The notes beneath the pieces are model-generated. The model was not told where the DNA came from. It searched no databases and saw only the letters and a list, made by a program, of their open reading frames with translations. Positions 1-64,000 of a stretch of 64,000 nucleotides of DNA are shown piece after piece. The stretch is taken from the NCBI GenBank assembly GCA_964016885.1, contig OZ024740.1, positions 30,132,001-30,196,000 of the forward strand. The letters run 5' to 3'. Each line of letters opens with the position of its first letter. Position 1 is the stretch's first letter. The translations under genes and the position numbers were made by a program. The DNA comes from Eledone cirrhosa. Taxonomy: Eukaryota.

Positions 1-3000
1 ATATAGTATTGTAGGTGTTGTATATATAGTATTGTAGGTGTTGTATATATTGTATTGTAGGTGTTGTATATATAGTATTGTAGGTGTTGTATATATACTA
101 TTGTAGTTGTATATATAGTAAGGTGGGCGTTATATATATAGTATTGTAGGTGTTGTATATATAGTAAGGTAGGTGTTGTATATATAGTATTGTAGGTGTT
201 GTATATATAGTATTGTAGGTGTTGTATATATAGTAATGTAGGCGTTGTATATATAGTATTGTAGGTGTTGTATATATAGTATTGTAGGTGTTGTATATAT
301 AGTATTGTAGGTGTTGTATATATAGTATTGTAGGTGTTGTATATATAGTATTGTAGGTGTTGTATATATAGTATTGTAGGTGTTGTATATATAGTATTGT
401 AGGTGTTGTATATATAGTATTGTAGGTGTTGTATATATAGTATTGTAGGTGTTGTATATATAGTATTGTAGGTGTTGTATATATAGTATTGTAGGTGTTG
501 TATATATAGTAATGTAGTCGTTGTATATATAGTAATGTAGGCGTTGTATATATAGTATTGTAGGTGTTGTATATATAGTATTGTAGGTGTTGTATATATA
601 TAATATTGTAGGTATTGTATATATAGTATTGTAGGTGTTGTTTATATAGTATTGTAGGTGTTATATATATAGTATTGTAGGTGTTGTATATATAGTATTG
701 TAGGTATTGTATATATAGTATTGTAGGTGTTGTATATATAGTAAGGTAGGTGTTGTATATATAGTATTGTAGGTGTTGTATATATAGTATTGTAGGTGTT
801 GTATATGTATAGTATTGTAGGTGTTGTATATATAGTAATGTAGGGGTTTTATATATAGTATGGTAGGTGTTGTATATATAGTATTGTAGGTGTTGTGTAT
901 ATAGTAATGTAGGCGTTGTATATATAGTAATGTAGGTGTTATATATATAGTATTGTAGGTGTTGTATATATAGTATTGTAGGTGTTGTATATATAGTACT
1001 GTAGGTGTTATATATAATATTGTAGGTGTTATATATAATATTGTAGGTGTGGTATATATAGTAATGTACGTGTTGTATATATAGTAATGTAGGCGTTGTA
1101 TATATAGTAAAGTAGGTGTTGTATATATAGTATTGTAGGTGTTGTATATCTAGTAATGTAGGTCTTGTATATCTAGTAATGTAGGTGTTGTATATATAGT
1201 ATTGTAGGTGTTGTATATATAGTATTGTAGGTGTTGTATATATAGTATTGTAGGTGTTGTATATATAGTAATGTAGGCGTTGTATATATATAGTATTGTA
1301 GGTGTTGTATATATAGTAATGTAGGTGTTGTATATATAGAATTGTAGGTGTTGTATATATATAGTATTGTAGGTGTTGTATATATAGTATTGTAGGTGTT
1401 GTATATGTAGTATCGTAGGTGTTGTATATATAGTATTGTAGGTGTTGTATATATAGTATCGTAGGTGTTGTATATATAGTACTGTAGGTGTTATATATAT
1501 AGTACTGTAGGTGTTATATATAGTATTGTAGGTGTGGTATATATAGTAATGTAGGTGTTGTATATATAGTATTGTAGGTGTTGTATATATATAGTATTGT
1601 AGGTGTTGTATATATAGTATTGTAGGTGTTGTATATATAGTATTGTAGGTGTTGTATATATAGTATTGTAGGTGTTGTATATATAGTATTGTAGGTGTTG
1701 TATATATAGTATTGTAGGTGTTATATATATAGTATTGTAGGTGTTATATATATAGTATTGTAGGTGTTATATATATAGTATTGTAGGTGTTGTATATATA
1801 GTACTGTAGGTGTTATATATAGTATTGTAGGTGTTGTATATATAGTATTGTAGGTGTTGTATATATAGTATTGTAGGTGTTGTATATATAGTAAGGTGGG
1901 CGTTATATATATAGTATTGTAGGTGTTGTATATATAGTATTGTAGGTGTTATATATATAGTATTGTAGGTGTTATATATATAGTAATGTAGGTGTTGTAT
2001 ATATAGTATTGTAGGTGTTGTATATATAGTATTGTAGGTGTTGTATATATAGTATTGTAGGTGTTGTATATATAGTATTGTAGGCGTTGTATATATTGTA
2101 TTGTAGGTGTTGTATATATAGTATTGTAGGTGTTGTATATATAGTATTGTAGGTGTTGTATATATAGTAATGTAGGTGTTGTATATAGAGTAATGTAGGC
2201 GTTATAAATATAGTATTGTAGGTGTTGTATATATAGTATTGTAGGTGTTGTATATATATAGTATTGTAGGTGTTGTATATATAGTATTGTAGGTGTTGTA
2301 TATATAGTACTGTAGGTGTTGTATATATAGTACTGTAGGTGTTATATATAGTATTGTAGGTGTTGTATATATAGTAATGTAGGCGTTGTATATATAGTAA
2401 TGTAGGCGTTGTATATATAGTAATGTAGGTGTTGTATATATAGTATTGTAGGTGTTGTATATATAGTATTGTATGTGTTGTATATATAGTCATTGTAGGT
2501 GTTGTATATATAGTAATGTAGGCGTTGTATATATAGAATTGTAGGTGTTGTATATATGGTATTGTAGGTGTTGTATATATAGTATTGTAGGTGTTGTATA
2601 TATAGTACTGTAGGTGTTGTATATATAGTACTGTAGGTGTTATACAGAGTATTGTAGTTGTTATATATAGTATTGTAGGTGTGGTATATATAGTAATGTA
2701 GGTGTGGTATATATAGTAATATAGGTGTTGTATATATAGTAATGTAGGCGTTGTATATATAGTATTGTTGGTGTTGTATATATAGTATTGTAGGTGTTGT
2801 ATATATAGTATTGTAGGTGTTGTATATATAGTATTGTAGGTGTTGTATATATTGTAATGTAGGCGTTGTATATATAGTAATGTAGGTGTTGTATATATAG
2901 TATTGTAGGTGTTGTATATATAGTAATGTAGGTGTTGTATATATAGTAATGTAGGTGTTGTATATATTGTATTGTCGGTGTTGTATATATAGTATTGTAG

Positions 3001-6000
3001 GTGTTGTATATATAGTATTGTAGGTGTTGTATATATAGTAATGTGGGTGTTGTATAGATAGTAATGCAGGCGTTGTATATATAGTAATGTAGGTCTTGTA
3101 TATATATAGTATTGTAGGTGTTGTATATATAGTATTGTATGTGTTGTATATATAGTATTGTAGGTGTTGTATATATAGTAAGGTGGGCGTTATATATATA
3201 GTATTGTAGGTGTTGTATATATAGTATTGTAGGTGTTATATATATAGTAATGTAGGCGTTGTATATATAGTATTGTAGGTGTTGTATATATAGTATTGTA
3301 GGTGTTGTATATATAGTATTGTAGGCGTTGTATATATTGTATTGTAGGTGTTGTATATATAGTATTGTAGGTGTTGTATATATATAGTATTGTAGGTGTG
3401 GTATATATAGTTATGTAGGTGTTGTATATATAGTAATGTAGGTGTTGTATATAGAGTAATGTAGGCGTTATAAATATAGTATTGTAGGTGTTGTATATAT
3501 AGTATTGTAGGTGTTGTATATATATAGTATTGTAGGTGTTGTATATATATAGTATTGTAGGTGTTGTATATATAGTACTATAGGTGTTGTATATATAGTA
3601 CTGTAGGTGTTATATATAGTATTGTAGGCGTTGTATATATAGTAATGTAGGCGTTGTATATATAGTAATGTAGGCGTTGTATATATTGTATTGTAGGTAT
3701 TGTATATATAGTATTGTAGGTGTTGTATATATAGTAATGTAGGCGTTGTATATATAGAATTGTAGGTGTTGTATATATAGTATTGTAGGTGTTGTATATA
3801 TAGTATTGTAGGTGTTGTATATATAGTATTGTAGGTGTTGTATATATTGTAATGTAGGCGTTGTATATATATAGTATTGTAGGTGTGGTATATATAGTAA
3901 TGTAGGTGTGGTATATATAGTAATATAGGTGTTGTATATATAGTAATGTAGGCGTTGTATATATAGTATTGTTGGTGTTGTATATATAGTATTGTAGGTG
4001 TTGTATATATAGTATTGTAGGTGTTGTATATATAGTATTGTAGGTGTTGTATATATTGTAATGTAGGCGTTGTATATATATAGTATTGTAGGTGTTGTAT
4101 ATATAGTATTGTAGGTGTTGTATATATAGTAATGTAGGTGTTGTATATATAGTATTGTAGGTGTTGTATATATAGTATTGTAGGTGTTGTATATATAGTA
4201 TTGTAGGTGTTGTATATATAGTATTGTAGGTGTTGTATATATAGTATTGTAGGTGTTGTATATATAGTACTGTAGGTGTTGTATATATAGTACTGTAGGT
4301 GTTATATATAGTATTGTAGGTGTGGTATATATAGTAATGTAGGCGTTGTATATATAGTAATGTAGGCGTTGTATATATATTAATGTAGGTGTTGTATATA
4401 TAGTACTGTAGGTGTTATATATAGTATCGTAGGTGTGGTATATATAGTAATGTAGGTGTGGTATATATAGTAATGTAGGTGTTGTATATATAGTATTGTA
4501 GGTGTTGTATATATAGTAATGTAGGCGTTGTATATATATAGTATCGTAAGTGTTGTATATATAGTATCATAGGTGTGGTATATATAGTAATGTAGGTGTT
4601 GTATATATAGTAATGTAGGCGTTGTATATATAGTATTGTAGGCGTTGTATATATAGTATTGTAGGCGTTGTATATATAGTATTGTAGGTGTTGTATATAT
4701 AGTATTGTAGGTGTTGTATATATAGTACTGTAGGTGTTGTATATATAGTACTGTAGGTGTTATATATAGTATTGTGGGTGTGGTATATATAGTAATGTAG
4801 GTATTGTATATATAGTAATGTAGGCGTTGTATATATAGTAATGTAGGCGTTGTATATATAGTAATGTAGGCGTTGTATATATAGTATTGTAGGTGTTGTA
4901 TATATAGTATTGTAGGTGTTGTATATATAGTATTGTAGGTGTTGTATATATAGTATTGTAGGTGTTGTATATATAGTATTGTAGGTGTTGTATATATAGT
5001 AAGGTGGGCGTTATATATATAGTATTGTAGGTGTTGTATATATAGTATTGTAGGTGTTAAATATATAGTAATGTAGGCGTTGTATATATAGTATTGTAGG
5101 TGTTGTATATATAGTATTGTAGGTGTTGTATATATAGTATTGTAGGCGTTGTATATATTGTATTGTAGGTGTTGTATATATAGTATTGTAGGTGTTGTAT
5201 ATATAGTATTGTAGGTGTTGTATATATATAGTATTGTAGGTGTGGTATATATAGTAATGTAGGTGTTGTATATAGAGTAATGTAGGCGTTATAAATATAG
5301 TATTGTAGGTGTTGTATATATAGTATTGTAGGTGTTGTATATATAGTAATGTAGGGGTTTTATATATAGTATGGTAGGTGTTGTATATATAGTATTGTAG
5401 GTGTTGTGTATATAGTAATGTAGGCGTTGTATATATAGTATTGTAGGTGTTGTATATATAGTACTGTAGGTGTTGTATATATAGTAATGTAGGTGTTATA
5501 TATATAGTATTGTAGGTGTTGTATATATAGTATTGTAGGTGTTATATATAGTATTGTAGGTGTTGTATATATAGTATTGTAGGTGTTATATATAGTAATG
5601 TAGGTGTTATATATATAGTATTGTAGGTGTTGTATATATAGTATTGTAGGTGTTACATATAGAGTATTGTAGGTGTTGTATATATAGTAATGTAGGTGTG
5701 GTATATATAGTAATGTAGGTGTTGTATATATAGTAATGTAGGCGTTGTATATATAGTATTGTACGTGTTGTATATATAGTACTGTAGGTGTTATATATAG
5801 TATTGTGGGTGTGGTATATATAGTAATGTAGATGTTGTATATATAGTAATGTAGGCGTTGTATATATAGTAATGTAGGCGTTGTATATATAGTATTGTAG
5901 GTGTTGTATATATATAATATTGTAGGTATTGTATATATAGTATTGTAGGTGTTGTTTATATAGTATTGTAGGTGTTGTATATATAGTATTGTAGGTGTTG

Positions 6001-9000
6001 TATATATAGTATTGTAGGTGTTGTATATATAGTATTGTAGGTGTTGTATATATAGTATTGTAGGTGTTGTATATATAGTAATGTAGGCGTTGTATATATA
6101 CTATTGTAGTTGTATATATAGTAAGGTGGGCGTTATATATATAGTTTTGTAGGTGTTGTATATATAGTAAGGTAGGTGTTGTATATATAGTATTGTAGGT
6201 GTTGTATATATAGTAATGTAGGCGTTGTATATATAGTATTGTACGTGTTGTATATATTGTATTGTAGGTGTTGTATATATAGTACTGTAGGTGTTGTATA
6301 TATAGTACTGTAGGTGTTGTATATATAGTACTGTAGGTGTTATATATAGTATTGTGGGTGTGGTATATATAGTAATGTAGATGTTGTATATATAGTAATG
6401 TAGGCGTTGTGTATATAGTAATGTAGGCGTTGTATATATAGTATAGTAGGTGTTGTATATATAGTATTGTAGGCGTTGTATATATAGTATTGTAGGTGTT
6501 GTATATATAGTATTGTAGGTGTTGTATATATAGTATTGTAGGTGTTGTATATATAGTATTGTAGGCGTTGTATATATAGTATTGTAGGTGTTGTATATAT
6601 AGTATTGTAGGTGTTGTATATATAGTACTGTAGGTGTTGTATATATAGTACTGTAGGTGTTATATATAGTATTCTGGGTGTGGTATATATAGTAATGTAG
6701 ATGTTGTATATATAGTAATGTAGGCGTTGTATATATAGTAATGTAGGCGTTGTATATATAGTATTGTAGGTGTTGTATATATAGTATTGTAGGTGTTGTA
6801 TATATATAATATTGTAGGTATTGTATATATAGTATTGTAGGTGTTGTTTATATAGTATTGTAGGTGTTATATATATAGTATTGTAGGTGTTGTATATATA
6901 GTATTGTAGGTGTTGTATATATATAATATTGTAGGTATTGTATATATAGTATTGTAGGTGTTGTATATATAGTAAGGTAGGTGTTGTATATATAGTATTG
7001 TAGGTGTTGTATATATATAGTATTGTAGGTGTTGTATATATAGTAATGTAGGGGTTTTATATATAGTATGGTAGGTGTTGTATATATAGTATTGTAGGTG
7101 TTGTGTATATAGTAATGTAGGCGTTGTATATATAGTAATGTAGGTGTTATATATATAGTATTGTAGGTGTTGTATATATAGTATTGTAGGTGTTATATAT
7201 AGTATTGTAGGTGTTGTATATATAGTATTGTAGGTGTTATATATAGTAATGTAGGTGTTGTATATATAGTATTGTAGGTGTTGTATATATAGTATTGTAG
7301 GTGTTGTATATATAGTACTGTAGGTGTTGTATATATAGTAATGTAGGTGTTGTATATATAGTAATGTAGGTGTTATATATATAGTATTGTAGGTGTTGTA
7401 TATATAGTATTGTAGGTGTTATATATAGTATTGTAGGTGTTGTATATATAGTATTGTAGGTGTTGTATATATAGTATTGTAGGTGTTGTATATATTGTAT
7501 TGTAGGTGTTGTATATATAGTATTGTAGGTGTTGTATATATACTATTGTAGTTGTATATATAGTAAGGTGGGCGTTATATATATAGTATTGTAGGTGTTG
7601 TATATATAGTAAGGTAGGTGTTGTATATATAGTATTGTAGGTGTTGTATATATAGTATTGTAGGTGTTGTATATATAGTAATGTAGGCGTTGTATATATA
7701 GTATTGTAGGTGTTGTATATATAGTATTGTAGGTGTTGTATATATAGTATTGTAGGTGTTGTATATATAGTATTGTAGGTGTTGTATATATAGTATTGTA
7801 GGTGTTGTATATATAGTATTGTAGGTGTTGTATATATAGTATTGTAGGTGTTGTATATATAGTATTGTATGTGTTGTATATATAGTATTGTAGGTGTTGT
7901 ATATATAGTATTGTAGGTGTTGTATATATAGTATTGTAGGTGTTGTATATATAGTATTGTAGGTGTTGTATATATAGTAATGTAGTCGTTGTATATATAG
8001 TAATGTAGGCGTTGTATATATAGTATTGTAGGTGTTGTATATATAGTATTGTAGGTGTTGTATATATATAATATTGTAGGTATTGTATATATAGTATTGT
8101 AGGTGTTGTTCATATAGTATTGTAGGTGTTGTATATATAGTATTGTAGGTATTGTATATATAGTATTGTAGGTGTTGTATATATAGTAAGGTAGGTGTTG
8201 TATATATAGTATTGTAGGTGTTGTATATATAGTATTGTAGGTGTTGTATATATATAGTATTGTAGGTGTTGTATATATAGTAATGTAGGGGTTTTATATA
8301 TAGTATGGTAGGTGTTGTATATATAGTATTGTAGGTGTTATGTATATAGTAATGTAGGCGTTGTATATATAGTAATGTAGGTGTTATATATATAGTATTG
8401 TAGGTGTTGTATATATAGTATTGTAGGTGTTGTATATATAGTACTGTAGGTGTTATATATAATATTGTAGGTGTTATATATAATATTGTAGGTGTGGTAT
8501 ATATAGTAATGTACGTGTTGTATATATAGTAATGTAGGCGTTGTATATATAGTAAAGTAGGTGTTGTATATATAGTATTGTAGGTGTTGTATATCTAGTA
8601 ATGTAGGTCTTGTATATCTAGTAATGTAGGTGTTGTATATATAGTATTGTAGGTGTTGTATATATAGTATTGTAGGTGTTGTATATATAGTATTGTAGGT
8701 GTTGTATATATAGTAATGTAGGCGTTGTATATATATAGTATTGTAGGTGTTGTATATATAGTAATGTAGGTGTTGTATATATAGAATTGTAGGTGTTGTA
8801 TATATATAGTATTGTAGGTGTTGTATATATAGTATTGTAGGTGTTGTATATGTAGTATCGTAGGTGTTGTATATATAGTATTGTAGGTGTTGTATATATA
8901 GTATCGTAGGTGTTGTATATATAGTACTGTAGGTGTTATATATAGTATTGTAGGTGTGGTATATATAGTAATGTAGGTGTTGTATATATAGTATTGTAGG

Positions 9001-12000
9001 TGTTGTATATATATAGTATTGTAGGTGTTGTATATATAGTATTGTAGGTGTTGTATATATAGTATTGTAGGTGTTGTATATATAGTATTGTAGGTGTTGT
9101 ATATATAGTATTGTAGGTGTTGTATATATAGTATTGTAGGTGTTATATATATAGTATTGTAGGTGTTATATATATAGTATTGTAGGTGTTATATATATAG
9201 TATTGTAGGTGTTGTATATATAGTACTGTAGGTGTTATATATAGTATTGTAGGTGTTGTATATATAGTATTGTAGGTGTTGTATATATAGTAAGGTGGGC
9301 GTTATATATATAGTATTGTAGGTGTTGTATATATAGTATTGTAGGTGTTATATATATAGTATTGTAGGTGTTATATATATAGTAATGTAGGTGTTGTATA
9401 TATAGTATTGTAGGTGTTGTATATATAGTATTGTAGGTGTTGTATATATAGTATTGTAGGTGTTGTATATATAGTATTGTAGGCGTTGTATATATTGTAT
9501 TGTAGGTGTTGTATATATAGTATTGTAGGTGTTGTATATATAGTATTGTAGGTGTTGTATATATAGTAATGTAGGTGTTGTATATAGAGTAATGTAGGCG
9601 TTATAAATATAGTATTGTAGGTGTTGTATATATAGTATTGTAGGTGTTGTATATATATAGTATTGTAGGTGTTGTATATATAGTATTGTAGGTGTTGTAT
9701 ATATAGTACTGTAGGTGTTGTATATATAGTACTGTAGGTGTTATATATAGTATTGTAGGTGTTGTATATATAGTAATGTAGGCGTTGTATATATAGTAAT
9801 GTAGGCGTTGTATATATAGTAATGTAGGTGTTGTATATATAGTATTGTAGGTGTTGTATATATAGTATTGTATGTGTTGTATATATAGTCATTGTAGGTG
9901 TTGTATATATAGTAATGTAGGCGTTGTATATATAGAATTGTAGGTGTTGTATATATGGTATTGTAGGTGTTGTATATATAGTATTGTAGGTGTTGTATAT
10001 ATAGTACTGTAGGTGTTGTATATATAGTACTGTAGGTGTTATACAGAGTATTGTAGGTGTTATATATAGTATTGTAGGTGTGGTATATATAGTAATGTAG
10101 GTGTGGTATATATAGTAATATAGGTGTGGTATATATAGTAATATAGGTGTTGTATATATAGTAATGTAGGCGTTGTATATATAGTATTGTTGGTGTTGTA
10201 TATATAGTATTGTAGGTGTTGTATATATAGTATTGTAGGTGTTGTATATATAGTATTGTAGGTGTTGTATATATTGTAATGTAGGCGTTGTATATATAGT
10301 AATGTAGGTGTTGTATATATATAGTATTGTAGGTGTTGTATATATAGTATTGTAGGTGTTGTATATATAGTAATGTAGGTGTTGTATATATAGTAATGTA
10401 GGTGTTGTATATATTGTATTGTCGGTGTTGTATATATAGTATTGTAGGTGTTGTATATATAGTATTGTAGGTGTTGTATATATAGTAATGTGGGTGTTGT
10501 ATAGATAGTAATGCAGGCGTTGTATATATAGTAATGTAGGTCTTGTATATATATAGTATTGTAGGTGTTGTATATATAGTATTGTATGTGTTGTATATAT
10601 AGTATTGTAGGTGTTGTATATATAGTAAGGTGGGCGTTATATATATAGTATTGTAGGTGTTGTATATATAGTATTGTAGGTGTTATATATATAGTAATGT
10701 AGGCGTTGTATATATAGTATTGTAGGTGTTGTATATATAGTATTGTAGGTGTTGTATATATAGTATTGTAGGCGTTGTATATATTGTATTGTAGGTGTTG
10801 TATATATAGTATTGTAGGTGTTGTATATATATAGTTATGTAGGTGTTGTATATATAGTAATGTAGGTGTTGTATATAGAGTAATGTAGGCGTTATAAATA
10901 TAGTATTGTAGGTGTTGTATATATAGTATTGTAGGTGTTGTATATATATAGTATTGTAGGTGTTGTATATATATAGTATTGTAGGTGTTGTATATATAGT
11001 ACTGTAGGTGTTGTATATATAGTACTGTAGGTGTTATATATAGTATTGTAGGCGTTGTATATATAGTAATGTAGGCGTTGTATATATAGTAATGTAGGCG
11101 TTGTATATATTGTATTGTAGGTGTTGTATATATAGTATTGTAGGTGTTGTATATATAGTAATGTAGGCGTTGTATATATAGAATTGTAGGTGTTGTATAT
11201 ATAGTATTGTAGGTGTTGTATATATAGTATTGTAGGTGTTGTATATATAGTATTGTAGGTGTTGTATATATTGTAATGTAGGCGTTGTATATATATAGTA
11301 TTGTAGGTGTGGTATATATAGTAATGTAGGTGTGGTATATATAGTAATATAGGTGTTGTATATATAGTAATGTAGGCGTTGTATATATAGTATTGTTGGT
11401 GTTGTATATATAGTATTGTAGGTGTTGTATATATAGTATTGTAGGTGTTGTATATATAGTATTGTAGGTGTTGTATATATAGTATTGTAGGTGTTGTATA
11501 TATTGTAATGTAGGCGTTGTATATATATAGTATTGTAGGTGTTGTATATATAGTATTGTAGGTGTTGTATATATAGTAATGTAGGTGTTGTATATATAGT
11601 ATTGTAGGTGTTGTATATATAGTATTGTAGGTGTTGTATATATAGTATTGTAGGTGTTGTATATATAGTATTGTAGGTGTTGTATATATAGTATTGTAGG
11701 TGTTGTATATATAGTACTGTAGGTGTTGTATATATAGTACTGTAGGTGTTATATATAGTATTGTAGGTGTGGTATATATAGTAATGTAGGCGTTGTATAT
11801 ATAGTAATGTAGGCGTTGTATATATAGTAATGTAGGTGTTGTATATATAGTACTGTAGGTGTTATATATAGTATCGTAGGTGTGGTATATATAGTAATGT
11901 AGGTGTGGTATATATAGTAATGTAGGTGTTGTATATATAGTATTGTAGGTGTTGTATATATAGTAATGTAGGCGTTGTATATATATAGTATCGTAAGTGT

Positions 12001-15000
12001 TGTATATATAGTATCATAGGTGTGGTATATATAGTAATGTAGGTGTTGTATATATAGTAATGTAGGCGTTGTATATATAGTATTGTAGGCGTTGTATATA
12101 TAGTATTGTAGGCGTTGTATATATAGTATTGTAGGTGTTGTATATATAGTATTGTAGGTGTTGTATATATAGTACTGTAGGTGTTGTATATATAGTACTG
12201 TAGGTGTTATATATAGTATTGTGGGTGTGGTATATATAGTAATGTAGGTGTTGTATATATAGTAATGTAGGCGTTGTATATATAGTAATGTAGGCGTTGT
12301 ATATATAGTAATGTAGGCGTTGTATATATAGTATTGTAGGTGTTGTATATATAGTATTGTAGGTGTTGTATATATAGTATTGTATGTGTTGTATATATAG
12401 TATTGTAGGTGTTGTATATATAGTAAGGTGGGCGTTATATATATAGTATTGTAGGTGTTGTATATATAGTATTGTAGGTGTTATATATATAGTAATGTAG
12501 GCGTTGTATATATAGTATTGTAGGTGTTGTATATATAGTATTGTAGGTGTTGTATATATAGTATTGTAGGCGTTGTATATATTGTATTGTAGGTGTTGTA
12601 TATATAGTATTGTAGGTGTTGTATATATAGTATTGTAGGTGTTGTATATATAGTATTGTAGGTGTTGTATATATAGTATTGTAGGTGTTGTATATATAGT
12701 AATGTAGGCGTTGTGTATATAGTATTGTAGGTGTTGTATATATAGTATTGTAGGTATTGTATATATATAGTATTGTAGGTGGTGTATATATAGTAATGTA
12801 GGCGTTGTATATATGGTACTGTAGGTGTTATATATAGTATTGTAGGTGTGGTATATATAGTAATGTAGGCGTTGTATATATATATAGTACTGTAGGTGTT
12901 CTATATAGTATTGTAGGTGTTGTATATATAGTAATATAGGCGTTGTATATATAGTATCGTAGGTGTTGTATATATAGTATTGTAGGTGTTGTATATATAG
13001 TAATGTAGGCGTTGTATATATATAGTACTGTAGGTGTTGTATATAGTATTGTAGGTGTTGTATATATAGTAATATAGGCGTTGTATATATAGTATCGTAG
13101 GTGTTGTATATATAGTATTGTAGTTATTGTATATAGTATTGTAGGTGTTATATATAGTATTGTAGGTGTTATATATATAGTATTGTAGGTCTTATATATA
13201 TAGTATTGTAGGTATTGTATATATAGTATTGTAGGTGTTGTATATATAGTATTGTAGGTGTTGTATATATAGTAATGTAGGTGTTGTATATATAGTATTG
13301 TAGGTGCTGTATATATAGTACTGTAGGTGTTGTATATTTAGTGTTGTATATATAGTAATGTAGGTGTTGTATATATAGTATTATAGGCGTTGTATATATA
13401 GCATTGTAGGCGTTGTATATATATAGTATTGTAGGTGTTGTATATATAATACTGTAGGTGTTGTATATATAATATTGTAAGTGTTGTATATAGTATTGTA
13501 GGTGTTGTATATATAGTAATGTAGATGTTGTATATATAGTATTGTATGTGTTGTATATATAGTAATGTAGGTGTTATGTATATATAGTATTGTAGGTGTT
13601 GTATATTTAGTGTTGTATATATAGTAATGTAGGTGTTATGTATATATAGTACTGTAGGTGTTGTATATTTAGTGGTGTATATATAGTATTGTAGGTGTTG
13701 TATATATAGTATTATAGGCGTTGTATATATAGCATTGTAGGCGTTGTATATATAGAGTATTGTAGGTGTTGTATATATAATACTGTAGGTGCTGTATATA
13801 TATAGTATTGTAGGCGTTATATATATAGTATTGTAGGTGTTGGATATATAGTATCGTAGGTGTTGTATATATAGTATTGTAGGTGTTGTATATATAGTAT
13901 TTTAGGTGTTGTATATATAGTAATGTAGGCGTTGTATATATAGTATTGTAGGTGTTGTATATATAGTATTGTAGGTGTTGTATATATAGTAATGTAGGTG
14001 TTGTATATATAGTAATGTAGGCGTTGTATATATAGTATTGTAGGTATTGTATATATATAGTATTTTAGGTGGTGTATATATAGTAATGTAGGCGTTGTAT
14101 ATATAGTATTGCAGGTGTTGTATATATAGTAATATAGGCGTTGTATATATATAGTATTGTAGATGTTGTATATATAGTATTGTAGTTGTTGTATATATAG
14201 TACTGTAGGTGTTGTATATATAGTATTGTAGGTGTTGTATATATAGTATTGTAGGTGTTATATATATACTATTGTAGGTGTTGTATATATAGTATTGTAG
14301 GTGTTGTATATATAGTATTGTAGGTGTTGTATATATAGTAATGTAGGCGTTGTATATATATAGTACTGTAGGTGTTGTATATATGGTACTGTAGGTGTTA
14401 TATATAGTATTGTAGGTGTGGTATATATAGTAATGTAGGTGTTGTATATATAGTAATGTAGGCGTTGTATATATAGTATTGTAGGTGTTGTATATATATA
14501 GTATTGTAGGTGTTGTATATATAGTAATGTAGGCGTTGTATATATAGTATTGTAGGTGTTGTATATATAGTAATGTAGGCGTTGTATATATATAGTACTG
14601 TAGGTGTTATATATAGTATTGTAGGTGTTGTATATATAGTAATATAGGCGTTGTATATATAGTATCGTAGGTGTTGTATATATAGTATTGTAGTTGTTGT
14701 ATATATAGTACTGTAGGTGTTGTATATATAGTATTGTAGGTGCTGTATATATAGTATTGTAGGTGTTATATATATAGTATTGTAGGTCTTATATATATAG
14801 TATTGTAGGTCTTGTATATATAGTATTGTAGGTGTTGTATATATAGTATTGTAGGTGTTGTATATATAGTATTGTAGGTGTTGTATATATAGTAATGTAG
14901 GTGTTGTATATATAGTATTGTAGGTGTTGTATATATAGTATTGTAGGTGTTGTATATATAGTATTGTAGGTGTTGTATATATAGTAATGTAGGTGTTGTA

Positions 15001-18000
15001 TATATAGTATTGTAGGTGCTGTATATATAGTATTGTAGGTGCTGTATATATAGTACTGTAGGTGTTGTATATTTAGTGTTGTATATATAGTAATGTAGGT
15101 GTTGTATATATAGTAATATAGGCGTTGTATATATAGTATCGTAGGTGTTGTATATATAGTATTGTAGGTGTTGTATATATAGTAATATAGGCGTTGTATA
15201 TATAGTATCGTAGGTGTTGTATATATAGTATTGTAGGTGTTGTATATATAGTATTATAGGCGTTGTATATATAGTACTGTAGGTGTTGTATATTTAGTGT
15301 TGTATATATAGTAATGTAGGTGTTGTATATATAGTATTGTAGGTGTTGTATATATAGTAATATAGGCGTTGTACATATAGTATCGTAGGTGTTGTATATA
15401 TAGTATTGTAGGTGTTGTATATATAGTAAAATAGGCGTTGTATATATAGTATCGTAGGTGTTGTATATATAGTATTGTAGGTGTTGTATATATAGTATTG
15501 TAGGTGTTGTATATATAGTATTATAGGCGTTGTATATATAGTATTGTAGGTGTTGTATATATAATACTGTAGGTGTTTTATATATAATATTGTAAGTGTT
15601 GTATATAGTATTGTAGGTGTTGTATATATAGTATTGTAGGTGTTGTATATATAGTATTGTAGGTGTTGTATATATAGTATTGTAGGTGTTGTATATATAG
15701 TACTGTAGGTGTTGTACATATAGTACTGTAGGTGTTATATATAGTATTGTAGGTGTGGTATATATAGTAATGTAGGCGTTGTATATATAGTATTGTAGGT
15801 GTTGTATATATGGTGTTGTATATATTGTATTGTAGGTGTTGTATATATAGTACTGTAGGTGTTGTATATATAGTACTGTAGGTGTTATATATAGTAATGT
15901 AGGTGTTGTATATATAGTATTGTAGGTGTTGTATATATAGTAATGAAGGTGTTGTATATATAGTACTGTAGGTGTTATATATATAGTATTGTAGGTGTTA
16001 TATATATAGTATTGTAGGTGTTGTATATATGGTATTGTAGGTGTGGTATATATAATAATGTAGGTGTTGTATATATAGTAATGTAGACGTCGTATATATA
16101 GTATTGTAGGTGTTGTATATATAGTATTGTAGGTGTTGTATATATAGTAATGTAGGCGTTGTATATATAGTATTGTAGGTGTTGTATATATGGTATTGTA
16201 GGTGTTGTATATATAGTACTGTAGGTGTTATATATATAGTATTGTAGGTGTTGTATATATAGTATTGTAGGTGTTGTATATATAGTAATGAAGGTGTTGT
16301 ATATATAGTACTGTAGGTGTTATATATATAGTATTGTAGGTGTTATATATATAGTATTGTAGGTGTTGTATATATAGTATTGTAGGTGTTGTATATATAG
16401 TACTGTAGGTGTTGTATATATAGTATTGTAGGTGTTGTATATATAGTATTGTAGGTGTTGTATATATAGTATTGTAGGTGTTGTATATATAGTAATGTAG
16501 GCGTTGTATATATAGTATTGTAGGTGTTGTATATATAGTATTGTAGGTATTGTATATATATAGTATTGTAGGTGGTGTATATATAGTAATGTAGGCGTTG
16601 TATATATAGTATTGCAGGTGTTGTATATATAGTATTGTAGGTGTTGTATATATAGTATTGTAGGCGTTGTATATATAGTATTGTAGGTGTTGTATATATA
16701 GTATTGTAGGTATTGTATATATATAGTAATGTAGGTGTTGTATATATATAGTAATGTAGGTGTTGCATATATATAGTATTGTAGGTGGTGTATATATAGT
16801 ATTGTAGGTATTGTATATATATAGTAATGTAGGTATTGTATATATATAGTATTGTAGGTGGTGTATATATAGTAATGTAGGCGTTGTATATATGGTACTG
16901 TAGGTGTTATATATAGTATTGTAGGTGTGGTATATATAGTAATGTAGGCGTTGTATAAATAGTATTGTAGGTGTTGTATATAAATAGTATTGTAGGTGTT
17001 GTATATATAGTAATGTCGGCGTTGTATATATAGTTTTCTAGGTGTTGTATATATAGTATTGTAGGTGTTGTATATATAGTAATGTAGGCGTTGTATATAT
17101 ATATATAGTACTGTAGGTGTTGTATATAGTATTGTAGGTGTTGTATATATAGTAATATAGGCGTTGTATATATAGTATCGTAGGTGTTGTATATACAGTA
17201 TTGTAGGTGTTGTATATATAGTAATGTAGGCGTTGTATATATAGTATCGTAGGTGTTGTATATATGGTATTGTAGGTGCTGTATATATAGTACTGTAGGT
17301 GTTGTATATAGTATTGTAGGTGTTATATATAGTATTGTAGGTGTTATATATAGTATTGTAGGTGTTATATATATAGTATTGTAGGTCTTATATATATAGT
17401 ATTGTAGGTCATATATATAGTATTGTAGGTGTTGTATATATAGTATTGTAGGTGTTGTATATATAGTAATGTAGGTGTTGTATATATAGTATTGTAGGTG
17501 CTGTATATATAGTACTGTAGTTGTTGTATATTTAGTGTTGTATATATAGTAATGTAGGTGTTGTATATATAGTATTATAGGCGTTGTATATATAGCATTG
17601 TAGGCGTTGTATATATATAGTATTGTAGGTGTTGTATATATAATACTGTAGGTGTTGTATATATAATATTGTAAGTGTTGTATATAGTATTGTAGGTGTT
17701 GTATATATAGTAATGTAGATGTTGTATATATAGTATTGTATGTGTTGTATATATAGTAATGTAGGTGTTATGTATATATAGTATTGTAGGTGTTGTATAT
17801 TTAGTGTTGTATATATAGTAATGTAGGTGTTATGTATATATAGTACTGTAGGTGTTGTATATTTAGTGGTGTATATATAGTATTGTAGGTGTTGTATATA
17901 TAGTATTATAGGCGTTGTATATATAGCATTGTAGGTGTTGTATATATAATACTGTAGGTGTTGTATATATATAGTATTGTAGGCGTTATATATATAGTAT

Positions 18001-21000
18001 TGTAGGTGTTGTATATATAGTATCGTAGGTGTTGTATATATAGTATTGTAGGTGTTGTATATATAGTATTTTAGGTGTTGTATATATAGTAATGTAGGCG
18101 ATGTATATATAGTATTGTAGGTGTTGTATATATAGTATTGTAGGTGTTGTATATATAGTATTGTAGGTGTTGTATATATAGTAATGTAGGCGTTGTATAT
18201 ATAGTATTGTAGGTGTTGTATATATAGTATTGTAGGTTTTGTATATATATAGTATTGTAGGTGGTGTATATATAGTAATGTAGGCGTTGTATATATAGTA
18301 ATGTAGTCGTTGTATATATAGTATTGCAGGTGTTGTATATATAGTAATATAGGCGTTGTATATATATAGTATTGTAGATGTTGTATATATAGTATTGTAG
18401 TTGTTGTATATATAGTACTGTAGGTGTTGTATATATAGTATTGTAGGTGTTGTATATATAGTATTGTAGGTGTTATATATATAGTATTGTAGGTCTTGTA
18501 TATATAGTATTGTAGGTGTTGTATATATATAGTATTGTAGGTGTTGTATATATATAGTACTGTAGGTGTTGTATATATGGTACTGTAGGTGTTATATATA
18601 GTATTGTAGGTGTGGTATATATAGTAATGTAGGTGTTGTATATATAGTAATGTAGGCGTTGTATATATAGTATTGTAGGTGTTGTATATATATAGTATTG
18701 TAGGTGTTGTATATATAGTAATGTAGGCGTTGTATATATAGTATTGTAGGTGTTGTATATATAGTAATGTAGGCGTTGTATATATATAGTACTGTAGGTG
18801 TTATATATAGTATTGTAGGTGTTGTATATATAGTAATATAGGCGTTGTATATATAGTATCGTAGGTGTTGTATATATAGTATCGTAGGTGTTGTATATAT
18901 AGTATTGTAGTTGTTGTATATATAGTACTGTAGGTGTTGTATATATAGTATTGTAGGTGCTGTATATATATAGTATTGTAGGTGTTATATATATAGTATT
19001 GTAGGTCTTATATATATAGTATTGTAGGTGTTGTATATATAGTATTGTAGGTGTTGTATATATAGTATTGTAGGTGTTGTATATATAGTAATGTGGGTGT
19101 TGTATATATAGTATTGTAGGTGCTGTATATATAGTATTGTAGGTGTTATATATATAGTAATGTAGGTGTTGTATATATAGTATTGTAGGTGCTGTATATA
19201 TAGTATTGTAGGTGCTGTATATATAGTACTGTAGGTGTTGTATATTTAGTGTTGTATATATAGTAATGTAGGTGTTGTATATATAGTAATATAGGCGTTG
19301 TATATATCGTATCGTAGGTGTTGTATATATAGTATTGTAGGTGTTGTATATATAGTAATATGGGCGTTGTATATATAGTATCGTAGGTGTTGTATATATA
19401 GTATTGTAGGTGTTGTATATATAGTATTATAGGCGTTGTATATATAGTACTGTAGGTGTTGTATATTTAGTGTTGTATATATAGTAATGTAGGTGTTGTA
19501 TATATAGTATTGTAGGTGTTGTATATATAGTAATATAGGCGTTGTATATATAGTATCGTAGGTGTTGTATATATAGTATTGTAGGTGTTGTATATATAGT
19601 AATATAGGCGTTGTATATATAGTATCGTAGGTGTTGTGTATATAGTATTGTAGGTGTTGTATATATAGTATTGTAGGTGTTGTATATATAGTATTATAGG
19701 CGTTGTATATATAGTATTGTAGGTGTTGTATATATAATACTGTAGGTGTTTTATATATAATATTGTAAGTGTTGTATATAGTATTGTAGGTGTTGTATAT
19801 ATAGTATTGTAGGTGTTGTATATATATAGTATTGTGGGTGTTGTATATATAGTAATGTAGGTGTTGTATATATAGTATTGTAGGTGTTGTATATATAGTA
19901 TTGTAGGTGTTGTATATATAGTATTGTAGGTGTTGTATATATATTATTGTAAGTGTTGTATATATAGTATTGTAGGTGTTGTATATATAGTACTGTAGGT
20001 GTTGTATATATAGTATTGTAGGTGTTGTATATATATTATTGTAGGTGTTGTATATATAGTATTGTAGGTGTTGTATATATAGTACTGTAGGTGTTGTATA
20101 TATAGTATTGTAGGTGTTGTATATATAGTATTGTAGGTGTTGTATATATAGTATTGTAGGTGTTGTATATATTTTATTGTAAGTGTTGTATATATAGTAT
20201 TGTAGGTGTTGTATATATAGTATTGTAGGTGTTGTATATATAGTACTGTAGGTGTTATATATAGTATTGTAGGTGTTATATATAATATTGTAGGTGTGGT
20301 ATATATAGTATTGTAGGTGTTGTATATATAGTATTGTAGGTGTTGTATATATAGTATTGTAGGTGTTGTATATATTTTATTGTAAGTGTTGTATATATTT
20401 TATTGTAAGTGTTGTATATATAGTATTGTAGGTGTTGTATATATTTTATTGTAAGTGTTGTATATATTTTATTGTAAGTGTTGTATATATAGTATTGTAG
20501 GTGTTGTATATATAGTATTGTAGGTGTTGTATATATAGTATTGTAGGTGTTGTATATATATTATTGTAGGTGTTGTATATATTTTATTGTAAGTGTTGTA
20601 TATATAGTATTGTAAGTGTTGTATATATAGTATTGTAGGTGTTGTATATATAGTATTGTAGGTGTTGTATATATAGTATTGTAGGTGTTGTATATATATT
20701 ATTGTAGGTGTTGTATATATTTTATTGTAAGTGTTGTATATATTTTATTGTAAGTGTTGTATATATAGTATTGTAGGTGTTGTATATATAGTATTGTAGG
20801 TGTTGTATATATAGTATTGTAGGTGTTGTATATATAGTATTGTAGGTGTTGTATATATAGTATTGTAGGTGTTGTATATATTTTATTGTAAGTGTTGTAT
20901 ATATTTTATTGTAAGTGTTGTATATATAGTATTGTAGGTGTTGTATATATAGTATTGTAGGTGTTGTATATATATTATTGTAGGTGTTGTATATATTTTA

Positions 21001-24000
21001 TTGTAAGTGTTGTATATATAGTATTGTAGGTGTTGTATATATTGTAATGTTGGTGTTGTATTTATAGTATTGTAGGTGTTGTATATATTGTAATGTTGGT
21101 GTTGTATTTATAGTATTGTAGGTGTTGTATATATAGTATTGTAGGTGTTGTATATATAGTACTGTAGGTGTTGTATATATAGTACTGTAGGTGTTGTATA
21201 TATAGTAATGTAGGTGTTGTATATATAGTAATGTAGGCGTTATATATATAGTATCGTAGGTGTTGTATATATAGTATTGTAGGTGTTGTATATATAGTAA
21301 TGTAGGCGTTGTATATATAGTTTTCTAGGTGTTGTATATATAGTATTGTAGGTGTTGTATATATAGTAATGTAGGCGTTGTATATATATATAGTACTGTA
21401 GGTGTTGTATATAGTACTGTAGGTGTTGTATATAGTATTGTAGGTGTTGTATATATAGTAATATAGGCGTTGTATATATAGTATCGTAGGTGTTGTATAT
21501 ATAGTATTGTAGGTGTTGTATATATAGTAATGTAGGCGTTGTATATATATAGTACTGTAGGTGTTGTATATAGTATTGTAGGTGTTGTATATATAGTAAT
21601 ATAGGCGTTGCATATATAGTATCGTAGGTGTTGTATATATAGTATTGTAGTTGTTGTATATAGTATTGTAGGTGTTATATATAGTATTGTAGGTGTTATA
21701 TATAGTATTGTCGGTGTTATATATATAGTATTGTAGGTCTTATATATATAGTATTGTAGGTGTTGTATATATAGTATTGTAGGTGTTGTATATATAGTAT
21801 TGTAGGTGTTGTATATATAGTAATGTAGGTGTTGTATATATAGTATTGTAGGTGCTGTATATATAGTACTGTAGGTGTTGTATATTTAGTGTTGTATATA
21901 TAGTAATGTAGGTGTTGTATATATAGTATTATAGGCGTTGTATATATAGCATTGTAGGCGTTGTATATATATAGTATTGTAGGTGTTGTATATATAATAC
22001 TGTAGGTGTTGTATATATAATATTGTAAGTGTTGTATATAGTATTGTAGGTGTTGTATATATAGTAATGTAGATGTTGTATATATAGTATTGTATGTGTT
22101 GTATATATAGTAATGTAGGTGTTATGTATATATAGTATTGTAGGTGTTGTATATTTAGTGTTGTATATATAGTAATGTAGGTGTTATGTATATATAGTAC
22201 TGTAGGTGTTGTATATTTAGTGGTGTATATATAGTATTGTAGGTGTTGTATATATAGTATTATAGGCGTTGTATATATAGCATTGTAGGTGTTGTATATA
22301 TAATACTGTAGGTGTTGTATATATATAGTATTGTAGGCGTTATATATATAGTATTGTAGGTGTTGTATATATAGTATCGTAGGTGTTGTATATATAGTAT
22401 TGTAGGTGTTGTATATATAGTATTTTAGGTGTTGTATATATAGTAATGTAGGCGTTGTATATATAGTATTGTAGGTGTTGTATATATAGTATTGTAGGTG
22501 TTGTATATATAGTATTGTAGGTGTTGTATATATAGTAATGTAGGCGTTGTATATATAGTATTGTAGGTGTTGTATATATAGTATTGTAGGTATTGTATAT
22601 ATATAGTATTGTAGGTGGTGTATATATAGTAATGTAGGCGTTGTATATATAGTAATGTAGGCGTTGTATATATAGTATTGCAGGTGTTGTATATATAGTA
22701 ATATAGGCGTTGTATATATATAGTATTGTAGATGTTGTATATATAGTATTGTAGATGTTGTATATATAGTATTGTAGTTGTTGTATATATATAGTACTGT
22801 AGGTGTTGTATATATAGTATTGTAGGTGTTGTATATATAGTATTGTAGGTGTTATATATATAGTATTGTAGGTGTTGTATATATAGTATTGTAGGTGTTG
22901 TATATATATAGTATTGTAGGTGTTGTATATATATAGTACTGTAGGTGTTGTATATATGGTACTGTAGGTGTTATATATAGTATTGTAGGTGTGGTATATA
23001 TAGTAATGTAGGTGTTGTATATATAGTAATGTAGGCGTTGTATATATAGTATTGTAGGTGTTGTATATATATAGTATTGTAGGTGTTGTATATATAGTAA
23101 TGTAGGCGTTGTATATATAGTATTGTAGGTGTTGTATATATAGTAATGTAGGCGTTGTATATATATAGTACTGTAGGTGTTATATATAGTATTGTAGGTG
23201 TTGTATATATAGTAATATAGGCGTTGTATATATAGTATCGTAGGTGTTGTATATATAGTATTGTAGTTGTTGTATATATAGTACTGTAGGTGTTGTATAT
23301 ATAGTATTGTAGGTGCTGTATATATATAGTATTGTAGGTGTTATAAATATAGTATTGTAGGTCTTATATATATAGTATTGTAGGTGTTGTATATATAGTA
23401 TTGTAGGTGTTGTATATATAGTATTGTAGGTGTTGTATATATAGTAATGTGGGTGTTGTATATATAGTATTGTAGGTGCTGTATATATAGTATTGTAGGT
23501 GTTATATATATAGTATTGTAGGTCTTATATATATAGTATTGTAGGTGTTGTATATATAGTATTGTAGGTGTTGTATATATAGTAATGTAGGTGTTGTATA
23601 TATAGTATTGTAGGTGCTGTATATATAGTACTGTAGGTGTTGTATATTTAGTGTTGTATATATAGTAATGTAGGTGTTGTATATATAGTAATATAGGCGT
23701 TGTATATATAGTAATATGCGCGTTGTATATATAGTATCGTAGGTGTTGTATATATAGTATTGTAGGTGTTGTATATATAGTATTATAGGCGTTGTATATA
23801 TAGTACTGTAGGTGTTGTATATTTAGTGTTGTATATATAGTAATGTAGGTGTTGTATATATAGTATTGTAGGTGTTGTATATATAGTAATATAGGCGTTG
23901 TATATATAGTATCGTAGGTGTTGTATATATAGTATTGTAGGTGTTTTATATATAGTAATATAGGCGTTGTATATATAGTATCGTAGGTGTTGTATATATA

Positions 24001-25776
24001 GTATTGTAGGTGTTGTATATATAGTATTGTAGGTGTTGTATATATAGTATTATAGGCGTTGTATATATAGTATTGTAGGTGTTGTATATATAATACTGTA
24101 GGTGTTTTATATATAATATTGTAAGTGTTGTATATAGTATTGTAGGTGTTGTATATATAGTATTGTAGGTGTTGTATATATAGTATTGTGGGTGTTGTAT
24201 ATATAGTATTGTAGGTGTTGTATATATAGTACTGTAGGTGTTGTATATATAGTATTGTAGGTGTTGTATATATAGTATTGTAGGTGTTGTATATATATTA
24301 TTGTAAGTGTTGTATATATAGTATTGTAGGTGTTGTATATATAGTACTGTAGGTGTTGTATATATAGTATTGTAGGTGTTGTATATATATTATTGTAGGT
24401 GTTGTATATATAGTATTGTAGGTGTTGTATATATAGTACTGTAGGTGTTGTATATATAGTATTGTAGGTGTTGTATATATAGTATTGTAGGTGTTGTATA
24501 TATAGTATTGTAGGTGTTGTATATATAGTACTGTAGGTGTTATATATAGTATTGTAGGTGTTATATATAATATTGTAGGTGTGGTATATATAGTATTGTA
24601 GGTGTTGTATATATAGTATTGTAGGTGTTGTATATATAGTATTGTAGGTGTTGTATATATTTTATTGTAAGTGTTGTATATATTTTATTGTAAGTGTTGT
24701 ATATATAGTATTGTAGGTGTTGTATATATAGTATTGTAGGTGTTGTATATATAGTATTGTAGGTGTTGTATATATTTTATTGTAAGTGTTGTATATATTT
24801 TATTGTAAGTGTTGTATATATAGTATTGTAGGTGTTGTATATATAGTATTGTAGGTGTTGTATATATTTTATTGTAAGTGTTGTATATATAGTATTGTAG
24901 GTGTTGTATATATAGTATTGTAGGTGTTGTATATATAGTATTGTAGGTGTTGTATATATAGTATTGTAGGTGTTGTATATATATTATTGTAGGTGTTGTA
25001 TATATTTTATTGTAAGTGTTGTATATATTTTATTGTAAGTGTTGTATATATAGTATTGTAAGTGTTGTATATATAGTATTGTAGGTGTTGTATATATAGT
25101 ATTGTAGGTGTTGTATATATAGTATTGTAGGTGTTGTATATATTTTATTGTAAGTGTTGTATATATAGTATTGTAGGTGTTGTATATATAGTATTGTAGG
25201 TGTTGTATATATAGTATTGTAGGTGTTGTATATATATTATTGTAGGTGTTGTATATATTTTATTGTAAGTGTTGTATATATTTTATTGTAAGTGTTGTAT
25301 ATATAGTATTGTAGGTGTTGTATATATTGTAATGTTGGTGTTGTATTTATAGTATTGTAGGTGTTGTATATATTGTAATGTTGGTGTTGTATTTATAGTA
25401 TTGTAGGTGTTGTATATATAGTACTGTAGGTGTTGTATATATAGTACTGTAGGTGTTGTATATATAGTAATGTAGGTGTTGTATATATAGTAATGTAGGT
25501 GTTGTATATATAGTAATGTAGGCGTTATATATATAGTATCGTAGGTGTTGTATATATAGTATTGTAGGTGTTGTATATATAGTACTGTAGGTGTTATATA
25601 TAGTATTGTAGGTGTTATATATATAGTATTGTAGGTGTTGTATATATAGTAAGGTAGGCGTTATATATATATATATAGTATTGTAGGTGTTGTATATATA
25701 GTAAGGTAGGCGTTATATATATATATATATAGTATTGTAGGTGTTGTATATATAGTAAGGTAGGCGTTATATATAT
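1..25776. repeat. 23-bp tandem satellite, consensus GTATATATAGTATTGTAGGTGTT, roughly 1100 units, running off the left edge
   Basis: The unit repeats continuously with a 23-nt period; the minus-strand ORFs repeat every 23 aa, i.e. 3 units. Recurrent variants include AATGTAGGCG, ACTGTAGG, AAGGTGGGCG and TTTTATTGTAAG. The array ends at ...GGCGTTATATATATTCC near 25776. Confidence 0.98.
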
Positions 25777-25862
25777 TCCAAATGGTGCTGGTCATAGAAA
25801 AAATGGAAACTGATGTCAGTAACGACATTGTGTTATTGGTTCATATAATAGTGATGTTAATG

Positions 25863-26046
25863 TTGGTGGATTGGCAGTATCGGTAGAGGGTCAGACACCA
25901 TGCTTTCCAGCACAGTTACGTCCCTTTACGATCTGAGTTCAAATCCCGCCGAGGTTGACTTTGCCTTTCATCCTTACGGGGTCGATAAAATAAAGTACCA
26001 GTAATGCACTGGGTTATTGCTGGCCTTTTGCCTAAAGTAGAAACAG
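25863..26046 (+). mobile_element. tRNA-derived SINE (octopus-type)
   Basis: A-box-like TGGCAGTATCGG, B-box GAGTTCAAATCC, then GCCGAGGTTGACTTTGCCTTTCATCCTTACGGGGTCGATAAAATAAAGTACCAGT. A homologous copy lies on the minus strand at 54741-54882. The family assignment is from memory. Confidence 0.8.
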
Positions 26047-26559
26047 TTAATGTTATTATATTAGTGATGCTGTTGATGATAATGATGTTAGTTTCCTAGG
26101 AAGATAGAGATGTGCTTTCTCTCTTATTTCCCCCTCTTTCTTTATGCATCTATCAATAATTTTTCTCTCACGCTCCTCCCCACTTTGTTTTATCTACCAA
26201 CACATACCTCTTTACCTATATATACACATATATATGCATGTGTGCGTGTGTGTGTGTGTGTGTGCGTGCGTGTGTGTATGTATGTGTGTGTACTTACCTA
26301 TTTGCCTATATATATTCATATATATATATATATAATTGAAAAAGTGAAGAATAACATGGTCAAGAGTACAAAAAAGGGTTTTATTTACCGTCTGACATTT
26401 GTTTCACTGATTAAGTTGTCTAAAAATTGCTGAACACTAGAAGCAGTGCCAGTCAATTTCAAATACGTTGTTAGCTTACAACACCGTACGCTAAAACTAT
26501 CCATAATACGAAGTAATCATAATCTCTAACTGGATTACCTATAACGATATTTTGTTATC

Positions 26560-26598
<39 letters not shown>

Positions 26599-26602
<4 letters not shown>

Positions 26603-26790
26603 AACGAGTAGGAACCCGACGGTTGAGCTCAAGCCGTTTCGACGCCTAATTCTAGTCCAGAATTAGCCGTCGAAACGGCTTGAGCTCAGCCGTCGGGTTC
26701 CTAGTCGTTCCTATTACCCACTCTACTATCCTAAGTATTGAGTACTTTGGTGCGTTATGGTCCACCTGGTTCCTTACCACATTTCCTTCG

Positions 26791-26793
<3 letters not shown>
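26599..26793 (+). mobile_element. Micro Penelope-like insertion: 55-bp inverted arms, 5-nt loop and 80-nt tail, inside (TA)n
   Basis: 26599-26653 is the near-perfect reverse complement of 26659-26713. The tail TTACCCACTCTAC...CATTTCCTTCGTTA is shared with the copies at 41724 and 55263. Contains a hammerhead 3' half: GAAA-CGGCT-TGAGCTC-AGCCG-TC. Confidence 0.75.
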
Positions 26794-26841
<48 letters not shown>

Positions 26842-26922
26842 GATAAGCAGAACAAGTAAAATTCAACCAATTTTTTCAAATAAATTAAAAAATATAATAT
26901 AAATATTTACCTCTTCTAATGG

Positions 26923-27001
26923 CCCTTACTGATCAGTTTCGCTTTGTAAAACCCCAGAAATTCGATGGATATCTGATGGAAAACCAAAGCTCATCAGAGA
27001 A
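26923..27001 (-). ncRNA. Type I hammerhead ribozyme motif with long stem II
   Basis: Minus strand reads TTCT-CTGATGA-GCTTTG...CAAAGC-GAAA-CTGATCAG-TA-AGGG. Intact core, 6-bp stem II base, palindromic stem III ACTGATCAGT, GUA site, stem I with G-U pairs. Confidence 0.8.
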
Positions 27002-27621
27002 GCATTTTCCTGTCCTAGGGCTAAAAGACCCAGGAACGATAAAATATATGACCTCCTGCCAGCTAATACAGGTCTGAAAGGTTGTAAAAGTGACCCGTAT
27101 GTAAACCGGTCCGAAGTAAAAGCGGGAAACCACAGACTTGCTGTCTATAATTACTACTAAAAAAAAATAGCAGCTAATTAGAACAACAGATTTGTTCTCT
27201 ACATAACGGAGCATAATGAATGAAGTTAATATGTCCAAGGATACTAAGTACCCCTATATATATATATATGAATTAAAAATGACATGTACAACTGTCTCGT
27301 GTTTCCATTCTCTATTGGTATGTTTTTCTTTTCTTTTTTGTTGTTCCCTTTGTTATCGTCTGTTCTTTGGGGGGGGGGGGTTCTTTTTGTTTTTTTGTTT
27401 GTTTGTTTTTTTGTTTGCTTTTGTTTTTTTTTGTTTTTTTGTTTTTTTTGTTTTTTTGTTTTTCTCCTGGATAACTATTCCTCTTAGTTATTAACGCACT
27501 GTGGTGAGATGTACTGTCTTTAATGCGTTCGAAACATCAGCGACCCACTGAAGACAGCCAATGAGCTGGAATTATCCTCATGTTTGTGTTTCTCGTATGT
27601 TTTCTAAATAATATATATATA

Positions 27622-27662
<41 letters not shown>

Positions 27663-27793
27663 TAGATAGATAGATAGATAGATACATATATATATATATA
27701 TGTCAACATGAATGGACCTGTTATTTTTATCTAAAGACATGTTTTCCAATTCCATCCCGCCTTTCCCCTCAATCTATTTTATTTCTCATTCTT

Positions 27794-27829
27794 TCTTCTG
27801 GTGAAGGACTAGCGTCCGAAACGTTAAGA
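27794..27829 (+). ncRNA. Minimal type I hammerhead motif with one core substitution
   Basis: TCTT-CTGGTGA-A-GGAC-TAGC-GTCC-GAAA-CG-TT-AAGA. Stems I and II pair perfectly and stem III is palindromic ACGT, but the core is CTGGTGA rather than CTGATGA. Lies in a short (TA)n-flanked segment at 27702-27915. Confidence 0.65.
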
Positions 27830-28339
27830 CCCTCCTCCTGCTATATCAAGCGTTAACCTAATATATCCCTTCCATATACTGTACCGATTGTGTTGTTATT
27901 TCTGTTTACCTTTTACATATATATATATATATAGTATACAAGGATCGGAATTAAGAGTATTCCGCAGTTCACAGTAATAATAATATTAGCTCAAAGAAGA
28001 ATAGAGAATTTTGAGCTCAAATACAAATATATTATACAGAGAAAAGTGTGTTACACAGATATAGATAGATAGATATATTTCTTTTATTTGCCACTAGGGC
28101 ATCAAAAGTGGGACAAGTACAAAGGGGGAAGTTTACACAAGAAGGCGTCCTCAATAAGGAGAAGACAATAACAAAATATAAAAATAAAATAAGATATAAC
28201 AAAAAATAAAATTTTTAACAAAATCCTCAATAGAGAGGAGGCGCCTTGGGGGGTCGCACACACCCCCGAAAAAAGTGTGCAACCCTTCTCCTCAGGAGCA
28301 CAGAGAAGGGGTGCTCCCTTGGTCTTTCATCTTCCTCAC

Positions 28340-31300
28340 CTATAGTCTGATGTAGAGTGAAGGCCCATTCACACGGGCCATTCTCGCCACTTTCACCCAT
28401 CTTTCATAGAAACGGCTGGGGTGCAGCACCTCTCTCTCCATCCTGATCCTTCTTCCGAAATGATATCGGAAGAAACGGACCAGTTGTTGGCCAGAGAGAA
28501 AGGTGCCCGACCTCAGTCCTTTCAGACGCGTCCACCATACAACCTCTTTCGCCATGGCTATTACGCACAGAAACACCGCCTCTGCTTCATCTTTGAAGGG
28601 GGAAGGCGGCTTGATCATTACAATAGACTCGGTGGTCAACCGGATCGGTCCCACCCTTGACAGCAGTTGTTCGACATAGCCCCACAGATCGGCTACGCCC
28701 GAGCAGTGTACTAATGCGTGTGCAACGGTTTCCTCGTCGCACACGCATCTGGGACAGATCTTTTTGGCGGGGTCCCTACCCGGGCGCCCGTGTCTGTAGA
28801 GCCTTTCTCGAACGGGTAAAGCCCCTCGGTAGCACTGCCAGGCCAGGGACTTCTGGAAGTTGTCCATAGGTCCCGGGCTGAATGTCCTACCGAACAGGCT
28901 GGCCAGTTCGTCCTCCTCCATGTCTAGGGCTTCTCCGAGGGCGTCGTCGCACCTGCTACGTACCAGCCCTCTATAGAATGTTGCGGTGGAGTCTCCACTG
29001 ATAACCGGATCCGCCTGCCAGAGGGCGGTGAGCGCCTGGGCACACTCAGTGTGCCAGGCGCCCAGTTTTCTCGGTCTTTGCTTGACCCAGGATTGCAGCT
29101 CGGTGAGTGAGACGAGTCTGGGAAAGGTTCGTCTCACAAACGAGGCCCACACCGGTTGTCCGGTGAGGAGTACGTAGAGGTGCCGTAGCCTTAATGCGTG
29201 TTTACGCATCATTAGCCACGGCATCCCCAGCCCTCCTTTCGAAGGGTGTTGACAGCAGATGGATCTCCTCACCATAGGAGCCCGCCTCTTCCAAAGGAAT
29301 TGGAAGAGCGCGCGCTCCATCTTGGTGAGGGTTTCCCTTGGGCAGGGCACTACGGTCAGGCGGTAGTAGATGACGGACGCTATGTAGGTGTTCGCCACCT
29401 CCGCCCGACCTTTCAGGGATAGTTTGCAACTGGCCCACTTCTGGGTCAGTGCAAACACCCTGTTCGTAACCTCCGCCCAGTTTTTCTCCACCTGGAGGTC
29501 CGGTCCGAACCAGACCCCGAGCAACTTCACCGGGCCCTCCGTCCAGCGTCCGACGACGCTATCGGAGGGCATCGGTCTGCCCCTCCACGTGCCGAGTTGC
29601 AAACCGATCGACTTGTCCCGGTTCAGCTTAGCCCCTGTGAACTTTTCGTACTCCTCCAGTAAGGTGCCGACCGCCTCGATTTCGGAGGCCGTCGACACCA
29701 TTACTGTCACGTCATCGGCGTAGGCCGACACCGCTTTCCGCAATCCCGGTTCCAAAGGGATGCCCTGCAACAACTCCAACTTCCGCAGTAGTGGCTCGAG
29801 AGTCAACACATACAGAAGGGAGGAGAGAGGGCACCCTTGTCGGATGGACCGCGCGATTTTGAACGGCTCCGAGAGGTAGCCGTTCACCTTGACCCTAGAG
29901 CAGATGCGGCTGCTGTGCATAGCAGTGATCCAGCCCCTGAAAACGGGTCCGAAGCCTGCCGCCGCTAGCACCGCATCCAGGTAACCATGGTCGACCCTAT
30001 CGAACGCCTTAGATTGATCCAAGTTGATCAGAGCCCCACCAAAGCCGGGTTCGTTCCCAACCCTCTCTATGATGTATCGCATGAGGTGGAGGTTGTCATG
30101 GATGGACCTGGACGGGATAGCGCATGTCTGCGCATCTCCCACCAGGTTGCCCACGACAAGCGCCAACCTCTTTGCTAGCACCTTGGCCAAAATCTGTAAC
30201 TCTGTATTTAGCAGAGTTATGTGCCTGAAGTTACTTATTTCGTCCCCCTTGTTCTCGTCCTTCCTCACTAGCGTGACTACGCCCTTGGTCACAGTACAGG
30301 GAATTCTCCCGTTCTGTTGCCAGTTGCAGTAGACCGCCTCGAGGAGATCGGGGAACAAGTCCGGCATAGCTAGATATAATTCGTAAGGAAGACCATCAAG
30401 ACCCGGGGATTTGCGTTTGCCGCATTGGCTCAGCACGTCCTCTATCTCAGCGGCCGAAATCGGCTCCTCGCAGGACTTCGCCTCCCTGTCCGAGAGGCGC
30501 GGCAGGCCGTCGAGGTATGGACCGAAGTCCACGTTCCCAACCGGCTCCCCGCCCCTCCCGAACAGTCGGGCAAAGTGCCTTTGAAAGGCCTCACACATCT
30601 GCTTAGGCTCAAGAATCGCCCGTCCATCCAGGTCTCGCAAAGACCGGATGGTGGATTTAGTTCCACTGTTGGCCTCTGTCACGCGGGCCCAGCTAACAGC
30701 TTTGGTCCCCTCGTTCCCTAGAGCACGTATTTTACTTCGGACAACGCAGCCTTCGTGCTTCGCGTCGAAAAACTGGCTCAAAGCCGTTCTCGACGCTAGC
30801 ACTCTGGCCACGTCGCCGCTTCTAATTTCCTCTTCTACTCTATCTATTAGCTCCCTTTCCTTCCTATTCCTATCCGCAGCTAGAACCTTACTAAATTCTA
30901 TCGAGACTACTCTAATCTCTCTCTTTAGAGATACCCACCACCTGCTGTTGACGATCGCTCCAGTCAACCGTTCCTTAACTAACGTACTAATCCGATTCCT
31001 GTAGGCTCTACTTGCCGGCAAGGACAAGTTGAGCTTCCAGTAACCGGGGCCCTGTCTATGAGTTCTGTCAAGGTTGACCATGCAGGTCACTAATTTGTGG
31101 TCTGAATAGCCAACAATGCGCATTTTTGGACAACTTAAAAAGTCCTTATCCTTAATTCTAACTAAGAACCTATCTAGGTACGACCTAGATGATCCGCTAC
31201 GATTTGCCCAAGTCCAGGTTGGCGCAGTCGGAAAATCTAGTCGATATCTATCGGCCAGGTCAAATCGACCGATTAACCCTTTGAGGCTATTACACCCCTC

Positions 31301-31777
31301 TCTATCGGGGCAGGCCCCTACGTAGTCCCAGCGTGCATCTAGGATACCATTCCAGTCCCCCACTAATAGCAAGGAGCGGGACGTCCCTAGAAAAGTCTCC
31401 AGACGATGGAAGAAGTCCGGCCGCATTGACCCGAAAGGGCCGTAGGCGGCTACCAACCTAAACGCTCCGCCTTTACCACTGCCAAGGTCCAGAACCACTA
31501 GTCGACCCTCCGGGTCCAAATGTACCATCTGTGTTGCGAGACCCAGATGTTTTTGCAGCAGAACGACAACTCCACCCCCACCTCCGGGCTGACAGAGAGA
31601 TGCGTGCATCTCAAAGTCATCAAAGGTGGGGGCCAGCTGTCGCACGTTGCTGATCCGGGCCTCGCAAATAACCATCACATCTATACGTTGTGACCTGAGG
31701 TCATTTAGAAGCATTGCTTGCTTCCAAGTTGAGCCCAGGCCACGCGCATTTAAACAGCCTACTCTTAGCATAGCCAT
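28340..31777 (-). CDS. LINE ORF2: AP endonuclease, reverse transcriptase and C-terminal CCHC zinc finger (about 1145 aa from the ATG at 31777)
   Basis: APE motifs CLNARGL, GDWN, SYLDRFLV and YSDHKLV. RT motifs KSPGLDG, LDQSKAFDRVDH, RQGCPLS and AYADDVT. Zinc finger CPRC...ETVAHALVHC. The frame is uninterrupted. Confidence 0.93.
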   Translation of the reverse strand: MAMLRVGCLNARGLGSTWKQAMLLNDLRSQRIDVMVICEARISNVRQLAPTFDDFEMHASLCQPGGGGGVVVLLQKHLGLATQMVHLDPEGRLVVLDLGSGKGGAFRLVAAYGPFGSMRPDFFHRLETFLGTSRSLLLVGDWNGILDARWDYVGACPDREGCNSLKGLIGRFDLADRYRLDFPTAPTWTWANRSGSSRSYLDRFLVRIKDKDFLSCPKMRIVGYSDHKLVTCMVNLDRTHRQGPGYWKLNLSLPASRAYRNRISTLVKERLTGAIVNSRWWVSLKREIRVVSIEFSKVLAADRNRKERELIDRVEEEIRSGDVARVLASRTALSQFFDAKHEGCVVRSKIRALGNEGTKAVSWARVTEANSGTKSTIRSLRDLDGRAILEPKQMCEAFQRHFARLFGRGGEPVGNVDFGPYLDGLPRLSDREAKSCEEPISAAEIEDVLSQCGKRKSPGLDGLPYELYLAMPDLFPDLLEAVYCNWQQNGRIPCTVTKGVVTLVRKDENKGDEISNFRHITLLNTELQILAKVLAKRLALVVGNLVGDAQTCAIPSRSIHDNLHLMRYIIERVGNEPGFGGALINLDQSKAFDRVDHGYLDAVLAAAGFGPVFRGWITAMHSSRICSRVKVNGYLSEPFKIARSIRQGCPLSSLLYVLTLEPLLRKLELLQGIPLEPGLRKAVSAYADDVTVMVSTASEIEAVGTLLEEYEKFTGAKLNRDKSIGLQLGTWRGRPMPSDSVVGRWTEGPVKLLGVWFGPDLQVEKNWAEVTNRVFALTQKWASCKLSLKGRAEVANTYIASVIYYRLTVVPCPRETLTKMERALFQFLWKRRAPMVRRSICCQHPSKGGLGMPWLMMRKHALRLRHLYVLLTGQPVWASFVRRTFPRLVSLTELQSWVKQRPRKLGAWHTECAQALTALWQADPVISGDSTATFYRGLVRSRCDDALGEALDMEEDELASLFGRTFSPGPMDNFQKSLAWQCYRGALPVRERLYRHGRPGRDPAKKICPRCVCDEETVAHALVHCSGVADLWGYVEQLLSRVGPIRLTTESIVMIKPPSPFKDEAEAVFLCVIAMAKEVVWWTRLKGLRSGTFLSGQQLVRFFRYHFGRRIRMEREVLHPSRFYERWVKVARMARVNGPSLYIRL

Positions 31778-31801
31778 GTTGGTGGTGAAGAGAAAAGGCA
31801 C

Positions 31802-33582
31802 TTACCTCTCTGCGTCCCGGGTATCGGGCTGCACAATTTCCATTAGGGTGGGGGATGGGTTGTTGGGTGGGGTGGTGGTTTGTGGAAGTGTGGGGGCATC
31901 AGTGTGTTGTGTGGTTGGGGAGCTTGGAGTTGTGAGGGTGTTTGGGGAGGGGGTGGGATAGTTTTTTAGGAGGACGCGGTTAATGGGCCCGACGCAGGGG
32001 GGACCCACGTCCTCTTTAAAATTGTTTTTTAAAGTTTTATAGGTGTCCTGTGGGGCCTTAATCATTTTGAGGTGGGGGAAATCCCCTGCCTGGGTGAAGT
32101 TAGGCCCTTGGGTTTTTATTAGATTGTTGTTGTACACAATGTTTAACAGTTTTTTGTTTCTTGTATTTATGTATGTGTATGCATGTTTTTGTTTTTGTGT
32201 GGTGTTTTTTGTTTGCTGTTGTGAGCTCTTTTGTGTTGGTGTCAGTGTTATGTTTTGGGGAGGGGTTTTTTTCATTTGTGTGTCTGAGGTGTGTTTTCTT
32301 TTTTTTCTTTTGATTGTGTGGAAGTGCTCCTCCTCGTCTGACGACGAACTAGGGTCATCTTCCGCGTTGGAGGGGAGGGGTATATTTTCGGGTTGTGTTT
32401 GCGGTACGGGTGTTTTGGAAATTGTTTTTGTTTTTTGAGTGGAGGGGATGGGTTGGACATTGTTTTGTTTTGGTTTGAGCTGTGGTGGTTGTTTTTGTAG
32501 TGGTAGTTGTGGTGATTGTGTTGGTTGTGCAGTTGTTGGTGGTGTAGGCAGGATTGGGGTTTTCTTATTAAGTTGGGGACAGACAGCCCTCAGGTGACCT
32601 CTGGTTCCGCAGAGGTAACACGAGGGCCGTCTACCCTCAACGGTAATGTTGATGAAGGTTAGATCATCCAGTATGACGCGTTCAGGGATCTGGGCGATCC
32701 TTTCGGGCCTCATTTGAACTACAAGTTCGAGGCTCGTTCCACTGAACGCGTCACCCGATGCCTTTCCCATGGACACCAGCATGTCATCCTCCAGGTCCAG
32801 AAAACCTGTCAAAACCCACCATATGTCCATAATCGGCAGGATGGTGTGGATTTTTATTTTTTGTGTTCTTCTACCCATGTACGTAGGGTAGAAGGTTTAT
32901 GCGGTGGATGTGATTGGTTTGATGGACAGTTTCACTGCTGTGTCCCTGTCCTTCATGAGAATGGATAGACTCCCGTAGAGTCTATCCTTCTGAATGAAGG
33001 TGATGTCCTTCATGACGTCTTTTAAAACCAGCTCTATCTCGCTCTGTGATGGTTGAGCTGGTTTTTTACTTTTGTTCGAGATTGTCCTAAACATGACCGT
33101 GTTTAGGAGTCTCTGGCTTTTTAGTTCCGGGGGGGAATGGATTGTGAATTTTCTCCGTACACTATATATTTTTTCGCATCCGCCAGTAGCTCCTTCGCTT
33201 TTGTTATATCTACTGGCAGATAGTCGAGGGTTTTCCTTGTCGTCTCGGCGAAGGAGAAATTTTGTTTGTTTGTGTTGTTGTTGTCGTTGGTGGTGTTGTT
33301 GTTATCATTGTTGTTGTTGTCACCGTTATTGGTCTTGTTGTTGTTATTGTTATTGTTATTGGTGTTGCTTTCGTCCGTCGCATTGTTGTTGTTGTTGCTG
33401 TTGCTGCTGGTTCTTTGGGTTGTTGCCATGGCAACGTCAAGTTGTCGGTTAACAGGTGGAGAGAATTCTTCCTCTGGCTGACCTATCTTCTTGACCTCTG
33501 CTACTGTGACAGTGGCAGGGGGAAGCTGTAAGTTCATCTTCCCCTTTCCTCCTTCGAATTTTGGTGAAGAAGCTTCGGCCAT
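31802..33582 (-). pseudogene. LINE ORF1 (gag-like, CCHC zinc knuckle) disrupted by one frameshift and one stop
   Basis: Three ORF-track pieces: 33121-33609, 32897-33094 and 31802-32878. The last two are in frame across a TAA; the first is in another frame. Knuckle CYLCGTRGHLRAVC; poly-Asn stretch from an (AAC)n tract. Confidence 0.8.
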
Positions 33583-33794
33583 TTTAAAAAAATATTGACT
33601 TTTCAACAAGAAAAAACTTTTTTTTTAACTATTTCGCCTAAAGGCGTAGAATATTTTGAGAGACTGACCAGATTAAAGTTTGACCTGGCAGTCCCTCTAC
33701 AAAATGGTACAAAAATTAAAGTTATCAGACAAGAATTTCTATAGAAATTTAAACAGAACTTACTCAGCAAGTTATACGCGTGTGTCCATCCCAG

Positions 33795-33859
<65 letters not shown>

Positions 33860-33868
33860 TAGATAGAT

Positions 33869-33899
<31 letters not shown>

Positions 33900-33900
33900 T
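33795..33900. repeat. (GATA)n microsatellite at the LINE 5' junction
   Basis: Read directly from the sequence. Confidence 0.95.
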
Positions 33901-34484
33901 GTACGAATGTTTCAAAATTGCCGAAAACTATGTTTTGTGATCCTTTGTTTTGTCACATTTCTGGCAATAATATAATAATACCTGTTAATTCTCTCCAGGC
34001 CTTCCTTCAGTTCTCATTTTATTTCTCACACCTACATCCAGTCGTTTCCATAGCTACTTCCGGTAGGTTCATATTTTTAGAATGTCTATAGTTGTCCAAA
34101 ATCATTATTGGGAACATATTATTGCTATATTAACACCATTAGTGATATAGGACAATAATACACATTACAACAACAGGAAAAGTAGAAAAAAACATATCAC
34201 ATCTATTTTTCTGCAGAGACCTTAACTACAAAACGAAATGTTTAACATAATGAATTCGGCAGCCATTACACTTTAAATAACATTAAGCAAAGTCGTTTGC
34301 TACGCATAGATAGTTATATATACAGTGGTGGACTGGCAAGGTCGTCAGCCTGCGTGTTGGCAAGTGAGCCCCTCGGGGGCCACACGGTAGTACATTAGGG
34401 GCGAATGCAGAAACTTTCCTTTCAAAGAAAATATGTAATTATATAAGTATAAAGAAAGTGCTTAAGTGCAGAAATGCTATAAAG

Positions 34485-35394
34485 ATATATTTCTTTATTT
34501 GCCACAAGGGCGCACAAGAAAAGGGAACAATACAAAGACATGTGTGGCGGATTTTACATACAGTCGTGTAAAAAATGTTTTAACATGAAAATATAACAAT
34601 CGAAATCCCCAATAAGGGGGAGGCGTTACATATCGGTTGCTTTATACCCTGTAGATAGAACAACCTTCAACTCCAGGAGCATGTTGTGCAAGTGCTCCTT
34701 TCATCCTTTCGCTCTCTTCTTCAACCTATAGGTTTATATTGCTCTCCTTTTCTCATTGCTTTCCTTGCTCTTCTTTTCTCCTTCCTCTCCTTGCTCACCT
34801 TTTATCCTCACTCTCCTTGCTCTCCTTGCCCTCCTTTTCTCGTTGCTCTCCTTGCTCTCCTTTTATCCTTGTTCTCCCTTTATACCGGATCGTCCGTGCC
34901 TGTAGATCTTATCGAGTACTGGTAGAGCTCCTCGGTAGCATTGCCAGGCCAGAGACCTTTGGAATTTGTCCATAGGTCCCGGACGGAAAGTGCTACCGAA
35001 CAGACTGGTGAGCTCGTCTTCTTCGACGCCTAGAGTCTCTCGCAGCACGTCGTCGCACTTGTACCGTACTATCCCGCTATAGAATGACGAAGTGGAGTCA
35101 CCACTGATTGCTGTGCCCGCTTGACATAGGACTGTGAGCGCGTGCCAGGCGCCCATTTTCTTCGGTCTCCGCTTGACACAGGAAAGCAGCTCCGTCAGCG
35201 AGACAAGTTGCGAGAAGGCTCATCTTACAAACGGAATGCCTGGAGATGCCGTAGCCTCAGAGCGTATTTGCGCATCATCAGCCGCGGCATTCCCAGCCCT
35301 CAGTTGGAAGGGTGCTGGCAACAGACAGATCTCCTCACCAGTGGAGCCTACTTCTTCCAAAGGAATTGGAAGAGCATGCGTTCTATTTGGTGAG
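34485..35394 (-). mobile_element. 5'-truncated, internally deleted Tx1-like LINE (second subfamily)
   Basis: 3' end TATTTCTTTATTTGCCACAAGGGCGC. Peptide GPMDKFQRSLAWQCYRGALPV matches the ORF2 C-terminus. AGATA is present on both flanks. Confidence 0.88.
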
Positions 35395-35502
35395 ATAGTT
35401 TATAAAATAGGGTAAAAGTCGGACAAAGAATTCGGCAACCACTGCTATAAGGAATCAAACCCCATACTTTCCACAAGATACCGGCTAGAAGATAATTAAA
35501 TA

Positions 35503-35537
<35 letters not shown>

Positions 35538-36278
35538 GTTTGTAGAGGAAAATAAGAAAATGAATATTAAAAGTAGTGTCTGTCAAATGATAGAATAAAC
35601 GAAGCCGGTATGGAAGGATATTATCTAGATATTTAATGAAATCCGTAAAGCATGAGAGATGATAAAGGTTTCGAAGATAAATGTTGAGAATATGAGTTTA
35701 AAAGAAGGTAATTTATTTTGTTAACCCCAGAAGGATGATAGGGAGACCCGACCAAAATGTGAACTGGCGGATCTATTAAGTGCCGTTAAGCAATGTGATA
35801 CTGAGAGGATATGAAAATAATTATATATATAAAAATAAATATTAGTCTTAGTTAATTGATGCAATAACCAAACCTGGTATCCAACGATGTGAAATATTTA
35901 AGCAAATCCATATTTAAGTATAAAGTAGGTAAAACCAGAAATATTCCAAAGGTTAATATTTACAATATAAGTTTTAGAAAGTCTTGAAGTTTGAGCAGTC
36001 TCGATGGTTGAGTGGTACAACTGCTGGGTATGTAATTGTAAAACTTCTCATTCCAAATCGTAAAGAATGTTCGGAGTTCAATCTAATTGCGCTAAAAAGA
36101 AGAATTTTGTTTCTCTTTTTTTTTCCTAACTAGAAGAAGGTAGAAAGTAGGAGAAAGCTTCACTTGGCTGTGCACTGCTTCTCTTGATGATTTCTCCCGA
36201 ATGAAACAGTTCTAGTCCTGTAGAAGCCTTATATATGTATATATATATATAAAGGAGAGTATATATATATATATATAT

Positions 36279-36545
36279 ACTCTCATTGCTCTCCTTGCTC
36301 CCCTTGCTCTCCTTTTCTCCTTGCTCTCCTTTTCTCATTGCTTTTCTTGCTCTTCTTTTCTCGTTGCTCTCCTTGCTCTTCTTTCCTCCTTCCTCTGCTT
36401 GCTCACCTTTTATCCTCACTCTCTTTGCTCTCCTTTTTTCATAGCTCTCCTTGCTCTCTTTGCTCTCCTTTTCTCGTTGCTCTCGTTGCTCTCATTTTCT
36501 CATTGCTCCCATTGCCCTCCTATTCTCATTGCTCTCCTTGCCTTA
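36279..36545. repeat. Degenerate pyrimidine-rich tandem repeat (TTGCTCTCC-like 9-mer)
   Basis: Repeated TTGCTCTCC/TTTTCTC motifs; part of the tract is duplicated at 34739-34882. Confidence 0.8.
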
Positions 36546-37516
36546 TACCTGCGCTCTGTCCCCAGCTTTGCAATTTGCCTTCACCATTATATTTATTGCC
36601 ACTTATCTTCTATTACCAAGAATAAGTTTGAACAAGTTTTTAATTTAAGAGAAAATTATATAAGAGATAAAAAAATGTTATCTGAAAAAATGACTTTCAG
36701 GGCGAAAACTTCAAAATTTCACGTTCGATGAGGGGTCATCTTGCAGTTGTCCCCTTGAGCTTAAATGTGGCATCGATTGGTTTTGTGTTAATTGGCGCAA
36801 GATAAAGGGGTGGGAGCTTAACTGTTAGGAAGTTGAAAAATAAGGGCCACCCTAATATATATTGGAAAAGTAAATAACAACAACAATGAGTACAGTTACG
36901 AAAGGTGTTCGCGCATATTGGGCAAATACATTTACGTACATACATAAAGTTGACTGCAATAATACATCCATCTGTTCATCTATACAACTGTTGTGGAATT
37001 CGAACACGGAAGCTGTGATGTACATAACTTAATATCATTTGAAATCTATTTAATTCACTACATTATTGTCTAGGTCATCATCTAGGCCATTTTTTTTTTT
37101 CGGGAAATATTAATTTAAAATGAAATAAACAACATTTCAAAATACATTAATTTCAATTTTCTGGTCGAACAAATCGTTTAAATTTTTATATAATTTTATG
37201 TATATCAAGTAATGTTGTTTAATATTTTTATATTCAATATAGAGGATAATGCTGGAAGCAAGTTCCTCGTGGTGGTGATGGTTATAAAGGTGGTGGTGGC
37301 TATAATGGTAACTGGTGGTGGTGGTTATAATAGTAACTGGTGTGGGGGAGGGAGGAGGTGTTTAACAAAAGACAGAAAATATTAATCTTCTTTTTTCAAT
37401 TATTAATAAATAAAATATTAAATTGAAAAGTAGAATTATTTGCATACATATATATATATATATGTGTGTGTGTATGTATGTATGTGTGTGTGAGAGAGTG
37501 TGTACTTGTATATATA

Positions 37517-37605
<89 letters not shown>

Positions 37606-37929
37606 ATAGAGAGAGAGATTATATGTATAATTATATTTATATATTCATACAGATTATGTATACACAAACACACACACAGACAAACACACACATATATATA
37701 TGTGTGTGTGTGTGCCTGTATGTGTGTTTGTGTGTTTGTGTGTGAGTGTGTGTGTTTGTGCGTGTATAAAGAGATTATATGTATACATTGATACAGATTA
37801 ATGTATACACACACGCGCACACGCACACACACACATATATACATGTGTGTGTGTGTGTATGTAGTATGTAAACATGTGTATGGCGGAAGTTACTTTCATA
37901 AGGAGTTGACTGTAGATAGATAGATAGAT

Positions 37930-39700
37930 ATATTTCTTTATTTGCCACAAGGGCGCACAAGAAAAGGGGACAATACAAAGACACATGCCGGGGATTTTAC
38001 ATACAGTCGTGTAAAAAAAATATAAAACAAATAATTATAACAATCGAAATCCCCAATAGGGGGGAGGCGCCACAAATGGTTGTTTAATACCCCGTCGATA
38101 GAACAACCCTCAACTTCAGGAGCGTGTTGTGCAAGTGCTCCCTTCTTCCTTTTGCTCTCTTCTTTAACCTACAGGTTTATAAACAGAGAAGGCCCAATCA
38201 CTCGGGCCATTTCCGCTTCATTCACCCACCTTTCAGTAAATTTACTGGGGTGCAGTGCCTCTCTCTCCACTCTGATTCTCCTTCTAAAGTGGTATCTAAA
38301 GAAGGGAATGTGTTGTTGTCCGGAGAGAAAGGCATCTGTCCTCAGTCCTCTCAATCTCGTCCACCATATAATCTCTTTCACCATAGCCACCGTACAGAGA
38401 AAAACCGCCTCTCTCGTTTTTGAAAGAAGTTAGCGGTTTGATCCTTACTATGGACTCGGCAGTCAACTGGATTTGTCCCATACGCGACAGCAGTTGTTCC
38501 GCGTAGTTCCACAGGTCGGTTACGCCCGGGCGGTGTACAATTGCATGCAGGACGGTTTCAATGTCCTGCACGCATCTTGGACACATCCTCTTGTAAGGAT
38601 CCCTGCCGGGGCGTCCGTGCCTGTAGATCTTGTCACGAATTGGTAGAGCTCCTCGGTAGCATTGCCAGGTCAAGGATCTCTGGAAGTTGTCCATAGGTCC
38701 CGGGCGGAAAGTCCTACCAAACAGACTGGTGAGCTCATCGTCTTCGACGCCCAGAGTCTCTCCGAGCACGCCGTCGCCCTTGTAACGTACAATCCCTGTA
38801 TAGAATGTCGAAGTGGAGTCTCCACTGATTGCTGTGCCCGCTTGCCAGAGGACTGTGAGTGCCTGAGCGCATTCAATGTGCCAGGCGCCCATCGTTTTCG
38901 GTCTTTTCTTGACCCAGGACTGCAGCTCCGTCAGCGAGAAGAGCTGCGGGAAAGCCTGTCTCACAAACGGTGCCCACACCGGTTGGGAGTCGGTGAGGAA
39001 TACCTGGAGGTGCCGCAGCCTCAGCGCATGTTTGCACATCATCAGCCATGTCATTCCCAGCCCTCCGATGGAAGGGTGCTGACAGCAGACGGAACTCCTC
39101 ACCAGAGGAGCCGGCTCGTCCACAGAAACTGGAAGAGCATGCATTCCATCTTGGCGAGGTGTTCACGGGGACAAGGCACGACAGTCAAGCGGTAGTAAAT
39201 GACTGACGCTATAAAAGTGTTCGCACACCTCCGCTCGGAGGACAGTTTGCACTCTGCCCACTTCTGGGTGAGCGCAAACACCTTGACCGTGACCTCGTTC
39301 CAGTTTTTCTCCACCTGGAGATCTGGACCGAACCAGACCCCGAGCAATTTCACCGGTACCTCCGTCCAGCGTCCAACGATGCTGTCGGACGTCATCGGTT
39401 TGCCTCTCCACGTACCGAGCTGCAAACCGACACACTTGTCCGGGTTAGTTTTGCTCCCGTCAGCGTTTCCTATTCTTTCAGTAGGTTCCGATCACCCGAA
39501 TTCCGAGGTGCTCGATACCATTACCGTCACGTCGTCGGCATAAGCCGATGCCGCTTTGCGCAGTCCCGGTTCTAGAGGGATAACCTACAACAGCTCCAAT
39601 TTCCGCAGTAGTGGCTCTAGAGTCAATACATACAGAATGGAGGAGGGAAGGCATCCCTGTCGAATGGAACGCGTGATTACGAACGGCTCCGATAGGTAAC
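37930..39700 (-). mobile_element. 5'-truncated, frameshifted Tx1-like LINE (same subfamily as the 34485 copy)
   Basis: Fragments RQGCLPSSILYVLTLEPLL, QLGTWRGKPM...VYYRLTVVPC-like and CPRCVQDIETVLHAIVH match ORF2 in shifting frames. (GATA)n at the 3' junction, 37913-37930. Confidence 0.9.
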
Positions 39701-39701
39701 T

Positions 39702-40034
39702 GAGAGAGACATGTGTCTGTAGCTTGCTATCTCTCTCTCTCTCTCTCTCTCTCTCTACTCTCTGTGTATATACATTTTGGGTGGACACCATTATATATAT
39801 AGAGAGAGATATGTGTCTGTAGCTTGCTATCTCTCTATCTCTATCTCTCTATCTCACTCTCTCTCTCTCTGTATATACATTTTGGGGGGACACCATTTAT
39901 ATATAGAGAGAGATATGTGTCTGTAGCTTGCTATCTCTCTATCTCTATCTCTCTATCTCACTCTCTCTCTCTCTGTATATACATTTTGGGGGGACACCAT
40001 TTATATATAGAGAGAGATATGTGTCTGTAGCTTG

Positions 40035-40078
<44 letters not shown>

Positions 40079-40288
40079 ATCTGTCTCTCTCTCTCTCTCT
40101 CTCTCTGTATATACATTTTGGGGGACACCATTTATATATAGAGAGAGATATTTGTCTGTAGCTTGCTACCTCTCTCTCTTCTCATCTCTCTCTCTCTCTC
40201 TCTCTGTATATACATTTTGGGTGGACACAATTTATATATAGAGAGAGACATGTGTCTGCAGCTTGCTCTCTCTCTTTCTCTATTTCTC

Positions 40289-40350
<62 letters not shown>

Positions 40351-40415
40351 TCTCTGTATATACATTTTGAGAGGACACCATTTATATAGAGAGAGAGACA
40401 TGTGTCTGCAGCTTG

Positions 40416-40450
<35 letters not shown>

Positions 40451-40516
40451 CTCTCTGTATATACATTTTGGAGGTGACACCATTTATATATAGAGACATG
40501 TGTTTGTAGCTTGCTA

Positions 40517-40547
<31 letters not shown>

Positions 40548-40897
40548 ATACATTTTGGGGGGACTCCATTTATATAGAGAGAGACACATGTGTCTGTAGC
40601 TTGCTATCTCTCTCTCTCTCTCTCTATCTATCTCTCTCTGTATATACATTTTGGGGGGGACACCATTTATATATAGAGAGAGATATGTGTCTGTAGCTTG
40701 CTATCTCTCTCTCTCTCTCTCTATCTATCTCTCTATCTCTCTCTCTGTATATACATTTTGGGAGGACACCATATATATATAGAGAGAGATATGTGTCTGT
40801 AGCTTGCTATCTCTCTCTCTCTCTCTCTCTCTCTGTATATACATTTTGGGGGGACATAATTTATATATAGAGAGAGATATGTGTCTGTAGCTTGCTA

Positions 40898-40944
<47 letters not shown>

Positions 40945-41013
40945 ATACATTTTGGGGGGACACCATTTATATATAGAGAGAGATATGTGTCTGTAGCTTG
41001 CTACCTCTCTCTC

Positions 41014-41076
<63 letters not shown>

Positions 41077-41132
41077 ATACATTTTGGGGGACACCATTTA
41101 TATATAAAGAGAGATATTTGTCTGTAGCTTGC

Positions 41133-41203
<71 letters not shown>

Positions 41204-41204
41204 G
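39702..41204. repeat. Composite minisatellite: about 14 units of about 90-150 bp, with a conserved core and a variable (CT)n tract
   Basis: Unit GAGATATGTGTCTGTAGCTTGCTA-(CT)n-GTATATACATTTTGGGGGGACACCATTTATATATA recurs up to the gap. Confidence 0.92.
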
Positions 41205-41404
41205 NNNNNNNNNNNNNNNNNNNNNNNNNNNNNNNNNNNNNNNNNNNNNNNNNNNNNNNNNNNNNNNNNNNNNNNNNNNNNNNNNNNNNNNNNNNNNNNN
41301 NNNNNNNNNNNNNNNNNNNNNNNNNNNNNNNNNNNNNNNNNNNNNNNNNNNNNNNNNNNNNNNNNNNNNNNNNNNNNNNNNNNNNNNNNNNNNNNNNNNN
41401 NNNN
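41205..41404. other. Assembly gap (200 N)
   Basis: Run of N; the true size is unknown. Confidence 0.99.
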
Positions 41405-41638
41405 GAAAGGAAAAATACACACACATGCACAATAACATACACACACATATATACATACACATATATATACATACATATACACACACACATATATATATAT
41501 ATATACATACATACACATATACATACACGTACAAATACACATACATATACATACATACATAAAAATAAATACATACACACACACACACACACATATACAC
41601 ATACATATACATATAGACATACATACACATACACAATT

Positions 41639-41723
<85 letters not shown>

Positions 41724-41726
<3 letters not shown>

Positions 41727-41873
41727 CGAAGGAAATGTGGTAAGGAACCAGATCGACGATAACGCACCAAAGTACTCAATACTTAGGGTAGTAGAGTGGG
41801 TAATAGGAACGAGTAGGCAGAATTAGCCGTCGAAACGGTTTGAGCTCAGCCGTCGGGGTCCTACTCGTTCCTA
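41724..41873 (-). mobile_element. Micro Penelope-like insertion, second copy (full inverted arm, short direct remnant, tail)
   Basis: Reverse complement reads TAGGAACGAGTAGGACCCCGACGGCTGAGCTCAAACCGTTTCGACGGCTAATTCTG / CCTACTCGTTCCTA / tail. (TA)n on both sides. Confidence 0.75.
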
Positions 41874-41914
41874 TATATATATATATATATATATATATAG
41901 ATAGATATAGATAT

Positions 41915-41961
<47 letters not shown>

Positions 41962-42064
41962 TACATACATATACACACACACATACATATAAATACATAC
42001 ACACACATGTATGTGTCTAAAACTCATTCTTAGATGTATTCATTGAACCTTGTTTAACTCTTAA

Positions 42065-42118
<54 letters not shown>

Positions 42119-42266
42119 ATACTTTGGGAGGGTCATGTTGCCAATAAGAAACACACGCACCAGTTGCTTTCACTTCAATTTATTATAAATAAAATTCATA
42201 AATTTAGGAATTTATAAATTTCCGGTTGGTTGGTTGGTTCCACAACCAGATGATTGTTCATATATT

Positions 42267-42309
42267 GTCAAAGTTCTTTCGTCACACATTTTGTGACCTC
42301 GTCAGTGAC
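42267..42309 (-). ncRNA. Minimal type I hammerhead ribozyme motif
   Basis: Minus strand reads GTCA-CTGACGA-G-GTCACA-AAATG-TGTGAC-GAAA-GAAC-TT-TGAC. 4-bp stem I, 6-bp stem II, intact core, CUU site. Lies in a (TA)n-flanked segment of about 260 bp (42115-42373). Confidence 0.75.
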
Positions 42310-42395
42310 TGGGATTCTTTTCTTTGTTTTTGTGCCTCTCCTTTATTCTGTCCTACGCCATCTTGTTTTTGTGTATATATATATATATATATATA

Positions 42396-42772
42396 TACAA
42401 TATATTAACAAATGGAAACTATATTTATAAAACCATATTTATTTCATTATACATATTTCAAGGACACCAAAGCAAATTATGGTGCGCTTTCATCAGATAA
42501 AATATAATATAGATCAGTTTTATAAACAAATATTTGACATACCCTTAAAAGAATGCGACGCTGTCTGTTGGAAGCTCCGGGATAGTGGGGTTACTAATTT
42601 TATTATTGGTCTATTATGCAAATTAGTGTCGGAGAGGTTTAAATCCCATACATTTAAATTTTATTTTATTTTTTATTTTATTTTATTTTATTTTATTTTA
42701 TAGTATGTATTTTGTATTTATATATATATATATATATTTGTGTGTATATGTATGTGTGTATATGTATGTATG

Positions 42773-42846
<74 letters not shown>

Positions 42847-43360
42847 TATGTATGCATGTATGTATGTCTATGTATATGTGGGTCTATATATATCGAAATG
42901 TATAATTTGAATACGTTCTATGAATGAACTCATGTAAAATGTTTTTTACGGTTTATGCTTTAGATATATTCTTAAGAAAAACTTTAAACATTAAGACGTT
43001 ATAGTAAACAAACTTATATTTTAACAGTCACAACTGTATAACAGGTGGATTTATAAAATATATAAATTTTATAACTTACTATAAAATAATATAAGGTTCT
43101 CTTATAATCTTAACTTTTTTTATCATTTTAAACTATCTAAATTACAAATAAATCAATTAATTTTCCCTCACGCTGTATTGCTATTACTAAGAAAAGTTTT
43201 TCTTCAGTAAAGTCTCTGAACATTCCTATATTTTAAACATATATTTTGTTAATTGAAAAATTAATAATTAATTGTTGGTTGATGATTAATAATAAATTTA
43301 TGTAAGGTTATGTAATAATAACATATATTTTAATAATATTTTTTGATAGTATATATATAT
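42396..43360 (+). mobile_element. Penelope-like element A, left part: inverted 5' pLTR (42396-42660) plus a 3' UTR remnant
   Basis: 42396-42660 is the near-identical reverse complement of 51291-51555. 43020-43140 resembles the reverse complement of the element C 3' UTR near 48050-48180. Confidence 0.72.
42447..42500 (-). ncRNA. Hammerhead-like motif of the A/C pLTR family (also at 47352-47405 minus, 50783-50836 plus, and 51451-51504 plus with a mutated core)
   Basis: TTAT-CTGATGA-AAGCGCACCA...TGGTGTCCTT-GAAA-TATGT-ATAA. Core and stem II are clear; the register at the cleavage site is atypical. Confidence 0.6.
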
Positions 43361-45482
43361 ACTAGTAATAAAATTATTGTACACGCAGATAAAACTAATA
43401 ACATATACAGCCTAGATTATAATACTTATAGAAAGTTTATATATAATGAACTACATAAAAGCTACAAAAAAACCACCTTGAAAAACTTAGAAGATATTAA
43501 TGTAGAGGGTTATAATATAGTGTCTAAACTAGGACTGCAGAGGCATACACAACCTTTCACTCCGAACCCCCCTAGATTCTCTCTGAAGGACCATAAGGAG
43601 AACTTCATCAGCAACCCCACGATAAGACTTATCTTCCCTTCCAAGTCCGACATTGGTATTATCAGCAAGAAGATTTTGGATAAAATCATCCCACAAATTA
43701 AACACAAGATACACCTTAAACAATGGGGAAATACGGGTGAAGTGATTGAATGGTTCAAGGATATCAAGAATAATAAGAACAAAAAATTTGTTCAATTTGA
43801 TATCAATTCATACTACACCTCTATTTCCCCTATCCTATTAAATAAGGCACTTATCATGGCCATGAGCAATAGCGACCTGACTAGAGCCCAGGTTGATGTC
43901 ATCCTTGCGGCCCGTAAAACCATAATCACCTTCGAGGACCAACTATGGACACGCAAGGATACGCACAACAACTTCGACATAACCATGGGATCTAGTGACT
44001 CGGCGCAGGTCACTGATTTGGTCGGCCTATACCTCCTCAATGAAATCCATAAGGACCTCCCTTACCTCAACGGTGGTTTGTACCGCGATGATGCACTTCT
44101 ACTTATAGAATATAAAAAATTTAATATAGAAAGAACTAGAAAAAATTTTGCATAAGACATTCAAAAACTTTAACCTTAGTATCACCATGGACAAAAACAC
44201 TAAAAATGTTAACTTCCTAGACGCCACACTATACCTAGACTCAAAAATATATACACCTTTCCATAAGCCTAACGAGAAACTTATTTACGTAGATACCAAG
44301 TCTAATCACCCTAGATCAATATTAAACTCTATCTCTAAGGGGGTGTCCAATAGAATCTCTAGTCTGTCCTATGACGCAAACATATTTAGCAAAAACTCAC
44401 AATATTACAATCAAGCATTAGCTAGCTCCGGCCATAATATAGAAATTGAGTTCCTACCTAAGAAAACACATAGCTACAACATCATCTCGCACAACATGTC
44501 CATGGGGAAACCTAATAATAGGAATAGCAACCACAAGTGCACCAAAGCGGAGGGTGCCACCGGAAGTAACCATTACCATGGAAACTACTGTGGGGCCTTA
44601 GGAGGAAGCAACACACCAAACACTAAAAGCAAAAATAGAAGAAGAAATAATACATTTTTCAACCCTCCTTTCAACCTAAATGTCTCCACCAACATACCTA
44701 GGGCTTTCTTCTCACTACTAGATAAAAACTTCCCTCTAGGACACAAGTACCACAACCTCTTAAACAAAAACACCATTAAAATCTCATACTCTACGACACC
44801 TAACTTAGCATACCACATAGCTAGCAGCAATAATAGTAAAATTAGTTCTTACTTCCAACAAACAAAATCACAACGGGATGCAAACCCTCTAAATACCACT
44901 GTAGCAAGCAACCATAGCAACGGCAGTAACAATAGAAATAACACTAGTATAAGTAATAACACCAGGGTTGTCAACCCGAACGCCCAAAATCCTATAGCTA
45001 CCACACAGACTTCCGCACTGCATTATAACCAGCGGACTAACGCACAGGATAATTGTAACTGTAGAGCTAACAGAACCTGCCCTTTAGATAAAAAATGCCT
45101 AACCAAGGATATCATATACTCATGCACCGTCACGACTAACAACTCTTCAGAAACCTATGTAGGCTCCACTTCTAACTGCTTCAAAATCAGATATAATTCG
45201 CACATCCACTCGTTCAAAAAGCACAGCCTAGCAAACTCCACCTCACTTTCTAGCTACATACACTATCTAAAATCTAAAAATAAACCATACACACTCAAAT
45301 GGGAAGTGATAGGCAGCGCGACCTCGTACAAACCACCTAATAAATTTTGTAACCTCTGTATACTAGAGACACACAATATTATCTTCTCCAACCGTAACCT
45401 ACTTAACAAAAAATCTGAGGTGTTTGCAACTTGCCAGCACCGCTTCAGACATTCCTTCCAAAACTTTAAGCCCAATATATAG
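43361..45482 (+). pseudogene. Penelope-like RT plus GIY-YIG endonuclease (about 700 aa), with a single frameshift near 44148
   Basis: ADKTNNIY, FVQFDINSYYTSI, FDITMGSSDSAQVTDLVGL, GLYRDD, NFLDATL, SNHP, linker CNCRANRTCPLDKKC, IIYSC...YVGST, RYNSH, CNLCILE, LNKKSE...CQH. The two ORF-track pieces overlap at an A-run. Confidence 0.92.
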
Positions 45483-46926
45483 CAATGTCGGACTGGAACC
45501 TAACACCACATCTAGCATCAAACACCAGAGACACACCTTATACTACATACCCAACACTAACTGATCTATTATAACACAAACAACGACATCCCTCTGGAAC
45601 CCTTCGCAGGGAGAATACCCATTTATACCTCTACGTCAGGTGTGACAACATCCACCCACTTGAACGGCACTACACCGCTCTAAGGGTAATTTGAACATGA
45701 ATTGATCGGTTGGATAGTGTTGTGCAGAGGAAACACCTTCCTTAGACAGATGAAAAATGCTTTAATCTAGTAACGCTGTTGACCAGTAGGACCGGGCTGC
45801 TGAGCGCAGTGAGTGAATGCATTGCAACAGCCGTGCGGGTTGTACATATATGGATGATCTGACGGTCAGAGAGGGGTCGCGAGGACTGCGGATTGACCTC
45901 TGGCCGACCTGGGGATGATTATCTCTCGACATCCAATGTAGCAAGCGATGACCCAGATCTTACCAGAGATCATTGGGTCCTGAAGCAATCCTGCAATCAC
46001 CGCACCTGGTCCTATGAGTAGACTACGACCACAGAGATCATTAATTTAGAATCCTCGCTCATCATCTATAATTTCCATTTGTGGCACCTTACGATGGGTT
46101 AATCCACCATAATAATATGATCACCTTCAGCATAACTTAATTAAACTACTCTATAGTTAATACACTTTGTGCTTTAAAAATTTCTCTTGGAGGATGCGCA
46201 GCACCATAGAAATTAGGGTCTATATTGGGACACATTTTAATAGCTAGGTATAGAAACCCCAGAGTTACCTCCCCGCATGCATTAACTCCCCTTAGCCACA
46301 CACACACTTCCGGGCGGTATTCAATGGCGTTTCTCGAAACGTAACAGCCTCCTGTATTGAACTAAAGAACACCAGACTACGATCTCTAACTGGATTGTCG
46401 TGGATTATGTGAAGGGCATATAATCGAAAAATACACTCCCCTGACCATGAAAATGCCGAAGTACATGAAATACTTGACTTCCCTGCGCTGTGCATCTCCA
46501 ATACTTTTAACACTTTTAATGCTTGCACTATTTTTAATGCTTATAATATTTCTCCACACACAGACTATATCAATCATATAAAGAATTTGCCACCAGATCT
46601 ACCAACCTAACACTCTTGTTTACCTACCTAAGTGCCTCTACCACACATATCTCTCTACCACACTATATAAACAAGACGCACATGCGTGCCACACATATAA
46701 CATTTCCACTATATAACCGCTTATCTTCATGTTGTATTTTAACCTGTATTTTTGATTTTTGATTGTACCTCTTAATATAAATGTAATCTCGAAGTGTGTA
46801 CTGCCACTCTAAATTCTGTAATGAATGTTGACCCACAATGTTTGAATATGTATCAATGTTTGAATATGTATCGGTATGTCTCTCGGCTGAAAAGGGGGTT
46901 ATATAACTGTCCATGCATTAATAAAT

Positions 46927-46973
46927 TGCTCCAAAGAATCCAAACCTCGGTTTGGAGGAAACAGCTGTAAGCA
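46927..46973 (+). ncRNA. Type I hammerhead-like motif with decayed core, in the element B pLTR
   Basis: TGCT-CCAAAGA-A-TCCAAAC-CTCG-GTTTGGA-G-GAAA-CAGCTG-TA-AGCA. Perfect stems I and II, palindromic stem III ACAGCTGT, GUA site; the core is CCAAAGA instead of CTGAAGA. Confidence 0.65.
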
Positions 46974-47174
46974 CAATAATGTTTTGAACAGTTCTTTGAT
47001 TCTTATATTTCATATAACTGCTCTGTAAATCATCTGATGTTTTTACATTGAGCTACTTAACTTACTGGTAATAAGGTAGTAATACATTACTGCCTACCAC
47101 TATTTAGGGTGTGTGTAAAATACTTATAACTACATAAGGTTTTGTATTTACATAACCATAAATAGTATAACTAA

Positions 47175-47214
<40 letters not shown>

Positions 47215-47217
<3 letters not shown>

Positions 47218-47589
47218 AAAGTTCTATTTAAATTGTTGGGATACAACAAGCAAATATTTTTATAACTGATATAAAGCACTGAACAAGTATTTGGAGTAAA
47301 CATACGATATTAACAAATGGAAACTATATTTATAAAACCATATTTATTTCATTATACATATTTCAAGGACAGCAAGTTAACTTATGGTGTGCTTTCATCA
47401 GACAAAATATAATATAGATCAGTTTTATAAATAAATATTGACATACCCTTAAAAATGCAACCATTACTGTTGGAAGCCCCCGGATAGTGGAGTTGTTTAC
47501 TTATATTTTTATTAGTATTGGATATTTTTATTTTTAAAATAAGCCGTTGGGTTACAGAGAAAGAAAAAGAAGGAGAGAGAGAAAAAAAA

Positions 47590-47639
<50 letters not shown>

Positions 47640-50600
47640 AAAACAACAGAGAGCGAGAGGAGCCAGAGAGAAGAGGAGAGAACGAAAACTCTAAGTCATA
47701 TCTTGTTGAGTTAACTTAACAATTGAGATGAAATGAATAAATAAAATAAGAGATGTTAATAATCATGAATGGAATATACATATATAATATCAGAAATTAA
47801 TCATTGTTTAAATATGATTAGATGTTTAGTTAATCATTTAAAAATTGAGATCAATATATTAAAAATTGGGATCTATACATTAAGAAATTCATATATTGCT
47901 AGAGAACTACATATCATATAACACGTATACACACGCAAAAATACATATAAATATATATACACTCTTATAAAATACATAACATATCTAACTACGTATATAA
48001 TATATACATACAAAACATAAAGGATTCTTTAATTTAATTTAAGATATAGGAATCTTTAAAATGTTATAATTGTTAAGATATTAAAGGAAATTTTATGTTA
48101 TACACACTTTATGTTATTAAACAAAATTTTTTATATAAGTTTTATAAGATTACCTGTTATGTATTTATGGCTGTTAATTATATGTCTATCTGTCAGGAAT
48201 CATTGGGATAATCACTATACATAAGTGCAATCAAATTGTATGGATATACACGCACATGCATATACACAATTCTCACATACATATATATACATGTGTGTGT
48301 ATGCTCAGCCAATATGTTGATACGCATCACGCATACATATACATACAGACAGACATACATTCATAAAAACGCATAGAACATATGTACATGTATGTCAATA
48401 CACACATATGCATATATACTCACATATAGAGAGAAGTATATATCAATACAGTACATAGTATAATTGAGTACATAAAATACAAAAGGATTATATTACAATT
48501 TGGAAATATAATTATAAGCAATATAACTTTAAAAGCAATACAATTTTAAAATATTATAGAATATTTTAAGTTATAATTTCAAAATAATAGTATGTTTAAT
48601 AGATTTAGTATAGAAATTTATCTTACGTATATTTAACTCAAAATTTTGAAAGGATAAACATTCGAAAATAGGAGAAGCTATCGGAACAATAAGAAAACAA
48701 TAAAAAAAATAAGAAATAGGAAATATTTTCTCCTTTCAAGAGCTCTCAATATATTTCTCTAGAATAGTTTATTATATTTATATTTATTTATATTTAGGAA
48801 GAAAAGTTATTTTTACTTGAGTGTATAATCAGTAAAAAAAGATGAAGGAATCTAATGATTTATCGACAGGTTTCATATATTAATAAAATTAAGTAATTAA
48901 TTATATACTACATTTTAAATTTACATTTATATTTAAACTAAACGTTGAGTTTAATCTATGTCTGCAGCAACTGAATAAATTATTCCTTAAGTTCAGGGAA
49001 TTTTTGTTCTTTAATATAAAGAATATTTCCTCTATACAAAGATCGCAATTTTCTGAAGAGGAGTTAAAAGGAGTAGCTTTTGAAATAATATTCCAAATCA
49101 ACGAATATTCAACGTTCTTTAGTTTTAGGTCTCATAATAGGCTAGATAGAGAAGTTGAAAATTTTTTGTTTGGATCTGTAAAAGAATTTTTATGATTATT
49201 GAAGCGAGATTTAAACACTGTGGAAGTAGATCCCACATAATTAAATGAATTTAAATTAGTTTTTACATTACAATTATATACTACATTTTTAGCTAAGCAA
49301 TTGTTATTTAACGGACAGTTAGATTTATTTCTACAGTTACATTTATCAGATTGAATATTGCTTGGGTTATTATTGGTATTTTGGTTAGGTTTTAAATTTC
49401 TATTATTAATTCTATTAATATTTTGCGCTAAATTTTTGATGGAAGAATAAGTTCATTTTATAGTATGTCTATTAAAAATTGAGTAATATCTATGTGTTCT
49501 AGAGAAGCATTTGTCAAGAGCTTTAAAAAATAGTTTAGCAATAGGGGTTTTAATATTTAATGAGAAAAGAGGAGCGAACCATAATATGTTCCTAGTTCTA
49601 TTTCTTTTTCGGCTTTCGGAATTAATGTAAGGTTTTCTATTATAGTTGTTAACATTGTTACCATAGTTAAAATTGTTACGATTATGGTTAGTTGTTATAT
49701 TATTATTATTATCGATGTATTTAATTTTATTTCTATACCCAGCTCTACCTAACGCTTCGTTGTAATAATGTGCTTTTTCATCAAATATATTCTTATTAGC
49801 TGAAATTCTCGAAATTCGTTCTTGTACAGAGTTCACTATAGTATTTTTAACGGATCTGGGGTGATTAGAGTTAAAATTGACGTAATTTAAGTTCTCATTT
49901 AGTTTGTGAAATGGATAATGAAGACATGTGTTAAGATTTAGTGTTACATCTAGAAAATTGACTATTTTATGGTTATTCTCTATTTCTACTTTTAGATTAA
50001 GGCAATTAAAAAATTGTATAATTTGTTTTCTTTTTCTATTTAGTTCACAGTTATTATTTTCTATAAGTAAAAGCATTTCGTCACGATATAAACCTCCGGT
50101 TATCTCAGGTATTTTTCTATGTAGAGAATTAATTATAAATAGGCCCACAAGATCCGTTACCTGAGCGGAATGTTATGTCGAAATTATTATTTCTATCTGC
50201 CCTAGTCCCGATAATATAATGTGCATTTCATTGCTAGTTATGTCTGTATGTTTAAATGCGTAAGTTAGTGCGTTATTCAGTAGATTAGGAGTGATAGATA
50301 AGTAATAGTTAGCAATATCCAACTGAATAAACTTATTATTATAGTTATATTTAATTTCTTTAAACCAATCGATAACTTCACTAGTTCCCTTCCATAATTT
50401 TAAATAAGATAAATTAGATAAATTCTTAATTTGTGGTATTATTCTGTCCAGAATATTTTTGTTAAGTCTGCCAAGGTCCGATTTAGATGGTGTAATTAAA
50501 CTGACTGGTAAATCAGTTTCGAAGTTCCTTTTATGATCCTCTCTCTATATCTTTCTCTCTCTGTTGTTTTGGTCTCTCTCTCTCTCTTTTCTCACTCTCT

Positions 50601-50882
50601 CTTTTTCTCTCTCTCCTTCTTTTTCTTTCTCTGTAACCCAACGGCTTATTTTAAAAATAAAAATATCCAATACTAATAATAATATAAGTAAACAACTCCA
50701 CTATCCGGGAGCTTCCAACAATAATGGTTGCATTTTTAAGGGTATGTCAATATTTATTTATAAAACTGATCTATATTATATTTTGTCTGATGAAAGCACA
50801 CCATAATTTAACTTGCTGTCCTTGAAATATGTATAATGAAATAAATATGGTTTTATAAATATAGTTTCCATTTGTTAATATC

Positions 50883-50885
<3 letters not shown>
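47215..50885 (-). mobile_element. Penelope-like element C, 5'-truncated, with an inverted 5' pLTR (about 50541-50885) and a 3' pLTR plus tail (47215-47655)
   Basis: 47303-47655 and 50556-50885 are inverted repeats. (TA)n on both sides, with a degenerate RT-EN between them. Confidence 0.9.
48901..50540 (-). pseudogene. Degenerate Penelope-like RT plus GIY-YIG
   Basis: KDHK...PSKSDLG, FIQLDIANYY, GLYRDE, NFLDVTL, SNHP, CNCRNKSNCPLNNNC, VVYNC...YVGST, CDLCIEE, CCRH. Contains in-frame stops and deletions. Confidence 0.88.
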
Positions 50886-50951
<66 letters not shown>

Positions 50952-50954
<3 letters not shown>

Positions 50955-51058
50955 TTTTAATAATATATAGATCTCAATTTTTAATTTTTAATTTATAGAT
51001 CTCAATAATTTAATCAAATTTAAACATTAGATAAATTTCTCCGGTTACTACTATCTAT

Positions 51059-51089
<31 letters not shown>

Positions 51090-51643
51090 TCTATCCACGC
51101 TAACTCATCCACTATATATTTATCTTTTCGCTTCATCATCTCATAAAACTATGTTAATACAACACTCTCTCACTTTGGGTTTTCTCTCTTTCTCTTTCTT
51201 TTGTTTTTTCTATTCCTTTTCCTTTCCTTTCTTTTGTTTTCCTTCTTTGGGTTTGCTCTTTCTTTCTCCTTTTCTCTATTCCAACGGCTTAATTTAAATG
51301 TATGGGATTTAAACCTCCCCGACACTAATTTGCATAATAGACCAATAATAAAATTAGTAACCCCACTATCCGGGAGCTTCCAACAGACATAGTCGCATTC
51401 TTTTAAGGGTATGTCAAATATTTGTTTATAAAACTGATCTATATTATATTTTATATGATGAAAGCGCACCATAATTTGCTTTGGTGTCCTTGAAATATGT
51501 ATAATGAAATAAATATGGTTTTATAAATATAGTTTCCATTTGTTAATATATTGTATTTTCACTCCAAAAATTTTGTTGAGTGCTTATTATCAGTTATAAA
51601 AATATTTTCTTGTTGTATCCCAACAAATTAAATATAACTTCTA
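50952..51643 (+). mobile_element. Penelope-like element A, right part: 3' UTR end, 3' pLTR and tail
   Basis: Matches the inverted 42396-42660 segment. Homologous to the element C pLTR and tail (TTGTTGTATCCCAACAA). Confidence 0.78.
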
Positions 51644-52012
51644 CATATATATATATATATATATACATACATATACACACACACATATATATATAAGAAA
51701 ATACATAAATATTATATATATATGAAAATAAAAAGGTGAAAGGGGTAAACAAATAGTTGGGAATACGACAAATAATAAATAAATAAATAATTAGAAAAGG
51801 GTATAAATGTTTATAGCTGATTTAGAGCACTCAACAAGTTCCTGGAGCAAATGATCAATGAAAATAACCATTAAATCACTGTATGTAATTATGCATATAC
51901 ATACACATACATATATACATATACAATATACATATATACACACACACACAACCATACAAATACACACATATATATACATACATATACATACATATACATA
52001 TATATATACATA

Positions 52013-52063
52013 TAGGAAAAAGTATGACCCCGACTCAGAGCTCAAGCCGTTTCTGAGGCTATT
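52013..52063 (+). mobile_element. Diverged, arm-only remnant of the micro-insertion family
   Basis: TAGGAAAAAGTATGACCCCGACTCAGAGCTCAAGCCGTTTCTGAGGCTATT aligns with the arm at 26599 and 55263. Confidence 0.6.
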
Positions 52064-52175
52064 ATATATAAATACACATAAACAATTATATAAAAATACA
52101 CATATACACACCCACACATATCTACAAAAAGTTACGTCACCACCTTAATAAAAATACACACACACAAATATAAAA

Positions 52176-52230
<55 letters not shown>

Positions 52231-52233
<3 letters not shown>

Positions 52234-53312
52234 TTCACTCCTGGCTGGCTGGTTGTTAATTAAAGGTGTCACTTTGGCCTCATATACAACGGATTTGGTG
52301 TTACATTTGCCCTGTAATGGGCATTTATCCTGCTTCCTGCAACTGCATCCTGGATGTATTCTCGTACGATTAGAATTAGTGATTTTAGACTTCATTGATG
52401 GGCAACAAGAGTAACTGATTTTAACTACATTTCTATTAAATATCTTATAATATCTATGATTAGGAGGAAAATGTCTGTCTAAGAGGTCAAGGAATTTCCT
52501 TCCTACATTAGTTTTGACAGTTAGAGAGAAGGGACGTGTAAACCAAATAATTTTCCTTTTCCTATTATTGTGGTTAGTTTTAGGGGGAGGAGTAGGTAAA
52601 TAATTAATGTGTTCTGTAAATCCGCTGTTATTAAGGGCTTTATTATAATATGTGTAGAGACGAAGATAAGGTAAAAATCCTACGGCTAATGTTGGGAATA
52701 ATATTTTTAAAAACTATAGGGGGATGGCAAGACTCTTTGTGTATATATCTAAGATTTTCGTTAGGTTTATGATAAGGTTTAAAAGAGGCAGTAAGTAGAT
52801 GAAGATTAATGTCAAGAAAGTTAGCATTGGTAAGGTTCGTATCTATAGTAATTTTAAGGTTAAGATTAGCAAAAGTATTGATTAAATCTTTACGGAATGT
52901 ATCAAGGTTATGGCCGTTGGTGGTATGAGAAACTGCCAATCCGTGGTCACGGTATAAACCGATATTATGGGAAGGAAATTTCTCTTTGAGGGTGTGGAGA
53001 AGGAATAATCCTACTAAGTCACACACATCCGCACTGTCATATGAACCCATTGCAACATCAAAAGAGTTTTCAGGGTTTGACTTTTTAACCCAAATACTTT
53101 CATTAGTAAAGAGTAGAGTTTTCTAGCATGAAAGATAATGTCTTCTTCTAATTTAGAAATATTAATGAAGGGTCTTGCAAAATCTAAGGCTTTAGTTAAT
53201 AAGGAAACGGTAATAGAGGGGTAAAAGTCAACAATATCAAATTGGGTAAATCTACACTTATTTTTACCTTGTATATTATTAAACCAAGAAATAACAGAGG
53301 ATGTATTTAACT
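52231..53312 (-). pseudogene. Penelope-like element D: RT-linker-EN fragment with frameshifts
   Basis: FTQFDIVDFYPSI, MGSYDSADVCDLVGL, GLYRDH, NFLDI, CHPP, CSCRKQDKCPLQGKC, VVYEA. Cut by (TA)n inside the endonuclease domain. Confidence 0.87.
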
Positions 53313-53348
53313 AGTAAATGAAATAATTGCCATATATTGTTTATTACA

Positions 53349-53443
<95 letters not shown>

Positions 53444-53728
53444 GAAAGTATAGAAATTACTGTGAGCGTGAAGTCAACAGTATTTCATAATATATAAGTA
53501 TAAACATATATATATATACACAGACATATATATATATATATATGTGTGTGTATCTCCAGGTATTTGTCTCTCTCTCTGTCTCTCTCTCCTATCTGTTTTA
53601 CATTAGGTGTTAGTCAACTGCATGGTTGCCATCGTCTCACTCGGTGAACATCTGACAACTTCATGTGCATACTGCTGCACCAATTACATTTTAATTATCC
53701 TCTCCTTCTCCCCCCTCTTAGCACTCTG

Positions 53729-53820
<92 letters not shown>

Positions 53821-54147
53821 GGTTATGCACGAGTGCATTAATGTTTTCCAGGACACAGTGTTATGTACCGTATAGTGGAATGTCAGCTTACAGCAGAGTG
53901 GTGCTCAACGAAATGCAGAAAAAAGGTGTATATTCCAGTTTAGCTATATTCCGGGGCGTGTATAAAGAATTAAAAAGAACAGAAAGATGCAGTAAAAGAG
54001 ATTTATTCGGTTCTTACGTACGTTTCAATAGACATCAATTTGCCTAGATCTCGCTACATCTATAATATTATATATTTAGTAGAGCATTCGATATCCAATG
54101 CACAATCGATCCCATATCATCTTCCACTCACTCTCTCTTCCTCTCTT

Positions 54148-54178
<31 letters not shown>

Positions 54179-54740
54179 TTCTCACTCTGTCTCTCTCACT
54201 TCTCTCTAACTCCTCCCTTCCTTCTTCCCTTACTTCTGTATCTTCTCTCTCTCTCGCTCTTTTTCTCTCTCTTTCTCTCCCTTTTTATTGTTTCTCTTCT
54301 CTGAAATTAAGTTATTGGTATTTATCCCCCAAGTCAACCCTGATTCAGTGGTCACCACTCCGGCCTTCTCAAGCAAAGTGTATGATTCTAAGTCTACATT
54401 ATCCAATGTGTGGCGGCGACAGATGGTAATATAAGGGAAGATTGACTGATGTTTCTAGCATATCAAATAATCCTACAGAAGCTCGTTGACTTATTGATCT
54501 ACGAGATGTAGCCTTATAAAGTGACAGGATAAACTAAGAGAGATGTTGTTGTTCTTGTTTGTTAGATCCCGTAGTAACTCCTGGTGGCGTGTTAAGGATG
54601 CCATATAAACATACGGCGTTTGTAAACCTGGCAGAGCCCTCTCCAGGCCTGAATAGAGCAGATTTATTCCAGAGAAAGATAAAAAGAGACAGCAAGGAAG
54701 TGAAAAAGAGATAAACAGGAAAATTATACCTTAGTCTAAG

Positions 54741-54882
54741 ACTAGTACTTTTTTATCGACCTCGACAAAAATGAAAAACAAAGTTGACATCGGCGGGATT
54801 TGAACTCAGAGAGCAAGATGCTGAAACGAATACCGCAAAGTATTCTGTCCTACGTTCTAACGATCTTACCGATTACCCGCCT
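54741..54882 (-). mobile_element. tRNA-derived SINE, diverged copy
   Basis: The reverse complement contains CTGAGTTCAAATCCCGCCGATGTCAACTTTG...GGTCGATAAAAAAGTACTAGT, homologous to 25863-26046. Confidence 0.75.
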
Positions 54883-54990
54883 CAGGAGAGAAGTATGACT
54901 GTAAAATGTACAAAAGCACTAAATTAATTAGATTACTCTTTTAATCTGCCACATGCTCTCTTTATTGGGGTACCAAATAAACATATCCAA

Positions 54991-55021
54991 TTGACGATGG
55001 CTAATAAGCTTGAAACTAGTA
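54991..55021 (+). ncRNA. Degenerate hammerhead-like motif
   Basis: TTGACGA-T-GGCT-AATA-AGCT-T-GAAA-CTAG-TA, with palindromic ACTAGT and a GUA site. Stem I does not pair. Confidence 0.4.
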
Positions 55022-55232
55022 CAGCGTTCCTTTGTTAGTGTTGAACAAATGAGCAACGATGGTTGCTAGACACTGTACGGCTTAATACGGGATGTTTGTT
55101 TACAAACACACCGAGCATTATAATAAATGTTCGGTGAATCCATACGTACATATATATATATATGTGCATGTATGTATATATATACATACTACTGTACGTC
55201 TGTATACATATATGTATGTACGTATACATACT

Positions 55233-55262
<30 letters not shown>

Positions 55263-55264
<2 letters not shown>

Positions 55265-55405
55265 GGAACCAGTAAGACCCCGACAGCTGAGCTCAAGCCG
55301 TTTCGACGGCTAATTCTGGACTAAATTACCCACTCTACTACCTCAAGTATTGAGTACTTTGGTGCGTTATGGTCCACCTGGTTCCTTACCACATTTCCTT
55401 CGTTA
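55263..55405 (+). mobile_element. Micro Penelope-like insertion, third copy (inverted arm joined directly to the tail)
   Basis: TAGGAACCAGTAAGACCCCGACAGCTGAGCTCAAGCCGTTTCGACGGCTAATTCTGGACTAAA followed by the shared tail. (TA)n on both sides. Confidence 0.75.
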
Positions 55406-55705
55406 TATATATATATATATATATATATATCATAAAATATGTCTATAGAATCACCAGATAAAATATATACCGTTTCCTCTCCCAATTAGCATAATTAACC
55501 ATATAAAATCAATTAGACCAAACTATAATAATAAAAGCTCCTATGAAGAAATCTCCGACAAATAACCGAAAGCAGCCCCTTCGCGGCGGTTACGACGGAT
55601 CATTTATCGGATATTTTGACAGCATGTATAAATCGACCAGATATACAGTCAACTAAACAGAATTAGGTGTAAAATAAACTAGAAGAAAAGTGTACATATG
55701 TAATT

Positions 55706-55783
55706 ACCTTTACCATGGTTTCATCCGCATTTTAAGACATCCGATAACATTGGATATCTAGAGCTTCGGATTCTTCAGGAAGT
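55706..55783 (-). ncRNA. Type I hammerhead ribozyme motif with long stem II
   Basis: Minus strand reads ACTTC-CTGAAGA-ATCCG...AGATATCC/GGATGTCT...CGGAT-GAAA-CCATGG-TA-AAGGT. Intact core, palindromic ACCATGGT, GUA site. Confidence 0.8.
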
Positions 55784-56012
55784 TAGCTCAAATTTAGACA
55801 ATTAATTTTCTAAAGTGATCGCGCCAAGAATACATTCAAAAATGGCTAAGAATCGTGACGTGGCAGCGGTCAAGTTAGAAATGATGTGATTAGTTGCTTA
55901 CTTATAATATATACATATTACATATAAAGGTTTACATATATATATATATAAAGTCATAAATATATATGTGTTTTGCAACGGGTCACTTTGTAGCTCAATG
56001 AAGAATTAATAG

Positions 56013-56044
<32 letters not shown>

Positions 56045-56229
56045 GATAAATCTACCAAGAATTTACGGTAGTGTCCAATCCGTATGAAGAACTCAATGTA
56101 TTCCGGATATCATGGAAAGAAGAGATGTAATGAAAAATCACTTTCGGTGAAAGATAAACGGTATACAGAGTCAAGATAAAATATTAAACAAATAATGAAT
56201 AAACAATTCCTTATATTAAACAAAAAAAG

Positions 56230-56383
56230 TTCATTATTTAACGATCGTTTCTAGGATATATATGTGTTAGAATTGGCATGCATATTCAACAGATCTATGT
56301 ACAAAATTATACAAAATTATACAAACTATCAAGATTAAATATACATACCAACACATATATACGCCGTCTTCAGAAATAATGAA
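56230..56383 (-). ncRNA. Hammerhead motif in the inverted pLTR of element E
   Basis: Reverse complement of 63517-63670. Confidence 0.75.
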
Positions 56384-57019
56384 GTATATTTATTGATAAT
56401 AACAACAATTCAAAATTTCAGGTCCGTTTGGGAACAAAAATTGACCAATGAAAACACAAAGGGTTAAATGCAGTTCGGTGTGTGTATATACATGTAAAAC
56501 CCTTACACATATTTTACAAAAATGTATGTATAATTTGTATACGCATACTAAAAGGATGGATGCAAATACAAAATTTCAAGGTTAATGTCTCTGTAAGTTT
56601 ATAATGCACAGATAAGATGCGTATTGACACAAGTATGAAATTAAGTATATAAATATATTTTTTCGTACTCACACATATCCGTACAATCACACATACACGC
56701 GCGTATATGCATAAATATACACATAACCACGAACATACAAACACACACACACCCCCACTCACATTTATATATGTGGATATAAAATCATAAGCACATGGAT
56801 ATTAATTCACTCACATAAACACTGGCACACACATTTTTAGATAAAGATACAGAAATTAGGTGGGAGGGGGGGGGGAGGTCAGTATTCAACGGTCTGAGCA
56901 GACTGCCTAATATAGATGTATCTATAAACTAAGAAAATAAAAAATAATAAATAAACATTAAAGAGGAAAGAATAGAAAGAAAAAAGAAAAAAGAAAAAAG
57001 AAAAAAGAAATATATCAAG

Positions 57020-57059
<40 letters not shown>

Positions 57060-57268
57060 CATATATATATATATATATACACACACATATATATATATAA
57101 TATACATATATATACACATAGACACACACACACACATACATAAATATACACACATATACAAACACATACATACATATACACACATCCACACTAAGAACAT
57201 ACATACACACACATATATAAACATATACATATACACACATACATACATATACACATATACATACAAAT

Positions 57269-57317
<49 letters not shown>

Positions 57318-57683
57318 TATGTATATACACGTACATATACACACACATATACATATAATCACACATACTATATAGACACACATATATATAACCACACACA
57401 TACATGCACATATACAACACTTACATACTAATATACATACAGATATACACATACATAGCTATATATACACACAAATATATACAGACTTACATATATACAT
57501 ACAGGCAAATACTTACGCATCTATATATCGGTATATACATACAAACACCACTACACTATCACACAACTTAGACATACAAAGAGAAAGGTATATACCTATA
57601 CACACATACATATACAAATAGAAAAACATATAGATATATATATATATATATACACACACACATATATATACATATATATATAT

Positions 57684-57721
<38 letters not shown>

Positions 57722-58117
57722 CATATACACATACACACACATACACATACACACACATACATACATGTACACACACATAGAAATATATACGCATACACAC
57801 ATACATATAAAGTCATACACACACATACACCTACACGAACATACACATACACATATATAAAGATATATATACACACACACACACACACAACGCATACACA
57901 CATACACATATATATAAAAAAAAAAATAATAAATAATAAAGATATATACATATATATATATATACACATATATATATACATATATACATATATATACGCA
58001 TACATATATATATATACATACACATACATACACACATACATAGACATACATGTACATGCATACACGTACATCGATATACATACATATATATATACACACA
58101 TAGACATATACATACAA

Positions 58118-59395
58118 GTAGTAAATTTCCTAGATATAACTTTAGATTTAGCTACGGGTATCTACCAACCTTACCATAAACCTAACCAAAACTTACATTA
58201 CATACACTCACAATCTAATCACCCTAAATCTATCCTTAAAAACCTTGCATATAATATATCACTTAGAATTTCTAACCTTTCTTCTAACCAAGATGTATTT
58301 GATAAAAATGCGACCTTCTATAACGAAGCTCTAGATAGAAGTGGCCACAAAAATAGATTAGAGTATATACCCTCTACTAAAAATACTGAAAGCATACAAC
58401 ATAATATTACCAACAAACACCAAATGAAAAGTACACACCTAAATGCCACCCACACTATACCCCAAAATACCAAATCTTCTAATATAAAGTATAGTAACTC
58501 TCAAAAAACTACTCATCATACAACTCTAATAAATATTAATAATAAAACTCCTAATAAAAAGGATAAAACACCTAAATCTACAAATATAACTAAAAATAGT
58601 TGTGGTGAGATCATTAACATTAATCCTCCTAGTAAAAATCACGATACAACCTATAAAAATAATAAAAATAATAAACAACATAGAAACCGTAATAGACGGG
58701 TTACTTGGTATAATGCTCCTTTTAATTTACAAGTTAAGGATAATATTGCTAAAAAATTTTTTTATATCCTTGAGAAAAACTTCCCGCCAAACCACAAATA
58801 CCATCAAATCTTAAATAGGTCTACAGTTAAATTCTCATACTCTACAACAAATAACATAAAACAAAATATAAGTGCCTATAATGCATATAAATGTAAGAAA
58901 ACCATAAGTATACCACCAGTACATCAAATTAACCATAATATCTCCTCAAATACAGAATTAACGAAAGGATGTAACTGTAGAAACAAAGCAAACTGCCCAT
59001 TAAAAGGGAATTGTCTTGTTAACAACATAGTCTATAAATGTAATGTTAAAACTAAAGATTCTATTTGCTCATATATAGGAGCTACCTCTAACAATTTTAA
59101 GACAAGGTTTAATACCCACAAGCATAGTTTTAAAAATGCCGCACTGGCTAATACAACATCTCTAGCAGAAAAAATCAATAGTTATAAAAATAAGAATATA
59201 GAATATGATTTGACCTGGAGTGTGCTCAAAAGAGCCACCCCTTATCAAAATAATAGAAATGAATGTAGATTATGTTCCCAAGAACTATTTGAAATAATGA
59301 AGTCTAAGGATATCTTATTAAATAAACGACAGGAATTAATTATATCGTGTAATCATAAACTAAAAAAAACATTTAAATATTATAAACCTAATTAA
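58118..59395 (+). pseudogene. 5'-truncated Penelope-like ORF (RT thumb, linker, GIY-YIG), frame still open
   Basis: VVNFLDITL...YHKPN...SNHPKS is in frame with the 58424-59395 ORF, which contains WYNAPF, CNCRNKANCPLKGNC, IVYKC...YIGAT, RFNTH, CRLCSQE and LNKRQE...CNH. Confidence 0.9.
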
Positions 59396-60747
59396 TAACA
59401 TTATTTTAGAAATTAATTTAATTTAAATGTTAGTTAACCTATAAATTTAATTTAATTAAAATTTTATTACAGATGAGAATATAAAATATTATGTAATCAT
59501 AAATTGTGAAAAACCTTTAAATATTACTAATATATACTTAGTAATTTAATTTATAGATTAATTTTAATTTATTTAAACCTTTTATTATAATTCTTTTACA
59601 GATAAAATATAACAAAATAATATCGTGTATCCAATGACAGAGAAATAATTTTTAGTATTATAGACCTAATTAATATACATTTTAGAAATATATTTATAAT
59701 TTGGTTTTAATTTTAATCAACCTAAAAATTTAATTTTAATTTACTTAAAATTAGTATCCTTATACAGACGAATTGCAGAATGTCATGTAATCATAGAATG
59801 GGATGTGTTTTGGATATATACCTAGTTAATATATTCTATGCAATTTTTTGAAAAAAATATGTATATGTATATGTGTATGTGTATGTGTGTGTGTATGTAT
59901 ATGTGTATATATGTATATATATATATATGTGTATGTATATGTATATATGTATGTGTATGTATATGTATATGTATATGTATTAATTTTGATTTCTATTTGC
60001 ATATAATTATATTATGCTATTGATAAAATACAATATCTGTTTTATGTATTATATACCTAATTAACATATACTATAGAAATAAATATATAATTTTTAATTT
60101 AGTTAACCTACAATTTATATTCTACTACCGATGTAATACTTTATTTTATTTGTTTTTTCCCTATTACTAAATTCATTTCCTAATATTGATACCATAACGT
60201 TATTAACTTTAATTTAGTTATACTATAATTAATACTCTACTACTATTTAACTTCAAAATTCTGCTTCAAATATTATAAACCTAACTAATTTACACCTTAG
60301 AAATCAATATGTTAACTATCTTTGGTTTAGTTAACATATAATTAATGGTATACTTGTTTATTTTGAGATGCATAGATTTTGCCTTAGTTCTTGTTTATTG
60401 TATTTCCTAACACTGAAACTATGTAAAAACATACATTGGATCAAGATATGGAAAATATTCTATGTTTCTTGAAACATATATTTACTATGATCCCCTTCTC
60501 CAAACCCCCCCTTTCCCCCATACTATTATCATCTGTATTTGTAAGCGTGTATGTATGAATATATATGTAGGTAGGTGTCTATATAGGTTTGGGTATTTAT
60601 ATCTGAATATAAAAATACATATATGCGCATGCAAATATGAATGTAAGATTGTGTGTGTGTATATGAGTGTGTGTATGTATGTATATATGTGTATATATGC
60701 ATGTATATATGTATGTGTATGTGAATGTGTGTATGTGTATGTGTATG

Positions 60748-60792
<45 letters not shown>

Positions 60793-61046
60793 ATATAGAA
60801 ATATATATATGTGTATATATATGTATATGTATATGTGTGTGTATGTATGTGTGTGTATGTGTGTTGTGTATATATATGTATGTCTCTCTATTTATATGTC
60901 TATCTTCGTATCTATGTGGATATATGTGTGTGTGTGTGCATGTATGCACATATATGTGTTTATGTGTATATGTGTGTATGTGTGTATATATGTGTGTATG
61001 CACACACATATATATGTGAGTGTGTATATGTGTCTGTGTATATGTA

Positions 61047-61083
<37 letters not shown>

Positions 61084-61166
61084 GTGTCTATGTGTGAATA
61101 TATGTCTATATTCGTATGTGTGTATATATGTATGTATATGTTTATATGTATATATATATATATATG

Positions 61167-61215
<49 letters not shown>

Positions 61216-61461
61216 TTTTATTATTATAATATAACTTATGTGTATGTGTGTATATGTGAGGTTGTGTATGTGTATATAATATGTGTATATATAAGTGTAA
61301 AAAAATATATATATATGTGCATGTCTGTTTTTTATGTGTGTGTATATATATATATATATATACGTGTGTATATATATGTATATGTGGGTGTTTGTATGTG
61401 TATTTATGGTGGTATGTGTGTGTGGGTATCTATATATATATATATATATGAATGTATGTGT

Positions 61462-61507
<46 letters not shown>

Positions 61508-62152
61508 GTATATATATATCTCTATTAATGCGTGTATATATGTATATACATATGCCTTTTTATTTTTATTTGTATGTCTGAGTTAGGTGAGGTTGTAGTG
61601 GTGTTTTTATGTATATACGCATATATGGATGCGTATGTATTTGTATATATGAATATAAGTAAGTGCATATGTATGTATGATTATATATCTAATTCTATGT
61701 ATGAATATACATGTATATATATGTGTGTATGTAAGTTGTGTGTGTATGTATGTATATGTCTATGTGTGTATATATATATGTATGTATATCGATGTACGTG
61801 TATGCATGTACATGTATGTCTATGTATGTGTGTATGTATGTGTATGTATATATATATATGTATGTGTATATATATGTATATATGTATATATATATGTGTA
61901 TATATATATATATGTATATATCTTTATTATTTATTATTTTTTTTTTTTTATATATATGTGTATGTGTGTATGCGTTGTGTGTGTGTGTGTGTGTATATAT
62001 ATCTTTATATATGTGTATGTGTATGTTCGTGTAGGTGTATGTGTGTGTATGACTTTATATGTATGTGTGTATGTTGTGTATGCGTATATATTTCTATGTG
62101 TGTGTACATGTATGTATGTGTGTGTATGTGTATGTGTGTGTATGTGTATATG

Positions 62153-62185
<33 letters not shown>

Positions 62186-62554
62186 GTTATATATATATAT
62201 GTATATATATGTGTGTGTGTATATATATATATATATATCTATATGTTTTTCTATTTGTATATGTATGTGTGTATAGGTATATACCTTTCTCTTTGTATGT
62301 CTAAGTTGTGTGATAGTGTAGTGGTGTTTGTATGTATATACCGATATATAGATGCGTAAGTATTTGTCTGTATGTATATATGTAAGTCTGTATATATTTG
62401 TGTGTATATATAGCTATGTATGTGTATATCTGTATGTATATTAGTATGTAAGTGTTGTATATGTGCATGTATGTGTGTGGTTATATATATGTGTGTCTAT
62501 ATAGTATGTGTGATTATATGTATATGTGTGTGTATATGTACGTGTATATACATA

Positions 62555-62601
<47 letters not shown>

Positions 62602-62810
62602 ATTTGTATGTATATGTGTATATGTATGTATGTGTGTATATGTATATGTTTATATATGTGTGTGTATGTATGTTCTTAGTGTGGATGTGTGTATATGTAT
62701 GTATGTGTTTGTATATGTGTGTATATTTATGTATGTGTGTGTGTGTGTCTATGTGTATATATATGTATATTATATATATATATGTGTGTGTATATATATA
62801 TATATATATG

Positions 62811-62864
<54 letters not shown>

Positions 62865-63516
62865 CTTGATATATTTCTTTTTTCTTTTTTCTTTTTTCTT
62901 TTTTCTTTTTTCTTTTTTCTTTCTATTCTTTCCTCTTTAATGTTTATTTATTATTTTTTATTTTCTTAGTTTATAGATACATCTATATTAGGCAGTCTGC
63001 TCAGACCGTTGAATACTGACCTCTCCCCCCCCCCTCCCACCTAATTTCTGTATCTTGATCTAAAAATGTGTGTGCCAGTGTTTATGTGAGTGAATTAATA
63101 TCCATGTGCTTATGATTTTATATCCACATATATAAATGTGAGTGGGGGTGTGTGTGTGTTTGTATGTTCGTGGTTATGTGTATATTTATGCATATACGCG
63201 CGTGTATGTGTGATTGTACGGATATGTGAGAGTATGAAAAAATATATTTATATACTTAATTTCATACTTGTGTCAATACGCATCTTATCTGTGCATTATA
63301 AACTTACAGAGACATTAACCTTGAAATTTTGTATTTGCATCCATCCTTTTAGTATGCGTATACAAATTATACATACATTTTTGTAAAATATGTGTAAGGG
63401 TTTTACATGTATATACACACACCGAACTGCATTTAACCCTTTGTGTTTTCATTGGTCAATTTTTGTTCCCAAACGGACCTGAAATTTTGAATTGTTGTTA
63501 TTATCAATAAATATAC

Positions 63517-63670
63517 TTCATTATTTCTGAAGACGGCGTATATCTGTGTTGGTATGTATATTTAATCTTGATAGTTTGTATAATTTTGTATAATTTTGTA
63601 CATAGATCTGTTGAATATGCATGCCAATTCTAACACATATATATCCTAGAAACGATCGTTAAATAATGAA
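63517..63670 (+). ncRNA. Type I hammerhead motif with a 10-bp stem I and a stem II insert of about 115 nt
   Basis: TTCATTATTT-CTGAAGA-CGGCGTATATCTGTGTTG...TAACACATATATATCCTA-GAAA-CGATCG-TT-AAATAATGAA. Palindromic ACGATCGT, GUU site. Confidence 0.78.
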
Positions 63671-64000
63671 CTTTTTTTGTTTAATATAAGGAATTGTTTA
63701 TTCATTATTTGTTTAATATTTTATCTTGACTCTGTATACCGTTTATCTTTCACCGAAAGTGATTTTTCATTACATCTCTTCTTTCCATGATATCCGGAAT
63801 ACATTGAGTTCTTCATACGGATTGGACACTACCGTAAATTCTTGGTAGATTTATCTACATAATTTTGCTCCTATTTTCACGGAAATATTCGTATTTTTGT
63901 ACTGTATGTGTGTATTAATTTTATATTTATGTATATACATATATATATGTATGATTTTGTAAACCCATATACATTTAGTTGAGCTCTTTCAATTGTCCAT

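Follow-up and report, generated by a model that had tools for sequence, protein, structure and literature searches.

How did a family of very short hairpin-plus-tail insertions come to occupy (TA)n tracts of the Eledone cirrhosa genome, and why do the arms of these hairpins end so close to one another inside half a hammerhead ribozyme? The question arose in 64,000 nucleotides of contig OZ024740.1 (assembly GCA_964016885.1, forward strand, positions 30,132,001 to 30,196,000), hereafter the window. An initial annotation, made from the sequence alone, had listed four relatives there.

Hairpin stubs in the window

All four relatives were found; each starts at the same TAGGAA and lies in a TA-rich or (TA)n tract. 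Positions within the element are numbered from S1, the base after TTCCTA at which every inverted arm begins, with upstream positions negative. Copy 1 (26599..26793, plus strand) is a whole hairpin-plus-tail stub in (TA)n. Its inverted arm (26599..26653, minus strand) is anchored at S1, is 55 nt long with its inner end at -55, and is identical to the direct arm at 52 of 55 positions. The direct part (26653..26713, plus strand) runs from -61 to -1, ending at S1, and carries in order the end of loop II, the 3’ strand of stem II, GAAA, stem III, GUC and the 3’ strand of stem I. Positions 26672..26694 (plus strand) make up the 3’ half of a hammerhead core, with GAAA, GUC and between them stem III and its palindromic loop, as judged from the sequence and from the full motif present in long copies. 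The predicted cleavage site (-20/-19), at which arm ends form a single-base peak genome-wide, falls at 26694..26695 (plus strand). A-60, the putative main transcription start within an initiator-like TTAGTC, is at 26654 (plus strand); A-55 and A-64 are further start candidates, the latter absent from this copy. The 80-nt tail (26714..26793, plus strand) is the parent sequence between S1 and a second site, S2, and opens with a small bulged hairpin that is found again after S2 in the parent. As annotated, the direct sequence holds GAAA, stem III (ACGGCT/AGCCGT) with the loop TGAGCTCA, and GTC (GUC in RNA) at matching positions, and the first half of the core (CUGANGA) is absent.

Copy 2 (41724..41873) has the opposite orientation (minus strand). 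It pairs a 56-nt S1 arm reaching -56 (41818-41873) with an S2 arm made of the tail plus a 14-nt remnant (41724-41817); 41724 is its tail end, not its arm start. A 200-base N gap (41205-41404) lies ~320 nt before it. Copy 3 (52013..about 52061, plus strand) is a solo inverted S1 arm of 49-50 nt without a tail; it is ~83% identical and belongs to another, divergent subfamily. In copy 4 (55263..55405, plus strand) a 64-nt inverted S1 arm reaching -64 (55263-55326) is joined straight to the tail (55326-55405). Measured arm lengths are thus 49-64 nt rather than the 50-63 nt first given.

The window contains several other repeats. Positions 1 to about 25770 consist of a 23-bp satellite whose GC skew is extreme, followed at about 25890-26010 by a SINE-like repeat, whose 3’ motif we take to be that of cephalopod genomes. 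An apparently intact two-ORF non-LTR element (28340-32896, minus strand) encodes a 1153-aa protein with APE endonuclease, RT and zf-RVT domains and a 364-aa upstream ORF. Four other Hydra-like ORF remnants of Penelope-like elements (PLEs), 30-53% identical to the parent protein described below, are present at 43364-45473 (plus), 48940-50541 (minus), 52270-53310 (minus) and 58121-59389 (plus). Around or near these remnants are inverted repeats of 98-100% identity (56039-56877/63023-63861, 42395-42660/51291-51556 and 47297-47586/50602-50891), the largest of 839 nt at 100%; these long inverted repeats are probably inverted pLTRs of other young families.

An abundant Hydra-clade parent

A 35-mer from the arm has 12,122 exact matches in the 3.0-Gb assembly, and a 28-mer from the tail end followed by TATA has 26,367. 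Since the reversed control patterns gave 0 matches in both cases, these hits are not due to chance, and as counts of exact patterns they are lower bounds. Among the first 30 loci fetched, 5 continue upstream into parent sequence. The parent unit consists of an ORF, a 1.25-kb 3’ UTR, the hammerhead motif, S1, the 80-nt tail, S2, ~90 nt and the ATG. In long copies spanning the ORF start, S1-tail-S2 is joined to the ORF start and the ATG is at +171, which places S1 171 nt and S2 91 nt before it. Locus L251 retains an uninterrupted 740-aa ORF of the RT plus GIY-YIG type, with an S1-to-S1 unit of 3,573 nt. The Penelope-like origin suggested earlier, and the RT-GIY-YIG parent ORF that it predicted, are thereby borne out.

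The L251 protein has 952 homologues among 7,995 scored candidates. Its 739 residues after the first Met matched 0 Pfam families, and a search of PDB sequences with the same residues gave no relevant match; one homologue matched Pfam GIY-YIG below the cut-off. An AlphaFold model (mean pLDDT 83) has telomerase RTs (TERTs) as its best fold matches, and YIG occurs at residue 605. RWR and DKT are present in L251, and among 24 aligned proteins RW[KR] is conserved in 24 and DKT in 23. The CxCX5C linker is found in 22 of these 24, including L249, L253 and L031, while in L251 the third C is replaced by F. A CxxC precedes E (CNLCSEE) and a CxH follows N (NKKDELVTACKH); no CCHH was seen on reading the parent ORF by eye. 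The diagnostics given for the Hydra clade in the available text of PMC8557442 are RWK, DKT instead of DKG, CxCX5C, CxxC and CxH beside E/N, and no CCHH. We therefore place the element in this clade, and an assignment to Neptune, our first guess, was dropped once these diagnostics matched. At 3.57 kb the parent exceeds the length of Hydra-clade elements, which that source describes as “generally” <3 kb without stating this as diagnostic. By its protein motifs and fold match, then, the source of the stubs is classified as a very abundant, (TA)n-targeting Hydra-clade PLE.

Two fixed outer ends and two cDNAs

Two sites 80 nt apart, S1 and S2, fix the outer ends: every arm starts at one or the other, and the tail is the gap between them. 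We scored 526 S1/S2 ends, keeping overlapping loci separate: 324 adjoin TA repeats, 200 run on into parent sequence and 2 are of another kind. The (TA)n preference among non-continuing ends (324/326) comes from a scan that itself required ends in TA. After merging, 191 insertions were parsed into 106 with an S1 and an S2 arm, 1 with two S2 arms and 84 solo insertions, many of which are missed partners. S1 and S2 are both followed by T, giving a TAT microhomology with the target, and the small bulged hairpin has the same shape after both sites, with a stability close to that of shuffled sequences (z about -1).

Either arm can carry sequence that is absent from the other, as with the ORF in L031, L250 and L251 and in copy 4, which indicates that both arms were copied from RNA. 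The same observation led us to reject the folding back of a single cDNA as the general route, although fold-back may explain some junctions with a 4-14-nt overlap. In 30 of 36 pairs the 7-mer diagnostic of the subfamily is the same in both arms, where 9.6 such pairs would be expected. Locus L031 also has ~40 nt in inverted form common to its 3’ UTR and its ORF-proximal junction (6080-6120 and 8725-8760), which is the switch point of a long insertion.

A hammerhead motif in long copies

Long copies contain, in order, ACCCC, UUGANAA or CUGAGAA, stem II, a 36-40-nt loop II, GAAA, stem III (5-6 bp with a palindromic loop), GUC and GGGGU. The initial annotation had expected longer copies to complete the hammerhead with a CUGANGA core. 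The complete hammerhead-shaped motif is indeed there, with a different core: in 46 spanning copies, a sample enriched by our own searches, CTGAGAA occurs 29 times, TTGAGAA 14, TTGATAA 2 and TTGAAGA 1, and CUGANGA 0 times. A further core, TTGAAAA, is present in L189. The type I pattern YUGANRA...GAAA...UH with helices I-III and G10.1-C11.1 is matched, and, as one would expect of a hammerhead core, U3-A8 is retained even where position 7 changes. A U3-A8 variant has been published for PLE hammerheads of Cercyon (PMC4209133, as excerpted). Constrained hammerhead folds are feasible, lying 0.8-6.1 kcal/mol above the minimum-energy fold in five long copies; no hammerhead match was obtained from Rfam for the window or five long copies at E up to 1 or 10. 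Exact genome copies number 918 for the mismatched C3-A8 core and 649 for U3-A8; like the Rfam result and the fold energies, the mismatch in the commoner core speaks against a hammerhead. The C3-A8 subfamily, which includes the intact-ORF copy (L251, 4921-5040), has thus multiplied despite its mismatched core. Self-cleavage of the parent motif after NUH is predicted, with the single-base peak of genomic ends at the expected site as an indirect sign of it.

The main inner stop

To describe the inner ends we took the first 100 tail ends on one contig (C1), all of which were fetched, blind to arm length. Of their S2 arms, 20 stop within the tail, 3 at -1 to -17, 6 at -18 to -20, 12 at -21 to -51, 51 at -52 to -66, 0 at -67 to -120 and 8 beyond. 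The clustering of arm ends first noticed in the window is seen in this sample too: of the 59 S2 arms long enough to include -52, 51 end by -66, and none of the remaining 8 ends within the following 54 nt. About 5 ends placed at -64 are overestimates due to a near-palindrome, yet they remain within -52 to -66. S1 partners, detected for 58 of the 100 insertions, end at -53 to -66 in 43 cases. About 92 of the 100 insertions are stubs, long copies making up about 8%. The stop is common to both arms although their primers lie ~60 and 140 nt away from it, so it is a coordinate on the RNA and not a distance from the primer.

This coordinate falls within loop II, on the 5’ side of the stem II 3’ strand, where the RT is already past the GC-rich stems I, III and II. 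The fold ahead of it is weak (-4.5 to -7.4 kcal/mol over ~60 nt), and individual stops are spread over ~12 nt. A small imperfect hairpin at -64 to -51 explains some fold-back-like junctions. When long copies pass the region a second time, 0 of 13 that reach -52 stop by -66 (Fisher p 3e-9 against the first pass; the 13 come from 30 loci chosen for the presence of an ORF start), so the sequence of the stop region is not in itself a stop. The idea, raised in the initial annotation, that the ribozyme fold fixes the stop point is not supported, given the weak hairpin ahead, the missing second-pass stops and an untemplated G at the stop.

This G is found at A-60, where 193 arms join (TA)n directly. 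The preceding base, counted by hand among 100 listed junctions, is G in 65, C in 23 and A in 12; because the search pattern did not admit T, these proportions refer to non-T junctions. None of the 46 spanning long copies has a G before A-60 (0/46), and C is templated in one subfamily. Hairpins whose arms end at -59 and -60 carry an inserted G in 19 cases and an A in 3 among 100 listed of 668. The corresponding count at a control site in the tail is 1, a number that demonstrates enrichment at -60 and does not bear on whether the G is specific to it. Junctions at -64 are mixed (128 matches, about 40 G and 60 T among 100 listed), and single-base insertions in the locus sample are G or C in 5 of 8, a small number.

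An untemplated G at A-60 is as expected for the start of a capped RNA. A-64, A-60 and A-55 are each preceded by a pyrimidine, and the hexamers TCATTT and TTAGTC presumably resemble the insect initiator; some subfamilies have not retained such initiator-like hexamers (L184, L189). No DPE was seen by eye at +28. If A-64 is taken as +1, what we assume to be a Drosophila MTE-like 12-mer at +18 agrees at 9/12 positions, too weak a match to use. An extra G at the 5’ junctions of full-length L1 insertions has been attributed to the cap (in the available part of PMC11702581), and the pLTR of the D. virilis Penelope element contains an internal promoter without a TATA box (PMC2377424, available text).

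A second peak at the predicted cleavage site

The initial annotation did not include a second peak, at the predicted hammerhead cut. Filtered end counts genome-wide are 30 at -13, 43 at -18, 254 at -19, 33 at -20 and 7 at -25. The end patterns demand three non-matching upstream bases, and the -18 filter provides a like-for-like control; the patterns at -13, -20 and -25 use other letter pairs, and that at -25 spans more bases. The base that immediately follows GUC is -19. Inspection of 20 matches at -19 gave 19 true ends and 1 small deletion (L274). In 70 hairpins both arms end at -19 with one base between them, and this base is A or T in 41 of the 50 listed. Addition of A or T is typical of run-off at an uncapped end.

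Six copies jump into the ORF, four from exactly -19 and two from -60, in a search for starts at -19, -59 and -60 only. The jump targets fall in a narrow zone of the ORF (+822 to +933 in L069, L071, L082, L087 and L093; +632 in L265), which could reflect a recurrent 3’ end of the RNA in that zone, with a possible bias from selection of these loci for an ORF start. One prediction of the ribozyme-cut reading failed. Stops at -19 are no rarer in a loop-I subfamily linked to the C3-A8 core (70/100 versus 32/45 in the background, p=1; the subfamily separates this core imperfectly), and this counts against cleavage as the origin of the -19 ends.

Proposed mechanism and alternatives

The parent layout, the pairing of an S1 with an S2 arm, the variable junctions, the two stop peaks, the G at A-60 and the A/T at -19 are, in our view, most probably the result of twin priming followed by run-off at RNA 5’ ends, mainly at a capped start in loop II and to a lesser extent at the predicted hammerhead cut; we put the probability of this reading at about 0.68. 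The endonuclease would nick both strands of a (TA)n tract, and one 3’ end would prime at S1 and the other at S2, assisted by the TAT microhomology, with the hairpins after the two sites as the likely start signal. Both cDNAs would then run off the 5’ end of the RNA, as a rule at a capped start between -55 and -64 and less often at the predicted cut (-19). End-joining of the two cDNAs to each other would give a hairpin, and a solo arm would arise when a single cDNA is joined to the (TA)n end on the far side. Since transcription would start inside the ribozyme, the capped mRNA would carry half a hammerhead at its 5’ end and would not remove its own cap in cis.

Long copies need a further step. 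In full-length copies the upstream pLTRs span -127 to beyond -1200, and an end at -60 is never seen (0/13). A simple capped, unit-length mRNA with priming at the 3’ end predicts ends at -60, so a second class of template has to be assumed, and as none of the full-length copies ends there this template would need to be endless. It could be a ribozyme-made circle, read-through multimers or the product of repeated template jumps. This step is the least supported part of the mechanism. A more far-reaching reading, which we offer tentatively and think somewhat less probable than its negation, treats the stubs as a fossil record of replication: the hammerhead is split by the transcription start, the stubs are strong-stop cDNAs of an RT dimer, cleavage occurs in vivo, and only cut or re-joined templates yield copies of more than unit length. 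The dimer would prime both target strands at the twin hairpins near the capped 5’ end, and the more-than-unit-length copies would keep the element alive.

Several alternatives share parts of this scheme. Twin priming could be correct and the main stop be a roadblock on intact RNA, formed by a bound element protein or by structure in loop II, with -19 a pause before stem III. Both peaks do lie inside the hammerhead motif, stem III begins two bases beyond -19, and there is the imperfect hairpin at -64 to -51 with its fold-back-like junctions. The Poseidon hammerhead cleaves only with protein (PMC11167929, available text), which makes a protein footprint plausible, and such a footprint could act on the first pass only. 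We nevertheless regard a roadblock as improbable, though it is the strongest of the alternatives: the RT has by then traversed the GC-rich stems I, III and II and faces a weak hairpin, 0/13 copies stop on the second pass, and the G at A-60, the A/T at -19 and the jumps from exact points are signs of a template end. The lesser peak is also at -19 and not at -20 (254 vs 33). Somewhat less probable again are template 5’ ends that are real but uncapped, left at -52 to -66 by an endonuclease or by 5’-3’ decay up to a bound protein. Such ends would explain equally well why both arms run off, why stops scatter over 12 nt, why none occurs on a second pass and why copies jump, and the initiator-like motifs vary among subfamilies. 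The identity of the added base speaks for a cap instead, with G before A-60 in 65 of 100 listed solo junctions and in 19 vs 3 of the -59/-60 hairpins, while the uncapped -19 end gains A or T (41 of 50 listed).

Mobilization of a short non-autonomous, SINE-like RNA, transcribed from the stubs through an internal promoter, had been raised in the initial annotation. That ~92/100 insertions are stubs would fit, as would an internal promoter that travels along with them. Such an RNA is however not needed, given that the main stub variants have long counterparts; the stubs share no common fixed junction and end at S2 without the following hairpin, the likely start signal, and we consider this route very unlikely. 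We give still less weight to a fixed MITE or to long palindromes that later collapsed by central deletion, and rejected both. The hairpin form and TA targets are MITE-like, but MITEs have a fixed length, TIRs at both ends and a DNA-transposon origin, while here almost every copy has its own junction, a tail is present on one side only, the parent is a retroelement, and the same end positions recur in solo arms that directly adjoin (TA)n. The original view of the insertions as independent, truncated retrotransposition products rather than a MITE thus stands on the variable junctions and the retroelement parent. Nor are they non-LTR retrozymes, which are arrays of non-coding units repeated head to tail, every unit containing a complete hammerhead (10.64898/2026.07.22.740005, available text); the stubs are head-to-head or solo and contain half a motif.

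Relation to known elements

The product that we favor, two run-off cDNAs primed at S1 and S2, has a parallel in retroviral minus-strand strong-stop DNA, in which priming near the RNA 5’ end is followed by run-off and a jump, with a tRNA primer and an integrase. Unlike in retroviruses, nicked chromosomal DNA would here prime both strands and the product would be integrated directly, with neither tRNA primer nor integrase. Twin priming of L1, in the part of PMC11702581 available, is alike in that two cDNAs from opposite nicks are end-joined and an extra G occurs at the 5’ junction; L1 inversions are however non-overlapping, with a variable second primer site, whereas here both sites are fixed and the arms consequently duplicate each other.

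The inverted truncated copy, the one-sided tail and the (TA)n target are already published for the Hydra clade (PMC8557442, available text). Elements such as Hydra-1_Obim and Penelope-13_HM, as described there, share with ours the motifs of the single ORF, the (TA)n target, a hammerhead near the 3’ end, an inverted 5’-truncated copy at the 5’ end and the one-sided tail. They differ in being generally <3 kb with a tail of 30-40 nt (here 3.57 kb and 80 nt), and in the CUGANGA cores and short loops given in File S2 of that paper (here U3-A8 or C3-A8 and a 36-40-nt loop II); the available text contains no distribution of stop sites for them. By-eye comparison indicates that the present family is distinct from Hydra-1_Obim of octopus. 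In the available text of PMC11167929, Poseidon_Ac has two internal RT start sites that bracket the tail, an AT-rich target and a hairpin at the start site, and both strands are nicked and extended in vitro; paired S1 and S2 arms are the genomic product expected from such two-site, two-strand extension. The Poseidon_Ac start sites are within the ORF, in contrast to sites 91 and 171 nt before the ATG here. The same text describes no reads ending at the hammerhead site and cleavage that is dispensable in vitro, whereas our genomic ends peak at the predicted cut. Minimal PLE hammerheads, including that of Cercyon (PMC4209133, as excerpted), are likewise type I motifs in the pLTR with U3-A8 covariation and a palindromic helix III; motif pairs on opposite strands and a proposed circular template are further likenesses. 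The present motif differs from them in its longer helix III and its large loop II with a putative transcription start. A literature search of partial coverage returned no report of strong-stop stubs, or of insertion ends at a cap or hammerhead cut, in PLEs, and the available part of an octopus repeat paper (PMC13282606) contains nothing on hairpin stubs.

If the proposed mechanism is true, the ends of the stubs are rare in-animal evidence on how PLEs are copied. They would bear on how PLEs, the sister group of telomerase, come to have inverted copies, tails and tandem pLTRs. They would also bear on hammerhead cutting in vivo in PLEs, for which Cervera and De la Pena (2014; PMC4209133, as excerpted) described in vivo evidence as absent; the genome examined here offers two sharp, countable footprints with exact coordinates. 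Roughly half of the at least 26,000 insertions are short hairpins and may be a source of dsRNA in host transcripts. Any genome with many PLE stubs could be analyzed with the same read-out.

What the first reader, a model, noticed from the sequence alone, without database searches (positions are those of the whole stretch)
26923..63670. Many sequence-distinct hammerheads share a palindromic stem III
Seen: stem III reads ACTGATCAGT (26923), ACGT (27794), ACAGCTGT (46927), ACGTACGT (half motif, 54011-54032 minus), ACTAGT (54991), ACCATGGT (55706) and ACGATCGT (56230 and 63517), and the loop is TGAGCTCA in the micro family. The sequences differ, but each is a perfect palindrome. Established: minimal PLE and retrozyme hammerheads with weak palindromic stem III cleave as dimers. 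Inference: self-complementarity is under selection, and the differing palindromes could act as family-specific pairing codes, so that only same-family RNAs or tandem pLTRs activate each other.
Basis: partly seen in the sequence, partly recalled or inferred. Interest (0 to 1): 0.7.

Follow-up and report, generated by a model that had tools for sequence, protein, structure and literature searches.

The report
Dimer-type hammerheads of Penelope retroelements
These are small hammerhead RNA motifs from the ends of many Penelope-type jumping-gene families, and their self-complementary third arm likely lets two copies pair and cut each other, a published design; the arms are shared between unrelated families and are not always palindromes, so they are not a family code on their own.

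Summary
The listed palindromes are at the stated places and belong to type I hammerheads at the ends of Penelope-like element (PLE) families, including Hydra-like ones. Only 3 of the 8 listed copies look intact, two of those are one family on opposite strands, and the 'micro family' has no hammerhead core. A palindrome-blind scan of 1.4 Mb of this genome gave 135 motifs against 1.3 per shuffle: 70 perfect palindromes, 18 G·U-wobble, 47 neither. Self-complementarity is real and likely selected, and stem III is nearly fixed within families. It is not a unique code: 12 of 43 families share an identical string, more collisions than chance, and the commonest family (AGAACT, also in this window at 42271) is not a palindrome. 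In a double hammerhead stem I is swapped too, and it is stem I that separates the five ACAATTGT families. Near-intact copies of one young family carry two hammerheads 4.2 kb apart on one strand (21 of 25), so pairing in cis would need no code. Palindromic helix III and dimer cleavage are published, and this scan reached the same verdict before on other DNA of this genome. No cleavage was measured. Ordinary; low interest.

The parts
26927..26997 (-). Type I hammerhead, intact core CTGATGA, 50-nt stem II region, stem III ACTGATCAGT; no RT linked in the loci held
   Evidence: 25 family copies, 12 identical to each other; 1529 first-look candidates
27798..27825 (+). Minimal hammerhead with no loop 3 (ACGT); this copy has A6G
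   Evidence: 16 of 20 nearest copies CTGATGA; GIY-YIG coding remnant upstream in L241 and L255
42271..42305 (-).
   Evidence: AGAACT in 19 of 22 copies; ORF pieces just upstream in many loci
42448..42496 (-).
   Evidence: arm of inverted repeat I7
43361..45479 (+). 5'-truncated, frameshifted ORF of young Hydra-like PLE family A (RT plus C-terminal GIY-YIG)
   Evidence: 96-98% to the 832-aa family protein; family copies at 96-99%
46931..46969 (+). 3' hammerhead of family A, stem III ACAGCTGT; family core CCGAAGA (U4C), this copy also G5A
47353..47401 (-). 3' hammerhead (ATATGTAT) of the PLE at 48940-50541, 1.54 kb past the ORF end
48940..50541 (-). Broken PLE ORF pieces (RT and endonuclease)
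   Evidence: 40-45% to family A protein
50787..50835 (+). Inverted copy of the ATATGTAT hammerhead at the 5' side of the same element
   Evidence: inverted repeat I4
51455..51503 (+). ATATGTAT hammerhead with C3A
   Evidence: inverted repeat I7
54015..54121 (-). Hammerhead cut inside its core, long stem II, stem III ACGTACGT
   Evidence: homologue L255 (94% over 161 nt) has the whole core
54991..55021 (+). Damaged hammerhead (C3T, no 5' stem I strand), stem III ACTAGT, of a family that forms tandem units of about 400 nt
   Evidence: 21 of 25 ACTAGT; tandem array in L112
55711..55778 (-). Hammerhead, stem III ACCATGGT, first pair of stem I broken in this copy
56240..56373 (-). Inverted copy of the family B hammerhead, 115-nt stem II region, stem III ACGATCGT
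58121..59389 (+). 5'-truncated ORF of young PLE family B
   Evidence: 97% to the full ORF in L052; many copies at 99%, some in arrays of about 6.7 kb period
63527..63660 (+). 3' hammerhead of family B, stem III ACGATCGT, 4.1 kb past the ORF end
26600..26790 (.). 'Micro family' copy: short repeat set in (TA)n with a TGAGCTCA hairpin; no hammerhead core, so not counted as a ribozyme (other copies near 41725-41875 and 55264-55410)

Best explanation
These are type I hammerhead motifs in the terminal repeats of many Penelope-like retroelement families, and their short self-complementary stem III likely works by letting two copies on one tandem transcript form a double hammerhead and cut out a unit-length RNA. 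Shown: motif anatomy, link to PLE ORFs, tandem same-strand layout in family A, constancy within families, sharing between families. Predicted by folding energies: stem III is unstable as a hairpin and stable as an intermolecular duplex. Taken from published work on other species: dimer-dependent cleavage. Inferred: selection keeps self-complementarity, not a particular sequence; the string drifts by compensatory change and is inherited along lineages; any family preference is a by-product and would rest on stem I as well as stem III, because both are exchanged in the dimer.
For: 135 palindrome-blind hits in 1.4 Mb against 1.3 per shuffle, 88 of 135 fully self-complementary with G·U allowed. 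Central 4 nt palindromic in 16 of 25 distinct strings against 1.5 expected. Hairpin energy above zero in 40 of 43 families, not formable in one (ACGT), below zero in two; duplex stacking -5 to -18 kcal/mol in 40 of 43 before the 4.1 initiation cost. 21 of 25 near-intact family A ORFs have a hammerhead 215 nt upstream and about 1.49 kb downstream on the same strand; L052 shows the same for family B. ATATGTAT occurs in two RT lineages 54% identical, with ATGCGCAT nested among them at modest support 82/75. Identical strings collide more than chance and the five ACAATTGT families differ in stem I. Published: Cervera and de la Pena 2014, PMC4209133; Perreault 2011, PMC3088659, Fig. S8 legend; review PMC6765202.
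Against: No cleavage or RNA evidence was obtained. The commonest family has AGAACT, with a predicted duplex of only -2.7 kcal/mol, yet it is abundant with copies 96-97% alike, and family A is young with a U4C core that lowers activity in vitro in another ribozyme; both could mean that cleavage matters little. Genomic 3' ends of family A run at least 46 nt past the cleavage site, so the copied RNA was uncut or rejoined there. Cervera and de la Pena found only low activity even for dimers. Distinct strings are not phylogenetically independent, so the P values are descriptive. The family A loci were chosen for long open frames.
Confidence: 0.8

Rival explanations
1. The palindrome is a selected family-specific pairing code that stops RNAs of different families from activating each other.
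For: Stem III is nearly fixed within families; 31 of 43 families have a string seen in no other family; many families coexist at about 100 motifs per Mb.
Against: 12 of 43 families share an identical string; 16 identical pairs among 16 perfect 8-mers against 1.9 (uniform) or 2.7 (AT-rich) expected, the opposite of selection for distinct codes, though shared descent inflates it. One family carries both ATATGTAT and ATATATAT. Related families with like stem I and like stem III are predicted to cross-pair. Pairing in cis between tandem copies would make a code unnecessary. Constancy within young families is expected from recent copying alone.
Confidence: 0.06
2. Two-part lock used in trans: stem I and stem III together let non-autonomous repeats and autonomous partners, or separate transcripts of one family, activate each other while excluding others.
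For: By a lenient energy rule 258 of 1806 ordered family pairs are compatible in stem III, 75 in stem I and only 28 in both; none of the five ACAATTGT families is compatible with another in both.
Against: The same pattern follows from independent drift; the rule is relative to the weaker homodimer and so generous; trans pairing of 8-10 bp plus 4-8 bp at cellular concentrations is untested; 18 of 43 families still have a predicted foreign partner.
Confidence: 0.08
3. Most motifs are no longer needed as ribozymes; palindromes persist from ancestry or arise through template switching during reverse transcription.
For: Five of the eight listed copies are damaged; successful families carry U4C, U4A or a non-palindromic stem III; Craig et al. 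2021 report PLE clades that spread without canonical hammerheads; inverted junctions are common in these elements.
Against: Core, stem I, stem II and stem III pairings are all kept across 43 families whose sequences differ widely; damage in single insertions is expected after integration; multi-base compensatory differences such as ATAT, GCGC and ACGT centres on a like stem I are hard to get without selection.
Confidence: 0.06

Closest known systems
Minimal and small-palindromic-helix-III hammerheads in pLTRs of metazoan Penelope-like elements (Cervera and de la Pena 2014, PMC4209133; Lunse et al. 2017, known here by title only)
   Same: Type I topology, position in pLTRs, extra base between 9 and 10.1 in many families, palindromic 15.2-16.2 and loop 3, many sequence families per genome, U3-A8 core variant, opposite-strand pairs a few hundred nt apart, mostly solitary truncated copies.
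   Different: Longer palindromes (8-10 nt) are common here; many families have 50-115 nt in stem II; young family A has U4C; the commonest family has non-palindromic AGAACT; about 100 intact-core motifs per Mb.
Hydra clade PLEs and their hammerheads (Craig et al. 2021, PMC8557442, section 11 and File S2)
   Same: Family A has RWR, DKT, CxCx5C, CxxC and CxH motifs, a C-terminal GIY-YIG without the paired cysteines, and ends in (TA)n. File S2 lists odd-centred stem III (acca-a-tggt in Hydra-1_oBim), like ACCACTGGT here.
   Different: Units here are 4.2 kb and about 6.7 kb, longer than the 'generally under 3 kb' described; copy numbers are very high (28,564 first-look RT candidates).
Metazoan non-LTR retrozymes (Cervera and de la Pena 2020, PMC7229834)
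   Same: The ACTAGT family forms short non-coding tandem units, each with one type I hammerhead (L112); axolotl motifs with a palindromic tetraloop cleave better as dimers.
   Different: Unit about 400-430 nt, at or just above the reported 170-400 nt RNA range; circular RNA not shown here.

Membership tests
Type I hammerhead ribozyme | Core CUGANGA...GAAA...UH with stems I, II, III in type I order | tested here: met
   Met in 3 of the 8 listed copies and 4 further window copies; the other 5 listed copies are damaged members of families that meet it, family A with U4C
Type I hammerhead ribozyme | Self-cleavage after H17 | not testable with these tools
   Needs in vitro transcription
Type I hammerhead ribozyme | Core present in the 'micro family' | tested here: not met
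   0 of 104 copies with CTGANGA in 95 nt upstream; loose core no more often than a rough chance estimate
Dimer-type PLE hammerheads | Short, unstable, self-complementary helix III | tested here: met
   27 of 43 families perfect or wobble palindromes; hairpin predicted stable in only 2 of 43
Dimer-type PLE hammerheads | Located in pLTRs flanking an RT and GIY-YIG ORF | tested here: met
   Family A 21 of 25 near-intact ORFs flanked on both sides; family B; AGAACT family. No ORF link found for the ACTGATCAGT, ACCATGGT or ACTAGT families in the loci held
Dimer-type PLE hammerheads | Cleavage higher as dimer than as monomer | not testable with these tools
   Published for other species only
Hydra clade PLE (family A) | RWK-type motif, DKT, CxCX5C linker, CxxC and CxH, no CCHH, C-terminal endonuclease | tested here: met
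   Read by eye from the 832-aa protein against section 11 of PMC8557442; RWR in place of RWK
Hydra clade PLE (family A) | Insertion into (TA)n | tested here: met
   The nine short 3' ends are followed by TA-rich repeat sequence; the window copy ends in (TA)n
Hydra clade PLE (family A) | Falls in the Hydra clade on an RT tree with reference elements | not tested
Non-LTR retrozyme (ACTAGT family) | Short non-coding tandem repeat with one type I hammerhead per unit | tested here: met
   Direct tandem units of about 400-430 nt in L112
Non-LTR retrozyme (ACTAGT family) | Expressed as linear and circular RNA | not tested

The most novel reading that the evidence does not exclude
Dozens of co-resident PLE families use the double hammerhead as a two-part lock: swapped stem I and stem III together restrict activation to same-family RNAs, in trans as well as in cis, and the most numerous family (AGAACT, with an AGGACT variant) pairs through tandem purine-purine mismatches instead of a true palindrome.
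Probability: 0.1. Interest if true: 0.55.

Novelty: new member of a known kind. Interest (0 to 1): 0.2.

Why it matters
As it stands it adds families to a published design. The genome is a good natural library for the open question of what PLE hammerheads do: roughly 290,000 intact-core motifs by extrapolation, at least 43 families, young families with both tandem copies, and natural controls (same stem III with different stem I, like stem I with different stem III, non-palindromic and long-hairpin stem III, U4C and U4A cores). If family-restricted activation in trans were shown, it would be an RNA-only self/non-self filter among retroelements, but the sequence evidence leans against selection for such a code.

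Tried and rejected
Rfam scan of the window: only microsatellite-driven matches among those listed, no hammerhead. Pfam did not recognise the PLE fragments, only the LINE ORF; they were identified by tblastn and motifs. My first descriptor missed family A because of its CCGAAGA core and was widened. 'Micro family' as type I, II or III hammerhead: rejected. Linking AGAACT to the L061 RT: rejected, since it has its own ORF and L061 goes with ACCACTGGT. The 91-nt 3' extension class is an artefact of differences in the reference copy and is read only as 'at least 91'. The '43 of 43 families have a stem III partner' figure is inflated by weak families and is not used. Lunse et al. 2017 could not be read and may already test mixed dimers. 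A wider RT-to-palindrome tree was not built: only 11 linked rows, most with unique labels, so no shuffled-label test was run. Searches for a published family code: (no paper with hammerhead, heterodimer, retrotransposon and stem III together).
Full report
Setting. The window lies at C1:30132001-30196000 of a 3.0-Gb genome. Bases 1-25776 are a 23-bp satellite; the rest is AT-rich, full of microsatellites, one LINE with APE-type endonuclease and RT and several Penelope-like element (PLE) pieces. An octopus-like animal is my inference from the repeat landscape and from the likeness of the elements to those that Craig et al. list for Octopus; I did not test it.

Observation. All eight strings are present between GAA and the cleavage base. 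Three copies look intact: 26927(-), 56240(-) and 63527(+); the last two are arms of one inverted duplication, lie on opposite strands and cannot pair on one transcript. Five are damaged copies of real families: A6G at 27798 (shared by 4 of the 20 nearest copies, the window's included), G5A at 46931, C3T and 5' loss at 54991, a broken first pair of stem I at 55711, and a cut core at 54015-54121. The 'micro family' has no core in 104 copies; a related hairpin sits in the 3' region of one PLE family in 6 of 8 loci, so it is a repeat with a hairpin, not a ribozyme by this test.

Census. I took 140 evenly spaced 10-kb stretches from 17 large contigs and scanned with a descriptor that fixes only A15.1 and U16.1 in stem III. 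At score 18 it gave 135 motifs against 1.3 per local dinucleotide shuffle (3 shuffles): 70 perfect palindromes, 18 with G·U, 27 with one mismatch, 7 odd-centred, 13 other. With wider cores: 142 against 9.6, and none of the 48 shuffled hits was a perfect palindrome. Clustering all held DNA with stem III masked gave 55 clusters from 354 hits. I kept 43 for the family tests and dropped 12: one tandem satellite and 11 singletons with non-CTGA cores (two such singletons were kept by hand).

Self-complementarity is real. Among 25 distinct even-length strings the central four bases are a Watson-Crick palindrome in 16 (1.5 expected) and self-complementary with G·U in 20 (3.8 expected); the strings are related by descent, so this is descriptive. 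Predicted hairpin energy is above zero in 40 of 43 families, ACGT cannot close a loop, and two families have a stable 5-bp hairpin that would not need a partner. Within families stem III is nearly fixed when copies are gathered by BLAST without the descriptor: ACTAGT 21 of 25, AGAACT 19 of 22, ACGATCGT 10 of 10, ACCACTGGT 5 of 6. That is expected of recently copied elements and is not in itself a sign of selection.

It is not a unique code. ACAATTGT serves five families, ATATATAT four and ATATGTAT three; 31 of 43 have a string of their own. Among 16 families with perfect 8-mers there are 16 identical pairs against 1.9-2.7 by random draw. One family has ATATGTAT in 12 and ATATATAT in 10 of 25 copies. 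The commonest family in the random sample (20 of 142 hits, level with the ACTAGT family) has AGAACT, is 96-97% alike among its nearest copies and is the 3' motif of a PLE with its own RT and GIY-YIG. Odd-centred strings (ACCACTGGT, ACCTCTGGT, ACCTTTGGT) resemble those already tabulated for Hydra elements. On a tree of 18 C-terminal fragments, 11 with a linked hammerhead, ACGATCGT marks two sister rows, and ATATGTAT marks two lineages 54% identical with ATGCGCAT between them (support 82/75); 7 of 15 inner branches are open. This fits inheritance with compensatory change, not one code per RT. Links rest on the nearest same-strand motif and a few may be wrong.

Mechanism. From the geometry of the double hammerhead (established; Fig. 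1A legend and text of PMC4209133; the stem I point is my inference from that geometry), each core uses its own CUGANGA, stem II and GAAA with the partner's UH and 3' strand of stem I. So stem I is exchanged along with stem III. By a lenient rule 258 of 1806 ordered pairs fit in stem III, 75 in stem I and 28 in both, and the ACAATTGT families are separated by stem I alone. In family A, 23 of 25 near-intact ORFs have a hammerhead 215 nt upstream, 22 have one about 1.49 kb downstream and 21 have both (two further long frames in L016 were dropped as not matching the family start, and two of the three downstream misses had too little sequence). A read-through transcript would thus carry two identical motifs 4.2 kb apart, and a homodimer would form in cis with no need for a code. 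Genomic 3' ends run past the cleavage site, which fits the circular-template model that Cervera and de la Pena propose or an uncut template. None of these RNA steps was observed.

Against this reading. Family A is young yet has U4C in 52 of 52 copies, a change that Perreault et al. say lowers activity in vitro while a viroid stays infectious. The L133 family has U4A and a long hairpin stem III. AGAACT has a weak predicted duplex. Published dimer activity of minimal PLE motifs was low. These leave room for ribozymes that are slow, assisted or dispensable.

Literature seen. PMC4209133: parts 1-2 of 4 of the text. PMC6765202, PMC7229834, PMC3088659: passages only. PMC8557442: passages, section 11 and rows of the supplementary files returned by term searches; other File S2 rows were not seen and may hold more stem III variants. 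Lunse et al. 2017: title only. The palindromic helix III and dimer model are stated in these papers. I found no paper proposing a family code, with the caveat of the unread paper. Position numbering of the core and the idea of purine-purine pairs in AGAACT/AGGACT are from my own knowledge. Earlier notes of this scan on other pieces of the same genome reached the same verdict; they are not independent evidence, and my reading was recorded before I saw them.

Verdict. Observation partly confirmed; dimer-type PLE hammerheads, a known kind; palindrome-only code not supported. Interest 0.2.

Noticed in passing
window 46931-46969; L001-L020: Young family A has core CCGAAGA (U4C) in 52 of 52 copies and an A·G opposition at the base of stem II; the L133 family has CAGAAGA (U4A) with a 5-bp, 7-nt-loop stem III. 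Young families with predicted slow cores.
   Followed up: partly
window 42271-42305; L167-L196: Very abundant PLE family with fixed non-palindromic stem III AGAACT (variant AGGACT twice); may pair through tandem purine mismatches or be weakly active.
   Followed up: partly
window 56240-56373, 26927-26997, 55711-55778; many loci: Many families carry 50-115 nt in the stem II region, far longer than minimal PLE hammerheads.
   Followed up: no
window 26600-26790, 41725-41875, 55264-55410: Abundant short repeat in (TA)n (104 motif matches in about 2 Mb, inverted halves counted apart) with frequent fold-back 5' ends and a TGAGCTCA hairpin; a related hairpin lies about 250-280 nt past the ORF of the L061 PLE family. 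Origin unexplained.
   Followed up: partly
L112:3000-5400; window 54991: ACTAGT family forms tandem non-coding units of about 400-430 nt, retrozyme-like, with one inverted copy.
   Followed up: partly
window 28340-32896 (-), second decayed piece 38296-39575: LINE with a 1153-aa open ORF2 (Exo_endo_phos, RVT_1, zf-RVT) and ORF1-like frames upstream.
   Followed up: no
window 1-25776: 23-bp satellite, about 1118 copies.
   Followed up: no
G000:C1:183738328-183758567: Four family B ORFs in direct tandem at about 6.67 kb period, a natural multi-hammerhead array.
   Followed up: no
L001-L020: Nine of the family A 3' ends stop 46-47 nt past the predicted cleavage site, a preferred end point for reverse transcription start.
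   Followed up: partly
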